Shown in pieces: positions 1-34,966 of a stretch of 34,966 bases of DNA. Origin of the DNA: an uncultured Clostridia bacterium (GTDB lineage Bacteria; Bacillota; Clostridia; TANB77; CAG-508); assembly GCA_944393335.1 (NCBI GenBank), contig CALXZV010000002.1:1-34966 (forward strand), read 5' to 3'. Below the pieces are notes generated by a model. The model worked only from the letters and a program-made list of their open reading frames with translations. It had not been told where the DNA came from and did not search any database. A program made the translations under genes and the position numbers. How positions within the stretch are numbered: the stretch's first letter is position 1; each line of letters begins with the position of its first letter.

Positions 1-36
1 GGTTCTAAATGACACTATTTTGTGTCATTTAGAACC
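1..36 (-). terminator. Perfect 15-bp inverted repeat about 50 nt downstream of the galE stop; candidate galE terminator stem
   Basis: GGTTCTAAATGACAC (1-15), 6-nt loop, GTGTCATTTAGAACC (22-36). Any minus-strand U-tract would lie beyond the left window edge, so it cannot be confirmed. The right arm overlaps one copy of the AGRAMCGTCCC motif (31-41). Confidence 0.35.
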
Positions 37-52
37 GTCCCATTTGACAACT

Positions 53-84
53 TTTTCGATTTAGGACCGTCCCCAACCGAAAAA
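53..84. repeat. 32-nt intergenic repeat copy A, containing the GC-rich core AGGACCGTCCCC
   Basis: TTTTCGATTTAGGACCGTCCCCAACCGAAAAA matches 1673-1704 at 29 of 32 positions in direct orientation. It lies just 3' of the galE stop. Related core copies occur at 31-41 (AGAACCGTCCC) and 32616-32626 (AGGAACGTCCC). Confidence 0.85.
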
Positions 85-85
85 C

Positions 86-1087
86 TTATACATTTTTCTT
101 TGTAAAGTTCCAAGCGTCCTTGCACATTTGCTCTAAATCTTTTTCTGCTTTCCAGCCTAAGTATTTTTCTGCTTTAGATGGGTCTGCATAGCATTCTGCA
201 ATATCTCCTGGTCTTCTTGGTGCTATTTCATATTTTATTTTTTGTCCTGTTGCTTTTTCAAAATTCTTTACTATGTCAAGTACTGAATATCCTTTTCCTG
301 TTCCTAAGTTGTATGCTTCTACACCTGTTATTTTTTCTGCTCTTTTCAAAGCTTTTAAATGACCTTTTGCCAAATCTACAACGTGTATGTAATCTCTTAC
401 ACCTGTACCATCAGGTGTTGGATAGTCGTTTCCAAATACATTTAAATGGTCAAGCTTTCCAAGGGCTACTTGGTTTATGTATGGCATTAAATTATTTGGT
501 ATTCCATTAGGATTTTCGCCGATTAATCCACTTTCGTGTGCGCCTATTGGGTTAAAATATCTAAGTAAAATAACACTCCACTCATTATCTGATACATATA
601 CATCATTTAAAATTTGCTCTATCATTAACTTAGTTTGTCCATATGGGTTTGTTGCAGATAATGGGAAGTCCTCTTTTATTGGAACTTCTTTTGGATCCCC
701 GTAAACAGTTGCAGATGAGCTAAATATTATTTTCTTTACATTGTGAGCCCTCATAACTTCAAGCAAAACTAAAGTGCCATATATGTTGTTGTCATAATAT
801 TCTATTGGCTTTGCTACTGATTCTCCAACCGCTTTAAGGCCTGCGAAATGAATTACTGCTGTTATATCTTTGTTTTCCTCAAACACTTTATTTAAGCCTT
901 CTTTATCTCTTAAATCTAACTCATAAAATTTAAAGTCCTTTTTTGTAATAGTTTTTATAGCCTCTAAAGCAGAAGGCTTGCTATTTACAAAATTGTCTAC
1001 TACTACAACCTTTTCTCCTTCATTTAATAATTCAACTACTGTGTGTGAGCCAATATATCCAGCTCCTCCTGTAACTAAAATTGACAT
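86..1087 (-). CDS. galE: UDP-glucose 4-epimerase (GalE, extended SDR)
   Basis: 333 aa. N-terminal Rossmann motif [13 protein letters not shown]. Catalytic YxxxK present as PYGQTKLM. Full-length architecture typical of GalE. Confidence 0.93.
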
Positions 1088-1090
1088 AAT

Positions 1091-1663
1091 TTACCTCCTA
1101 TACAATCTCTTATATATATCATAATCTTTTAAAATTTTTCTAACATACATATTTGTTTCATTATATGGTATATTTTCTATATCACTGCCATCAGCCTTTA
1201 TAATTCCTTCATCTATCCAGCTTTGTACTGTTCCCATACCTGCATTATATGCAGCAAGTGCAACCGCTTCTTCTTGAAATATTTCCATTAAGTCTGCAAA
1301 ATATTTAACACCAAGCCTTATATTTGTTTCTGGATCACAAAGGCTATCTTCTGTTACCTCTTCATCAAACTCATTTATTGCCACTTCTTTTGCAGTATTT
1401 TCCATAAGTTGCATAAGACCTGTTGCACCTTTATTTGACACCGCTTTATCATCAAAATTGCTTTCTGCTTTTATTATAGCATAAACAAGCAGTGGATCTA
1501 TATTGTTTTCTTTTGCATATTTTTCTACATATTCTGCATAATCTTGTCTATATATTAATTTTTGTATGTTTTTGAAGTTTAATAATATTATCAATAAAAT
1601 TATTACTATCGAAGTAAGTACTAATATTATTCTTCGCACTTTCTGATTCTCCTTTAATATCAT
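1091..1663 (-). CDS. Membrane-anchored lytic transglycosylase (SLT domain)
   Basis: 190 aa. N-terminal TM anchor (IILVLTSIVIILLIILL). SLT signature AIIKAESNFDDKAVSNKGATGLMQL, followed by AYNAG. Confidence 0.85.
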   Translation of the reverse strand: MILKENQKVRRIILVLTSIVIILLIILLNFKNIQKLIYRQDYAEYVEKYAKENNIDPLLVYAIIKAESNFDDKAVSNKGATGLMQLMENTAKEVAINEFDEEVTEDSLCDPETNIRLGVKYFADLMEIFQEEAVALAAYNAGMGTVQSWIDEGIIKADGSDIENIPYNETNMYVRKILKDYDIYKRLYRR

Positions 1664-1672
1664 GAACTTTTA

Positions 1673-1704
1673 TTTTCGTTTTAGGACCGTCCCCAAGTGA
1701 AAAA
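1673..1704. repeat. 32-nt intergenic repeat copy B
   Basis: TTTTCGTTTTAGGACCGTCCCCAAGTGAAAAA, 29/32 identical to 53-84. It lies between the polA stop (1721) and the SLT gene start (1663). Together the two copies bracket the slt-galE pair. Confidence 0.85.
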
Positions 1705-1720
1705 AATTTACAGAAAATCT

Positions 1721-4483
1721 TTATTTTAACTCAAACCAAGTTTTTCCCTCTGAAAGTTCTACTTTAAGTGGGACGTCTAGTTTAGCTGCGTTTTCCATAC
1801 TGCTTTGCAAGATTTGCTTTGCCTGCTCTTTTTGTTCTTCTTTTACCTCTAGTATAAGCTCATCATGTACCTGAAGCACTACTTTAGCATCTAGGTCTTT
1901 TATTCCGTCGAAAACTTTGTTCATTGCTATTTTCATTATGTCTGCTGCTGTTCCTTGTATTGGTGTGTTCATTGCAACTCTTGTTCCAAATTGTCTTACA
2001 ACATAGTTATTTGATTTTAATTCTGGTACATATCTTCTTCTGCCAAAAAGTGTTTCTACAAAGCCTTCTTCTTCTGCCTTTTTTACTATGCCTTCCATGA
2101 ATTCTTTTATTCCACCATATTTTTTTAAGTAACTATTTATATAGTTTTGTGCTTCTTTTCTACCTATTTTTAATTGTTGTGACAATCCAAAAGCTGTTAT
2201 GCCATATATTATACCAAAATTTACAGCTTTTGCATTAGATCTTTGCTCTTTTGTTACTTTTGTAATTGGAACTCCAAATACTTTTGATGCAACCTCTCTA
2301 TGTATGTCTTCATCATTATTAAATGCTTTTATCATTGTTTCATCTTTTGAAATATGTGCCAATACTCTTAATTCAATTTGTGAATAATCTGCATCAACAT
2401 ACACATATCCATCTTTTGCTTTGAAAGATTTTTTTATATTTTTGCCTTCTCCTTCATGGCTAGGTAAGTTTTGAAGGTTTGGATCTGTGCAACTTATTCT
2501 ACCTGTAGCTGTAATTGTTTGATTAAACACAGCATGTATTCTACTGTCTTTTGGATTTATAAATGCAATTAAACCGTCTACATATGTTGAGCTTAGCTTA
2601 ATTAAGCTTCTATATTCTAATACCTTTTCTACTATTGGATGTTCATGTTTTATACCCTCCAATGTTTCCACATCAGTAGCATATCCCTTTTTGTTTTTCT
2701 TTGGTTCTGTTAATTTTAATTTTTCAAACAAGATTTTTCCAAGTTGCTGTGTTGAATTTATATTAAATTCTTCTCCTGCATAATCATAAATTTCTTTTTT
2801 TACTTTTTCTAATCTTTCTTTTAGCTCTTTTCCGAATTTTTCGATTTCTTGCTTTTCTACAAACATTCCGTTAAATTGCATGTCACCAAGGACTCGAACT
2901 AATGGCATTTCTATTTCTTCAAAAAGTTTTATAGAGCCATCTTCCTGCATTTTTTTCATAGTTATCGAATATAAACTATTTAAAGCATAAACATATGCTC
3001 CAACTTCTTCTTTGTTTGAAATATCTTTTACTTGGTCAAACATATTAAGTTGCATATCTTCTTTTTTGGGTATTAAGTCATTTAAGTCTATGTCTAAATA
3101 TTGCGAAGCTATGTCTTTTATGTTATGTTTAGTGTTTGTTGGGTTTAAAATATATGCTGCAACATCTGCATCGTATTTTATGCCTTGCATATTAATTCCA
3201 TATTCTTTTAATAAAACATAATCTTCTTTTATGTTGTAACTTATTTTGCCAACTTTTTTATTTTCCATTATGCTTTTAAGCTTCAATACATCATCTTTGC
3301 CATTTAATTTAGTATATATTATATTTCCATTTTCTTCGTATATACCTATACCTAATATGTCCTTTTTTATAATTCTTGATTCATCATTTGAAGAAGAAGT
3401 TTCAAAATAGAAAATTAAGTCAGAATTTTTTGTTGCAGCCAAATTTTCAGCTAAATCATTAGAATTTTTTGTTGCAGCCAAATTTTCAGCTAAATCATCA
3501 GAGTTCTTTGCTTCATTCAATTCTTGAACCAACTCATCAATATTTTTTTCTATTACATTTATTTTAATTGCTTCTTTTTTTGCCTTTATTTCTTTATCTA
3601 GTCCAAATCTTTCTATAAATCTATTAAAATTAAGCTTTTTAAATATGTCTGCAACTTTTTCTCTATCCCAGTCTACTATTTTTACATCTTCTAAATCTTC
3701 TTTTATTGGTGCTTTTGTATTTATTGTACCAAGTTTTTTTGAAAGCTCTGCTAAATCTTGATTTTTTATTAATGTATCCTTAAGCTTTGATGTTAAATCT
3801 ACTGTTCCATCTTGCAAAGCCTTATATAAATTTGCAATTGTTTTAAATTGTTTTATTAAGCTTGTACCAGTTTTAGGTCCAACATTTGGCACACCTGGAA
3901 TTTCATCTGATGAATCTCCCATAAGTGCTTTTACTTCAATTAAGTCAATTGGCTCTAGGCCGTATTCTTCTTCAACTTTTGCTTTGGTATAAATTTCTGT
4001 TTCTGTTTTACCCATTTTTGTTCTAGGAATTCTAACAGTAATATGGTCTTCTATTAATTGAAATAAGTCTCTATCTCCAGAAAGAATATACACATCTTTG
4101 TCTTCGTGAGCGAACTTTTTAGCTAAAGTTCCAAGTATGTCATCTCCTTCATAGTCTGCCATTTCAATTATTTTTATGTTCATATCTTGCAATACTTCTT
4201 TTATAACAGGCATTTGCTCTGCAAGCTCATTTGGCATGGCATGTCTATGTTTTTTGTACCCTTCATACATCTTTTTTCTAGTATCTGCCGCTGTTTTTGA
4301 GTCAAATGCAATTGCCATATATGTTGGCTCTACTTCTTCCATATTTTTAAACATTATAGATAAAAAGCCATAAATAGCATTTGTGTAATGTCCATCTTTT
4401 GTTGCTAGCATTTTATTTCCCATTATTCCATAAAACGCTCTATTCATTATGCTGTTACCATCAATTAATAAAACCTTTTCCAT
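1721..4483 (-). CDS. polA: DNA polymerase I
   Basis: 920 aa. N-terminal 5'-nuclease domain (LLIDGNSIMNRAFY). Family A polymerase motif A DYSQIELRVLAH, motif B RSNAKAVNFGIIYG and motif C LQVHDELILEV. SD GGAGG lies 4 nt upstream of the ATG. The 3'-5' exo ExoI position reads FYFETSS rather than DxE, so the exonuclease is probably inactive, as in Bacillus-type PolA (inference). Confidence 0.97.
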   Translation of the reverse strand: MEKVLLIDGNSIMNRAFYGIMGNKMLATKDGHYTNAIYGFLSIMFKNMEEVEPTYMAIAFDSKTAADTRKKMYEGYKKHRHAMPNELAEQMPVIKEVLQDMNIKIIEMADYEGDDILGTLAKKFAHEDKDVYILSGDRDLFQLIEDHITVRIPRTKMGKTETEIYTKAKVEEEYGLEPIDLIEVKALMGDSSDEIPGVPNVGPKTGTSLIKQFKTIANLYKALQDGTVDLTSKLKDTLIKNQDLAELSKKLGTINTKAPIKEDLEDVKIVDWDREKVADIFKKLNFNRFIERFGLDKEIKAKKEAIKINVIEKNIDELVQELNEAKNSDDLAENLAATKNSNDLAENLAATKNSDLIFYFETSSSNDESRIIKKDILGIGIYEENGNIIYTKLNGKDDVLKLKSIMENKKVGKISYNIKEDYVLLKEYGINMQGIKYDADVAAYILNPTNTKHNIKDIASQYLDIDLNDLIPKKEDMQLNMFDQVKDISNKEEVGAYVYALNSLYSITMKKMQEDGSIKLFEEIEMPLVRVLGDMQFNGMFVEKQEIEKFGKELKERLEKVKKEIYDYAGEEFNINSTQQLGKILFEKLKLTEPKKNKKGYATDVETLEGIKHEHPIVEKVLEYRSLIKLSSTYVDGLIAFINPKDSRIHAVFNQTITATGRISCTDPNLQNLPSHEGEGKNIKKSFKAKDGYVYVDADYSQIELRVLAHISKDETMIKAFNNDEDIHREVASKVFGVPITKVTKEQRSNAKAVNFGIIYGITAFGLSQQLKIGRKEAQNYINSYLKKYGGIKEFMEGIVKKAEEEGFVETLFGRRRYVPELKSNNYVVRQFGTRVAMNTPIQGTAADIMKIAMNKVFDGIKDLDAKVVLQVHDELILEVKEEQKEQAKQILQSSMENAAKLDVPLKVELSEGKTWFELK
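3422..3499. repeat. In-frame 39-bp tandem duplication inside polA (2 units plus the start of a third)
   Basis: Unit AGAATTTTTTGTTGCAGCCAAATTTTCAGCTAAATCATT at 3422-3460 is repeated at 3461-3499 with one mismatch. It encodes DLAENLAATKNS(N/D) twice, in the linker between the 5'-nuclease and exo-like domains. Confidence 0.92.
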
Positions 4484-4530
4484 ATTGCCTCCAATTAAAA
4501 TTTTAGTTCAATCTTTATTTTTGTAATATG

Positions 4531-4623
4531 GTAAATCATATACATATTTAATCTTTGTCATTGCCTACAATAAAAAGTTTGTTAGCAAATACAAGTAAAT
4601 TATATACATATTTAATCTTTGTC
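4531..4623. repeat. Two 29-nt direct repeats (28/29 identical, 64-nt period) in the polA upstream region
   Basis: GTAAATCATATACATATTTAATCTTTGTC (4531-4559) and GTAAATTATATACATATTTAATCTTTGTC (4595-4623). Each is followed by a CTACAAT-containing stretch. Confidence 0.88.
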
Positions 4624-4646
4624 TCTATATAATCTACAATTGAGCT

Positions 4647-6158
4647 TTAATATGCACATATGTAAACTGTATCACCTTCAAATTGAACTTGTTCTTTATT
4701 AAAACTGTCCCAATTTTTGTCTTTAAAGTATTTATCATATATTTCATTTGATGTAGGTAATTCTTCTAGACTTCTCCCTGTATAATAGTTTAACCAGTGC
4801 AATCTAGCATAGTTCGTAACTATTCCCTTTGTATTAAAAGTATTATAGACAAAATTATTATAAACTTCTTCACAATGTTTATCCTTGAAAAACATTACTT
4901 TTTTAAGTATTATACCATTTTTTTGTTCATATTCAAGCATTACAGCATTTATTTTATCAACATATTCTTTGTCTTTTTTACAGGTTATTTGGTTCATATA
5001 CGCTATATTGTAGTAATCAAATAGGTTTATACAAGTTAATACTATAGACAAAATTAATAAAACATACATAAATGGTTTTCTTAACTTTTCACTATTAATA
5101 TTTACATAAAGTAAGAAAATTATTGATATGCCTATTATTGCCCCTATGCCATTTAGAGTCCTAGCAGATAAAGTAATGTTTTTTTGTAAAAAAGTTGGTA
5201 CAATACAAGCAAGTATTGTTAAACATACAATCAAAATATATTTAAATATCATTCTTAATGTAGTAGGACTTTTTTGTAACCCTATCATTATTGTAGTTAT
5301 AATAATTACAATAGCAATTAGCATTTGAGGATAATATCCAAAAGTCATATTGGTTATAGGCCATATGCAAAACATTGTAAATAGGAAAGATAATTTTTCA
5401 AAACTAAAATTAGAGTTTCCTAGTCTTTCTTGCTCATTTCCTGTAATATTGTTACAAAAGTTTAGTACTAATAGTAGCGAGCACAAAACTATTATAATTA
5501 TTGACGCTATTTTAGCAAAATATTTAACCCATTCTTTTATTGGTTTCTTTTTGTCTATTGCAAAATATAACAAACTAAGTGCTATCCACATATTGAGATT
5601 TCCTTGATAGCAAAGCCCCGCTATAAGTATAAGTATTAATGTTTTAGCATATGCCCATTTTTGGTTTTGGTGCAAAGTTTTGGCTGCAATAGTACCTAAT
5701 AATATACCTAAAGACATTATACTATTTTCTATGTATGCAAAATTTTCTACCACTAATGGATTTAAAATTATAAGTGTGGAACCCATTAAAATAATTGCTT
5801 TTACAATATTTAGATGTTCACTTTGTTGTATTCTACTGTCTAAAATTTTTATAATATATGTATAAACATTATAAATTGCAAATGCATATAAAATTACGCA
5901 AACATAATGCACTGCAATTGAATAAGTTTCCATACTTATATTTAACATATCTAAAATCGTTAATATTAAAAAATGTACAATTCTACCATCTCTTAAAGGA
6001 GTAAATTTATAAACACTTATTCCCTCACCAATATTCCAATAAGTATCTGTTATTTTATGTGGAAATAAAAATGGTAAACAAAATATTAATGTTATAAAAA
6101 AAACTACTGTAAATATTTTTAATTTTTCCTTTGTTTCTTTTTCCATTTTAAACCTCAT
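4647..6158 (-). CDS. Polytopic membrane protein, GtrII-like (Glucos_trans_II / GT-C-type) putative polyprenyl-phosphate-sugar-dependent glycosyltransferase
   Basis: 503 aa with many TM helices. First-loop motif TDTY...GR(I)V is shared with the 16543-18063 paralog, as is the C-terminal soluble domain ending NWDSFNKEQVQFEGDTVYICAY. The real start is probably the ATG at 6146 (MEKETKEK): a GAGG lies 8 nt upstream and the upstream gene's TAA ends 1 nt before it. Confidence 0.6.
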   Translation of the reverse strand: MRFKMEKETKEKLKIFTVVFFITLIFCLPFLFPHKITDTYWNIGEGISVYKFTPLRDGRIVHFLILTILDMLNISMETYSIAVHYVCVILYAFAIYNVYTYIIKILDSRIQQSEHLNIVKAIILMGSTLIILNPLVVENFAYIENSIMSLGILLGTIAAKTLHQNQKWAYAKTLILILIAGLCYQGNLNMWIALSLLYFAIDKKKPIKEWVKYFAKIASIIIIVLCSLLLVLNFCNNITGNEQERLGNSNFSFEKLSFLFTMFCIWPITNMTFGYYPQMLIAIVIIITTIMIGLQKSPTTLRMIFKYILIVCLTILACIVPTFLQKNITLSARTLNGIGAIIGISIIFLLYVNINSEKLRKPFMYVLLILSIVLTCINLFDYYNIAYMNQITCKKDKEYVDKINAVMLEYEQKNGIILKKVMFFKDKHCEEVYNNFVYNTFNTKGIVTNYARLHWLNYYTGRSLEELPTSNEIYDKYFKDKNWDSFNKEQVQFEGDTVYICAY

Positions 6159-7539
6159 TTTTTTCCGTCGATATTTTAGAATCTGCTTTTTCTGGCAATT
6201 CTTTTTTAAGCAAATTATCTTGTAACCCCATATATAAAGTTAGCGCTATTTGTATATTTAAAATAGTTATGAATAGTATTCTATTTGTAAAAAAGCAATG
6301 AATATATGAATGATTTTTTATTAAAAAGTACCAGGCAAATGGGAAAATAGCTATTATTATAAATATTAATACTTTTAAAAATTCTATCTTTGAAGGTTTT
6401 ACACATTTTGATTTTTCTAAATATATTTCTCTTACAAGTCCTATTATAGCATAAATTGCAAGCAAAATAATTGTAACAATTATAGCTTTACTCCCCATTT
6501 GATTTATATTAAGAATTATTACTTTTGAATAGTCAATAGCTTGGGAATCACCTGTTCTATATAATATTTGATTTATTGCATCTTTCAAAATATGTTTGTT
6601 TAATGTTATATCTGTAATAATCCATTTTAATGCCCAGCATAGTCCATATCCCACGGCCCATGCTACACAAATTTTTATACAATCTATGTATAGTTTTTTG
6701 TTATTATCTTTTAAATTTAGTAAAACATACAAAGGCAAAGTAAATCCTAAAGTTGCTAAAGGAGTTGTTAGCAAGTCAAAAAAACTTGTGCAAATACCTA
6801 TGCATAAAAATACAGTTGCTGGATTTTTAAACTTGCCATTTTTTAATAAAATAACCATCATTGCAATTAGTGTAATTAAAAAAGTAGTTATTTCATTCAT
6901 TGAATTACAAATTATAAATATATTTAGCATAACAAATGACGCTATGTAAATGATAGCAGTTACTAGATTTAACTTTTTGATTATTAAAAATAATAATGAT
7001 ATACATAGTACCACTGTTAATAAAAGTAATAGCAATCTAATACCACCCAAGTCCATTATTGCTAAAAGAGGTCTTAAAAATATTAGGTATCCATGCCAAT
7101 ATCTAGAATATTCATAAGAATCTACTATTTTGTCATCATGCATTAAGCCATATAGTTCTGCAACTTGAAATGTGTTTTCATTTTTATCAACATAATTAGG
7201 ACTAGTTCCTACATGCTTTTCTATTTCTTCATGTTCATTTAGTGTTTGACCTGGTATATAGTTTTTTCGGTCAAGCATCATTGATTTGTAAGGATGATTG
7301 CTATCTATTGAATAAGCCGTATTTATCATAAGTGCATCTGTAAAATAAAATAGACTTGCTTTACCTAATGGTGCATCAATAACAATTCTTTCACCTTCTC
7401 CAATTAAGATTTCTGATGATGCTTTTACATTTTCTTGCAAATATTTAGAAGGTATTAATGAACTTAAAAATAGTAATGCAATTAAAATTAGCATTGTAAT
7501 TAAAAATGTTAAAATATATTTTACTATAGCTTTAATCAT
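6148..7539 (-). CDS. Polytopic membrane protein of unknown family (possible GT-C-like or polymer-modifying enzyme)
   Basis: 463 aa. One N-terminal TM is followed by a ~130-aa predicted extracytoplasmic segment (FTDALMINTAY ... YEYSRYWHGY), then about 9-10 TM helices. It is tightly packed or translationally coupled with the downstream GtrII-like gene. I could not name a family by eye. Confidence 0.55.
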   Translation of the reverse strand: MIKAIVKYILTFLITMLILIALLFLSSLIPSKYLQENVKASSEILIGEGERIVIDAPLGKASLFYFTDALMINTAYSIDSNHPYKSMMLDRKNYIPGQTLNEHEEIEKHVGTSPNYVDKNENTFQVAELYGLMHDDKIVDSYEYSRYWHGYLIFLRPLLAIMDLGGIRLLLLLLTVVLCISLLFLIIKKLNLVTAIIYIASFVMLNIFIICNSMNEITTFLITLIAMMVILLKNGKFKNPATVFLCIGICTSFFDLLTTPLATLGFTLPLYVLLNLKDNNKKLYIDCIKICVAWAVGYGLCWALKWIITDITLNKHILKDAINQILYRTGDSQAIDYSKVIILNINQMGSKAIIVTIILLAIYAIIGLVREIYLEKSKCVKPSKIEFLKVLIFIIIAIFPFAWYFLIKNHSYIHCFFTNRILFITILNIQIALTLYMGLQDNLLKKELPEKADSKISTEKNEV

Positions 7540-7584
7540 TGTTTTATCCCTTTTATTATTAATATTTCATCACTTTTTTATTAT

Positions 7585-8595
7585 TTAACTTTCCCCATTA
7601 TACTCTAATCCTAAATGTTTATATGCCTCCGGAAGAGCTATTCTTCCCCTTGGCGTTCTAGATATGTAACCTATTTGTATTAAATATGGTTCATATACAT
7701 CTTCTATAGTTGTAACCTCTTCTCCTAAAGTTGTTGCCAAAGTTTCAATTCCAACAGGTTTTCCTTTATACTTTTCTATCATAGTAGTTAAAAGTCTTCT
7801 ATCTATTGTATCTAGTCCCATATCATCTATGTCTAGCTTATTTAATGCTATTTTTGTAATATCCAATGTGATTGTGCCATTTCCAAGAACAGCAGCATAG
7901 TCCCTAACTCTTTTTAAAAGTCTATTTGCAATTCTTGGTGTTCCCCTTGAACGTTTTGCTATTTCCACAGCTGCATCATTTTCTATTGCAATGTCTAAAA
8001 TATTTGCAGACCTTTTTACAATTGTTGTAAGTTCTTCTGCGTTATACAAATCTAATCTTTCAACTATACCAAATCTATCTCTAAGTGGTGTAGTTAATGC
8101 TCCTGCCCTTGTTGTTGCTCCTATTAGAGTAAACTTAGGTAAATCAAGTCTTATGGACCTTGCGCTTGGGCCCTTTCCTATAATTATGTCAAGCGTAAAA
8201 TCTTCAAGTGCAGGATAAAGTATTTCTTCTACACTTTTGTTTAATCTATGTATTTCATCTATAAAAAGCACATCAAATTCAGAAAGATTTGTAAGAAGTG
8301 CTGCTAGGTCTCCAGGCTTTTCTATGGCAGGACCTGATGTTATTTTTAAATTTGAGTTCATCTCATGTGAAATTATGTTTGCAAGTGTGGTTTTACCAAG
8401 TCCAGGTGGTCCATACAATAGTACGTGATCAAGAGGCTCTCCTCTTTTTTTTGCCGCTTCTATATAAACTTTCATATTTTCTTTTACTTTTGTCTGTCCA
8501 ATGTACTCATTTAATGTTTTTGGTCTAAGTACATTTTCTTGCTGAGATTCCATTTCATCTACAACATTTGGACTAATTAAGTTTTCATCATCCAT
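7585..8595 (-). CDS. ruvB: Holliday junction branch-migration helicase RuvB
   Basis: 336 aa. Walker [10 protein letters not shown], Walker [10 protein letters not shown], sensor region TTRAG, and the C-terminal winged-helix section typical of RuvB. Confidence 0.97.
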
Positions 8596-8608
8596 TTTTT
8601 AAAACCTC

Positions 8609-9799
8609 TTATTTTTGTCTATTTTGCTTTTTAGTATTTGCTTTATTCTTTATATTTTCTTTATTGCTTTCATTGTTTTCTTCTTTGTTTTTATTTATTG
8701 CATTCTTTTTTTCTTTGTAATTTTGCTTTATACTTTTTATTTCATCATTTTTGAAATTTACCAGCTCTTTGTATCCAATTGCAATAATTGCAATTACAAT
8801 TAATGCAAAAGATAGTGCTTTCCAAATTCCATCATCTATTAAAATTACTGCAAACATTCCAAGTGATGCACTAGCCCCATAAAGTATTGCCACTGCCTGT
8901 TTTTGTGAAAAGCCCCTTTTCATCAATCTATGATGTAAGTGTCCTTTATCTGCTTGAAATACAGCTTTTAGCGATTTGCCTTTTACAATTCTTCTTATTA
9001 TTGCAAATAATGTATCAAATATAGGAAGAGCAAGAACAAGTATTGGAGCAATTAATACAACAAGTGTAACTGTTTTTGCAACTCCAAGAATTGAGATTGT
9101 AGCTAAACTAAATCCCAAAAATTGTGCTCCCACATCGCCTATAAATGTTTTTGCAGGATTTACGTTAAATGGCAAAAAGCCACCAATTGCTCCTGCTAAA
9201 GCTGTTATTAAAATAATTGATATTAATGGAGAATCATTTGTTGAAAATATTATAAGTAAACTTATGCAAGATATAAGTGATACTCCAGAAGATAGGCCAT
9301 CTAGTCCATCAATTAAGTTAATAGCATTTGTTATTCCCACAATCCAACCTATTGTTAGTATAAAATTTAAAACTGGATGAATAACTATTTCATTAATTGT
9401 ATCTATTCTTATTCCAAAAAAGTAAACAATTAATGCAGCTAAAACTTGTCCAATTAACTTTTGCCATGGTTTTAAAGTCTTTACATCATCTGCATATGCA
9501 AATATGCTCAAAACTATTATTCCAAGCAAAAATCCAAGTAGTTTCATTTTGTAATTTTCTTGACCATTTAAGTCTAAATTACCCTCAATTGCCATTGTTA
9601 TTATTAAATAAATAGCCGAAACCAAAAATCCTGCAATTACAGCTATTCCACCAATTCTAGGTACAGGTCTTTTGTTAACCCTTCTATCTGATGGATAATC
9701 TATAGCTCCAACTTTTTTTGCAAGTTTAATTGTATATGGTACCATAACAAATGATGTTATAAATGCTAGTAAAAATGCTATTGCAATATCTCCCCACAT
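8609..9799 (-). CDS. Polyprenyl-phosphate N-acetylhexosamine-1-phosphate transferase (TagO/WecA-like, MraY family), with a K/N-rich C-terminal tail
   Basis: 396 aa and polytopic. Motifs PVPRIGGIA, NAINLIDGLDGLSSG and IGDVGAQFLGF are typical of the WecA/TagO/MraY family. The last ~50 aa are low-complexity lysine/asparagine-rich sequence. Confidence 0.88.
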   Translation of the reverse strand: MWGDIAIAFLLAFITSFVMVPYTIKLAKKVGAIDYPSDRRVNKRPVPRIGGIAVIAGFLVSAIYLIITMAIEGNLDLNGQENYKMKLLGFLLGIIVLSIFAYADDVKTLKPWQKLIGQVLAALIVYFFGIRIDTINEIVIHPVLNFILTIGWIVGITNAINLIDGLDGLSSGVSLISCISLLIIFSTNDSPLISIILITALAGAIGGFLPFNVNPAKTFIGDVGAQFLGFSLATISILGVAKTVTLVVLIAPILVLALPIFDTLFAIIRRIVKGKSLKAVFQADKGHLHHRLMKRGFSQKQAVAILYGASASLGMFAVILIDDGIWKALSFALIVIAIIAIGYKELVNFKNDEIKSIKQNYKEKKNAINKNKEENNESNKENIKNKANTKKQNRQK

Positions 9800-9833
9800 A
9801 AGGCCCTCCTTACTTTGACTTTATTCTATCATA

Positions 9834-11432
9834 TTATTTTTCAGTTTGGAACTTTTTCTTTATGTTATTTATCTTATTATTTATCCATTGTATATTTTCT
9901 TTTACTCCTATACTTGCCAAAGGAATTAATATTACTACATAAGGTAAAACATATCTTGATTTTCCTTCCCAGAATAACTGAAAAGCAAATCCTCCCATAA
10001 ATATAAGTACAAGTAAAATTTGTTCATTTGTTAGGTCTTTATTTCTAAGTATAAGCAATAATGTAGAAGTATATATTATTATTAAAAGCACTTTTCCAAT
10101 CATTACAAAAATAGAGTAATTATTTTTTAAAAAATCAGTCATCTCAATGCATCTATAAAATTCTTCTTCAGTTATTTTGTCAGAATTTAATCCCAAAAGT
10201 TCTGTATTATAATAAATTTCACCAAAAGTTGGTTCTATCCACATAGAAGTTATTTTATTTTTAAAGAACTTACATCCATTAATAGGATTATGAAAGTATT
10301 CATTAATTATAGATAATGCTCTTTGCTTTAACACTTCTTCATCATGCCCATTAAGTTTCCATTGGTCCACATAAGAGTCTACATACCAACCTGGTCCTCT
10401 AAACCCTTCATTTGATATTCCGTGATTTATATGTCCTATTGTAGGAAACTGGTTACTTTTTTCTAATTGTAATCTGTTTATCATATAGTTTTTAACTAAA
10501 TTAGTTGGTAGTAATCCTATAATTATAAATATTATTATAAGTAAAACTTTTGTTATAATATTCATAATCTTTGTGCTTTTTGTGTCATTGCACTCGTTTT
10601 TTATTGATGAAATATATTTTATGCAATCTAAAATTAGATAAATAGTTAATGCTATGAAAAATATTAACATATTTGTTCTACAGTAACATGCCAAGCTTAT
10701 TAATATAGCTGAAATAAACAAGTACCTAGCTTTTTGTAATTTTCCATATTTTATAATGAAATATATAGCAAATACTCCAAAACAAAGTCCTATTAAATCT
10801 CCATAAACAAATGTTGAAAGCATTGATAATGGTATAAATGCAAGTGACAAAAACACAATCATAAATGAGTTTAATTTGTTTTGCTTATTTGATATAGCTT
10901 TTGCAATTAAATACAACCCTAGTACTGTAAATGTATTTGCAATTGCATTTAAATACTGTAATATAAAAACATTTGTTGAGCCACATATCTTAAATATAAA
11001 TGCAAAAAAAGTAATTAATGTAGTTTGATGTGGATAAATTTGTAAATATTCATTTTTAATTAATTCATCTATATTTCCTTCTGCAATTATTTTTGCATCA
11101 TTATATACTTCATATTGGTCAAAAAGAGGAGATGACCTTATTAAATTTATGAATAATATTTGTGCAATTAAATAAAGCATTAATAATGTTGCATAAATTA
11201 TTATTTTTGTATCTCTTTTTACTTTTATATCATTAACCTTGTCTAAAATTAAATATCCTACCACAAAAATAGCTATAAATAATATTATAAACAATAAGTT
11301 ATTTGAAGAAATACTAATTACTTCGCCTTTATTTAATACAGAATTACTTGTATATACTAATATTGTCAATATTGCTATACATATTAGACCTATTATTTGT
11401 AAAATTTTATTTAATCTTTTGTTAGTTTTCAT
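9834..11432 (-). CDS. Polytopic GT-C glycosyltransferase, ArnT/PMT_2-like
   Basis: 532 aa with more than 10 TM helices. The first extracytoplasmic loop SPLFDQYEVYNDAKIIAEGN resembles the acidic DE-type loop of the ArnT/PMT family. It sits directly downstream of two GtrB/ArnC-like synthases. Confidence 0.6.
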   Translation of the reverse strand: MKTNKRLNKILQIIGLICIAILTILVYTSNSVLNKGEVISISSNNLLFIILFIAIFVVGYLILDKVNDIKVKRDTKIIIYATLLMLYLIAQILFINLIRSSPLFDQYEVYNDAKIIAEGNIDELIKNEYLQIYPHQTTLITFFAFIFKICGSTNVFILQYLNAIANTFTVLGLYLIAKAISNKQNKLNSFMIVFLSLAFIPLSMLSTFVYGDLIGLCFGVFAIYFIIKYGKLQKARYLFISAILISLACYCRTNMLIFFIALTIYLILDCIKYISSIKNECNDTKSTKIMNIITKVLLIIIFIIIGLLPTNLVKNYMINRLQLEKSNQFPTIGHINHGISNEGFRGPGWYVDSYVDQWKLNGHDEEVLKQRALSIINEYFHNPINGCKFFKNKITSMWIEPTFGEIYYNTELLGLNSDKITEEEFYRCIEMTDFLKNNYSIFVMIGKVLLIIIYTSTLLLILRNKDLTNEQILLVLIFMGGFAFQLFWEGKSRYVLPYVVILIPLASIGVKENIQWINNKINNIKKKFQTEK

Positions 11433-11450
11433 TTTACTTTTATTTCCCCT

Positions 11451-11547
11451 TTTGTTTTCCGGTTTTAAGTTAGTTTTGTTTTTCCAAATTTAAGATACTT
11501 CTGTTTTTCTAGCTTTAATTTCCTTTTGTCTTCCAGCTTTAAGTTAC
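11451..11547. repeat. Four imperfect tandem repeats of ~24-25 nt filling the intergenic gap
   Basis: Units: TTTGTTTTCCGGTTTTAAGTTAG (11451-11473), TTTTGTTTTTCCAAATTTAAGATAC (11474-11498), TTCTGTTTTTCTAGCTTTAATTTCC (11499-11523), TTTTGTCTTCCAGCTTTAAGTTAC (11524-11547). Consensus is TTTTGTTTTTCCAGCTTTAAGTTAC. Confidence 0.88.
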
Positions 11548-11552
11548 ATTAA

Positions 11553-12497
11553 TTATTCGTTTTCTTCTCTTTTTCCATTATACTCATTTACTAAGTAAAG
11601 TGGTCTATTTTTTGATGCATTAAATATTCTTCCTAAATATTCGCCAATTATGCCAAATAGCAATATTTGAACACCTGAGAAAAACAATACTAGCAAGATT
11701 ATTGCTTGATAAGCTTGTACTGCTACATCTAGTCTTATGCACTTAACTATTACATATATAAAATATATAAATAGTGCTAAAAATGTAGGTATTGCTATGT
11801 ATGTAGATATTCTAAGTGGTGATGTAGTAAAAGATGTTATGCCATCTATTGCTAAGTTTACTAACTTTTTGTAGTTCCACTTTGTTTTTCCTGCAACTCT
11901 TGCATCTCTGTCATACATCACTGCTTTTTTCTTGTAGCCTATCCAACTAAACATAGATTTAGAATTACGGTCTGTTTCTCTAAGTTTTTTTAATGCATTT
12001 ACACATCTTCTATCTAATAATCTAAAATCACCTGTATCCTTTTGAATTGGAACTGATGTAAGCATTTGCAAAACTCTATAATACATTTTAGATGTAAACT
12101 TTTTTAAAAAGCTCTCGCCTGCTCTTGACTTTCTTTGTGCATATACATCATCATATCCTTCTTCCCAATATTTAATCATTTCTGGAATTAGCTCTGGTGG
12201 ATCTTGAAGATCTGCATCCATAAATATAACTGCATCACCTGTGGCATAATCTAAGCCTGCAATCATTGCTGTTTCTTTTCCAAAGTTTCTAGAAAAGTCT
12301 ACATATGAAATTCTTGGGTCTTTTTCTCTGTACTCTTTAATTAAATTTAAAGTATTATCTTTTGAACCATCATTTACAAATAATATTTCAAATTCATAAT
12401 TATCAATACTGTTAATTAATTTTTCAAGTCTATCATACAAAAATGGTAAAGATTCTTCTTCGTTGTATGCTGGTACAATTATTGTTATTTTTTTCAT
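11553..12497 (-). CDS. GT2 polyprenyl-phosphate sugar synthase (GtrB/ArnC/CsbB-like)
   Basis: 314 aa. Motifs IIVPAYNEEESL, NDGSKD and DADLQDPPE, plus two C-terminal TM helices as in GtrB-type enzymes. About 50% identical by eye to the adjacent 12535-13467 product. Confidence 0.85.
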   Translation of the reverse strand: MKKITIIVPAYNEEESLPFLYDRLEKLINSIDNYEFEILFVNDGSKDNTLNLIKEYREKDPRISYVDFSRNFGKETAMIAGLDYATGDAVIFMDADLQDPPELIPEMIKYWEEGYDDVYAQRKSRAGESFLKKFTSKMYYRVLQMLTSVPIQKDTGDFRLLDRRCVNALKKLRETDRNSKSMFSWIGYKKKAVMYDRDARVAGKTKWNYKKLVNLAIDGITSFTTSPLRISTYIAIPTFLALFIYFIYVIVKCIRLDVAVQAYQAIILLVLFFSGVQILLFGIIGEYLGRIFNASKNRPLYLVNEYNGKREENE

Positions 12498-12534
12498 TTT
12501 ACTTTTATCGTATTTAATACGACTCTCCTTTCTT

Positions 12535-13467
12535 TTATATATTTATAGTTTTTTCAATAATATATTGAGGTCTTTGTTTTGTTTCTTCATATATTCTGCC
12601 TATATATTCCCCTATCATCCAAAGTGATATTAATATTACTCCTCCTAAAAATGTCATTGTGCACATCATTGATGTCCAACCAGCTGTAAGGTTATTCCAG
12701 TTATATGCATATGATAATATTGCATATACAAGAATTACTATAGAAATTATTACAGAAATAATACCAAGTCCTCCTACTATTTTTAAAGGTTTTGTAGAAA
12801 AACTAAAAATGCCATCTTTAGCTAATTTTATCATCTTTTTTAATGGATATTTTGTTTTTCCAGCAACTCTCTCTTTTCTTTCATATTCATATGCATATTG
12901 CTTAAAACCTACCCAACTAAATAAACCTCTTAAAAATTTATTATGCTCTGGTAAATTATTTATAACATCCACCACTTTTTTGTCAACTAATCTAAAATCT
13001 CCCGTATCTTTTGGAATTTCAACATCTGAAAGTTTATTTAAAGTTTCATAAAATACTTTTGCTGTTAATAATTTGAAAACTGATTCTCCTTCTCTCTTTT
13101 TTCTCTTACCATAAATTACATCATAGCCGTTTTCCCAATATTTAAGCATATCTGGAATTAGCTCCGGTGGATCTTGTAAATCTGCATCCATTATAATTAC
13201 AGCATCTCCTGAAACATATTTAAGACCTGCCGTAACTGCAGCTTGATGTCCAAAATTTCTTGAAAAAGAAATTACTTTTACCTTGCCATCATTTTGAGCT
13301 AATTTCTCCAAAATATCTAAAGTTTTATCTTTGCTTCCATCATTTATAAAAATAATTTCATAATCATAATTTTCTATACTTTTTAAAACATTTGTTACTC
13401 TTTTATAACATTCTTCTGCTACTTGTTCTTCATAATACATTGGTATGACAATAGATATCTTTTTCAT
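12535..13467 (-). CDS. GT2 polyprenyl-phosphate sugar synthase (GtrB/ArnC/CsbB-like), paralog of 11553-12497
   Basis: 310 aa. Motifs IVIPMYYEE, NDGSKD, DADLQDPPELIPDM and GDFRL, plus two C-terminal TM helices. Confidence 0.85.
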   Translation of the reverse strand: MKKISIVIPMYYEEQVAEECYKRVTNVLKSIENYDYEIIFINDGSKDKTLDILEKLAQNDGKVKVISFSRNFGHQAAVTAGLKYVSGDAVIIMDADLQDPPELIPDMLKYWENGYDVIYGKRKKREGESVFKLLTAKVFYETLNKLSDVEIPKDTGDFRLVDKKVVDVINNLPEHNKFLRGLFSWVGFKQYAYEYERKERVAGKTKYPLKKMIKLAKDGIFSFSTKPLKIVGGLGIISVIISIVILVYAILSYAYNWNNLTAGWTSMMCTMTFLGGVILISLWMIGEYIGRIYEETKQRPQYIIEKTINI

Positions 13468-13502
13468 TGTATATTTTGTACTCCTTTTACATTTATGCTA
13501 AA

Positions 13503-14450
13503 TTACTTGCTTTGTTTAAGTTTTTCATTTTTTCTATCTTCAAATTCATTTAATTTTATTTCAAACTCTTGCTTTGATTTGTTTATGGTTGTTTGCAATA
13601 TAAGTCCTCCAAAGAACGACTGAACCATGCAAATATAAAAGAATATGCTTGCCATAAATGAAGGCATTTTTGGTACTAAACCACTATTTACATAGTCTAT
13701 TAAAACTGGTATTAAAAATGCTGTACCTATTATACCACAAATTAGAGCAATCCATAGGAAAAATGATAAAGGTCTATAATTTTTATATAAAGTAATAATT
13801 GTTTTTATTACTCTTGCACCATCTGCATATGTGTTTAACTTTGAAAAACTGCCCTCTGGCCTATCTCTATATTCTATAATTACATTTTCCCAATTTAAGT
13901 TTTTGTCTAGTGTATGAATTGTCATTTCTGTTTCTATTTCAAAACCTTTAGAAAGCACTGGAAATGTTTTTACAAACCTATAGCTAAATGCTCTGTAGCC
14001 TGTCATAACATCCCTTATTTTGCTCTTGTAAATCATATTTATAAGAGCTCTTACTGCTACATTTCCAATATTGTGAAAAGGTCTTTTGTTTTCTTCAAAA
14101 TATGTTGAAGATAGCCTGTCCCCTATTACCATATCCACATTTTTGTTTAAAACTAAGTCACACATTTTTCTTGCATCTTCTGCTGGATATGTGTCATCTC
14201 CATCTGTCATAATGTAGCACTCAGCATCAATTTCTCTAAACATTGATCTTATGACATTGCCTTTGCCTTGTTTTCTTTCATACCTAACAACAGCTCCAGC
14301 TTTTCTTGCAATTTCATCTGTGCCATCTTTTGAATTATTGTCATAAACATAAATTGTAGCTTCTGGCAATTCTCTTTTAAAATCTTTAATAACCTTTTCA
14401 ACTGTTTTTGCCTCATTGTAGCAAGGTATTAATACTGCTATTTTATCCAT
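13503..14450 (-). CDS. GT2 glycosyltransferase with C-terminal TM helices (third polyprenyl-phosphate-sugar-synthase-like enzyme)
   Basis: 315 aa. Motifs IAVLIPCYNEAKTV, YDNNSKDGT and TDGDDTYPAED (DxD), plus two C-terminal TM helices. It is more divergent from the two GtrB-like paralogs than they are from each other. Confidence 0.78.
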   Translation of the reverse strand: MDKIAVLIPCYNEAKTVEKVIKDFKRELPEATIYVYDNNSKDGTDEIARKAGAVVRYERKQGKGNVIRSMFREIDAECYIMTDGDDTYPAEDARKMCDLVLNKNVDMVIGDRLSSTYFEENKRPFHNIGNVAVRALINMIYKSKIRDVMTGYRAFSYRFVKTFPVLSKGFEIETEMTIHTLDKNLNWENVIIEYRDRPEGSFSKLNTYADGARVIKTIITLYKNYRPLSFFLWIALICGIIGTAFLIPVLIDYVNSGLVPKMPSFMASIFFYICMVQSFFGGLILQTTINKSKQEFEIKLNEFEDRKNEKLKQSK

Positions 14451-14467
14451 TCTAATTCCTTTCTCTT

Positions 14468-16555
14468 TTAAATATACGTAATTACTGCTGTTAAAATTGC
14501 AACAGTGTTAAGTAGCACTCCAGCATATGAAATAACTTTTACCAAGTTTATTTTTCCACTTTCTTTTACTAACTTATTCTGTCCTAATACTAACATAAAT
14601 GGTAGTAATAATTCAATAAAATATCTGCCTTGAACACCATTTATATAATAATTTTTTAATGTTGACCATTGCATATAAATGCTTGTGTAAATTAAACCAC
14701 ATATAATAAACAAAATAACTGAAATTGTTATTTTCATTTTTTTATCTAGTCTGTCTTTTATGTCTTTATCAAATAACACAATCATCACAAAAATTATAAT
14801 ATATGCAATAACATTTATCCAGCCAACTCTTACCATTTCTATATGTTCCATATATCCGCCAAATAATTGCATTAAATACAAGTCAAAATCATGATATAAA
14901 GTATAGAAACATATTCTTAAATATTCTATTGGGTTAGATAAAATATTTAATTTTTGTGTATCAGATTTATTGTTGTCTATTAAGCTTAAATGTGTTGATG
15001 CAACTCCTAGCCAAGCTAGGTTTGCTATAATAGGTAAGGCTACTGCTAGCACACACATAAGTACTCTGTCTCGCTTTTTGCTATATTTTTCTTTTGGTAT
15101 AAGCAAAGTTAAAAGTGCAAATGGCACATATACTATTTTACACAAACCAAGCACTATGCCAATTACCGATAAAATGATTATATTCTTTATTGTTACCTTT
15201 TCTTTGCCAAATATAAGTTTAAGTAAATATGCAATAAACAATATGCTTGAAGTTATAGTTAGTGCATCTGGCGATACTGACGCTATTTGCGACAAAGTAG
15301 TTGGAATTATTGCTATAAAGAATATTATATTTTTTCCAAATGGTATTATTTTTATTGCCAAGTATAGTAAAAATACTGAAACAAGTAAATTTACTATTCT
15401 TGTTATATAAAACATAATTAACAAATTATTTGTAAATAATGACACTATTCTTATAGTTAGTGCTTGAGGCAAATATGGAAGTGGTGAATAAACTGCCATA
15501 TATTCTCCACCAACAGTTATGGTGTTTTCTTCATCTACCTCTACATCTGCCGACCTTATTATATCATCATAATAAGTAGCATTTAAGTATCTTTCTTCAG
15601 TATTATAATCTTCATGCAAAACATCACTAAAAGCTGCTGGAATAGTTGTTATAGAATGTTCATCTATGATTGGCGTATTAAAAATTCCAGTTGAAATTTC
15701 ATATGCCCTAAAGAAATGTGCATGTTCATCATGACCTCTATACATAGGAACTACAAACACATATGCTAGTCCCAAAACTAAAGTTGTGCAAATAAATAAT
15801 TTTTCAAATTTAAACTCTTTAAACATTAGTAAGTAAAGTGCCACTATTGCTACAATTGTTACTCCAATTAAAGCTACTGTAAAAATAATAGTTGCATATC
15901 TACTATAATAATAAATTTCAAAACTTAAACTTCCGCTTTGTTCTACTCCATTTATTGTAAAAGTACCATTTTCATAAGTTTTTGCAGTATTATATAAAAC
16001 AGGATTTGTACTGCTTCCATTTTCATATGTTACAACTATTTCATATTCTTTATCTTTTGAATTTGGTTGTTTATCAAAAGCAAATTTATATTTAGTATCA
16101 GATTGAACGGGCTCGTCATAAATGCTATTATACTCAGCAATTGTTGTGTTATTTTCTTTGTCAATTATTTTTATATTTATTGGGTCTTTGCTATAAGTTC
16201 TAAAAGATTTGTCAAACCCTATTGCAATGGCTTCTAAATTATTTCTTGTAGAGACAAAACTTTGCACTACTTCTACTTTGCCATCTAAGTTAGTGCTTGA
16301 AGGTTCTTCATTTTGCTCGTTACTTGCTGATTCAGCGCTTTCATCATTTTTTAGGCTTCTGTCATAAGATAAGTAATTTTCTGTATAATAGCTTCTTTCA
16401 TTATATATAAAATTACTATACATAACTACATCAATGACTAATATAATTAATATAAATACTATAAATAGTATTTTTTTGTTTGCCTCACATTTATCTTTTA
16501 ATTTTTGAATTACCTTTGCCATATAAAGCATTCCTTTCTGCATTAAAATCTGCAA
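14468..16555 (-). CDS. Large polytopic membrane protein, DUF2142-like GT-C candidate with an extra N-terminal extracytoplasmic domain
   Basis: 695-aa ORF. The likely start is the ATG at 16522 (MAKVIQKLKDK), with AAAGGAA 9 nt upstream and 20 nt after the upstream stop. Layout is TM1, then ~180 aa of soluble beta-rich-looking sequence, then PMYRGHDEHAHFFRAYEISTG (resembling the DUF2142 PDE..H loop), then more than 10 TM helices. Confidence 0.6.
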   Translation of the reverse strand: MQILMQKGMLYMAKVIQKLKDKCEANKKILFIVFILIILVIDVVMYSNFIYNERSYYTENYLSYDRSLKNDESAESASNEQNEEPSSTNLDGKVEVVQSFVSTRNNLEAIAIGFDKSFRTYSKDPINIKIIDKENNTTIAEYNSIYDEPVQSDTKYKFAFDKQPNSKDKEYEIVVTYENGSSTNPVLYNTAKTYENGTFTINGVEQSGSLSFEIYYYSRYATIIFTVALIGVTIVAIVALYLLMFKEFKFEKLFICTTLVLGLAYVFVVPMYRGHDEHAHFFRAYEISTGIFNTPIIDEHSITTIPAAFSDVLHEDYNTEERYLNATYYDDIIRSADVEVDEENTITVGGEYMAVYSPLPYLPQALTIRIVSLFTNNLLIMFYITRIVNLLVSVFLLYLAIKIIPFGKNIIFFIAIIPTTLSQIASVSPDALTITSSILFIAYLLKLIFGKEKVTIKNIIILSVIGIVLGLCKIVYVPFALLTLLIPKEKYSKKRDRVLMCVLAVALPIIANLAWLGVASTHLSLIDNNKSDTQKLNILSNPIEYLRICFYTLYHDFDLYLMQLFGGYMEHIEMVRVGWINVIAYIIIFVMIVLFDKDIKDRLDKKMKITISVILFIICGLIYTSIYMQWSTLKNYYINGVQGRYFIELLLPFMLVLGQNKLVKESGKINLVKVISYAGVLLNTVAILTAVITYI

Positions 16556-18063
16556 TAGTGGATAGTGTCTCCCACAAATATAATCTGGTCAGTGCTAAAA
16601 TTATCCCAGTTTTGTTCTTTAAAACTTGCTTCTATTTCTGGATCCTTTTTACCTTCAACTAAATCAAGATTATTATAATAATTTAGCATATCTACAATAG
16701 CCCAATCTGGTCCAAATCCTGATATATTCATATCTTTATGCGCCCATATATTTGGATAGGTATTGTTTAAATATTCATCACTATAAATACATATTTTTGT
16801 GACTTTATTACCAGTTTCTTGTTCATATTTTTTAATTTCTTCGCCAACAGTTAAGCTATTCATTTTATCAATATAATTTAAGTTATAATGGCTTATTTCT
16901 ATTTTATTAAATTCAAAAAACTGCATAATTAACATTATGGTGCAAATCACACCTATTATAATAATAGGAATTTGAATTGTTTGAAGTTTGCTTAAGCTTT
17001 TTATATTTTTGTTTATACTATTGCTTTTATTATTTAAAATATTAACTAAAATATAAATGCTAATTATACCTACTATAGCCCCAAATGGGTATGTACTTCT
17101 TGGTACAAACCAAATAGATTCTGTGTTTTGCATTAGTTGTGGAACTATTGTTATTGCTAAAGTTACTAAACAAACATATGCTAAGCCTAAAATTTTCAAG
17201 ATTTTGGTAGTTATTTTTTCTTTTTTATTTGTAATTAATAAAACAATTGCACATATAATTAATATGGCTATTATTGCTCCAAAAGTATATTTAGGTAAAA
17301 TGGCATAAGTATTAAACATTTCAGATGTTCCGCTTATAACCTTTTGTATTGATTGTGAAATATTTATTGCTCCATTAACTCTTTCATTCGAGTAAAATAC
17401 TCGTATTACAAGTAGATTAATTATTGCAGGTATGCCATAGCCAAGTAGAATTATTATGTTATTTTTTATAAAGTCTTTTACATTTTTTGAATAACATACA
17501 ATATAAATCGTTGATAATGCTATAAATATACCAATTACACCTTGATAGCTAAAAGTTGCTATAAGCATAAATATGAATATGTATTTAAGAGCTTTTTTGT
17601 CGCCTTCAAGGTATTTTACAAATTTTGAAAATGCAAGTACTGATAATAATACTGCAAAAGCTAGTATTCCTTTTTCAAGGAATAAAAATAATTCTATTGT
17701 AAAAGGATTAATTATTGTAATTGTGCTTGCTAATATGCAAATTGCTTCATTTTTTACTTTTTTGTTTATTACAAAAATCAAGTTATATATTGCAATGGTT
17801 ATACATAATATTGCAAAAATATATGATGTTAAGTATATTAGCCCATCACTAAAATGCAAGCTATTGACTAACCACCACCAAAATGCAGTTACAAATCTGC
17901 CTGCATTTAAAAAATGACTTATCATTTCAGTTAAAGAATTTTCCAATACACTATATGTGTCTGTTGCAAAATCCATTTTCAAAAATATTGCAAAAAATAC
18001 TAGAGTAATCAATAAACTGTAGTATAGTTTTTTATCTTTTAATTTTTCAAAAACTTTTTGCAT
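16543..18063 (-). CDS. Polytopic membrane protein, GtrII-like (Glucos_trans_II / GT-C-type), paralog of 4647-6158
   Basis: 506 aa. First-loop motif ATDTY...AGRFV and C-terminal domain ending NWDNFSTDQIIFVGDTIHYCRF, both shared with the 4647-6158 product. Confidence 0.6.
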   Translation of the reverse strand: MQKVFEKLKDKKLYYSLLITLVFFAIFLKMDFATDTYSVLENSLTEMISHFLNAGRFVTAFWWWLVNSLHFSDGLIYLTSYIFAILCITIAIYNLIFVINKKVKNEAICILASTITIINPFTIELFLFLEKGILAFAVLLSVLAFSKFVKYLEGDKKALKYIFIFMLIATFSYQGVIGIFIALSTIYIVCYSKNVKDFIKNNIIILLGYGIPAIINLLVIRVFYSNERVNGAINISQSIQKVISGTSEMFNTYAILPKYTFGAIIAILIICAIVLLITNKKEKITTKILKILGLAYVCLVTLAITIVPQLMQNTESIWFVPRSTYPFGAIVGIISIYILVNILNNKSNSINKNIKSLSKLQTIQIPIIIIGVICTIMLIMQFFEFNKIEISHYNLNYIDKMNSLTVGEEIKKYEQETGNKVTKICIYSDEYLNNTYPNIWAHKDMNISGFGPDWAIVDMLNYYNNLDLVEGKKDPEIEASFKEQNWDNFSTDQIIFVGDTIHYCRF

Positions 18064-18088
18064 TTTATGTTAATTCCTTTCAAAGCTT

Positions 18089-20401
18089 TTATTTTACCCT
18101 TTTTACAACTGCTTCTTTTACTTTTCTATCCATTCCTGTTTGTTTTATTTTTTTCATTATACCTGTTTTTTGCAAGAATTTAATAAATCCTCTCCATATT
18201 GGATTCTGCCATAATTCATCTTTTAATCTTTGAGTTTTTTCTTCATAAAATTCTCCATTAACACCAACTCCACCTTTAGTAGAAAAATAATTTCTTTGGT
18301 CTAATTGATTATATAGCATTAAATATTGACTATATAATTCCCTATATTTTTCACAGTCTTGTCCTATTTTACTACCTTCTTGTATTAGAGAATTTATTTC
18401 ATTTGTCATTGTTATTATCATATTTTTTATAGTAAAGCCTTCAAGTATTTTTTCTCTGCATCTTTCTTTCATTTTTTCATAGTTTTTAGAATTTAACACT
18501 TTTAACAAAGCATTTGCATATCTTTCTATCTCTTCATTTGAATAATTTTCTTTAAACAAGTCTTTTTGACTTTGTAAATTATCTACAATTACACCACAAG
18601 ATGAATCTATAAGTTCTTTTTGACCTCCAACATTTGCTGACACAACAGGTCTTTTCATTGCCATTGCTTCATAGGTTGTAAGTGTTAGTCCCTCACTTAA
18701 AGAACATATTAACTCAACATTACATGCTTTATAAAAAGGTTTAACATTATTTTTGCTTCCAAAGAAAACTATATTGCCATTTAATTCTAGTTTGTCTGCA
18801 AGACTTTTCATATTTTTTAACTTATCTCCATCACCTACAACAAACATTACAACATTATTATCTGACTCGCAAACCTTTTTTAGAATTCTGATAGCTAGCA
18901 TTGGCCTTTTTTCAGCTGCAATTCTACAACAATATAAGATTATTTTTTTGTTTTTATACTTTTCATATTCTTTTGCCAAATCCTCATCATCTTCTATATT
19001 TACCTTATCTTCATCAAATTCATTTTCATCTACTCCTATATATACTGGCATAACATTATCTGTTGTTCTTCCCATTTTGTTTGTCATTTCTGTTTTAAGA
19101 TATTTTGTACAAGTATACGTTTTATCTAGTAAACCTGCTATTGCTGTTGAGTCCCTAGGATATTCCCCATTTCTCCAACTCCAATTTTCTGCATGCACAT
19201 AATCTACAAATGGTACATTAGGAAAATATGATTTTAGCCATGGTATAACATAATATCCAAAATAACTATGTGACTCAAATACTAAGTCAATATTTCTAGT
19301 TTTCATTAAATAATGTATAAAAGCTGGCCAATCTTTTCTATGTAAAAATGAAGTTAAATCAAATACTGTAGCATATTTTTCAAATTTCTGTCTCCAAACA
19401 TAATCACATGGTTCTGTTGTTATTATTGTAATATTATACTTACTTTGATCCATATTAGAGATTAAATCATAATTAAATTTATCTGCTCCTCCTAGTTTAA
19501 ACCAAGGAAAAATAAATAATATATTTTTCTTATTTTGGTTTGTTATAACTCCACCTTTCCAATCAAAAGTGTATGGATAAGAATCATAATAAAAATCTGT
19601 AGACATTGGATATTGAAGAGCCACTACATTTTCTTTTATTTTTTTTGCTTGTTTTTTTATTTCTTCTTCAGCATGCTTTTGTCTTTCTTTGTTTTGCTTA
19701 ATTGAGGCCATTGTGCCTCCCTCTTTTTTCTGTCTATACCAAAATGCATAATAATTCATTCTTACTGGATAATGGCCTTTTTCAATTAGCCTTAACCATA
19801 AATGCCAATCTTCATGCACATCTTTGTCGACTGCTCCATATCCCCCTGCATCTATTAGTGCTTGTTTTTTTATTAATGAACAAACTGGAAGAATATTTTC
19901 TTTTTTTTCTTGTTCACAATCAAACACTTTTTTCCATAAAAAATTCTGACCGTCAAAAGTAACTGTATCACCGTAAGCCCAAGTTGCATCAGGATTAGTT
20001 TTCATAGTAAAGTATGCACATTCTAAATATGTTTTATCTATCATATCATCTGAATCTAAAATAAACACCAAATCACAATTTGCTTTTTTAATGGCATTAT
20101 CTCTAGCCTCAAGTCTTCCAGCATTTTTTTGATTATACACATGAATTCTTTCATCCATTTTTTCTATTTTGTCAAGTAGGTCTTTTGTACCTTTTTCAGT
20201 AGAACCATCATTCATTATGATCCATTCCCAATAAGGAAATGTTTGATTTAAAATAGAGTTTGCAGTTTGCTCAATATATTTTGCACAATTATAATAAGCT
20301 GTAATTATACTTATTAATGGCTTTTCTTTAGCTTTTGGACGATTTTTATCTAAACTTTCTCCTGGAATTTGTTTAAAATTAAAATCTTCGTTTTTTTCCA
20401 T
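18089..20401 (-). CDS. Bifunctional glycosyltransferase: N-terminal GT2 fused to C-terminal GT4 (GT-B)
   Basis: 770 aa. GT2 part: ISIITAYYNCAKYIEQTANSILNQT, NDGS, LDSDD. GT-B part: ILFIFPWFKLGGADKF, then EGLTLTTYEAMAMKRPVVSANVGGQKELI (an EX7E-type motif). SD AAAGGAAAA lies 7 nt upstream of the ATG. Confidence 0.8.
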   Translation of the reverse strand: MEKNEDFNFKQIPGESLDKNRPKAKEKPLISIITAYYNCAKYIEQTANSILNQTFPYWEWIIMNDGSTEKGTKDLLDKIEKMDERIHVYNQKNAGRLEARDNAIKKANCDLVFILDSDDMIDKTYLECAYFTMKTNPDATWAYGDTVTFDGQNFLWKKVFDCEQEKKENILPVCSLIKKQALIDAGGYGAVDKDVHEDWHLWLRLIEKGHYPVRMNYYAFWYRQKKEGGTMASIKQNKERQKHAEEEIKKQAKKIKENVVALQYPMSTDFYYDSYPYTFDWKGGVITNQNKKNILFIFPWFKLGGADKFNYDLISNMDQSKYNITIITTEPCDYVWRQKFEKYATVFDLTSFLHRKDWPAFIHYLMKTRNIDLVFESHSYFGYYVIPWLKSYFPNVPFVDYVHAENWSWRNGEYPRDSTAIAGLLDKTYTCTKYLKTEMTNKMGRTTDNVMPVYIGVDENEFDEDKVNIEDDEDLAKEYEKYKNKKIILYCCRIAAEKRPMLAIRILKKVCESDNNVVMFVVGDGDKLKNMKSLADKLELNGNIVFFGSKNNVKPFYKACNVELICSLSEGLTLTTYEAMAMKRPVVSANVGGQKELIDSSCGVIVDNLQSQKDLFKENYSNEEIERYANALLKVLNSKNYEKMKERCREKILEGFTIKNMIITMTNEINSLIQEGSKIGQDCEKYRELYSQYLMLYNQLDQRNYFSTKGGVGVNGEFYEEKTQRLKDELWQNPIWRGFIKFLQKTGIMKKIKQTGMDRKVKEAVVKRVK

Positions 20402-20486
20402 TCTTTTTCCTTTCTAACATCCTTTTTATTTCTTAGTTTGAAATATAAATTTGAAATATTTGCAATTCATAAAATTTATATTCCAA

Positions 20487-21275
20487 TTATAGTTCTTCCG
20501 CAAACTTCTTTTGAAGTTTGTTAAATATTAAATATCCAATTATACATATTGCAATTCCAATTGCTAATACTACAAGTAAGTTAGTAATGTTTGGCATAGT
20601 TGGTTGCCAAAAAATATCTCTATAGCCTTCTATTATGTATGTCATAGGATTTAATTTCAATATCCACCTAAAGTTTGCTGGTATAACATCTACTGCATAC
20701 ACAATTGGTGTTGCATAGAAAAACAATTGTAAAAGTACTCCTATAAAATGTTGTAAATCTCTAAAATATACCGTAACACTTGATACAATTAGTGATATTC
20801 CAAGTAGTAACACATATTGCACTAGCAAAACTAATGGATAAAATAATATATATAATATGTTTAAATATACCCCATATCCTAAGGCAAATAATAATATTAA
20901 TATTGATGAAATCAGAAAATTTACTGTTTCACTTGTTACTAATGATAAAGGCAATATTTCTCTTGGAAAATATACCTTTTTAATTATGTTACCATTTTCA
21001 ATCATTACAAATGATGCTCTATTTATAACTGTTGAAAAATAATTCCATGGGATAAGACCACAAACCATGAATACTACATAATTTGGTATATCACTTTTCA
21101 TTATAAGTGGGAATATTATTGCATAAACTATAATTTGTAAAAGTGGATTTACAAATGACCAAAGTACACCTAAGAATGAATTTTTGTACTTTCCACCAAT
21201 ATCTTTTTTTATGCTAGTTTTTAACAATTCTCTATAATCATATATTCTTTTAAAAATATTCATAAATAATTTCAT
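20487..21275 (-). CDS. ABC-2 type polysaccharide/teichoic-acid exporter permease (Wzm/TagG-like)
   Basis: 262 aa with 6 TM helices. The N-terminus YDYRELLKTSIKKDIGGKYKNSFLGVLWSFVNPLLQ is the characteristic Wzm/TagG signature. Confidence 0.87.
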   Translation of the reverse strand: MKLFMNIFKRIYDYRELLKTSIKKDIGGKYKNSFLGVLWSFVNPLLQIIVYAIIFPLIMKSDIPNYVVFMVCGLIPWNYFSTVINRASFVMIENGNIIKKVYFPREILPLSLVTSETVNFLISSILILLFALGYGVYLNILYILFYPLVLLVQYVLLLGISLIVSSVTVYFRDLQHFIGVLLQLFFYATPIVYAVDVIPANFRWILKLNPMTYIIEGYRDIFWQPTMPNITNLLVVLAIGIAICIIGYLIFNKLQKKFAEEL

Positions 21276-21343
21276 ATGATAAATCTAAATATAGCTTTTG
21301 CAGTATATTTTTATAAATCATAAGCTCCTTTCTTTATTTTCTA

Positions 21344-22084
21344 TTATGTTGTCTCTTTTAAGTATTCATCTATTACTTTATTAGTCTCTCCATCCATCTT
21401 TATAACACCTTTATTAAGCCAAATCGCTCTATCACAAAGTTCTCTTGCAGAACCCAAGCTATGTGTAACAAATACCATAGTTTTTCCTTCTGCTTTTAAC
21501 TCTTTCATTTTTGCTAAGCACTTTTCTTGGAAATGTTGGTCACCAACAGATAAAATCTCATCAACAAGTAAAATATCTGCATCAACATTTATTGCAACTG
21601 AAAATGCTAGTCTCATATACATTCCAGAAGAATAAGTCCTTACAGGGTTATCTATATAGCTACCAAGCTCTGAAAACTCTATAATTTGGTCAAGCCTTTT
21701 ATCTATTTCTTTTTTGGTTAAACCAAATATAGAAGCATTAAAATATATATTTTCTCTTCCAGAAAAATCAGGGTGAAAGCCTGCACCAAGCTCTAAAAGT
21801 GATGTTAGCTTTCCGTATGTAGTAATTTTTCCTTTATTAGGGTAAATAATTTTGGTCATAAGTTTAAGTAATGTTGATTTTCCGCTTCCGTTAACACCAA
21901 TTAGTGCAACTGCTTCACCATTTTTTATAGTTAAATTTATATCTTTTAATACTTCTCTTGTTTCTTTTCTATTTCTTTTCCAAAAAAGTAGCTTTTCTTT
22001 TATGCTATTTGCCTTGTCCAAATAAACATCAAAAGTTTTATATACATGTTCTACTACTATTCTGTTTTCATTATTTTTTTGCAT
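21344..22084 (-). CDS. ABC exporter ATP-binding protein (Wzt/TagH-like, short form without a C-terminal carbohydrate-binding domain)
   Basis: 246 aa. Walker A GVNGSGKST, signature YSSGMYMRLAF, Walker B ILLVDEILSVGD, H-loop VTHS. Confidence 0.9.
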   Translation of the reverse strand: MQKNNENRIVVEHVYKTFDVYLDKANSIKEKLLFWKRNRKETREVLKDINLTIKNGEAVALIGVNGSGKSTLLKLMTKIIYPNKGKITTYGKLTSLLELGAGFHPDFSGRENIYFNASIFGLTKKEIDKRLDQIIEFSELGSYIDNPVRTYSSGMYMRLAFSVAINVDADILLVDEILSVGDQHFQEKCLAKMKELKAEGKTMVFVTHSLGSARELCDRAIWLNKGVIKMDGETNKVIDEYLKETT

Positions 22085-22207
22085 TTTGTTATCATTCCTT
22101 CCTGAATGCTTATATTTTAGTTTTATTATTCTGTGCTTAAAATTTATGTATTTAAAAAGTTGGACTTATACATTTTTATTAAAATTTTACTAATTAAAAC
22201 TTAATAT

Positions 22208-22236
22208 ATAATATTATAAAATTGTAACAATGTCAA
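22208..22236 (-). promoter_or_regulatory. Candidate sigma-A-type internal promoter upstream of the ABC exporter genes
   Basis: On the minus strand: TTGACA (22236-22231), a 17-nt spacer, then TATTAT (22213-22208). It sits in the 161-nt gap between the GT4 gene and wzt. Sequence match only. Confidence 0.4.
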
Positions 22237-22245
22237 AGCTTTTAT

Positions 22246-23583
22246 CTACTTTTTAAAGATTTTTGCAATTTTATTGGCAACTTTAAACCTTTTACTTTCA
22301 TATACTGCTTTTAATTCATCAAAAGTTTTATTATATTCATTTTGCAAATTATTAACTTCTTCTGTTTTTGCTTTTAAAGATTTTTCTAATTGCACTATTT
22401 TATGCTTGTATTCTTCTTTATTTGTAACTTCATTTTGTATATATTCTTCTTTTCTTGCAAACATTTTAAATACCTCAAATATTGCACATTCATAATTAGG
22501 CTTTATTGGTTCATCAAGGTAAATATTATTTGTAATGTTCAATTTTTCTTTTACGAAATTATAATTTTGTAAAAGATCAATATTAGTATTCTTTATTTTG
22601 CTTGCAAGTTCTATTGGCTCACAACTTTTTAAGTTCTCACCACAAAAACCTTCATCAGCTTCTATTTCTATATTTGATAAATCAATTATCTCTTTTGGCT
22701 TATCATACCCAATATTAACTGCAATTCTTTTCATTGCAATTGCCTCTAATAAAACTCTGTCCAACCCCAAAACAATATCATTTTTATCAATTAAATTGAT
22801 TACATCTTTTTGTTGTCCTAAAAATTCTATTTTATCTTTACTTTTCTTTTCACTTGCATAATTTTTTATTTCTTCTAATTTGTTTCCATCTCCAACTATC
22901 ATTAATTTTTTATTTTCAGAATCATAAACGTCAAATATGTCTATTCCATTTTTTACTGACTGTAGTTTATCTGGCGACATTCTTGAAATTAGTATAAAAT
23001 TATCTTTGGTAGTAACATCTTTTGAAGATTTATATTTATTTAAATCTATACTGTTATGAATAACTTTCATTTTTGACGAGTTAATATTGTATCTATTTTT
23101 GACATATTCTTGTACATATTCTGAAATAGAAATAATTTTTTGTGCATTAGCATAATAAAATGGTAATAATTCTTTAAATATTGGGTAATTCTTTTCATAC
23201 CAATCAAAAGCATTATCTTCATTGTCCTGAACGGATCCTTTAGGATTATGCACATAAGCTACATAAGGTATATTTTTTATTATACAAGCTGGTAAAACAG
23301 ATAATATACAAGGTAATTGATTTATAATTACTTGTTCTATGTTATACTTTTCAATTATTTCAATTATTTTCTTCGTACTTTCAATATTTATATTTTTTTC
23401 TAAGGGAAAATTTATATTTTCATGCTGAATTGCATTATTGTCCAATATTTCACTAAAAACTCCTTTTTTGGAAGCAATTACACAATCAATTTTCTTTCTT
23501 TTATATTCTAAAGCTTGATTTATAACTGAAGTTTCTACTCCACCAATTCCCATTTTTTCAAGACAAATTAATATATTTTTCAT
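22246..23583 (-). CDS. GT4-like glycosyltransferase with a ~75-aa C-terminal coiled-coil extension
   Basis: 445 aa. N-terminus KMGIGGVETSVINQA (GT4 N-domain). C-domain MIVGDGNKLEEIK ... LLEAIAMKRIAV. The tail KEEYKHKIVQLEKSLKAKTEEVNNLQNEYNKTFDELKAVYESKRFK is heptad-like and charged. Confidence 0.7.
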   Translation of the reverse strand: MKNILICLEKMGIGGVETSVINQALEYKRKKIDCVIASKKGVFSEILDNNAIQHENINFPLEKNINIESTKKIIEIIEKYNIEQVIINQLPCILSVLPACIIKNIPYVAYVHNPKGSVQDNEDNAFDWYEKNYPIFKELLPFYYANAQKIISISEYVQEYVKNRYNINSSKMKVIHNSIDLNKYKSSKDVTTKDNFILISRMSPDKLQSVKNGIDIFDVYDSENKKLMIVGDGNKLEEIKNYASEKKSKDKIEFLGQQKDVINLIDKNDIVLGLDRVLLEAIAMKRIAVNIGYDKPKEIIDLSNIEIEADEGFCGENLKSCEPIELASKIKNTNIDLLQNYNFVKEKLNITNNIYLDEPIKPNYECAIFEVFKMFARKEEYIQNEVTNKEEYKHKIVQLEKSLKAKTEEVNNLQNEYNKTFDELKAVYESKRFKVANKIAKIFKK

Positions 23584-23592
23584 TTTTCCACC

Positions 23593-24528
23593 TTATTTAT
23601 TTTTCTTTTTTTTAACATCTTTAGTTTTCTTATTTTGTTTGTCTTCTTTAAACATAGTCTTAGTTTTTATAATCCCTGGTATCCACATTATTGCCACAAT
23701 TATTTTATTTATAACTCCAGTTACATTTCTTATTGCATGATCTCTTTCTGCAAGTACTGCAAATAATATGTAATGTTTGTATATGTAAAGTCTTTTCTTT
23801 AGTGTAACACCACTTAAGTCCATTTCTAATATCTCTTTAAAGTATTCATAATAACCTAAAGGATTTTCTTTAAACACTTTTTGTATATTTTTTGAATATC
23901 CATCCTTTTGGTACTCACATATCATAATCGGCTCATTTATGCATATTACATCGTATTCTAGATCCATTTGATGATACATTCTAGATTCTGTAACAAATTT
24001 TTCGTCTGCTTCTAGTTTATATGAAAACTTTTTTCGAATATTACTATTAAAAGCCAATGCTTTTTCACCTGTTATATTTTCCCTAAAATACAAACTAAAC
24101 ATATCACTTCTGTGCAAATTTTCTGGAAAATTATTTCCCATGTTATTGCCATTTTGATCATATTTAAGAAAAACTAATGCATATATTTCATCTGTAAGTA
24201 CGCTTTCATATTTTTCAATTGTATCAAATGCCCCCACTGTAAAATAATCATCAGAGTCACATTCTATTATTACGTCACCGGTTGCATATCTTACTAAATT
24301 ATTAAGTGCTGCCATTTTTCCTTTGTTTTCTTGGTAATAATATTTTATATTAATAATATTTTGCTTTATAAAATTTGTTACTATATATTTTGTTTTATCT
24401 GTTGAACCATCATCCATAACAAGCCATTCAATATCTACATTTGAATTATTATTAACTAAAAGACTTGTATATAATTTATTTAATTTTTCTCCTCTATTGT
24501 ATGCTGGTGTTAGTATTGATATTTTCAT
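23593..24528 (-). CDS. GT2 glycosyltransferase
   Basis: 311 aa. Motifs ISILTPAYNRGEKL, MDDGSTD and ECDSDD, with a lysine-rich C-terminus. Confidence 0.82.
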   Translation of the reverse strand: MKISILTPAYNRGEKLNKLYTSLLVNNNSNVDIEWLVMDDGSTDKTKYIVTNFIKQNIINIKYYYQENKGKMAALNNLVRYATGDVIIECDSDDYFTVGAFDTIEKYESVLTDEIYALVFLKYDQNGNNMGNNFPENLHRSDMFSLYFRENITGEKALAFNSNIRKKFSYKLEADEKFVTESRMYHQMDLEYDVICINEPIMICEYQKDGYSKNIQKVFKENPLGYYEYFKEILEMDLSGVTLKKRLYIYKHYILFAVLAERDHAIRNVTGVINKIIVAIMWIPGIIKTKTMFKEDKQNKKTKDVKKKKNK

Positions 24529-24590
24529 CCTTATCTCCTAAATTTCTACTCATATGCTTTAAATAGTTTTATTTAAATGTAAATTTTCAT

Positions 24591-25754
24591 TTAAAGTATA
24601 TCTTTTATTTTTCTTATGATTTTTTCTTGTACTTCTTCATTTATATTTTCTAATTTTAAAGCATTTTCATTATTTAAATACTTGATATTATCACTTTTAA
24701 GTTCTTTTTCTAAACCCTTGACTATCCCTTCAAAATTATTATCTAATACTATTGATTTTTTATATCCATTTGCACATTCTTTAGCAGCAGTATTAGTAAG
24801 TATAATTGGTTTATTTAAAATCTTAGCTTCTTCTAATACCATACCATATCCTTCATAATATGAAAGTAAGCAAAAATAATCACAATACTTTATATATGGA
24901 TATGGATTTTCCTTTTGTCCTAATAAAATAAATCTATCTGTTAGGCCTTCCTCATCTATTTCTTTTTGTAGGTTGTATCTTAATGGTCCATCTCCTACAA
25001 TATATATTTTAGTATGTATTCCTCTATCTTCTAAAGCTTTTTGTACTTTTATAAATCTATCTAGTGCTTTTTGTTCAACTAATCTACATACTGTAAGTAA
25101 ATTAATTTCTTTATCTATATATGGAAGTTCTACTTTTTCTTCGGCTTTTTCTAATACTTTTTTATAATCTATATAGTTTCTAATAATTTCTTCATTATCC
25201 TTTTTTGCCCATTTGTATTCTTTATTAAAATCCTTTTGATTTTCTTTACTTACAAATACTAATTTTTTGTATTTTTTATATTCTATTCCATCAACTATTT
25301 TTTTTATTTTAGCCTTTATCCCGCTTCCATATACTTTAGAAATGTCATTATGTATCCAAGCTATATTATTAGTATTTGATTTTACTGCAAATAGCCTTGT
25401 AATAGGTCCTTCTAAAAAAGCTATTTCAGTATCAAAACCTCTTTTCATAATTGCTTCATAAATTTTCTTTTTGTATATTATTAATTTTAATGAAGCTTTT
25501 ATTTTTTCTATTTTAGTTAATTCTTTATATGGCTTTCTATATAAAGCAATTTTTTTAATATTAGAATTTAATTCTTTTTTTAGTTCTCCACCATCATAAA
25601 TTGTAAACACAGTTACGTTATATTCGTAAGAAAGTCTATTTGCTAAATCTACTAATACTCTTTCTGCTCCACCTATTGTTAAACTAGTTATACCAAATAT
25701 TATTTTTTTCAAACTATCACCTCCTAAATGAAAGTTTTTAAATCTAAACATCAT
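24591..25754 (-). CDS. GT4 (GT-B) glycosyltransferase, paralog of 29280-30389
   Basis: Motifs TIGGAERVLVDLAN, IVGDGPLR and YEGYGMVLEEAKILNKPIILT. The likely true start is the TTG at 25712 (LKKIIFGI), with a strong SD AGGAGG 7 nt upstream. The ATG at 25754 has no comparable SD. Confidence 0.8.
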   Translation of the reverse strand: MMFRFKNFHLGGDSLKKIIFGITSLTIGGAERVLVDLANRLSYEYNVTVFTIYDGGELKKELNSNIKKIALYRKPYKELTKIEKIKASLKLIIYKKKIYEAIMKRGFDTEIAFLEGPITRLFAVKSNTNNIAWIHNDISKVYGSGIKAKIKKIVDGIEYKKYKKLVFVSKENQKDFNKEYKWAKKDNEEIIRNYIDYKKVLEKAEEKVELPYIDKEINLLTVCRLVEQKALDRFIKVQKALEDRGIHTKIYIVGDGPLRYNLQKEIDEEGLTDRFILLGQKENPYPYIKYCDYFCLLSYYEGYGMVLEEAKILNKPIILTNTAAKECANGYKKSIVLDNNFEGIVKGLEKELKSDNIKYLNNENALKLENINEEVQEKIIRKIKDIL

Positions 25755-25768
25755 TTAACTACTAATAT

Positions 25769-27280
25769 TTAATATTTTATTATATCTTTTTTATTATCTT
25801 TGAGCAATTTTTCTTTATTAATATTATCTAGAATCATTATACATACTACAGATATTATGGCAATTAATGATGAGTTAAAGAATATGTAACCAGATAAGAA
25901 TGATAATATAATTAAAAGTCCTAATGCTGAAATTGCCATCAAATATGATGTATCTAATTTTTTCTTTAGCCTTTTTATTACATCTATAATGCCAAATATA
26001 AGTATTGCTAAAATTGGGCCTGCATATAGTAAAAAGCCAAATATTCCAAAGTTAAATAATAAACTTGCTAATTCATTTTCCATTACCATTTCTCTAAAGT
26101 TTGCTTCAAATCCATTTCCAAATAATATTCCTAAAATGCTTTTTTGTTCTAACACTAGATAATAATTATACATTAATTGTTGAAGCCTTGTATTATTGCC
26201 TGCTATATTGTGAATAGTTGTATATTCATTAAGTTTTAGTACTGCATTTTGCTGAGCAACAGACATAAAACCATCTTCTAAAGTTCCATCTAATATACTG
26301 TTTTTAATATCTAGCATATCTCCTGTCATGTGTCCTACTTCTCCATTTGCTTCATCAATAATATCATATTGTGATTCATTCATTTGACTTCTTCTTCTTA
26401 AAGTATTTGATCCAACTAAACCAACTGTAATTACTGCTACTGCTAGCAAAATAAATCCTATTATTGCAATCTTATTTTTACTAAGAAATACTTCTAATGC
26501 AATAAAAACTGCTATTGCAATAAAAAATCCTAAAAGCCCAACTCTTGTCCCAATTAATGCTACTAAGAATATTCCAACTAAAATTAAAACTATTATTGTA
26601 GGTATCCTATATTTTTTATCTTTTATTAAAGGTAGTATTAAAAATGTAGATATACAAAGTATCGCACTTAAACTATTTCCTGATTCTATCCATCCCTTAA
26701 ATCCTATTTGTTCTTCTTCATAAGTGTAAGATGATGTGCCTGTAAGTATTGCTATATATATACTTACAATATATATTGCACACATAATTAAAATAGATAC
26801 TCTTAAGTTAAATACCTTTGTATTTTTTTCATTTTTTATAAATATTTCTTTATTTATATTTTCTTTTTTTACCTCTATATTAGCTTTATTATCTTTTCTC
26901 CAATTTTTATTAATAAACACATAATAAAATACTACTAAATTAAATATTAAGAAAGTATAATTTACTACATACTGAAGTTCCTCGAGTATACCACCATAAG
27001 AGCAACCTGTTAAAAAAGTTTTAGTTACTGCTAAATGAACTATACCATATATTAAATATGTAGTAGCAATACCTGATAAAATTAATTTATGCTTTTTATT
27101 TGCCTTTATAAATATGTAAAAACCTAAAATAATTGGAATAATTGGTCTTATAAATGTTGAAATTGATATATTAGTATCAAATGCATTTCTAAATAGAAAA
27201 CTTGCAATATCTAATATTGGGCAAATAATTATGTAGAAGTATATAATATGCTCCATTTTTATTTTTTTTAATTTGTTCAT
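25769..27280 (-). CDS. O-antigen ligase/polymerase-like polytopic protein (Wzy_C / WaaL-like)
   Basis: 503 aa with more than 10 TM helices. LIGTRVGLLGFFIAI resembles the conserved S/T-R-G-x-L helix of the Wzy_C domain. A ~90-aa extracytoplasmic loop (RRRSQMNESQYDIIDEANGEVGHMTGD...) occupies the usual position. A lysine-rich cytoplasmic insert is also present (KNWRKDNKANIEVKKENINKE). Confidence 0.6.
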   Translation of the reverse strand: MNKLKKIKMEHIIYFYIIICPILDIASFLFRNAFDTNISISTFIRPIIPIILGFYIFIKANKKHKLILSGIATTYLIYGIVHLAVTKTFLTGCSYGGILEELQYVVNYTFLIFNLVVFYYVFINKNWRKDNKANIEVKKENINKEIFIKNEKNTKVFNLRVSILIMCAIYIVSIYIAILTGTSSYTYEEEQIGFKGWIESGNSLSAILCISTFLILPLIKDKKYRIPTIIVLILVGIFLVALIGTRVGLLGFFIAIAVFIALEVFLSKNKIAIIGFILLAVAVITVGLVGSNTLRRRSQMNESQYDIIDEANGEVGHMTGDMLDIKNSILDGTLEDGFMSVAQQNAVLKLNEYTTIHNIAGNNTRLQQLMYNYYLVLEQKSILGILFGNGFEANFREMVMENELASLLFNFGIFGFLLYAGPILAILIFGIIDVIKRLKKKLDTSYLMAISALGLLIILSFLSGYIFFNSSLIAIISVVCIMILDNINKEKLLKDNKKDIIKY

Positions 27281-27293
27281 AAACTTGTTCCTT

Positions 27294-28253
27294 TTATCTC
27301 CAAAATATTCTTAATATTTTCGTATAAATTTTAAAGCTAAAATTATTCATTGTCTTCATAAAAATACCATTTACTGTATTATTTTTCTTAAGTAGCTTAT
27401 TTTTCTTCCAATTAGGAAACTTAATATTTAAGTTTTGCCAAGTTTCAGTTAAAAGTAAGCTTCTTGTTACTTTGTCTGGTATTTGAATTATTCTTTTTAA
27501 CGAACTACATAATAGTATTCTTGCATAAGTGTATTCTATTTGAGTCTCGTATTCATTGTATAACCCTATTTTTTTATAATAGTTAATTACATTATCTAAT
27601 ACTTTAAATATTTGCTTTGTTCTTGCATCTTGCTTATTTACTATTGAATTACCTCTTTGCACATAGTATATAAGTGGTTCTTCTACAAAAGAAAAATTAT
27701 TTATATATGGTAATAGTTTATAGAAAAATTCTACATCTTCATAATACAAACCTACTGGAAATTCTATTTTTTTATTTATTATAATTTCTCTTTTAATAAG
27801 TTTATTCCAAGCAACTACTCTTGCTTTTTCAAACATTTCTTTTTTATCTTTATATCTAAAACCTACATCTATTTTTTCATTGTCAGGATATTTCCATATA
27901 AAATCACATTCAACATAATCACTATTTGTAGCTTTCGCTTTTTCATACATCTTTTGATAAATAGACCTATCTACATAATCATCTGAATCTAAAAATGCTA
28001 CATATTCTCCTGTTGCATATATTAATCCAAAATTTCTAGCACTAGATAATCCTCCGTTTTCTTTTTTTACATATATTATGTTTTTGTAATCTTTTTTAAA
28101 CTGTCTTATTATCTGTTCTGAATTATCTGTAGAGCCGTCATTTACTAATATTATTTCTAAATCATCAATAGTTTGATTTACTAATGATGTTAAACATCTA
28201 GTTATATATTTTTCAACATTATATACTGGAACTATAACACTTACTTTAGGCAT
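27294..28253 (-). CDS. GT2 glycosyltransferase
   Basis: 319 aa. Motifs VSVIVPVYNVEKYITRCLTSLVNQT, NDGSTD and LDSDD. Confidence 0.85.
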   Translation of the reverse strand: MPKVSVIVPVYNVEKYITRCLTSLVNQTIDDLEIILVNDGSTDNSEQIIRQFKKDYKNIIYVKKENGGLSSARNFGLIYATGEYVAFLDSDDYVDRSIYQKMYEKAKATNSDYVECDFIWKYPDNEKIDVGFRYKDKKEMFEKARVVAWNKLIKREIIINKKIEFPVGLYYEDVEFFYKLLPYINNFSFVEEPLIYYVQRGNSIVNKQDARTKQIFKVLDNVINYYKKIGLYNEYETQIEYTYARILLCSSLKRIIQIPDKVTRSLLLTETWQNLNIKFPNWKKNKLLKKNNTVNGIFMKTMNNFSFKIYTKILRIFWR

Positions 28254-28297
28254 TTTGCCTCCTTATATTTTTCATTTATTTATATCTTAATTTTTAA

Positions 28298-29224
28298 TTA
28301 GGAAATTTTTAAGTATAACTTTATATTTATAAGTAAAAGTATCTTTTTAATTAATTGTTTAATATTTCTAACCTTTATATTTCTATACACTTTTCTATTT
28401 TTAAGCTCTTGTATATACCATTTTTGTTCTTTTCCATTTAATTCATTTACTTTTAAAAGTATAGCATTTGTACAATATATACGTACATTTTCTTTTGTGA
28501 AGTTGCTTAAGTTGTAATTTTCTACCGTATTTATAATATTATCATAATGGTATAGGGCATCTTTTGCTTTTTTTATTGTTTTATCCATATTTTTTTCTCT
28601 CATTATGCTTTTGTCTGTTTGAACATAATAATATACGTAATTATCTAACGATACCATTTTATTTGCTTTTAAAATTAATAATGGAAGAAGGCCAAAATCT
28701 TCATGGTATCTATCTTTTTCAAAAAATAGGTTATTATCTATAAATAAACTTTTTTTGATTATATATGACCAAAGAGTATCTAAATATATATCTGTAAAAC
28801 ATAATTTATTAAAAGCATCTTCTCCTGTTGTTACATCAAAAATAGCACCTTTAATTTTTTCCTCTTTATTTTCTTTTACAATGATTCCTTTTCTTTTGAT
28901 TATATCTACACCTTCATTTATGTATTTATCTATTCCTTCAAAATAATTACTAGATACATAATCATCACTATCTACAAAAGTTATATAATCTCCTCTTGCT
29001 TTATCTATTCCAAAGTTTCTTGAATCTGCAACTCCTGTATTTACCTTTTTATAATATCTAATTTTATCTGATGCAAAAAGTTCAACTATTTTTTCGGTAT
29101 TATCTATAGAGCCATCATTAATAAGTATAATTTCATAATCATTATACTGTGTATCTAATATTGAATTTAAACATTTTTCAATTGTTTTTTCTGCATTATA
29201 TGCAGTTATAATGATACTAATCAT
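28298..29224 (-). CDS. GT2 glycosyltransferase
   Basis: 308 aa. Motifs ISIIITAYNAEKTIEKCLNSILDTQ, NDGSID and VDSDD. Confidence 0.85.
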   Translation of the reverse strand: MISIIITAYNAEKTIEKCLNSILDTQYNDYEIILINDGSIDNTEKIVELFASDKIRYYKKVNTGVADSRNFGIDKARGDYITFVDSDDYVSSNYFEGIDKYINEGVDIIKRKGIIVKENKEEKIKGAIFDVTTGEDAFNKLCFTDIYLDTLWSYIIKKSLFIDNNLFFEKDRYHEDFGLLPLLILKANKMVSLDNYVYYYVQTDKSIMREKNMDKTIKKAKDALYHYDNIINTVENYNLSNFTKENVRIYCTNAILLKVNELNGKEQKWYIQELKNRKVYRNIKVRNIKQLIKKILLLINIKLYLKIS

Positions 29225-29279
29225 GAATTATACTTGTATAGCAATGCTATACACTCCTTTCAATAACTTTTTATTATTT

Positions 29280-30389
29280 TTATCCAATAATATCTTTTAT
29301 CTTTTTTACAATATCCTTATTAAACTTTTCAGGATCAAACTTATTAGTTTTTATACCTTTTTCTAGAAAGTTTTTCATCCCCCTATATACACCCTTTTCA
29401 GAGTTTTCCACAACTTGTCCATATACTCCATCTATATCTTTTTTACTATCTGATACATCTGTTGTTATAATTGGTAGCCCTAAAATTTTGGCTTCTACAA
29501 ATACAACAGGATATCCTTCAAATTGCGAAGAAAGTAAAAAGCAATTGCTTAATTTAAAGTATGGATATGGATTCTTTTTTGCTCCTAACATTATTATATT
29601 ATCTAAGCCCTTTTCTTCAATTAATTTTTTATATTCCTTACTATTAGTTCCTTTTCCAACTAAAAGCACTTTAAACTTAAATCCATTTCTATTTAATTTA
29701 TAAGTAGCATCAATTATTCTTGAAATTCTTTTTTGCTTTTCATCATGTCTGCCTACATTTATAAAAATTGGTTCATTACTATCTTTTTTTAAACTTTCTC
29801 CAAATATTTCTTTAAGCTCTTTTTCTGGTATTTTTTCATTAGATAACTTTTTTATTTTTTCATAATCTATTAAGTTATTACAAACAACAGTATTCTTATT
29901 AAGCTCTGGAAATTGTGCAATAAATACTTTCTTATCTAAATCAGATACAAAAACTATTTTCTTAAAATCTTGTATTTTTAAACTATTAAAGAATTTTCTA
30001 TATTGTTTTATGTCATTATCATAAAAATTCATATAATTATTATGAATCCATATTGCGTTATTTTTACTAGCTACTCTTGCTACAAATGATGAAGGCATAC
30101 TGTATGTGGCAAAATCTGCTGAAAAGTCAAATTTATTTTTATATTTTACTTTAAATATTAATTGTTTAATAAAATTAACAAATTTTCTTATTAAAGTAAT
30201 TTTTATACTACTTGGAGTATATGTTATAACTTTAATTTCTTTTGGTAAGTCCTCTAAAAATACTCCCTGCTTTTTTTCTAAAACTAAAGTAATATCGTAT
30301 TCTTTTACTAAATATTTAAGTAAAGTAACTAGAGCTGTTTCTATTCCTCCAACATCTAGTGAATATGCAGAAAAAAGTATTTTTTTCAT
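29280..30389 (-). CDS. GT4 (GT-B) glycosyltransferase; first gene of the glycan operon
   Basis: 369 aa. Motifs DVGGIETALVTLLKYL, LVGKG and FEGYPVVFVEAKILGLPIITTD. SD GAGGT lies upstream of the ATG. Confidence 0.8.
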   Translation of the reverse strand: MKKILFSAYSLDVGGIETALVTLLKYLVKEYDITLVLEKKQGVFLEDLPKEIKVITYTPSSIKITLIRKFVNFIKQLIFKVKYKNKFDFSADFATYSMPSSFVARVASKNNAIWIHNNYMNFYDNDIKQYRKFFNSLKIQDFKKIVFVSDLDKKVFIAQFPELNKNTVVCNNLIDYEKIKKLSNEKIPEKELKEIFGESLKKDSNEPIFINVGRHDEKQKRISRIIDATYKLNRNGFKFKVLLVGKGTNSKEYKKLIEEKGLDNIIMLGAKKNPYPYFKLSNCFLLSSQFEGYPVVFVEAKILGLPIITTDVSDSKKDIDGVYGQVVENSEKGVYRGMKNFLEKGIKTNKFDPEKFNKDIVKKIKDIIG

Positions 30390-30471
30390 ATTAACCTCAC
30401 ATTTTTATTATTTTATTATTTATTAATAAATCAACTTATTTTACGCACTAAATATATCAAAAAATGCAAAA

Positions 30472-30511
30472 AAATACAAGTATTTCACTATAAAATGATA
30501 TACTTGTATTT
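30472..30511 (-). terminator. Rho-independent terminator candidate for the 423-aa secreted-protein gene
   Basis: 12-bp stem AAATACAAGTAT (30472-30483) / ATACTTGTATTT (30500-30511) with a 16-nt loop. On the minus strand it is followed by UUUUGCAUUUUUU. The stem is A/U-rich and therefore weak. Confidence 0.5.
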
Positions 30512-30554
30512 ATAAACACAATTTAAAAATATAATTAACTACAATCTTCGTTCT

Positions 30555-31826
30555 CTATTCAATAATCTCGTATGCTGTTTGGGCAGTTTTTCCATCTCCT
30601 GTACCCAATCTAGCGTTAGAATTTATTGTAACTACAGGAAATAATGGTAGACTGTCACTGCTACTATACATACCTGAATCTATCATATAACCTATTCTTG
30701 TTCCCACCTCTCCATTATATATTGTTGTAATAATAAAATGACAGTAATCATAGAATGTATCTACACATCGTGAGCTCATCCAATAAAATGTACTAGTTCC
30801 ATTTGGAAGAAATATATCATAGTAATTTCTTCCGTTTTCTAATTTTTTAAATGCCGTTTGTAAAAATGCATTACTTGCATACCAAAATGTCTGATATGGC
30901 TGTATACTTGTATTGGCCATAATATACCCAGTTGAATTTGTTGCTCCTTTATCATTTCTCCCTATTAGTCCATTTTGTTCACTTAATCCAAGACCACTTT
31001 CCTTTTTATTTCCATCTATTACACTAAGTTTTTCTTCTGCATAAATAATTGGATACTTTCTATTATTAATATATGCATTTCCTGTTTGATTTAAATATTT
31101 TGTTCCATTATATACAAGATTATTTGCTTCTTCTAATGCTGCTTCAGTCATCTTTGCTTTTAGATCTTCTACTTTTATACTTCTTGCTTCTATGTTTTTA
31201 CTGCTATCACCATATAAATTACTACATGCTTCATCTAATAATTGTACCCCATTATTATATCCTTGAGCTTCTCCTAAATATACTGTACCTTTAGTTGGTT
31301 CTGCTGGAACCAATTCTACTTTCCCATTTTCTTCATCAATTGATAATATTCTCCACTTTTCTATCTTGTAATTTGCATCTGAACTATTTAATATTACATC
31401 ATCAGTTTTAGGTGTTTTTACTGTTGAACAATATTCAGCTTGCCATGTATATGTCCCACTTGGCACATATTCTATATAATCTCCTATTTGGCACATACCT
31501 AATGTTCTATATGTTCCTGTTATTTTCTTTCCATCTACATATGCTGTTTTTCCATATATTATATCTTCGGGAGTTGCAGTTGCATCTGATGTATCTAAAT
31601 CTTCTAATGTTCCTGTTACTCCTCCTAATGTTATTCCTGCTTTTATATATTCTGGTAATAAGTTTCCATTATTTGAACTACCATTTGATGAATTATATTT
31701 ACCATTTGCTATATTTACTCTTATAGCGTTCATTCCTAATACTAAGCCAATTATTACTATTATCGTAATTATTGATATTAGTATAATTAACTTTTGTTTC
31801 TTACTCATCTTTTTCATTTTATACAT
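30555..31826 (-). CDS. Secreted or membrane-anchored protein of unknown function
   Basis: 423-aa ORF. The probable start is the ATG at 31817 (MKKMSKKQK), with AAAGGA 10 nt upstream; the first ATG abuts the SD. Features: N-terminal signal/anchor helix LIILISIITIIVIIGLVLG, an N/S-rich linker, the motif GGVTGT...ATATPEDIIYGKTAYVDGKKITGT, and a C-terminal region with YWMSSRC ... LFPVVTI. I recognised no enzymatic motif. Confidence 0.6.
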   Translation of the reverse strand: MYKMKKMSKKQKLIILISIITIIVIIGLVLGMNAIRVNIANGKYNSSNGSSNNGNLLPEYIKAGITLGGVTGTLEDLDTSDATATPEDIIYGKTAYVDGKKITGTYRTLGMCQIGDYIEYVPSGTYTWQAEYCSTVKTPKTDDVILNSSDANYKIEKWRILSIDEENGKVELVPAEPTKGTVYLGEAQGYNNGVQLLDEACSNLYGDSSKNIEARSIKVEDLKAKMTEAALEEANNLVYNGTKYLNQTGNAYINNRKYPIIYAEEKLSVIDGNKKESGLGLSEQNGLIGRNDKGATNSTGYIMANTSIQPYQTFWYASNAFLQTAFKKLENGRNYYDIFLPNGTSTFYWMSSRCVDTFYDYCHFIITTIYNGEVGTRIGYMIDSGMYSSSDSLPLFPVVTINSNARLGTGDGKTAQTAYEIIE

Positions 31827-31911
31827 TTCCTTTCAATATCTTATTCTTAATTTTCTGTTTTCTATATTAATTTTTATAATTCAACATTTTCTTATATACA
31901 TTGCACGCAAA

Positions 31912-31960
31912 AAGCTATGTACTTCAAGCGAATTTTAAATTCGCAAAAAATACATAGCTT
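31912..31960 (-). terminator. Long compound hairpin with a U-run, between the leader ORF and the 423-aa gene (terminator/attenuator candidate)
   Basis: Outer stem AAGCTATGTA (31912-31921) / TACATAGCTT (31951-31960). About 4 further U-A/U-G pairs are possible. Inner stem GCGAATT (31928-31934) / AATTCGC (31938-31944) has a 3-nt loop. The minus-strand 3' side reads AGCUUUUUGCG. Confidence 0.5.
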
Positions 31961-31996
31961 CTTTTCTATGTCTACATAATATTGTTTTATTAAATT

Positions 31997-32053
31997 CTAC
32001 GATATATATATATATATATATACAGCCTCAAGGCTTTCCGCGTTTTTTATCAT
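31997..32053 (-). CDS. Candidate 18-codon leader peptide MIKNAESLEAVYIYIYIS, reading through the (TA)10 tract
   Basis: SD AGGAG (32064-32060) lies 6 nt upstream of the ATG (32053-32051). The TAG stop is at 31999-31997. The last seven sense codons are encoded by the microsatellite. It is too short to assess by coding statistics. Confidence 0.3.
   Translation of the reverse strand: MIKNAESLEAVYIYIYIS
32002..32022. repeat. (AT/TA) dinucleotide microsatellite, 10.5 units
   Basis: An uninterrupted alternating ATATAT... tract of 21 nt is read directly at 32002-32022. Confidence 0.97.
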
Positions 32054-32075
32054 TTTTTACTCCTATTTTTTCTTT

Positions 32076-32104
32076 ATTCTATCATAAATATTTTTTATTC
32101 ACAA
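32076..32104 (-). promoter_or_regulatory. Candidate promoter for the leader ORF and secreted-protein transcript
   Basis: On the minus strand: TTGTGA (32104-32099), a 17-nt spacer, then TG-extended -10 TGATAGAAT (TAGAAT at 32081-32076). It lies about 12-15 nt upstream of the leader SD. Sequence match only. Confidence 0.35.
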
Positions 32105-32174
32105 TCAAATATTTTTGTCTTTTTTATGTTTATATCACTGTTTCTATCCATCTTTTTATTATTCATTTTTAACT

Positions 32175-32609
32175 TTATAACTCTAATTTAGCTAATTCTT
32201 CTTTACTTATATCTAGAATTTTACAAATATCTTCATTACTTTTCATTATTTCTCCGACCTCCTTATTATTTGGATCGTTTATGAATAATGCCCATTGTGC
32301 CTTTTTATTTTGCTTGTTTTTTTCATATTCGCTCCTTACTTTGGATAGTTCTATTATATCTATTTCAATTTTATCTGTCAATACGAGGTCTTGGTTATTT
32401 TCTTCTCTTAGCTTCCATTTTGTTTCCATTGCCTTTATTTCTTTTGTTAAATTTAAGTTATAATCTAGTATTGCTACCATTATAACTCTTTTAGCTTTTT
32501 CGTAGTCATCACCTCTTTTTATTTCATTTGAATATAGCTTTGAAAAGTAATAAAGCAATCTTTCTTGGATATTATTTAATGATTTATACTCAATTTTGAA
32601 GAATTTTAC
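32175..32609 (-). pseudogene. 5'-truncated Rpn / PD-(D/E)XK-family recombination-promoting nuclease (putative transposase) remnant
   Basis: The frame stays open upstream of the tracked TTG start and reads FKIEYKSLNNIQERLLYYFSKLYSNEIKRGDDYEKAKRVIMVAILDYNL. This matches the mid-to-C-terminal part of PDDEXK_2/Rpn proteins (IEIQ...LYYWSKLY...GD.Y). The N-terminal nuclease half (~120-150 aa) is absent, and the frame ends against the rpiA stop. Confidence 0.7.
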
Positions 32610-32615
32610 CCAAAA

Positions 32616-32626
32616 AGGAACGTCCC
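32616..32626. repeat. Fourth copy of the GC-rich core motif AGRAMCGTCCC
   Basis: AGGAACGTCCC abuts the rpiA stop codon at the truncation junction of the Rpn remnant. Compare 31-41, 63-73 and 1683-1693, all in the same orientation. Confidence 0.6.
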
Positions 32627-33267
32627 TATTGGGTTATTATTTCTATATTTTCATAATTTAAAAAAAGTCCAGATTCTATTACTCCTGTTATTTCTTTTAC
32701 CTTTTTTTCTAAGTCTTTTTCTATTTTCTCAAATTTTACATCTAATATTCCATTATTATTTTCTGTAAATCCTCTATATGTAATATCCTCTGCTCCTAAT
32801 TTCTTCAATTCATTAGATACATATTTAAGTGCTTGTGGAAATACTTCTATAGGTACTTTGCATTTTTGTCCTAGATAATCTACTATTTTAGTATTATCTA
32901 CTAAAATGTAAGTTATAGGTGAAGCAATTATATTTAACTTTTCCTTAAACATAGCAGCACCTTTTCCTTTTATAAGCCATTTATTTTTTAGTAATACTTC
33001 ATCTGCTCCATCAAATGCCCAATTAATCTCATTTTCTATTAAGTTTCCTATTTTTATTCCATACTTTTCGCAAACTTCTTTTATTTCATTAGATGTTGGA
33101 ATAGCTGTTATATCTAAGTGTTCTCTTTGTACTTTTTCTCCTATTTTTACTGCTGTTATATATGAAGTAGTTCCAGAACCAAAACCTATAACATCTCCAT
33201 CACTTACTTTATCTAATACTTTTTCTGCTAAAACTTCTTTTTCTTCTCTATTTTCTATATTATCCAT
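32626..33267 (-). CDS. rpiA: Ribose-5-phosphate isomerase A family protein
   Basis: 213 aa. Motifs, with E. coli RpiA equivalents in parentheses: IGFGSGTTS (GxGxGST), FDGADEV (DGADE), IKGKGAAMFKEK (KGGGGAL.REK), PIEVFP, TENNNGILDV, GVIESGLF. Confidence 0.88.
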   Translation of the reverse strand: MDNIENREEKEVLAEKVLDKVSDGDVIGFGSGTTSYITAVKIGEKVQREHLDITAIPTSNEIKEVCEKYGIKIGNLIENEINWAFDGADEVLLKNKWLIKGKGAAMFKEKLNIIASPITYILVDNTKIVDYLGQKCKVPIEVFPQALKYVSNELKKLGAEDITYRGFTENNNGILDVKFEKIEKDLEKKVKEITGVIESGLFLNYENIEIITQ

Positions 33268-33278
33268 AATAATCCTTT

Positions 33279-34586
33279 CTACATTTTAATTATACTTTCT
33301 ATATTACCAATACTATACAATGGTATATTAATTATTGCATCATCTTTTTTATAATTTGCCATTGATGTTCTTACATTAATTTTTGAATTATATTTTTGTA
33401 TAAACGACTTTAAGCTTTTTGCTTGAAGGCTTTCCCCTGATTTAACTTCTATTGGAACATTATCTTTTCCTATTTGAGTTATAAAATCCAACTCTGCTAT
33501 TCCAGTTTCTGATGACCAATAAAATACATCTAATTGTGTGCATTCTTTTAATTGACAAAGTACATATTGTTCTGTTAGGCTTCCCTTAAATTCTTTAAAA
33601 ACATCGTTTCCATCTAGCAATGTTTTTATATCTACTCCAGCCATAGCACAAAGCAAACCAACATCTAAAAGATATAACTTAAAAGCATTAAAGTCTTGAT
33701 ATGCTGAAAGTGGAACTTTACTGTTATTAACTCTATTAACTTGATACACAAGTCCACAATCTATTAACCAAGATAAAGCTATTTCATATTCTCTAGCTCT
33801 AGCTCCTTCTCTTACTAAACCATAGATAAACTTTTTCTTTTCTTTTGCAAGCTGAGTAGGAATATTATTCCATAATTGCCTTATTCTTTGAACAATATTA
33901 CTTGGTGCATGTTTTGAAAAATCTTGCTCATATGCTTCTAGTAATTTTTTTTGTATATCTCGAACTTCTAATAAATTCTTGTTTTGTACATAAGAATTAA
34001 CTACTTCTGGCATACCACCTATGTATAAATATAGTTTCAAATATTCCTTTAGTTTATTATCAAATACATTTATCATATCAAAATCATTATTTAATAGTAA
34101 ATTTAATAATTGCTCTTCTCCTAGAGCTTCCATAAATTCAAAAAAACTTAATGGTGTTAAATCTAGAAAATCTACTTTTCCAACTGGAAATGAAGTTCCT
34201 TCGTGTATAGCCACACCTAAAAGTGAACCAGCTGATATTATATGATACTCCCTTGCATTTTCATTAAAATATTTTAATGCCTTTAATGCTTTAGGATTTT
34301 CCTGAATTTCATCAAAAATTAATAATGTATTTTCCGGCTCTATCTTAACACCTGATTCAATTTCTAAACCTTGAATAATTCTATTCAAATCAAAGTCTTC
34401 TTCAAAAAGTTTACTCATTCTAGTATTATCGTCAAAATTTATATATGCACACTTTTCATAATACTTTTTTCCAAACTCTTTCATTAGCCATGTTTTTCCG
34501 ACTTGCCTTGCTCCTCTTATTATTAGAGGTTTTCTATTCTTTGATTCCTTCCATTTTTTTAGTTCTTCTATTTTATTTCTATACAT
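33279..34586 (-). CDS. AAA-family ATPase with C-terminal DUF4143-like domain
   Basis: 435 aa. Walker A GARQVGKTW, Walker B LLIFDEIQ, and a C-terminal region (DVFYWSSETGIAELDFI ... PIEVKSGE) typical of the AAA_14 + DUF4143 architecture. Confidence 0.8.
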   Translation of the reverse strand: MYRNKIEELKKWKESKNRKPLIIRGARQVGKTWLMKEFGKKYYEKCAYINFDDNTRMSKLFEEDFDLNRIIQGLEIESGVKIEPENTLLIFDEIQENPKALKALKYFNENAREYHIISAGSLLGVAIHEGTSFPVGKVDFLDLTPLSFFEFMEALGEEQLLNLLLNNDFDMINVFDNKLKEYLKLYLYIGGMPEVVNSYVQNKNLLEVRDIQKKLLEAYEQDFSKHAPSNIVQRIRQLWNNIPTQLAKEKKKFIYGLVREGARAREYEIALSWLIDCGLVYQVNRVNNSKVPLSAYQDFNAFKLYLLDVGLLCAMAGVDIKTLLDGNDVFKEFKGSLTEQYVLCQLKECTQLDVFYWSSETGIAELDFITQIGKDNVPIEVKSGESLQAKSLKSFIQKYNSKINVRTSMANYKKDDAIINIPLYSIGNIESIIKM

Positions 34587-34702
34587 ATAACAACTCCTTT
34601 AAACCTTGGATTATATTATATATAATACCATAATTTTCACAAAAAGTAAATGAGTTTTTATATTTATCTTCACCTTTTGGTAATCACTTTTATATAATTT
34701 TG

Positions 34703-34787
34703 CACATTTTAATAACGACTTTTTGTTATTATTATCACATTTTGATAATGACTTTTAAAATTATTTATACATTTATATAATAACTTT
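34703..34787. repeat. Three ~21-nt direct repeats at a 32-33-nt period (iteron/operator-like array)
   Basis: CACATTTTAATAACGACTTTT (34703-34723), CACATTTTGATAATGACTTTT (34736-34756) and TACATTTATATAATAACTTT (34768-34787). A partial related box, TAATCACTTTT, is at 34681-34691. Confidence 0.7.
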
Positions 34788-34916
34788 CATTTTTTATGAT
34801 TAATTACGCTATATATTGAATAAAAAAATAAAATGCAGGCTAATCATGATATTTCACATAATTTTACCTACATTTTTATTTATTATTTTACTGACATCCG
34901 GACACTTTTTTAAAAA

Positions 34917-34951
34917 AGAGTTCCTAGACATATTACTTGTCTAAGAACTCT
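34917..34951. terminator. Bidirectional rho-independent terminator-like hairpin at the right window edge
   Basis: 14-bp stem with one mismatch, AGAGTTCCTAGACA / TGTCTAAGAACTCT, and a 7-nt loop. It is flanked by a T-rich run on the plus strand (TTTCTTTTATTTTT) and a T6 run on the minus strand. It probably ends a minus-strand gene lying beyond 34966. Confidence 0.55.
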
Positions 34952-34966
34952 TTTCTTTTATTTTTG

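Follow-up and report, generated by a model that had tools for sequence, protein, structure and literature searches.

A probable glycopolymer neighbourhood with a conserved core and strain-variable decoration modules in an uncultured gut Clostridia species

In the characterized systems of transmembrane glycosylation, the flippase is mostly unlinked and shared. Three Csd pairs rely on CflA, for instance, and GtcA is encoded apart from csbB and yfhO (PMC8035078; PMC10821137). A single synthase can also serve two acceptors, as in the case of GttA, several GT-C enzymes can draw on one synthase, as WpsH and WpsJ do on WpsA, and LCP genes are located outside the rgp, gac and cwps loci (PMC8035078; PMC10821137). 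Cases of flippases that are unlinked or shared, of shared synthases and of paired DUF2142 and GT2 proteins are described in PMC8035078, PMC10821137, PMC9746298 and PMC12599335, and the DUF2142 family includes the lactococcal candidates WpsI and WpsJ (PMC12599335). In C. difficile Ox247, orf19 of a 24-kb locus is the ligase (PMC6254364). Here we analyzed a window of 34,966 nucleotides (essentially the whole 34.9-kb contig) of an uncultured Clostridia bacterium, in which a sequence-only reading had recognized a 26-kb glycopolymer locus and considered anomalous both its lack of canonical partners and its ratio of three synthases to five GT-C candidates. Because unlinked or shared flippases, unlinked LCP genes and cases of one synthase with two GT-C enzymes are documented elsewhere, neither the absent partners nor the 3:5 ratio qualifies as an anomaly. 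The most likely product of the locus is a cell-surface sugar polymer, built and decorated via routes known in other Gram-positive bacteria.

All ORFs listed in the sequence-only reading were recovered on the minus strand at the positions it had given, so that the genes of the proposed locus do share a strand. However, this strand carries 27 of the 27 window ORFs, including polA, ruvB and rpiA, and GC skew is negative throughout; thus, co-directionality is a property of the whole window and not evidence for one operon. The claim of a single 26-kb unit did not hold either, given that synteny reveals an old conserved core (wecA-ruvB-pt463...polA-SLT-galE) and strain-variable modules, and that ruvB splits the span. 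We read the span as a probable glycan neighbourhood in the chromosome of an uncultured gut Clostridia species, not as an insulated 26-kb operon. The galE gene assigned to the end of the window (86-1087) matches TIGR01179 (470 bits; cutoff 262). Among the 27 coding-strand window ORFs of at least 100 aa, there was no Pfam match to LCP, Glyphos_transf/TagD-type or Rml families, in agreement with the absences noted from sequence, and neither a flippase (GtrA or Wzx) nor an LCP gene was seen in the window. There is indeed no room for a GtrA gene, the largest intergenic gap (31827-32174) being 348 nt long and free of ORFs of at least 40 aa. The only secreted or anchored orphan protein nearby is encoded at 30555-31826; it belongs to no family, and no counterpart was found elsewhere.

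The proposed TagO/WecA-type initiator is borne out by the wecA product (8609-9799), a polyprenyl-phosphate HexNAc-1-phosphate transferase of this type (PF00953, Glycos_transf_4, 124.6 bits; WecA TIGR02380, 107 bits, below cutoff) with PDB matches to MraY and GPT. wecA adjoins ruvB in nearly all relatives, and in some of these no GT/ABC block is found within the 6-kb flanks read; since wecA is a conserved core gene, its dedication to the polymer is assumed. The neighbouring ruvB (7585-8595; NF000868, 528.7 bits vs. cutoff 282; domains RuvB_N, AAA_lid_4 and RuvB_C), embedded in the span and unmentioned in the earlier reading, encodes a housekeeping Holliday-junction helicase and is outside the glycan machinery. 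The short-form Wzm/Wzt exporter was likewise found as described, consisting of an ABC-2 permease (20487-21275; PF01061, ABC2_membrane, 88.8 bits; galactan Wzm NF050109, 65 bits) and a Wzt/TagH-type ABC ATPase of 246 aa (21344-22084; PF00005), which has no C-terminal carbohydrate-binding extension. The ATPase is 80-95% identical across the clade, and its nearest families, matched below cutoff in both cases, are TagH (NF010066, 205.7 bits) and galactan Wzt (NF050108, 193.8 bits).

For the cytoplasmic glycosyltransferases, Pfam agrees with the assigned families, although the total of nine domains does not stand: three GT4 and three GT2 proteins and the two domains of the fusion amount to eight. 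In transcriptional order, these are GT4a (29280-30389; PF00534, 77.8 bits), the first gene of a conserved block; GT2a (28298-29224; PF00535, 106 bits), which is soluble, with no TM segment; GT2b (27294-28253; PF00535, 132.3 bits), also soluble; GT4b (24591-25754; PF00534, 77.7 bits); GT2c (23593-24528; PF00535, 79.4 bits); GT4c (22246-23583; PF13439, 64.4 bits), present in some strains only; and a two-domain GT2-GT4 enzyme (18089-20401; PF00535 at residues 31-140, PF00534 at residues 472-612). The order of the block from GT4a to GT2-GT4 is kept in the relative L101 (1.52-Mb contig), in which GT4a, GT2a and GT2b are 85%, 88% and 89% identical, respectively; GT2b is 84% identical in L002, GT4b shows 75-88% identity to its counterparts in other strains and species, and GT2c homologs adjoin wzt, wzm and wecA also in more distant relatives. 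GT4c is missing from strain types L002, L004 and L007, and its L008 and L101 counterparts are 60% and 55% identical, respectively. The GT2-GT4 enzyme, a candidate backbone polymerase, shares just 42-43% identity with its counterparts in strains that are 89-100% identical in the flanking genes.

Each of the three anchored GT2 proteins contains two C-terminal hydrophobic helices (residues ~233-251 and ~266-285), that is, the predicted TM hairpin, and they group, as had been proposed, with polyprenyl-phosphate-sugar synthases. Thus, syn1 (11553-12497) is a GtrB ortholog of the polyprenyl-phosphate-glucose-synthase type, with a full-length match to Synechocystis GtrB (5EKP, E 2e-96) and a match to ArnC (E 9e-48); its identity across the clade (77-81%) exceeds the conservation of RuvB on the same contigs. 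The GtrB/CsbB/PgfS-type synthase syn2 (12535-13467; PgfS NF047588, 335 bits, below cutoff; ArnC, 174 bits) has no counterpart in L002, L004, L007 or L008 and is restricted, within the species, to the strain type of the window, and the gene for its L101 ortholog (84% identity) overlaps one for a PMT2-like protein. The third, syn3 (13503-14450; PF00535), is a polyprenyl-phosphate-hexose synthase of the Dpm1/AglJ type (AglJ TIGR04182, 207.6 bits, below cutoff; Pyrococcus DPMS 5MLZ, E 4e-8).

Five polytopic proteins had been proposed to be GT-C-like, and for four of these the assignment to GT-C, and not to unrelated families, holds by family or fold, leaving pt463 without such support. The PMT_2-family protein (9834-11432; PF13231, 33.8 bits vs. 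cutoff 26.1) has ~13 TM segments and is encoded in the window strain type only, missing in L002, L004, L007, L008 and L015. The GtrII-family (Glucos_trans_II) protein (16543-18063; PF14264, 69.3 bits vs. cutoff 30) has ~12 TM segments. For the DUF2142-family protein (684 aa; 14468-16522; PF09913, 204.9 bits), the start was corrected to the ATG at 16522, preceded by an RBS, from the TTG at 16555, and public assemblies record the 684-aa product only. In the case of pt499 (4647-6146), fold and paralogy identify a divergent GtrII-family glycosyltransferase in a strain-variable cassette: its AF2 model (pLDDT 85) has the GT-C enzymes PglB, STT3 and Pmt4 as best Foldseek matches (probability 0.99-1.0 for the first six matches), with ArnT and ALG3 lower, and hhalign aligns it with the GtrII protein of the window (probability 100, E 4.7e-58). 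In strains L002-L004, an unrelated 630-aa polytopic protein takes its place. Judging by adjacency and co-occurrence only, the two GtrII-family proteins are most likely the partners of syn1, the PMT_2 protein that of syn2, and the DUF2142 protein and pt463 those of syn3.

No match to pt463 (6148-7539) was found in Pfam or NCBIfam; the protein belongs to a widespread unnamed family (4,705 clusters at 50% identity). In at least 13 metagenome loci, a syn3 ortholog lies directly upstream of a pt463 homolog, the two overlapping by ~8 nt, and the adjacency recurs in MAGs labelled Aerococcus and Bacteroidales. This family, travelling with a lipid-sugar synthase, is the new-looking part of the locus, and pt463 is a candidate transferase partner of syn3. 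The alternative raised in the sequence-only reading, namely that an unassigned polytopic protein such as pt463 is the missing lipid-sugar flippase or its accessory, we regard as very unlikely. Conserved throughout the family are D68, Y144, R146, Y147, W148, H149, D255, K305, R328, H410 and H414, and a ~130-aa loop, extracytoplasmic by inference, follows TM1; such a loop with conserved acidic, basic and aromatic residues is enzyme-like, unlike GtrA or MOP flippases. In distant genomes (L100), pt463 and the synthase form a stand-alone pair with no other polytopic protein nearby, so that pt463 occupies the GT-C slot of known systems. The AF2 model (pLDDT 86) has no significant match among PDB folds, and the best low-rmsd neighbours are only the GT-C enzymes AftD (probability 0.54) and EmbC (0.15). 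What speaks for a flippase is that pt463 is the sole polytopic protein without a family and that its genetic coupling to a polyprenyl-phosphate-sugar synthase extends across phyla, along with a singleton metagenome protein that joins a pt463 domain and a YfhO GT-C domain; this fusion, known from a single record on a 6.8-kb Logan-assembly contig, may be an artefact.

The span also contains a 503-aa polytopic protein of the O-antigen-ligase/Wzy superfamily, here denoted Olig (25769-27280), that the earlier reading did not mention. With ~11 TM segments and one ~115-aa loop (residues 295-410), Olig is a candidate ligase or polymerase (PF13425, 133.7 bits; Wzy_C, 22 bits). It could itself be the ligase, by analogy with the locus of C. 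difficile Ox247 and the S-layer glycan loci of Geobacillus (PMC6254364). In one rival reading, the locus would serve protein (e.g. S-layer) O-glycosylation, Olig acting as an O-oligosaccharyltransferase that would move the exported, WecA-primed and undecaprenyl-pyrophosphate-linked glycan en bloc to Ser/Thr/Tyr residues on a surface protein; an LCP ligase would be unneeded, and the GT-C enzymes would decorate glycan or protein. The set of initiating transferase, GTs, Wzm/Wzt and Wzy_C/O-antigen-ligase protein matches Geobacillus/Paenibacillus S-layer and C. difficile Ox247 loci (PMC6254364), the window encodes no Wzx that could supply a Wzy polymerase, full-length Olig orthologs range from 99% down to 49% identity across the clade, unlike the typical hypervariable Wzy, and both GtrB-type synthases are similar to PgfS of S. 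mutans protein glycosylation (322-335 bits, below cutoff). However, the window lacks a gene for an S-layer or other obvious acceptor protein, Olig has no sequence match to solved WaaL or PglL, its score for the repeat-unit polymerase TIGR04370 (39.5 bits) is just under the cutoff of 40, and some homologs also match the Wzy polymerase family PF14296, so that this route appears unlikely. The same near-cutoff TIGR04370 score and PF14296 matches suit a lactococcal-type dual-chain assembly, in which an ABC-exported backbone would receive a GT-C-grafted second chain that a synthase and soluble GTs would assemble on undecaprenyl-(mono)phosphate, an unlinked Wzx would flip and the Wzy-like or the DUF2142 protein would polymerize. 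DUF2142 proteins are the proposed polymerase and transferase WpsI/WpsJ of lactococcal cwps loci (PMC12599335; PMC10821137), GT-C proteins outnumber synthases as in the WpsA/WpsH/WpsJ system, and the Wzy-like gene lies upstream of wzt/wzm and GT2-GT4, apart from both, with six genes for soluble GTs around it. Nevertheless, a Wzx/MurJ-type flippase, which lactococcal and S. thermophilus loci encode in cis (PMC9746298), is lacking from the window, as is a small GacJ/WpsB-like activator, and the conserved co-occurrence and order of the GT block and ABC genes across species fit a single pathway equally well; we judge dual-chain assembly distinctly unlikely.

The explanation that we favour, and rate as reasonably likely overall, is a WecA-primed, ABC-exported glycopolymer decorated by multi-component transmembrane glycosylation. 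The WecA/TagO-type enzyme would prime undecaprenyl phosphate with HexNAc-1-P, soluble GT2 and GT4 enzymes would build a primer or adaptor, and the two-domain GT2-GT4 enzyme would polymerize the backbone at the cytoplasmic face, with the lipid-linked polymer then exported by the short-form Wzm/Wzt. The three anchored synthases would load sugars of predicted identity onto undecaprenyl phosphate, a flippase encoded elsewhere would turn over the lipid-sugars, and four to five polytopic transferases would add side branches outside the membrane to the polymer and possibly to other acceptors. Final attachment might be to peptidoglycan, by an unlinked LCP enzyme, or, alternatively, be carried out by Olig; the acceptor could also be a protein or lipid instead of wall polysaccharide. 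With its WecA-type start, ABC export and several synthase/GT-C modules, the locus conforms to the earlier inference of a decorated polysaccharide distinct from classical polyol-phosphate teichoic acid, and a non-polyol-phosphate, non-rhamnose type of glycopolymer is supported.

Comparison of strains of the same species (DUF2142 97-100% identical, ruvB 98-99%) shows that the decoration genes vary within one species: syn2 and the PMT_2 gene are unique to the window type, pt499 is swapped, GT4c is missing, and identity in the GT2-GT4 enzyme falls to 43%. The locus is a composite of a conserved core and strain-variable modules. Given that the polymerase allele is swapped and synthase/GT-C cassettes are gained or lost between strains, the locus probably works as a generator of surface-glycan diversity.

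All 27 plausible genes of the window (ORFs of at least 100 aa) lie on the minus strand, and GC skew is negative over the entire 35 kb. Pfam and NCBIfam scans of these ORFs largely reproduced the gene list of the sequence-only reading, with eight cytoplasmic glycosyltransferase (GT) domains in place of the nine it had counted, and added two genes that it had not mentioned, namely, ruvB (7585-8595) and a gene for an O-antigen-ligase/Wzy-like polytopic protein (Olig, 25769-27280; PF13425, 133.7 bits). In transcription order, an AAA_14/DUF4143 ATPase gene (33279-34586), rpiA (32626-33267), a truncated PDDEXK_2 gene (32175-32558) and an N-terminally anchored orphan (30555-31826) precede a block of soluble GTs, i.e. 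GT4a (29280-30389), GT2a (28298-29224) and GT2b (27294-28253), then Olig, then GT4b (24591-25754), GT2c (23593-24528) and GT4c (22246-23583). These are followed by wzt (21344-22084), wzm (20487-21275), a GT2-GT4 fusion (18089-20401), a GtrII family gene (16543-18063), a DUF2142 gene (14468-16522), three GT2s with C-terminal TM hairpins (syn3, 13503-14450; syn2, 12535-13467; syn1, 11553-12497), a PMT_2 gene (9834-11432), a Glycos_transf_4 gene of the WecA/TagO type (8609-9799), ruvB, two polytopic proteins without a family match (pt463, 6148-7539; pt499, 4647-6146), polA (1721-4483), an SLT gene (1091-1663) and galE (86-1087).

The start of the DUF2142 gene was corrected to the ATG at 16522: the resulting 684-aa product was matched in an exact-product look-up, whereas the 695-aa ORF with a TTG start was not. 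The same look-up gave no match for the rpiA product and, for the AAA_14 product, a match on a 2-kb contig only. Promoter and terminator scans yielded counts expected by chance, the coding strand having no site that resembles a terminator, and do not inform operon boundaries; Rfam had no match anywhere in the window. A near-identical gut-metagenome scaffold (34.9 kb) exists, and the closest DUF2142 proteins in genome records are 97% identical in MAGs labelled 'uncultured Clostridia bacterium' and 87% identical in 'uncultured Clostridium sp.' The host is presumed to be monoderm from its placement in Clostridia; a diderm reading, with an LPS O-antigen as the product, was rejected because contigs of relatives carry Spo0A and a germination protease and their records are labelled Clostridia. 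Two repeat tracts were observed outside the glycosylation genes. Within polA, positions 3420-3510 hold a 39-nt (13-aa) in-frame tandem repeat (2.3 copies, 92% matches) that encodes the linker ...DLAENLAATKNS..., and PolA is 920, 907 or 894 aa long depending on the strain, the 13-aa steps being suggestive of copy-number variation of this repeat. Upstream of the AAA_14/DUF4143 gene, the non-coding stretch 34656-34787 consists of about four imperfect tandem repeats of 32-33 nt.

The initiator (8609-9799) matches PF00953 (124.6 bits) and is predicted to be a polyisoprenyl-phosphate HexNAc-1-P transferase of the WecA/TagO type; its best NCBIfam match is WecA (107 bits, under the equivalog cutoff of 326), and a mraY score of 77 against a cutoff of 192 indicates that it is not MraY. 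The exporter is a Wzm/Wzt pair (PF01061, 88.8 bits, and PF00005, 74.6 bits) with TagH and galactan Wzt as the best NCBIfam matches; at 246 aa, Wzt is too short to include a carbohydrate-binding module. A TagO/WecA-type initiator and a short-form exporter, as originally proposed, are thus borne out. The WecA-type protein also carries a Lys/Asn/Glu-rich C-terminal tail of about 45 aa (8609-8760) encoded by imperfect 18-34-nt repeats (8630-8737), and its length is 396 or 401 aa depending on the strain.

The family scans agreed with the sequence-only reading that LCP, TagB/D/F and Rml families are missing from the window. No window protein matches Glyphos_transf (TagB/TagF) or a cytidylyltransferase (TagD/TarIJ), as a classical polyol-phosphate wall teichoic acid pathway would entail. 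Neither rmlABCD nor the rhamnosyltransferases of rhamnose-rich cell wall polysaccharides (Rgp/Gac/Epa/Cwps) were found in the window, which argues that the backbone is not a rhamnan; the sole nucleotide-sugar enzyme of the window is GalE (TIGR01179, 470 bits), a protein on which dTDP-glucose dehydratase models score far under cutoff. Although a protein of the Wzy/WaaL superfamily is present, the window encodes no Wzx/MOP-family protein of a Wzx/Wzy-dependent repeat-unit pathway.

All three anchored GT2s possess two C-terminal TM helices and appear to be membrane-anchored GT-A/GT2 polyprenyl-phosphate-sugar synthases. Syn1 aligns with Synechocystis GtrB (5EKP) over residues 4-307 of 314 (E = 2e-96) and with ArnC (E = 9e-48). 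Syn2, at 44% identity to orthologs of syn1, has the same NCBIfam profile as syn1 (PgfS and ArnC models), and syn3 belongs to the Dpm1/AglJ type (AglJ, 207.6 bits, under cutoff; DPMS 5MLZ, E = 4e-8). Given the GtrB, ArnC and DPMS matches, with no clustering with processive or soluble GT2s, their original designation as lipid-sugar synthases holds. A flippase was not detected: none of the 27 window ORFs of at least 100 aa on the coding strand matches GtrA, Polysacc_synt or MurJ, and inspection of the gaps confirmed that none could encode GtrA. The 120-nt gap between syn1 and the PMT_2 gene is filled by four imperfect copies of a 25-nt unit (11449-11547; sense strand, approximately AACTTAAAGCTGGAAAAACAAAAG), which have no Rfam match and adjoin the strain-variable PMT_2 cassette.

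Polytopic transferases lie close to these synthases, with gaps of 17 nt between the DUF2142 gene and syn3 and of 120 nt between syn1 and the PMT_2 gene. The PMT_2, DUF2142 and Glucos_trans_II matches exceed the Pfam cutoffs. The remaining GT-C protein, pt499, has no Pfam match itself; a 40%-identical homolog carries PF14264, and in Foldseek searches with the AF2 model (pLDDT 85) the top matches are the GT-C enzymes PglB, STT3 and Pmt4 (first six at probability 0.99-1.0), with ArnT and ALG3 lower, suggestive of a GT-C fold. An end-to-end alignment of the pt499 family profile and the window's GtrII protein (hhalign probability 100, E = 4.7e-58; hmmsearch E = 5e-96) identifies pt499 as a GtrII paralog; a PDB sequence search with this profile gave nothing useful. 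Thus, of the five GT-C-like proteins initially proposed, four are supported, three by Pfam and pt499 by fold and paralogy, and pt463 is a possible fifth.

Syn1, as a GtrB ortholog, probably serves both GtrII-family transferases of the locus, as in a classical Gtr pair. Syn2 would pair with the PMT_2 protein: the two genes co-occur, and in a relative with a 1.52-Mb contig (L101), an 84%-identical syn2 ortholog overlaps a PMT2-like gene. Syn3 would pair with the DUF2142 protein and with pt463; in at least 13 metagenome loci its orthologs lie directly upstream of pt463 homologs and overlap them by about 8 nt, and they adjoin a pt463-family gene in MAGs labelled Aerococcus (62% identity) and Bacteroidales (L100; 59% identity), in the latter as a stand-alone pair. 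The ratio of three synthases to five GT-Cs, previously considered anomalous, is therefore accounted for by three donors feeding five transferases and involves nothing unusual.

No Pfam or NCBIfam match to pt463 was obtained even at an E-value of 10, and its relatives bear only the name 'hypothetical protein' in NCBI and in cluster records. The family is nonetheless large, with 4,705 clusters at 50% identity in a full HMMER scan (2,464 with E no greater than 1e-30); nine of ten distant members have no Pfam match. It extends over Clostridia and the MAGs labelled Aerococcus and Bacteroidales, and has no solved structural relative. The GT-C fold is marked by a conserved TM module at the N terminus whose first extracytoplasmic loop carries a catalytic acidic residue. 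In pt463, the loop that follows TM1 contains D68, which is kept in at least 90% of the family-wide alignment; further conserved positions are Y144, R146, Y147, W148, H149, G150, R168, D255, P260, G297, Y298, W302, K305, W306, R328, P400, W403, H410, H414 and R420. Many of the conserved residues fall within the approximately 130-aa loop after TM1, which, by the positive-inside rule, would face outward, and the conservation pattern reads as an enzyme-like signature.

Together with the coupling to the synthase, this signature suggests that pt463 is a polyprenyl-phosphate-sugar-dependent transferase, which we regard as its most likely function and as slightly more probable than not. A claim that it is demonstrably GT-C was rejected: with the AF2 model (pLDDT 86), the sole Foldseek neighbours above noise were AftD (probability 0.54, TMq 0.30) and EmbC (0.15), modelled resemblances with E above 1, the remainder being mostly GPCR and MFS noise; hhalign found no relationship between the pt463 family and the pt499 family, DUF2142 or PMT_2 proteins, and a PDB sequence search with the pt463 profile yielded nothing useful. 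The alternative that pt463 is a flippase, an activity for which the window has no recognizable protein, is less likely than the transferase function and, in our estimate, improbable. Staying with a transferase, we tentatively propose, as a reading with a little less than an even claim to being right, that pt463 represents a large family, without a Pfam or NCBIfam model, of polyprenyl-phosphate-sugar-dependent membrane glycosyltransferases that are dedicated partners of bacterial Dpm1/AglJ-type synthases (syn3 orthologs) and possess either a very divergent GT-C fold or a new one.

Two metagenomic proteins show unusual architectures of this family: in P0257 (1276 aa), a pt463-family domain (residues 1-445) is fused to a YfhO GT-C domain (residues 464-1225), and in P0144 (916 aa), the pt463 domain is duplicated in tandem. 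As singletons located on short contigs, both could be artefacts. Syn3 orthologs beside pt463-family genes are 59-62% identical in the distant genomes (the Aerococcus sp. MAG, L098, and L100) vs 48-53% in closer Clostridia, which hints at horizontal transfer of a syn3-pt463 two-gene module.

Comparison with relatives shows that the supposed single 26-kb locus is composite, combining old conserved synteny with strain-variable content. Around distant pt463 homologs (33-57% identity), the order [rpiA]-wecA-[syn1 and a PMT_2-like gene]-ruvB-[syn3]-pt463 ... polA-SLT-galE is kept, so that wecA-ruvB-pt463 and polA-SLT-galE represent old synteny. The ruvB gene is not beside ruvA and follows the WecA-type gene after a gap of 13 nt; the same wecA-ruvB pair, in most cases with a pt463-family gene next in line, recurs on many gut Clostridia contigs (L009-L096) with RuvB identity down to about 65-70%. 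Within the species, against a baseline of 98-99% identity for ruvB and 97-100% for DUF2142, syn2 and the PMT_2 gene occur in the window type only, an unrelated polytopic protein of 630 aa takes the place of pt499, some strains lack GT4c, and identity falls to 79% for GtrII, 70% for Olig and just 43% for the GT2-GT4 enzyme. Such varying content despite near-identical ruvB and DUF2142 is typical of a locus for surface-antigen diversity. In minimal relatives rpiA directly abuts wecA, an observation that suggested a recent insertion of the GT/ABC block between these genes; however, in L101, which represents another species, the block from GT4a to the GT2-GT4 gene has the same order at 55-94% identity (43% for the GT2-GT4 gene), and in further relatives wzt, wzm and a GT2c homolog lie beside wecA, so the recent-island idea was rejected. 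The GT/ABC locus thus appears to be old but plastic.

Between rpiA and the GT block, the truncated gene at 32175-32558 encodes a 127-aa PDDEXK_2 (Rpn-type) product spanning profile positions 86-198 of 229, and an (AT)10.5 microsatellite lies at 32002-32022. This interval (31827-32558) is a possible recombination scar, as its site matches the point where rpiA of the relatives directly adjoins wecA.

There is no LCP (PF03816) match in the window, and an O-antigen_lig protein is present. Olig has a strong PF13425 match and falls 0.5 bit short of the polymerase model TIGR04370 (39.5 bits, cutoff 40), and some homologs also match PF14296 (Wzy); the conservation of its orthologs is unusually high for a Wzy, and a PDB sequence search with Olig gave nothing useful. 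Olig is accordingly best described as the in-locus candidate ligase or else a polymerase. Loci for S-layer or protein O-glycosylation combine a Wzy_C-family O-oligosaccharyltransferase with an acceptor glycoprotein whose gene is usually close by; the window has the O-antigen_lig protein and no S-layer or SLH/CWB2 protein. The orphan at 30555-31826 is a 423-aa protein with a TM anchor at its N terminus and a linker rich in Asn, Ser and Gly. Neither Pfam nor NCBIfam matches it, and it is not on record elsewhere under any of three start codons tried (the 423-aa and 420-aa products among them); a role as surface protein and glycan acceptor is possible.

The closest parallels are the rhamnose-rich cwps/rgp/gac/epa cell-wall polysaccharide loci found in lactococci, streptococci and enterococci, together with the Csd/Gac/Wps modules for extracytoplasmic glycosylation. 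In these loci, too, priming is of the TagO/WecA type, export is of the Wzm/Wzt type (RgpCD-like), the polymerising GT has several domains, and membrane-anchored GT2 synthases are partnered by GT-C enzymes, DUF2142 proteins among them; a conserved portion is combined with portions that vary between strains, and the flippase and LCP genes are often unlinked. DUF2142 proteins are the WpsI/WpsJ candidates in lactococci (PMC12599335), and GT2-DUF2142 pairs occur in S. thermophilus rgp loci (PMC9746298). Unlike these loci, the window lacks rml genes, rhamnosyltransferases, a cis Wzx and a GacJ/WpsB-type activator, groups three synthases with four to five polytopic transferases in one neighbourhood, and has an O-antigen-ligase/Wzy-like gene, an embedded housekeeping ruvB and an uncultured Clostridia host. 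The Gtr serotype-conversion modules (GtrA-GtrB-type-specific Gtr; Shigella and Salmonella phages) share the full-length GtrB ortholog, the GtrII proteins (two here) and the logic of one common synthase with several type-specific transferases; the window differs in having no GtrA gene, a chromosomal rather than phage-borne location, an acceptor other than LPS O-antigen and a presumably monoderm host.

The slg loci of Geobacillus stearothermophilus and Paenibacillus alvei and the C. difficile Ox247 SLCT-11 locus are likewise co-directional Firmicute clusters of about 20-25 kb, in which an initiating transferase and several GTs are combined with a two-component ABC exporter and a protein of the Wzy_C/O-antigen-ligase family; the Ox247 locus is a clostridial precedent that acts on the S-layer protein (PMC6254364). 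However, these loci carry rml genes, adjoin an S-layer gene and lack synthase/GT-C decoration modules, whereas the initiator of the window is of the WecA rather than the galactose-phosphotransferase type and no acceptor protein gene is visible. The teichoic-acid pairs CsbB/YfhO, GtlA/GtlB and YkcC/YkcB (Bacillus, Listeria, Staphylococcus) place a GT2 synthase beside a polytopic transferase, include PMT_2-type members and members without a Pfam domain, and use an unlinked, shared GtcA flippase; the window has neither a YfhO-family member nor polyol-phosphate teichoic acid genes, and the pt463 family is not among the GT-C families described to date. In characterised systems a flippase is typically unlinked and shared (CflA serves three Csd pairs; GtcA is unlinked), one synthase, GttA, can serve two acceptors, and several GT-Cs with experimental support match no Pfam domain (PMC8035078); in lactococcal PSP assembly, two GT-C enzymes use one synthase (PMC10821137). 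The missing partners that had seemed anomalous are therefore to be expected, and the impression of anomaly arose from comparison with minimal textbook modules and from the two overlooked genes.

The neighbourhood is a real, well organised and conceptually ordinary glycopolymer locus. No characterised clostridial equivalent was found in the literature, and its gene content identifies it as a new, uncharacterised case of a presumptive ABC-exported Gram-positive surface polymer with multi-component extracytoplasmic decoration. The aspects that merit further work are the exchange of cassettes between strains and the orphan family of pt463. Surface glycopolymers govern phage susceptibility, immune recognition and niche fitness, and, to our knowledge, almost nothing is known about those of uncultured gut Clostridia. 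If the pairings and the pt463 reading fail, this is another uncharacterised polysaccharide gene cluster. As it stands, the locus supplies concrete synthase-transferase pairings for testing and suggests that the streptococcal/lactococcal logic, in which GT2/GT-C modules decorate an ABC-exported backbone and strains swap cassettes, extends to a low-GC Clostridia lineage with non-rhamnose chemistry. The pt463 family, tightly coupled to a Dpm1/AglJ-type synthase across distant bacteria, is a well-defined starting point for the annotation of thousands of membrane proteins now called 'hypothetical'. If it does represent such a family of transferases, the window would hold a fifth, new kind of extracytoplasmic glycosylation module.

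Follow-up and report, generated by a model that had tools for sequence, protein, structure and literature searches.

A run of ten TA units lies inside a short upstream open reading frame (uORF) that precedes a strong RNA hairpin and, beyond it, a gene for a protein with a predicted membrane anchor, all on the minus strand of the 34,966-nt stretch of DNA analysed here (the window). This arrangement raises the question of whether the number of TA units might decide if the gene is transcribed, as proposed in a preliminary description of this DNA that read the region as a phase-variable attenuator. Conservation, covariation, reading frames and tract polymorphism support that proposal as far as sequence evidence can carry it, and we consider it probable that the region constitutes a repeat-controlled leader-ORF transcription attenuator, acting as a heritable and stochastic on/off switch for a surface-protein gene.

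Features of the region are collected in Table 1. The extended -10 promoter of the preliminary description, which also appears in the list produced by our consensus scan, and its Shine-Dalgarno sequence (SD) followed by an 18-codon ORF ending in (TA)10 are all present. The tract provides the last seven codons of this uORF. TRF assigns 10.5 copies to it and detects it as the sole dinucleotide array within the window, while a TA run of 20 nt has a chance expectation of 0.03 and the observed count was reached in none of 100 shuffles.

Table 1. Features of the leader, the predicted controlled gene and its surroundings (positions in the window).
Feature	Position	Strand	Remarks
Truncated PD-(D/E)XK (Rpn-like) remnant	32558-32175	minus	N-terminally truncated; PF12784, profile positions 86-198 of 229
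Promoter	32104-32076	minus	-35 TTGTGA 32104-32099; 17-nt spacer with TG 32084-32083; -10 TAGAAT 32081-32076; predicted by consensus scan
Shine-Dalgarno AGGAG	32064-32060	minus	6 nt before uORF ATG at 32053
Leader uORF, present phase	32053-31997	minus	18 codons MIKNAESLEAVYIYIYIS + TAG 31999-31997
AGCC-TTGA-GGCT mini-hairpin	32035-32024	minus	immediately 5' of tract; kept at nucleotide level
(TA)10 microsatellite	32022-32003	minus	final codons of uORF
TAA ending uORF at n = 2 mod 3 (e.g. 11 units)	31992-31990	minus	+10 stop, kept family-wide as TAA or TAG
ACATAG, candidate antiterminator	31971-31966	minus	can pair with CTATGT 31957-31952 of terminator 5' arm
Putative compound intrinsic-terminator hairpin	31963-31909	minus	outer stem 17 bp + inner stem 7 bp; U5 31913-31909
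TAA in inner hairpin loop	31937-31935	minus	ends 40-codon uORF at n = 0 mod 3 (9 or 12 units)
Controlled gene (predicted)	31817-30555	minus	420 aa, N-terminal membrane anchor; 423 aa if start 31826
Terminator-like hairpin + U7	30511-30468	minus	directly after gene; -20.9 kcal/mol, z = -5.6

The position of the tract bears on which kind of switch it could form. It starts 54 nt 3' of the -10 element (32081-32076), inside the uORF and not between -35 and -10, and a TA switch acting on promoter spacing was dropped on these grounds. It also lies 186 nt 5' of the ATG of the structural gene (31817), in a separate ORF and not in the regulated one. An invertible element was likewise dropped, no inverted repeats flanking 31800-32200 being found among the 25 longest of the 33 pairs listed for it with a seed of 12 and a minimum length of 20. 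Nothing in the whole window reached the gathering score of an Rfam 15 family, and a permissive Rfam scan of the region returned a single match at chance level (E = 6).

The locus is not an isolated case. A pattern scan together with an HMM retrieved at least 59 copies of the same family, spread over different species, from gut metagenomes and Clostridia MAGs, sharing a layout in which a TGnTATAAT promoter, an SD-ATG, a short uORF, (TA)n and a covariation-supported terminator precede a gene. The extended -10 element lies about 25-35 nt 5' of the SD in nearly all copies, the SD is kept purine-rich across the family, and most copies place an in-frame ATG 15-18 nt 5' of the AGCC motif. Uncultured low-GC Clostridia carry the cassettes, with numerous copies in a metagenome and some of these arranged in tandem, and the genes 3' of them mostly encode proteins with pilin-like or TM-anchor N-termini. 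Some copies are devoid of the hairpin, and in these the long frame runs as far as the start of the next gene, where it ends at a TAATG, ATGA or TAAAATG. Others are phage-borne; their neighbouring tail proteins match PHROGs, and the proteins directly downstream of these variants gave no PHROGs match.

Folding of the hairpin, as suggested in the preliminary description, yielded a strong stem with a dG of -28.1 kcal/mol (z = -6.1), and none of 200 shuffles folded equally well. The hairpin and its U-run are present as described there, but the stem comprises about 24 pairs instead of the ~21 bp proposed. A simple terminator scan did not call it, because the compound stem falls outside the pattern sought by that scan. 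Family copies indicate that pairing itself is retained, with 4-5 pairs exhibiting double changes; one pair occurs as GC in 11 sequences, as AU in 7 and as GU in 2. In one copy (L002), the stem is preserved through G-U changes that are compatible with this strand only.

The relation between tract length and hairpin was then examined through the three reading frames that leave the tract. When the number of units, n, is 1 mod 3 (10, 7, 4), as in the window, TCG-TAG closes the uORF 33 nt short of the hairpin, and when it is 2 mod 3 (8, 11) the +10 stop does so 26 nt short of it. With n = 0 mod 3 (9, 12), the uORF becomes 22 codons longer, crosses the entire 5' arm and ends in the hairpin loop. Both consequences foreseen in the preliminary description are thus borne out: losing one TA unit opens the frame as far as the TAA of the inner loop, and gaining one brings the early TAA into frame (Table 1).

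This frame pattern extends beyond the window. Among 34 distinct core sequences, 70 stops occur before the end of the 5' arm in frame A, 123 in frame B and 0 in frame C, the openness of the latter being partly inherited and not independently maintained, because the core copies are closely related. Two of the post-tract frames in these sequences have fixed early stops at +3 and +10, while frame C always ends between +53 and +74, within the hairpin, and does so also in copies whose spacing is altered by indels. The +3 and +10 stops alternate between TAG and TAA among copies, which is the behaviour of real stop codons. For the window alone, the shuffle probability of an open frame C is only 0.076. 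Divergent sub-families (L018, L052 and L037), with unrelated post-tract sequence, also present one long frame ending in or beside the hairpin; that of L018 spans 44 codons, with a probability of 0.012 by shuffling of containing no stop.

Tract length, whose comparison among relatives had been suggested in the preliminary description, proved variable. In other samples, (TA)7 and (TA)12 were found at this locus in place of the (TA)10 of the window, with flanks differing by only 2-3 SNPs. The (TA)12 allele (L188) contains exactly the 40-aa ORF, which is annotated there as a gene. When orthologous copies at other loci were grouped by gapped alignment, pairs with 10/8, 10/4 and 9/10/11 units were found. 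Across copies, 45 are in the short state and 9 in the long one. Contig ends are frequent at the tract, an observation that is only suggestive of population-level variation.

In the switch that we propose, transcription would start from the extended -10 promoter (32104-32076) and ribosomes would translate the short uORF, with (TA)n as its final codons; a strong intrinsic terminator would follow ~35 nt beyond the uORF, and the gene, preceded by an SD of its own, would come next. Slipped-strand mispairing during replication would alter n by whole TA units, and in this way set the frame of the uORF after the tract. With n = 1 or 2 mod 3, the terminator would fold and most transcripts would end at ~31909, leading to a low or OFF state. 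With n = 0 mod 3, a translating ribosome would hold the stem open while RNA polymerase crosses the U-run, so that read-through would place the gene in the ON state. The window copy, having (TA)10, is predicted to be low or OFF, and the (TA)12 allele (L188) to be ON. We infer uORF translation, termination at the hairpin and the ON/OFF assignment, the latter from analogy with the pil1 and pil3 loci of S. gallolyticus and from the hairpin-less variants whose long frame ends on the next start codon. Ribosomes and RNA polymerase are only loosely coupled in some Firmicutes at least, as in the 'runaway transcription' of B. subtilis, and this could limit the access of ribosomes to the terminator.

Regarding the gene that would be controlled, the preliminary description placed a secreted-protein gene of 423 aa here. 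The gene itself stands, but its start and length were to be revised: the most likely start is the ATG at 31817, giving 420 aa, in agreement with gene calls in other assemblies. An SD (GAAAGGA, 31834-31828, minus strand) precedes this ATG, and a product look-up matched the 420-aa form, with no exact match for the 423-aa one. The protein belongs to a large family, and a pilin-like N-terminus (GITLIALVITIIVLLILAG) is present in the majority of its relatives. No family match was obtained for the 420-aa protein in Pfam or NCBIfam, where its relatives yielded only sub-threshold GspG-like N-termini. An AlphaFold2 model obtained from a 17-sequence alignment has a pLDDT of 35.7 and is unusable. The terminator-like hairpin directly after the gene makes the unit look monocistronic.

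Several other readings of the same arrangement have to be weighed against a switch set by tract length. A conserved leader/terminator unit could instead be controlled by a protein or small RNA acting on the AGCC-TTGR-GGCU hairpin, or by an antiterminator at +24 to +38, with the TA tract drifting neutrally. Conservation at the nucleotide level of the mini-hairpin and of the TTATGTAAAYATAGC segment would agree with such control, even though the mini-hairpin is imperfect or missing in a few copies and must then be dispensable in them. Neutral drift, however, fails to explain the fixed end points of the frames, with the difference in stops between frame C and frames A and B, and the same frame logic is encountered in L018, L052, L037 and the hairpin-less copies. 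In favour of this reading there is also a strong preference for (TA)10, found in 34 of the 59 copies; this dominance could reflect selection on length instead of free switching. Finally, the candidate antiterminator ACATAG was seen to pair with CTATGT in a fold calculated without the 3' arm of the terminator. Across the family, 93% of cells are paired in this 7-bp alternative helix, which involves the terminator 5' arm, but no double compensatory change accompanies it among the copies. Its conservation hints that the RNA logic may exceed a simple override by ribosomes. Altogether, control by something other than tract length appears unlikely to us.

A second reading takes the module as a recombination-prone promoter/terminator element, in which the hairpin insulates, the gene has a separate promoter 3' of the hairpin, and the uORF and its tract are without effect on expression. 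Copies are in fact mosaic-like, one downstream side being found with various upstream sides and vice versa; contigs often break at the tract, and Rpn-like nuclease genes, which are not part of the switch, are recurrent neighbours of such modules. Moreover, the module is wholly absent beside the closest orthologues of the gene (L004 and L184-L187, whose proteins cluster with that of the window at 90% identity, the L004 protein being 93% identical to it), and the gene can therefore exist without the module. The 85 nt that separate the U-run from the gene SD in the window would offer space for a weak separate promoter, but the consensus scan identified no convincing one between hairpin and gene, in agreement with the preliminary description. 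Furthermore, several copies have only 30-45 nt from terminator to gene ATG, leaving no room for a separate promoter, and in every copy the strong extended -10 element aims at the terminator, which would be senseless for a pure insulator. We regard this reading as very unlikely.

An amino-acid-sensing attenuator would work differently, with ribosomes stalling on Tyr (UAU) and Ile (AUA) codons under a shortage of charged tRNA and thereby favouring an antiterminator. The uORF does end in alternating Tyr and Ile codons and a weak 2:3-type pairing is present, but the TA repeat yields these codons in any case, both ATA and TAT are commonplace at 26% GC, and the number of Tyr/Ile codons varies freely between identical loci. 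The downstream genes, for their part, code for surface, pilin-like or phage tail proteins and not for Tyr or Ile biosynthesis or transport, so that this kind of sensing is even harder to credit than an insulating element. As for a fortuitous arrangement, or the decayed 3' end and terminator of the upstream truncated Rpn-like gene, the upstream ORF is indeed a pseudogene remnant, whose end lies 142 nt 5' of the AGCC motif (32035) in the uORF, but the family data effectively refute this reading: the module is preceded by many different, unrelated genes and brings its own promoter in every case, and hairpin and tract are far beyond chance.

Returning to the switch set by tract length, the family as a whole allows a wider proposal, which we advance more tentatively and would stop short of calling probable. 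According to it, uncultured low-GC gut Clostridia and their phages would harbour a portable, sequence-conserved TA-switch cassette, present in many copies per genome, with tandem copies in some cases preceding successive genes. The cassette would have two outputs, namely terminator override and translational coupling on the next start, and would be reshuffled by recombination at its conserved core. The outcome would be a combinatorial, stochastic variation of phage tail components and of a large repertoire of pilin-like proteins at the surface.

What is known of phase variation in gut commensals comes chiefly from invertible promoters of Bacteroidales and from the repeats of a few pathogens, and to our knowledge there is almost nothing on the subject for the abundant uncultured Clostridia. 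If the proposed switch is true, repeat-driven control through a leader peptide and a terminator would be a general and widely used device, reaching beyond the two pilus loci of one streptococcal species to which its documentation has been confined so far. An HMM or pattern signature would then find phase-variable surface genes, and their ON/OFF state could be read from metagenomes via n mod 3; the recurrent breaks of assemblies at these loci would also be explained. Where the cassette is phage-borne and translationally coupled, tail components may likewise vary with the repeat, which would parallel other systems that diversify phage host range.

Comparison with known systems helps to place the cassette. 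The hifA/hifB fimbrial switch of H. influenzae, reportedly described by van Ham et al. in 1993, has a (TA)n tract in the spacer of overlapping divergent promoters. It also relies on slippage, among (TA)9-11, and also varies a surface appendage, but there the tract sits between -35 and -10 and changes promoter spacing, whereas here it would set a reading frame within a uORF. The classical attenuators (trp, his and ilv, and leaders of the erm/cat type) likewise have a short translated leader 5' of an RNA structure that depends on ribosome position. They respond, however, to tRNA charging or to antibiotics, reversibly and in all cells, while a heritable change in DNA length, with no physiological signal implied, would operate here. 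In C. difficile cwpV, an invertible element in the 5' leader is said, by Emerson et al. in 2009, to make or remove a terminator. That system shares with the present one a heritable change in leader DNA that decides on a premature terminator of a Clostridia surface-protein gene, but it depends on inversion by a recombinase between inverted repeats, in place of a microsatellite, which is flanked by none of the 25 longest inverted-repeat pairs listed for the window.

The closest parallel is provided by the pil1 and pil3 loci of S. gallolyticus. The preliminary description had held the mechanism to be undescribed, but repeat-controlled leader-peptide attenuation was demonstrated experimentally at these loci, with GCAGA repeats (Danne et al. 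2014, PMC3894217), and the attenuator logic is therefore not new. In that system, a leader stop located at least 28 nt before the terminator gives low expression and one at or inside the terminator gives high expression by interference of the ribosome, the effect being dependent on translation, and repeat number differs among isolates (PMC3894217). Both systems present the same order of promoter, SD-ATG leader ORF with a simple repeat, stem-loop and surface-structure gene; in both, repeat number sets the frame and the terminator is found tens of nt past the reference stop. The figures are also similar, with a 33-nt spacing in the window and a hairpin of -28 kcal/mol, compared with -18.7 and -28.2 in pil1/pil3. 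Judged by the repeat unit, TA versus GCAGA, there is no sign of sequence homology, which makes this an analogy and not a case of shared descent. Full-text literature searches returned Danne et al. 2014 alone for the mechanism and no TA version of it, and no earlier description appears to exist of the TA cassette family, of its copy number and spread in Clostridia, or of its phage/translational-coupling variant.

Differences from the streptococcal loci are nonetheless considerable. The repeat consists of 7-12 TA units (14-24 nt) here and of 13-22 pentanucleotide units there, and of the two shifted frames, both extend to the hairpin in pil1 but a single one does so here. Sortase pili are the output in the streptococcus, and pilin-like or membrane-anchored proteins would be so in our case, where a hairpin-less variant would in addition substitute translational coupling for termination. 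Whereas two loci of one streptococcus carry the GCAGA device, the TA cassette is multi-copy and conserved in sequence, and appears to be a new, very widespread version of a known principle in uncultured gut bacteria and their phages.

All the parts that the preliminary description had placed, on the minus strand, in the 348-nt gap upstream of the surface-protein gene are present there, including the short leader ORF (uORF) whose last codons are the TA tract itself. This tract is the sole dinucleotide array found by a tandem-repeat scan of the 35-kb window, where 0.03 occurrences of such a tract are expected by chance. The compound hairpin, not called by a simple terminator scan of the window, folds at -28.1 kcal/mol (z = -6.1) and comprises some 24 pairs instead of the ~21 bp proposed; the gene behind it, described as encoding 423 aa, is present and most likely starts at ATG 31817, giving 420 aa as in other assemblies. 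The reading frames behave as had been claimed: with 9 units the ORF reaches TAA 31937-31935 in the inner loop of the hairpin, and with 11 it stops at TAA 31992-31990.

Coordinates and layout of the window element and of related loci (L-numbers are other contigs or loci compared with the window)
Feature	Location	Strand	Remarks
Promoter -35, TTGTGA	32104-32099	minus	sequence reading and consensus scan
Promoter spacer, 17 nt	between -35 and -10	minus	carries TG; consensus scan
Promoter -10, TAGAAT	32081-32076	minus	consensus scan
SD, AGGAG	32064-32060	minus	6-nt spacer to uORF ATG
uORF ATG	32053	minus	18-codon ORF MIKNAESLEAVYIYIYIS
(TA)10 tract	32022-32003	minus	
uORF stop TAG, present phase	31999-31997	minus	
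Compound hairpin, then U5	31963-31909	minus	
Terminator-like hairpin with U7	30511-30468	minus	downstream of 420-aa gene
Rpn-like neighbours	window 32175-32558; L070, L112, L119, L134, L135, L157		upstream of modules
Plan 1: extended -10 promoter (TGnTATAAT)	~25-35 nt upstream of SD		
Plan 2: SD and ATG			then ~5 variable codons
Plan 3: GAA-AGCC-TTGR-GGCT-G			then (TA)n
Plan 4: TCGTA[G/A]G.TTTAAT...			then TTATGTAAAYATAGC
Plan 5: hairpin of 16-24 bp and U-run			
Plan 6: gene preceded by own SD	100-240 nt after tract		
Module pairs on one contig	L079:525-666 and 2316-2449; L148:3740-3883 and 1861-1991; L100; VOFC01001435.1 (L089 and L136)		
Module-less loci	L004:2480-3000; L184-L187:1008-1500		420-aa gene orthologues, same 90%-identity cluster; L004 93% identical
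Hairpin-less uORF-(TA)n copies	L065, L096, L133 (two copies), L082:11828-11902		
Hairpin-less copies, viral contigs	L077/L179, L181		
Divergent relatives	L159:3555-3640 (QRFC01000044.1), L168, L174, L095, L111, L053:2492-2636		

Comparative evidence from the family, its frames, covariation and tract polymorphism supports the phase-variable attenuator interpretation put forward earlier, and we regard a repeat-controlled leader-ORF attenuator as the probable nature of the element on sequence grounds. The number of TA units (n) would set the uORF frame after the tract and hence the position of its stop relative to the terminator. In the window, the stop lies 33 nt before the hairpin for n = 1 mod 3 and 26 nt before it for n = 2 mod 3, and falls in the hairpin loop for n = 0 mod 3. 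Because these positions match the rules of the S. gallolyticus pil1/pil3 switch, 10, 7, 4, 8 and 11 units would correspond to a low or OFF state, with the uORF stopping upstream of the hairpin, and 9 and 12 units to the ON state, with the uORF stopping within its loop.

Contigs were traced for other members of the 90% cluster of the window protein, and tract length was found to vary at the very locus, with 10 units in the window, 12 in L188 and L189, and 7 in L190; 2-3 SNPs and one indel distinguish the flanks of these alleles over ~330 nt. In L188 the 40-codon uORF resulting from (TA)12 is annotated as a gene; we predict this copy to be ON and that of the window to be OFF or low. Orthologous copies elsewhere differ similarly (10 vs 8 units in L100/L122 and L079/L139, 10 vs 4 in L089/L128, and 9, 10 and 11 in L066/L110/L136), evidence that the tract may be hypermutable. 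Many contigs terminate at the tract, which fits either heterogeneity or repeat collapse in assembly; two short contigs with close gene orthologues (L001:1-30 and L002:1-25) both start 24-31 nt past the tract position, assemblers breaking at the TA element. The poly-A run right after the uORF ATG (window 32050-32043) also varies between orthologues (L089/L128, L059/L103, L100/L122), with A10 vs A6, A5 vs A7 and one extra A that disrupts the frame in L100; the run may itself be slippery, as a second such tract, or the differences may be homopolymer errors of sequencing.

The locus of a distant homologue (L018, protein 44% identical) carries an equivalent leader, ATGATAAAGGCTGAAAGCCTTGGGGCTG(TA)12, with a terminator behind it. 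Metagenome contigs scanned with the pattern AGCCNNNNGGCTGTATATATA gave at least 120 matching loci, about half of those listed being true members, and an HMM built from these added copies with imperfect motifs, to a total of 59 scored copies sharing the plan tabulated above. Nearly all precede proteins with a pilin-like or TM-anchor N-terminus. Single assemblies hold many copies (11 in ERZ1643247, 8 in OLWB01 and 5 in VOFC01), and on some contigs (e.g., L079, L148, L082, L100) tandem modules stand upstream of successive genes, the module pairs tabulated above lying ~1.8 kb apart, each before its own pilin-like gene and with different TA numbers (e.g., 10 and 9). Some copies appear mosaic, their post-tract and gene sides being 99% identical and their promoter sides only ~70% (L103/L144, L070/L173, L066/L110), and the reverse is also seen; either the copies have recombined at their conserved core, or the assemblies are chimeric at what is a multi-copy repeat.

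Among 34 distinct core sequences, the n = 1 mod 3 frame stops at +3 after the tract (TAG or TAA), the n = 2 mod 3 frame at +10 (TAA or TAG), and the n = 0 mod 3 frame first at +53 to +74, always within the hairpin. Stops counted up to the end of the hairpin 5' arm number 70, 123 and 0, respectively, a conservation that is partly inherited since the core copies are closely related. Spacing-shifting indels leave the long frame open, and the divergent L018, L052 and L037 sub-families, whose post-tract sequences are unrelated, each retain one long frame that terminates within or beside the hairpin (44 open codons in L018, shuffle P = 0.012). The stem is retained in consensus folds of both terminator versions, compound (9 sequences) and simple (20), with double compensatory changes at 4-5 pairs (one being GC in 11 sequences, AU in 7 and GU in 2), and in L002 it is maintained via G-U changes valid on this minus strand only. 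The mini-hairpin AGCC-TTGA-GGCT adjoining the window tract (32024-32035) is conserved at nucleotide level across species, and its AGCC-TTGR-GGCU form is dispensable in some copies; it is missing in the second copy of L100. A 7-bp pairing of +24..+38 with the terminator 5' arm is conserved with no covariation, an antiterminator role being possible but unproven.

Over the full set of copies, tracts of 4, 7, 8, 9, 10, 11 and 12 units occur, 34 of the 59 copies having n = 10. The short-uORF state is seen in 45 copies and the long state in 9, a distribution to be expected of a multi-copy family that is mostly OFF. In L082, L086, L106, L110 and L124 the hairpin-to-ATG gap is just 30-45 nt, and their genes, judged by this layout, can only be reached by read-through, which speaks for the attenuator reading. 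Some observations count against it. One is the dominance of (TA)10. The module is absent at the closest orthologous loci (L004, L184-L187), where capsule-type (cps) genes (AAA_31/ParA-like kinase, CpsB_CapC) and a shorter Rpn remnant precede the gene, and homology with the window starts again only at the gene's SD. Finally, the window retains 85 nt past the U-run, which may hold a weak separate promoter. Three other kinds of element were rejected for the window: a hif-type TA switch acting through promoter spacing, an inverton (judged from the 25 longest of 33 inverted-repeat pairs listed for the window) and a classical amino-acid attenuator.

Hairpin-less copies stand directly upstream of the next gene and support the ON/OFF assignment of the attenuator independently, because only their long frame terminates at the start codon of that gene (TAATG, ATGA or TAAAATG). 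Such stop-start overlaps are the classic geometry of translational coupling, and these copies suggest a repeat-controlled form of it. Several lie in phage tail modules, beside the phrog_372 tail protein and minor tail proteins, just upstream of lysis genes. Two paralogues of the protein family in L036 (230-372 and 3850-3995) each follow TTGTGAGAG(TA)11-12TTGCAG, ~90 nt before the ATG, with neither SD/ATG uORF nor hairpin, and may represent a related promoter- or 5'UTR-type TA switch. Among the divergent relatives, the tract centres a long palindrome, GTGGCTG(TA)nCACAGCCAC (n = 14, 5 or 4), or is a mixed (TA)4(CA)5-6 tract.

The window has ~26% GC and all its long ORFs on the minus strand. The gap is preceded by rpiA, a gene for an AAA_14/DUF4143 ATPase and a PD-(D/E)XK (Rpn-like) remnant truncated at its N-terminus, at whose 3' end a 32-nt tandem duplication is found (32175-32241, 2.1 copies, 77% matches). 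In at least 7 loci the switch is preceded, at a distance of 80-140 nt, by the end of an Rpn-like ('recombination-promoting nuclease') gene or remnant, an association that may have to do with cassette shuffling. The switch and the 420-aa gene look monocistronic, since a terminator-like hairpin separates them from a long polysaccharide cluster (GT1, GT2 and GT4 glycosyltransferases, an O-antigen-ligase-like protein, an ABC-2 transporter). A 40-nt direct repeat, TTTTCG.TTTAGGACCGTCCCCAA..GAAAAA (53-92 and 1673-1712, 85% identical), follows two genes and is probably a shared terminator-like element. The 420-aa protein has an N-terminal membrane anchor, matches no Pfam or NCBIfam family and gave an unusable AlphaFold2 model; its family of >1,000 proteins is from uncultured gut 'Clostridia' MAGs, most relatives having a pilin-like start (GITLIALVITIIVLLILAG) that resembles GspG below threshold only.

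The element is not represented in Rfam, and full-text literature searches yielded a single report of the mechanism and none of a TA version. That report provides a precedent for the mechanism, against the novelty remark of the preliminary description, so that the element is not categorically surprising: in S. gallolyticus pil1/pil3, GCAGA repeats within a leader-peptide gene set the frame, a leader stop 28 nt or more upstream of a stem-loop terminator gives low expression and one at or inside it high expression, the effect requires translation, and the switch is experimentally established (Danne et al. 2014, PMC3894217). The window element matches this design; it would work alike and shows no sign of homology. 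It differs in its TA unit, in that one shifted frame alone would be productive, in being a multi-copy cassette with sequence conservation, in its location upstream of pilin-like proteins of uncultured Clostridia, and in having a putative translational-coupling variant that includes copies in phage tail modules. The breadth of the family, the phage variant and the prospect of reading phase state from metagenomes make it worth follow-up.
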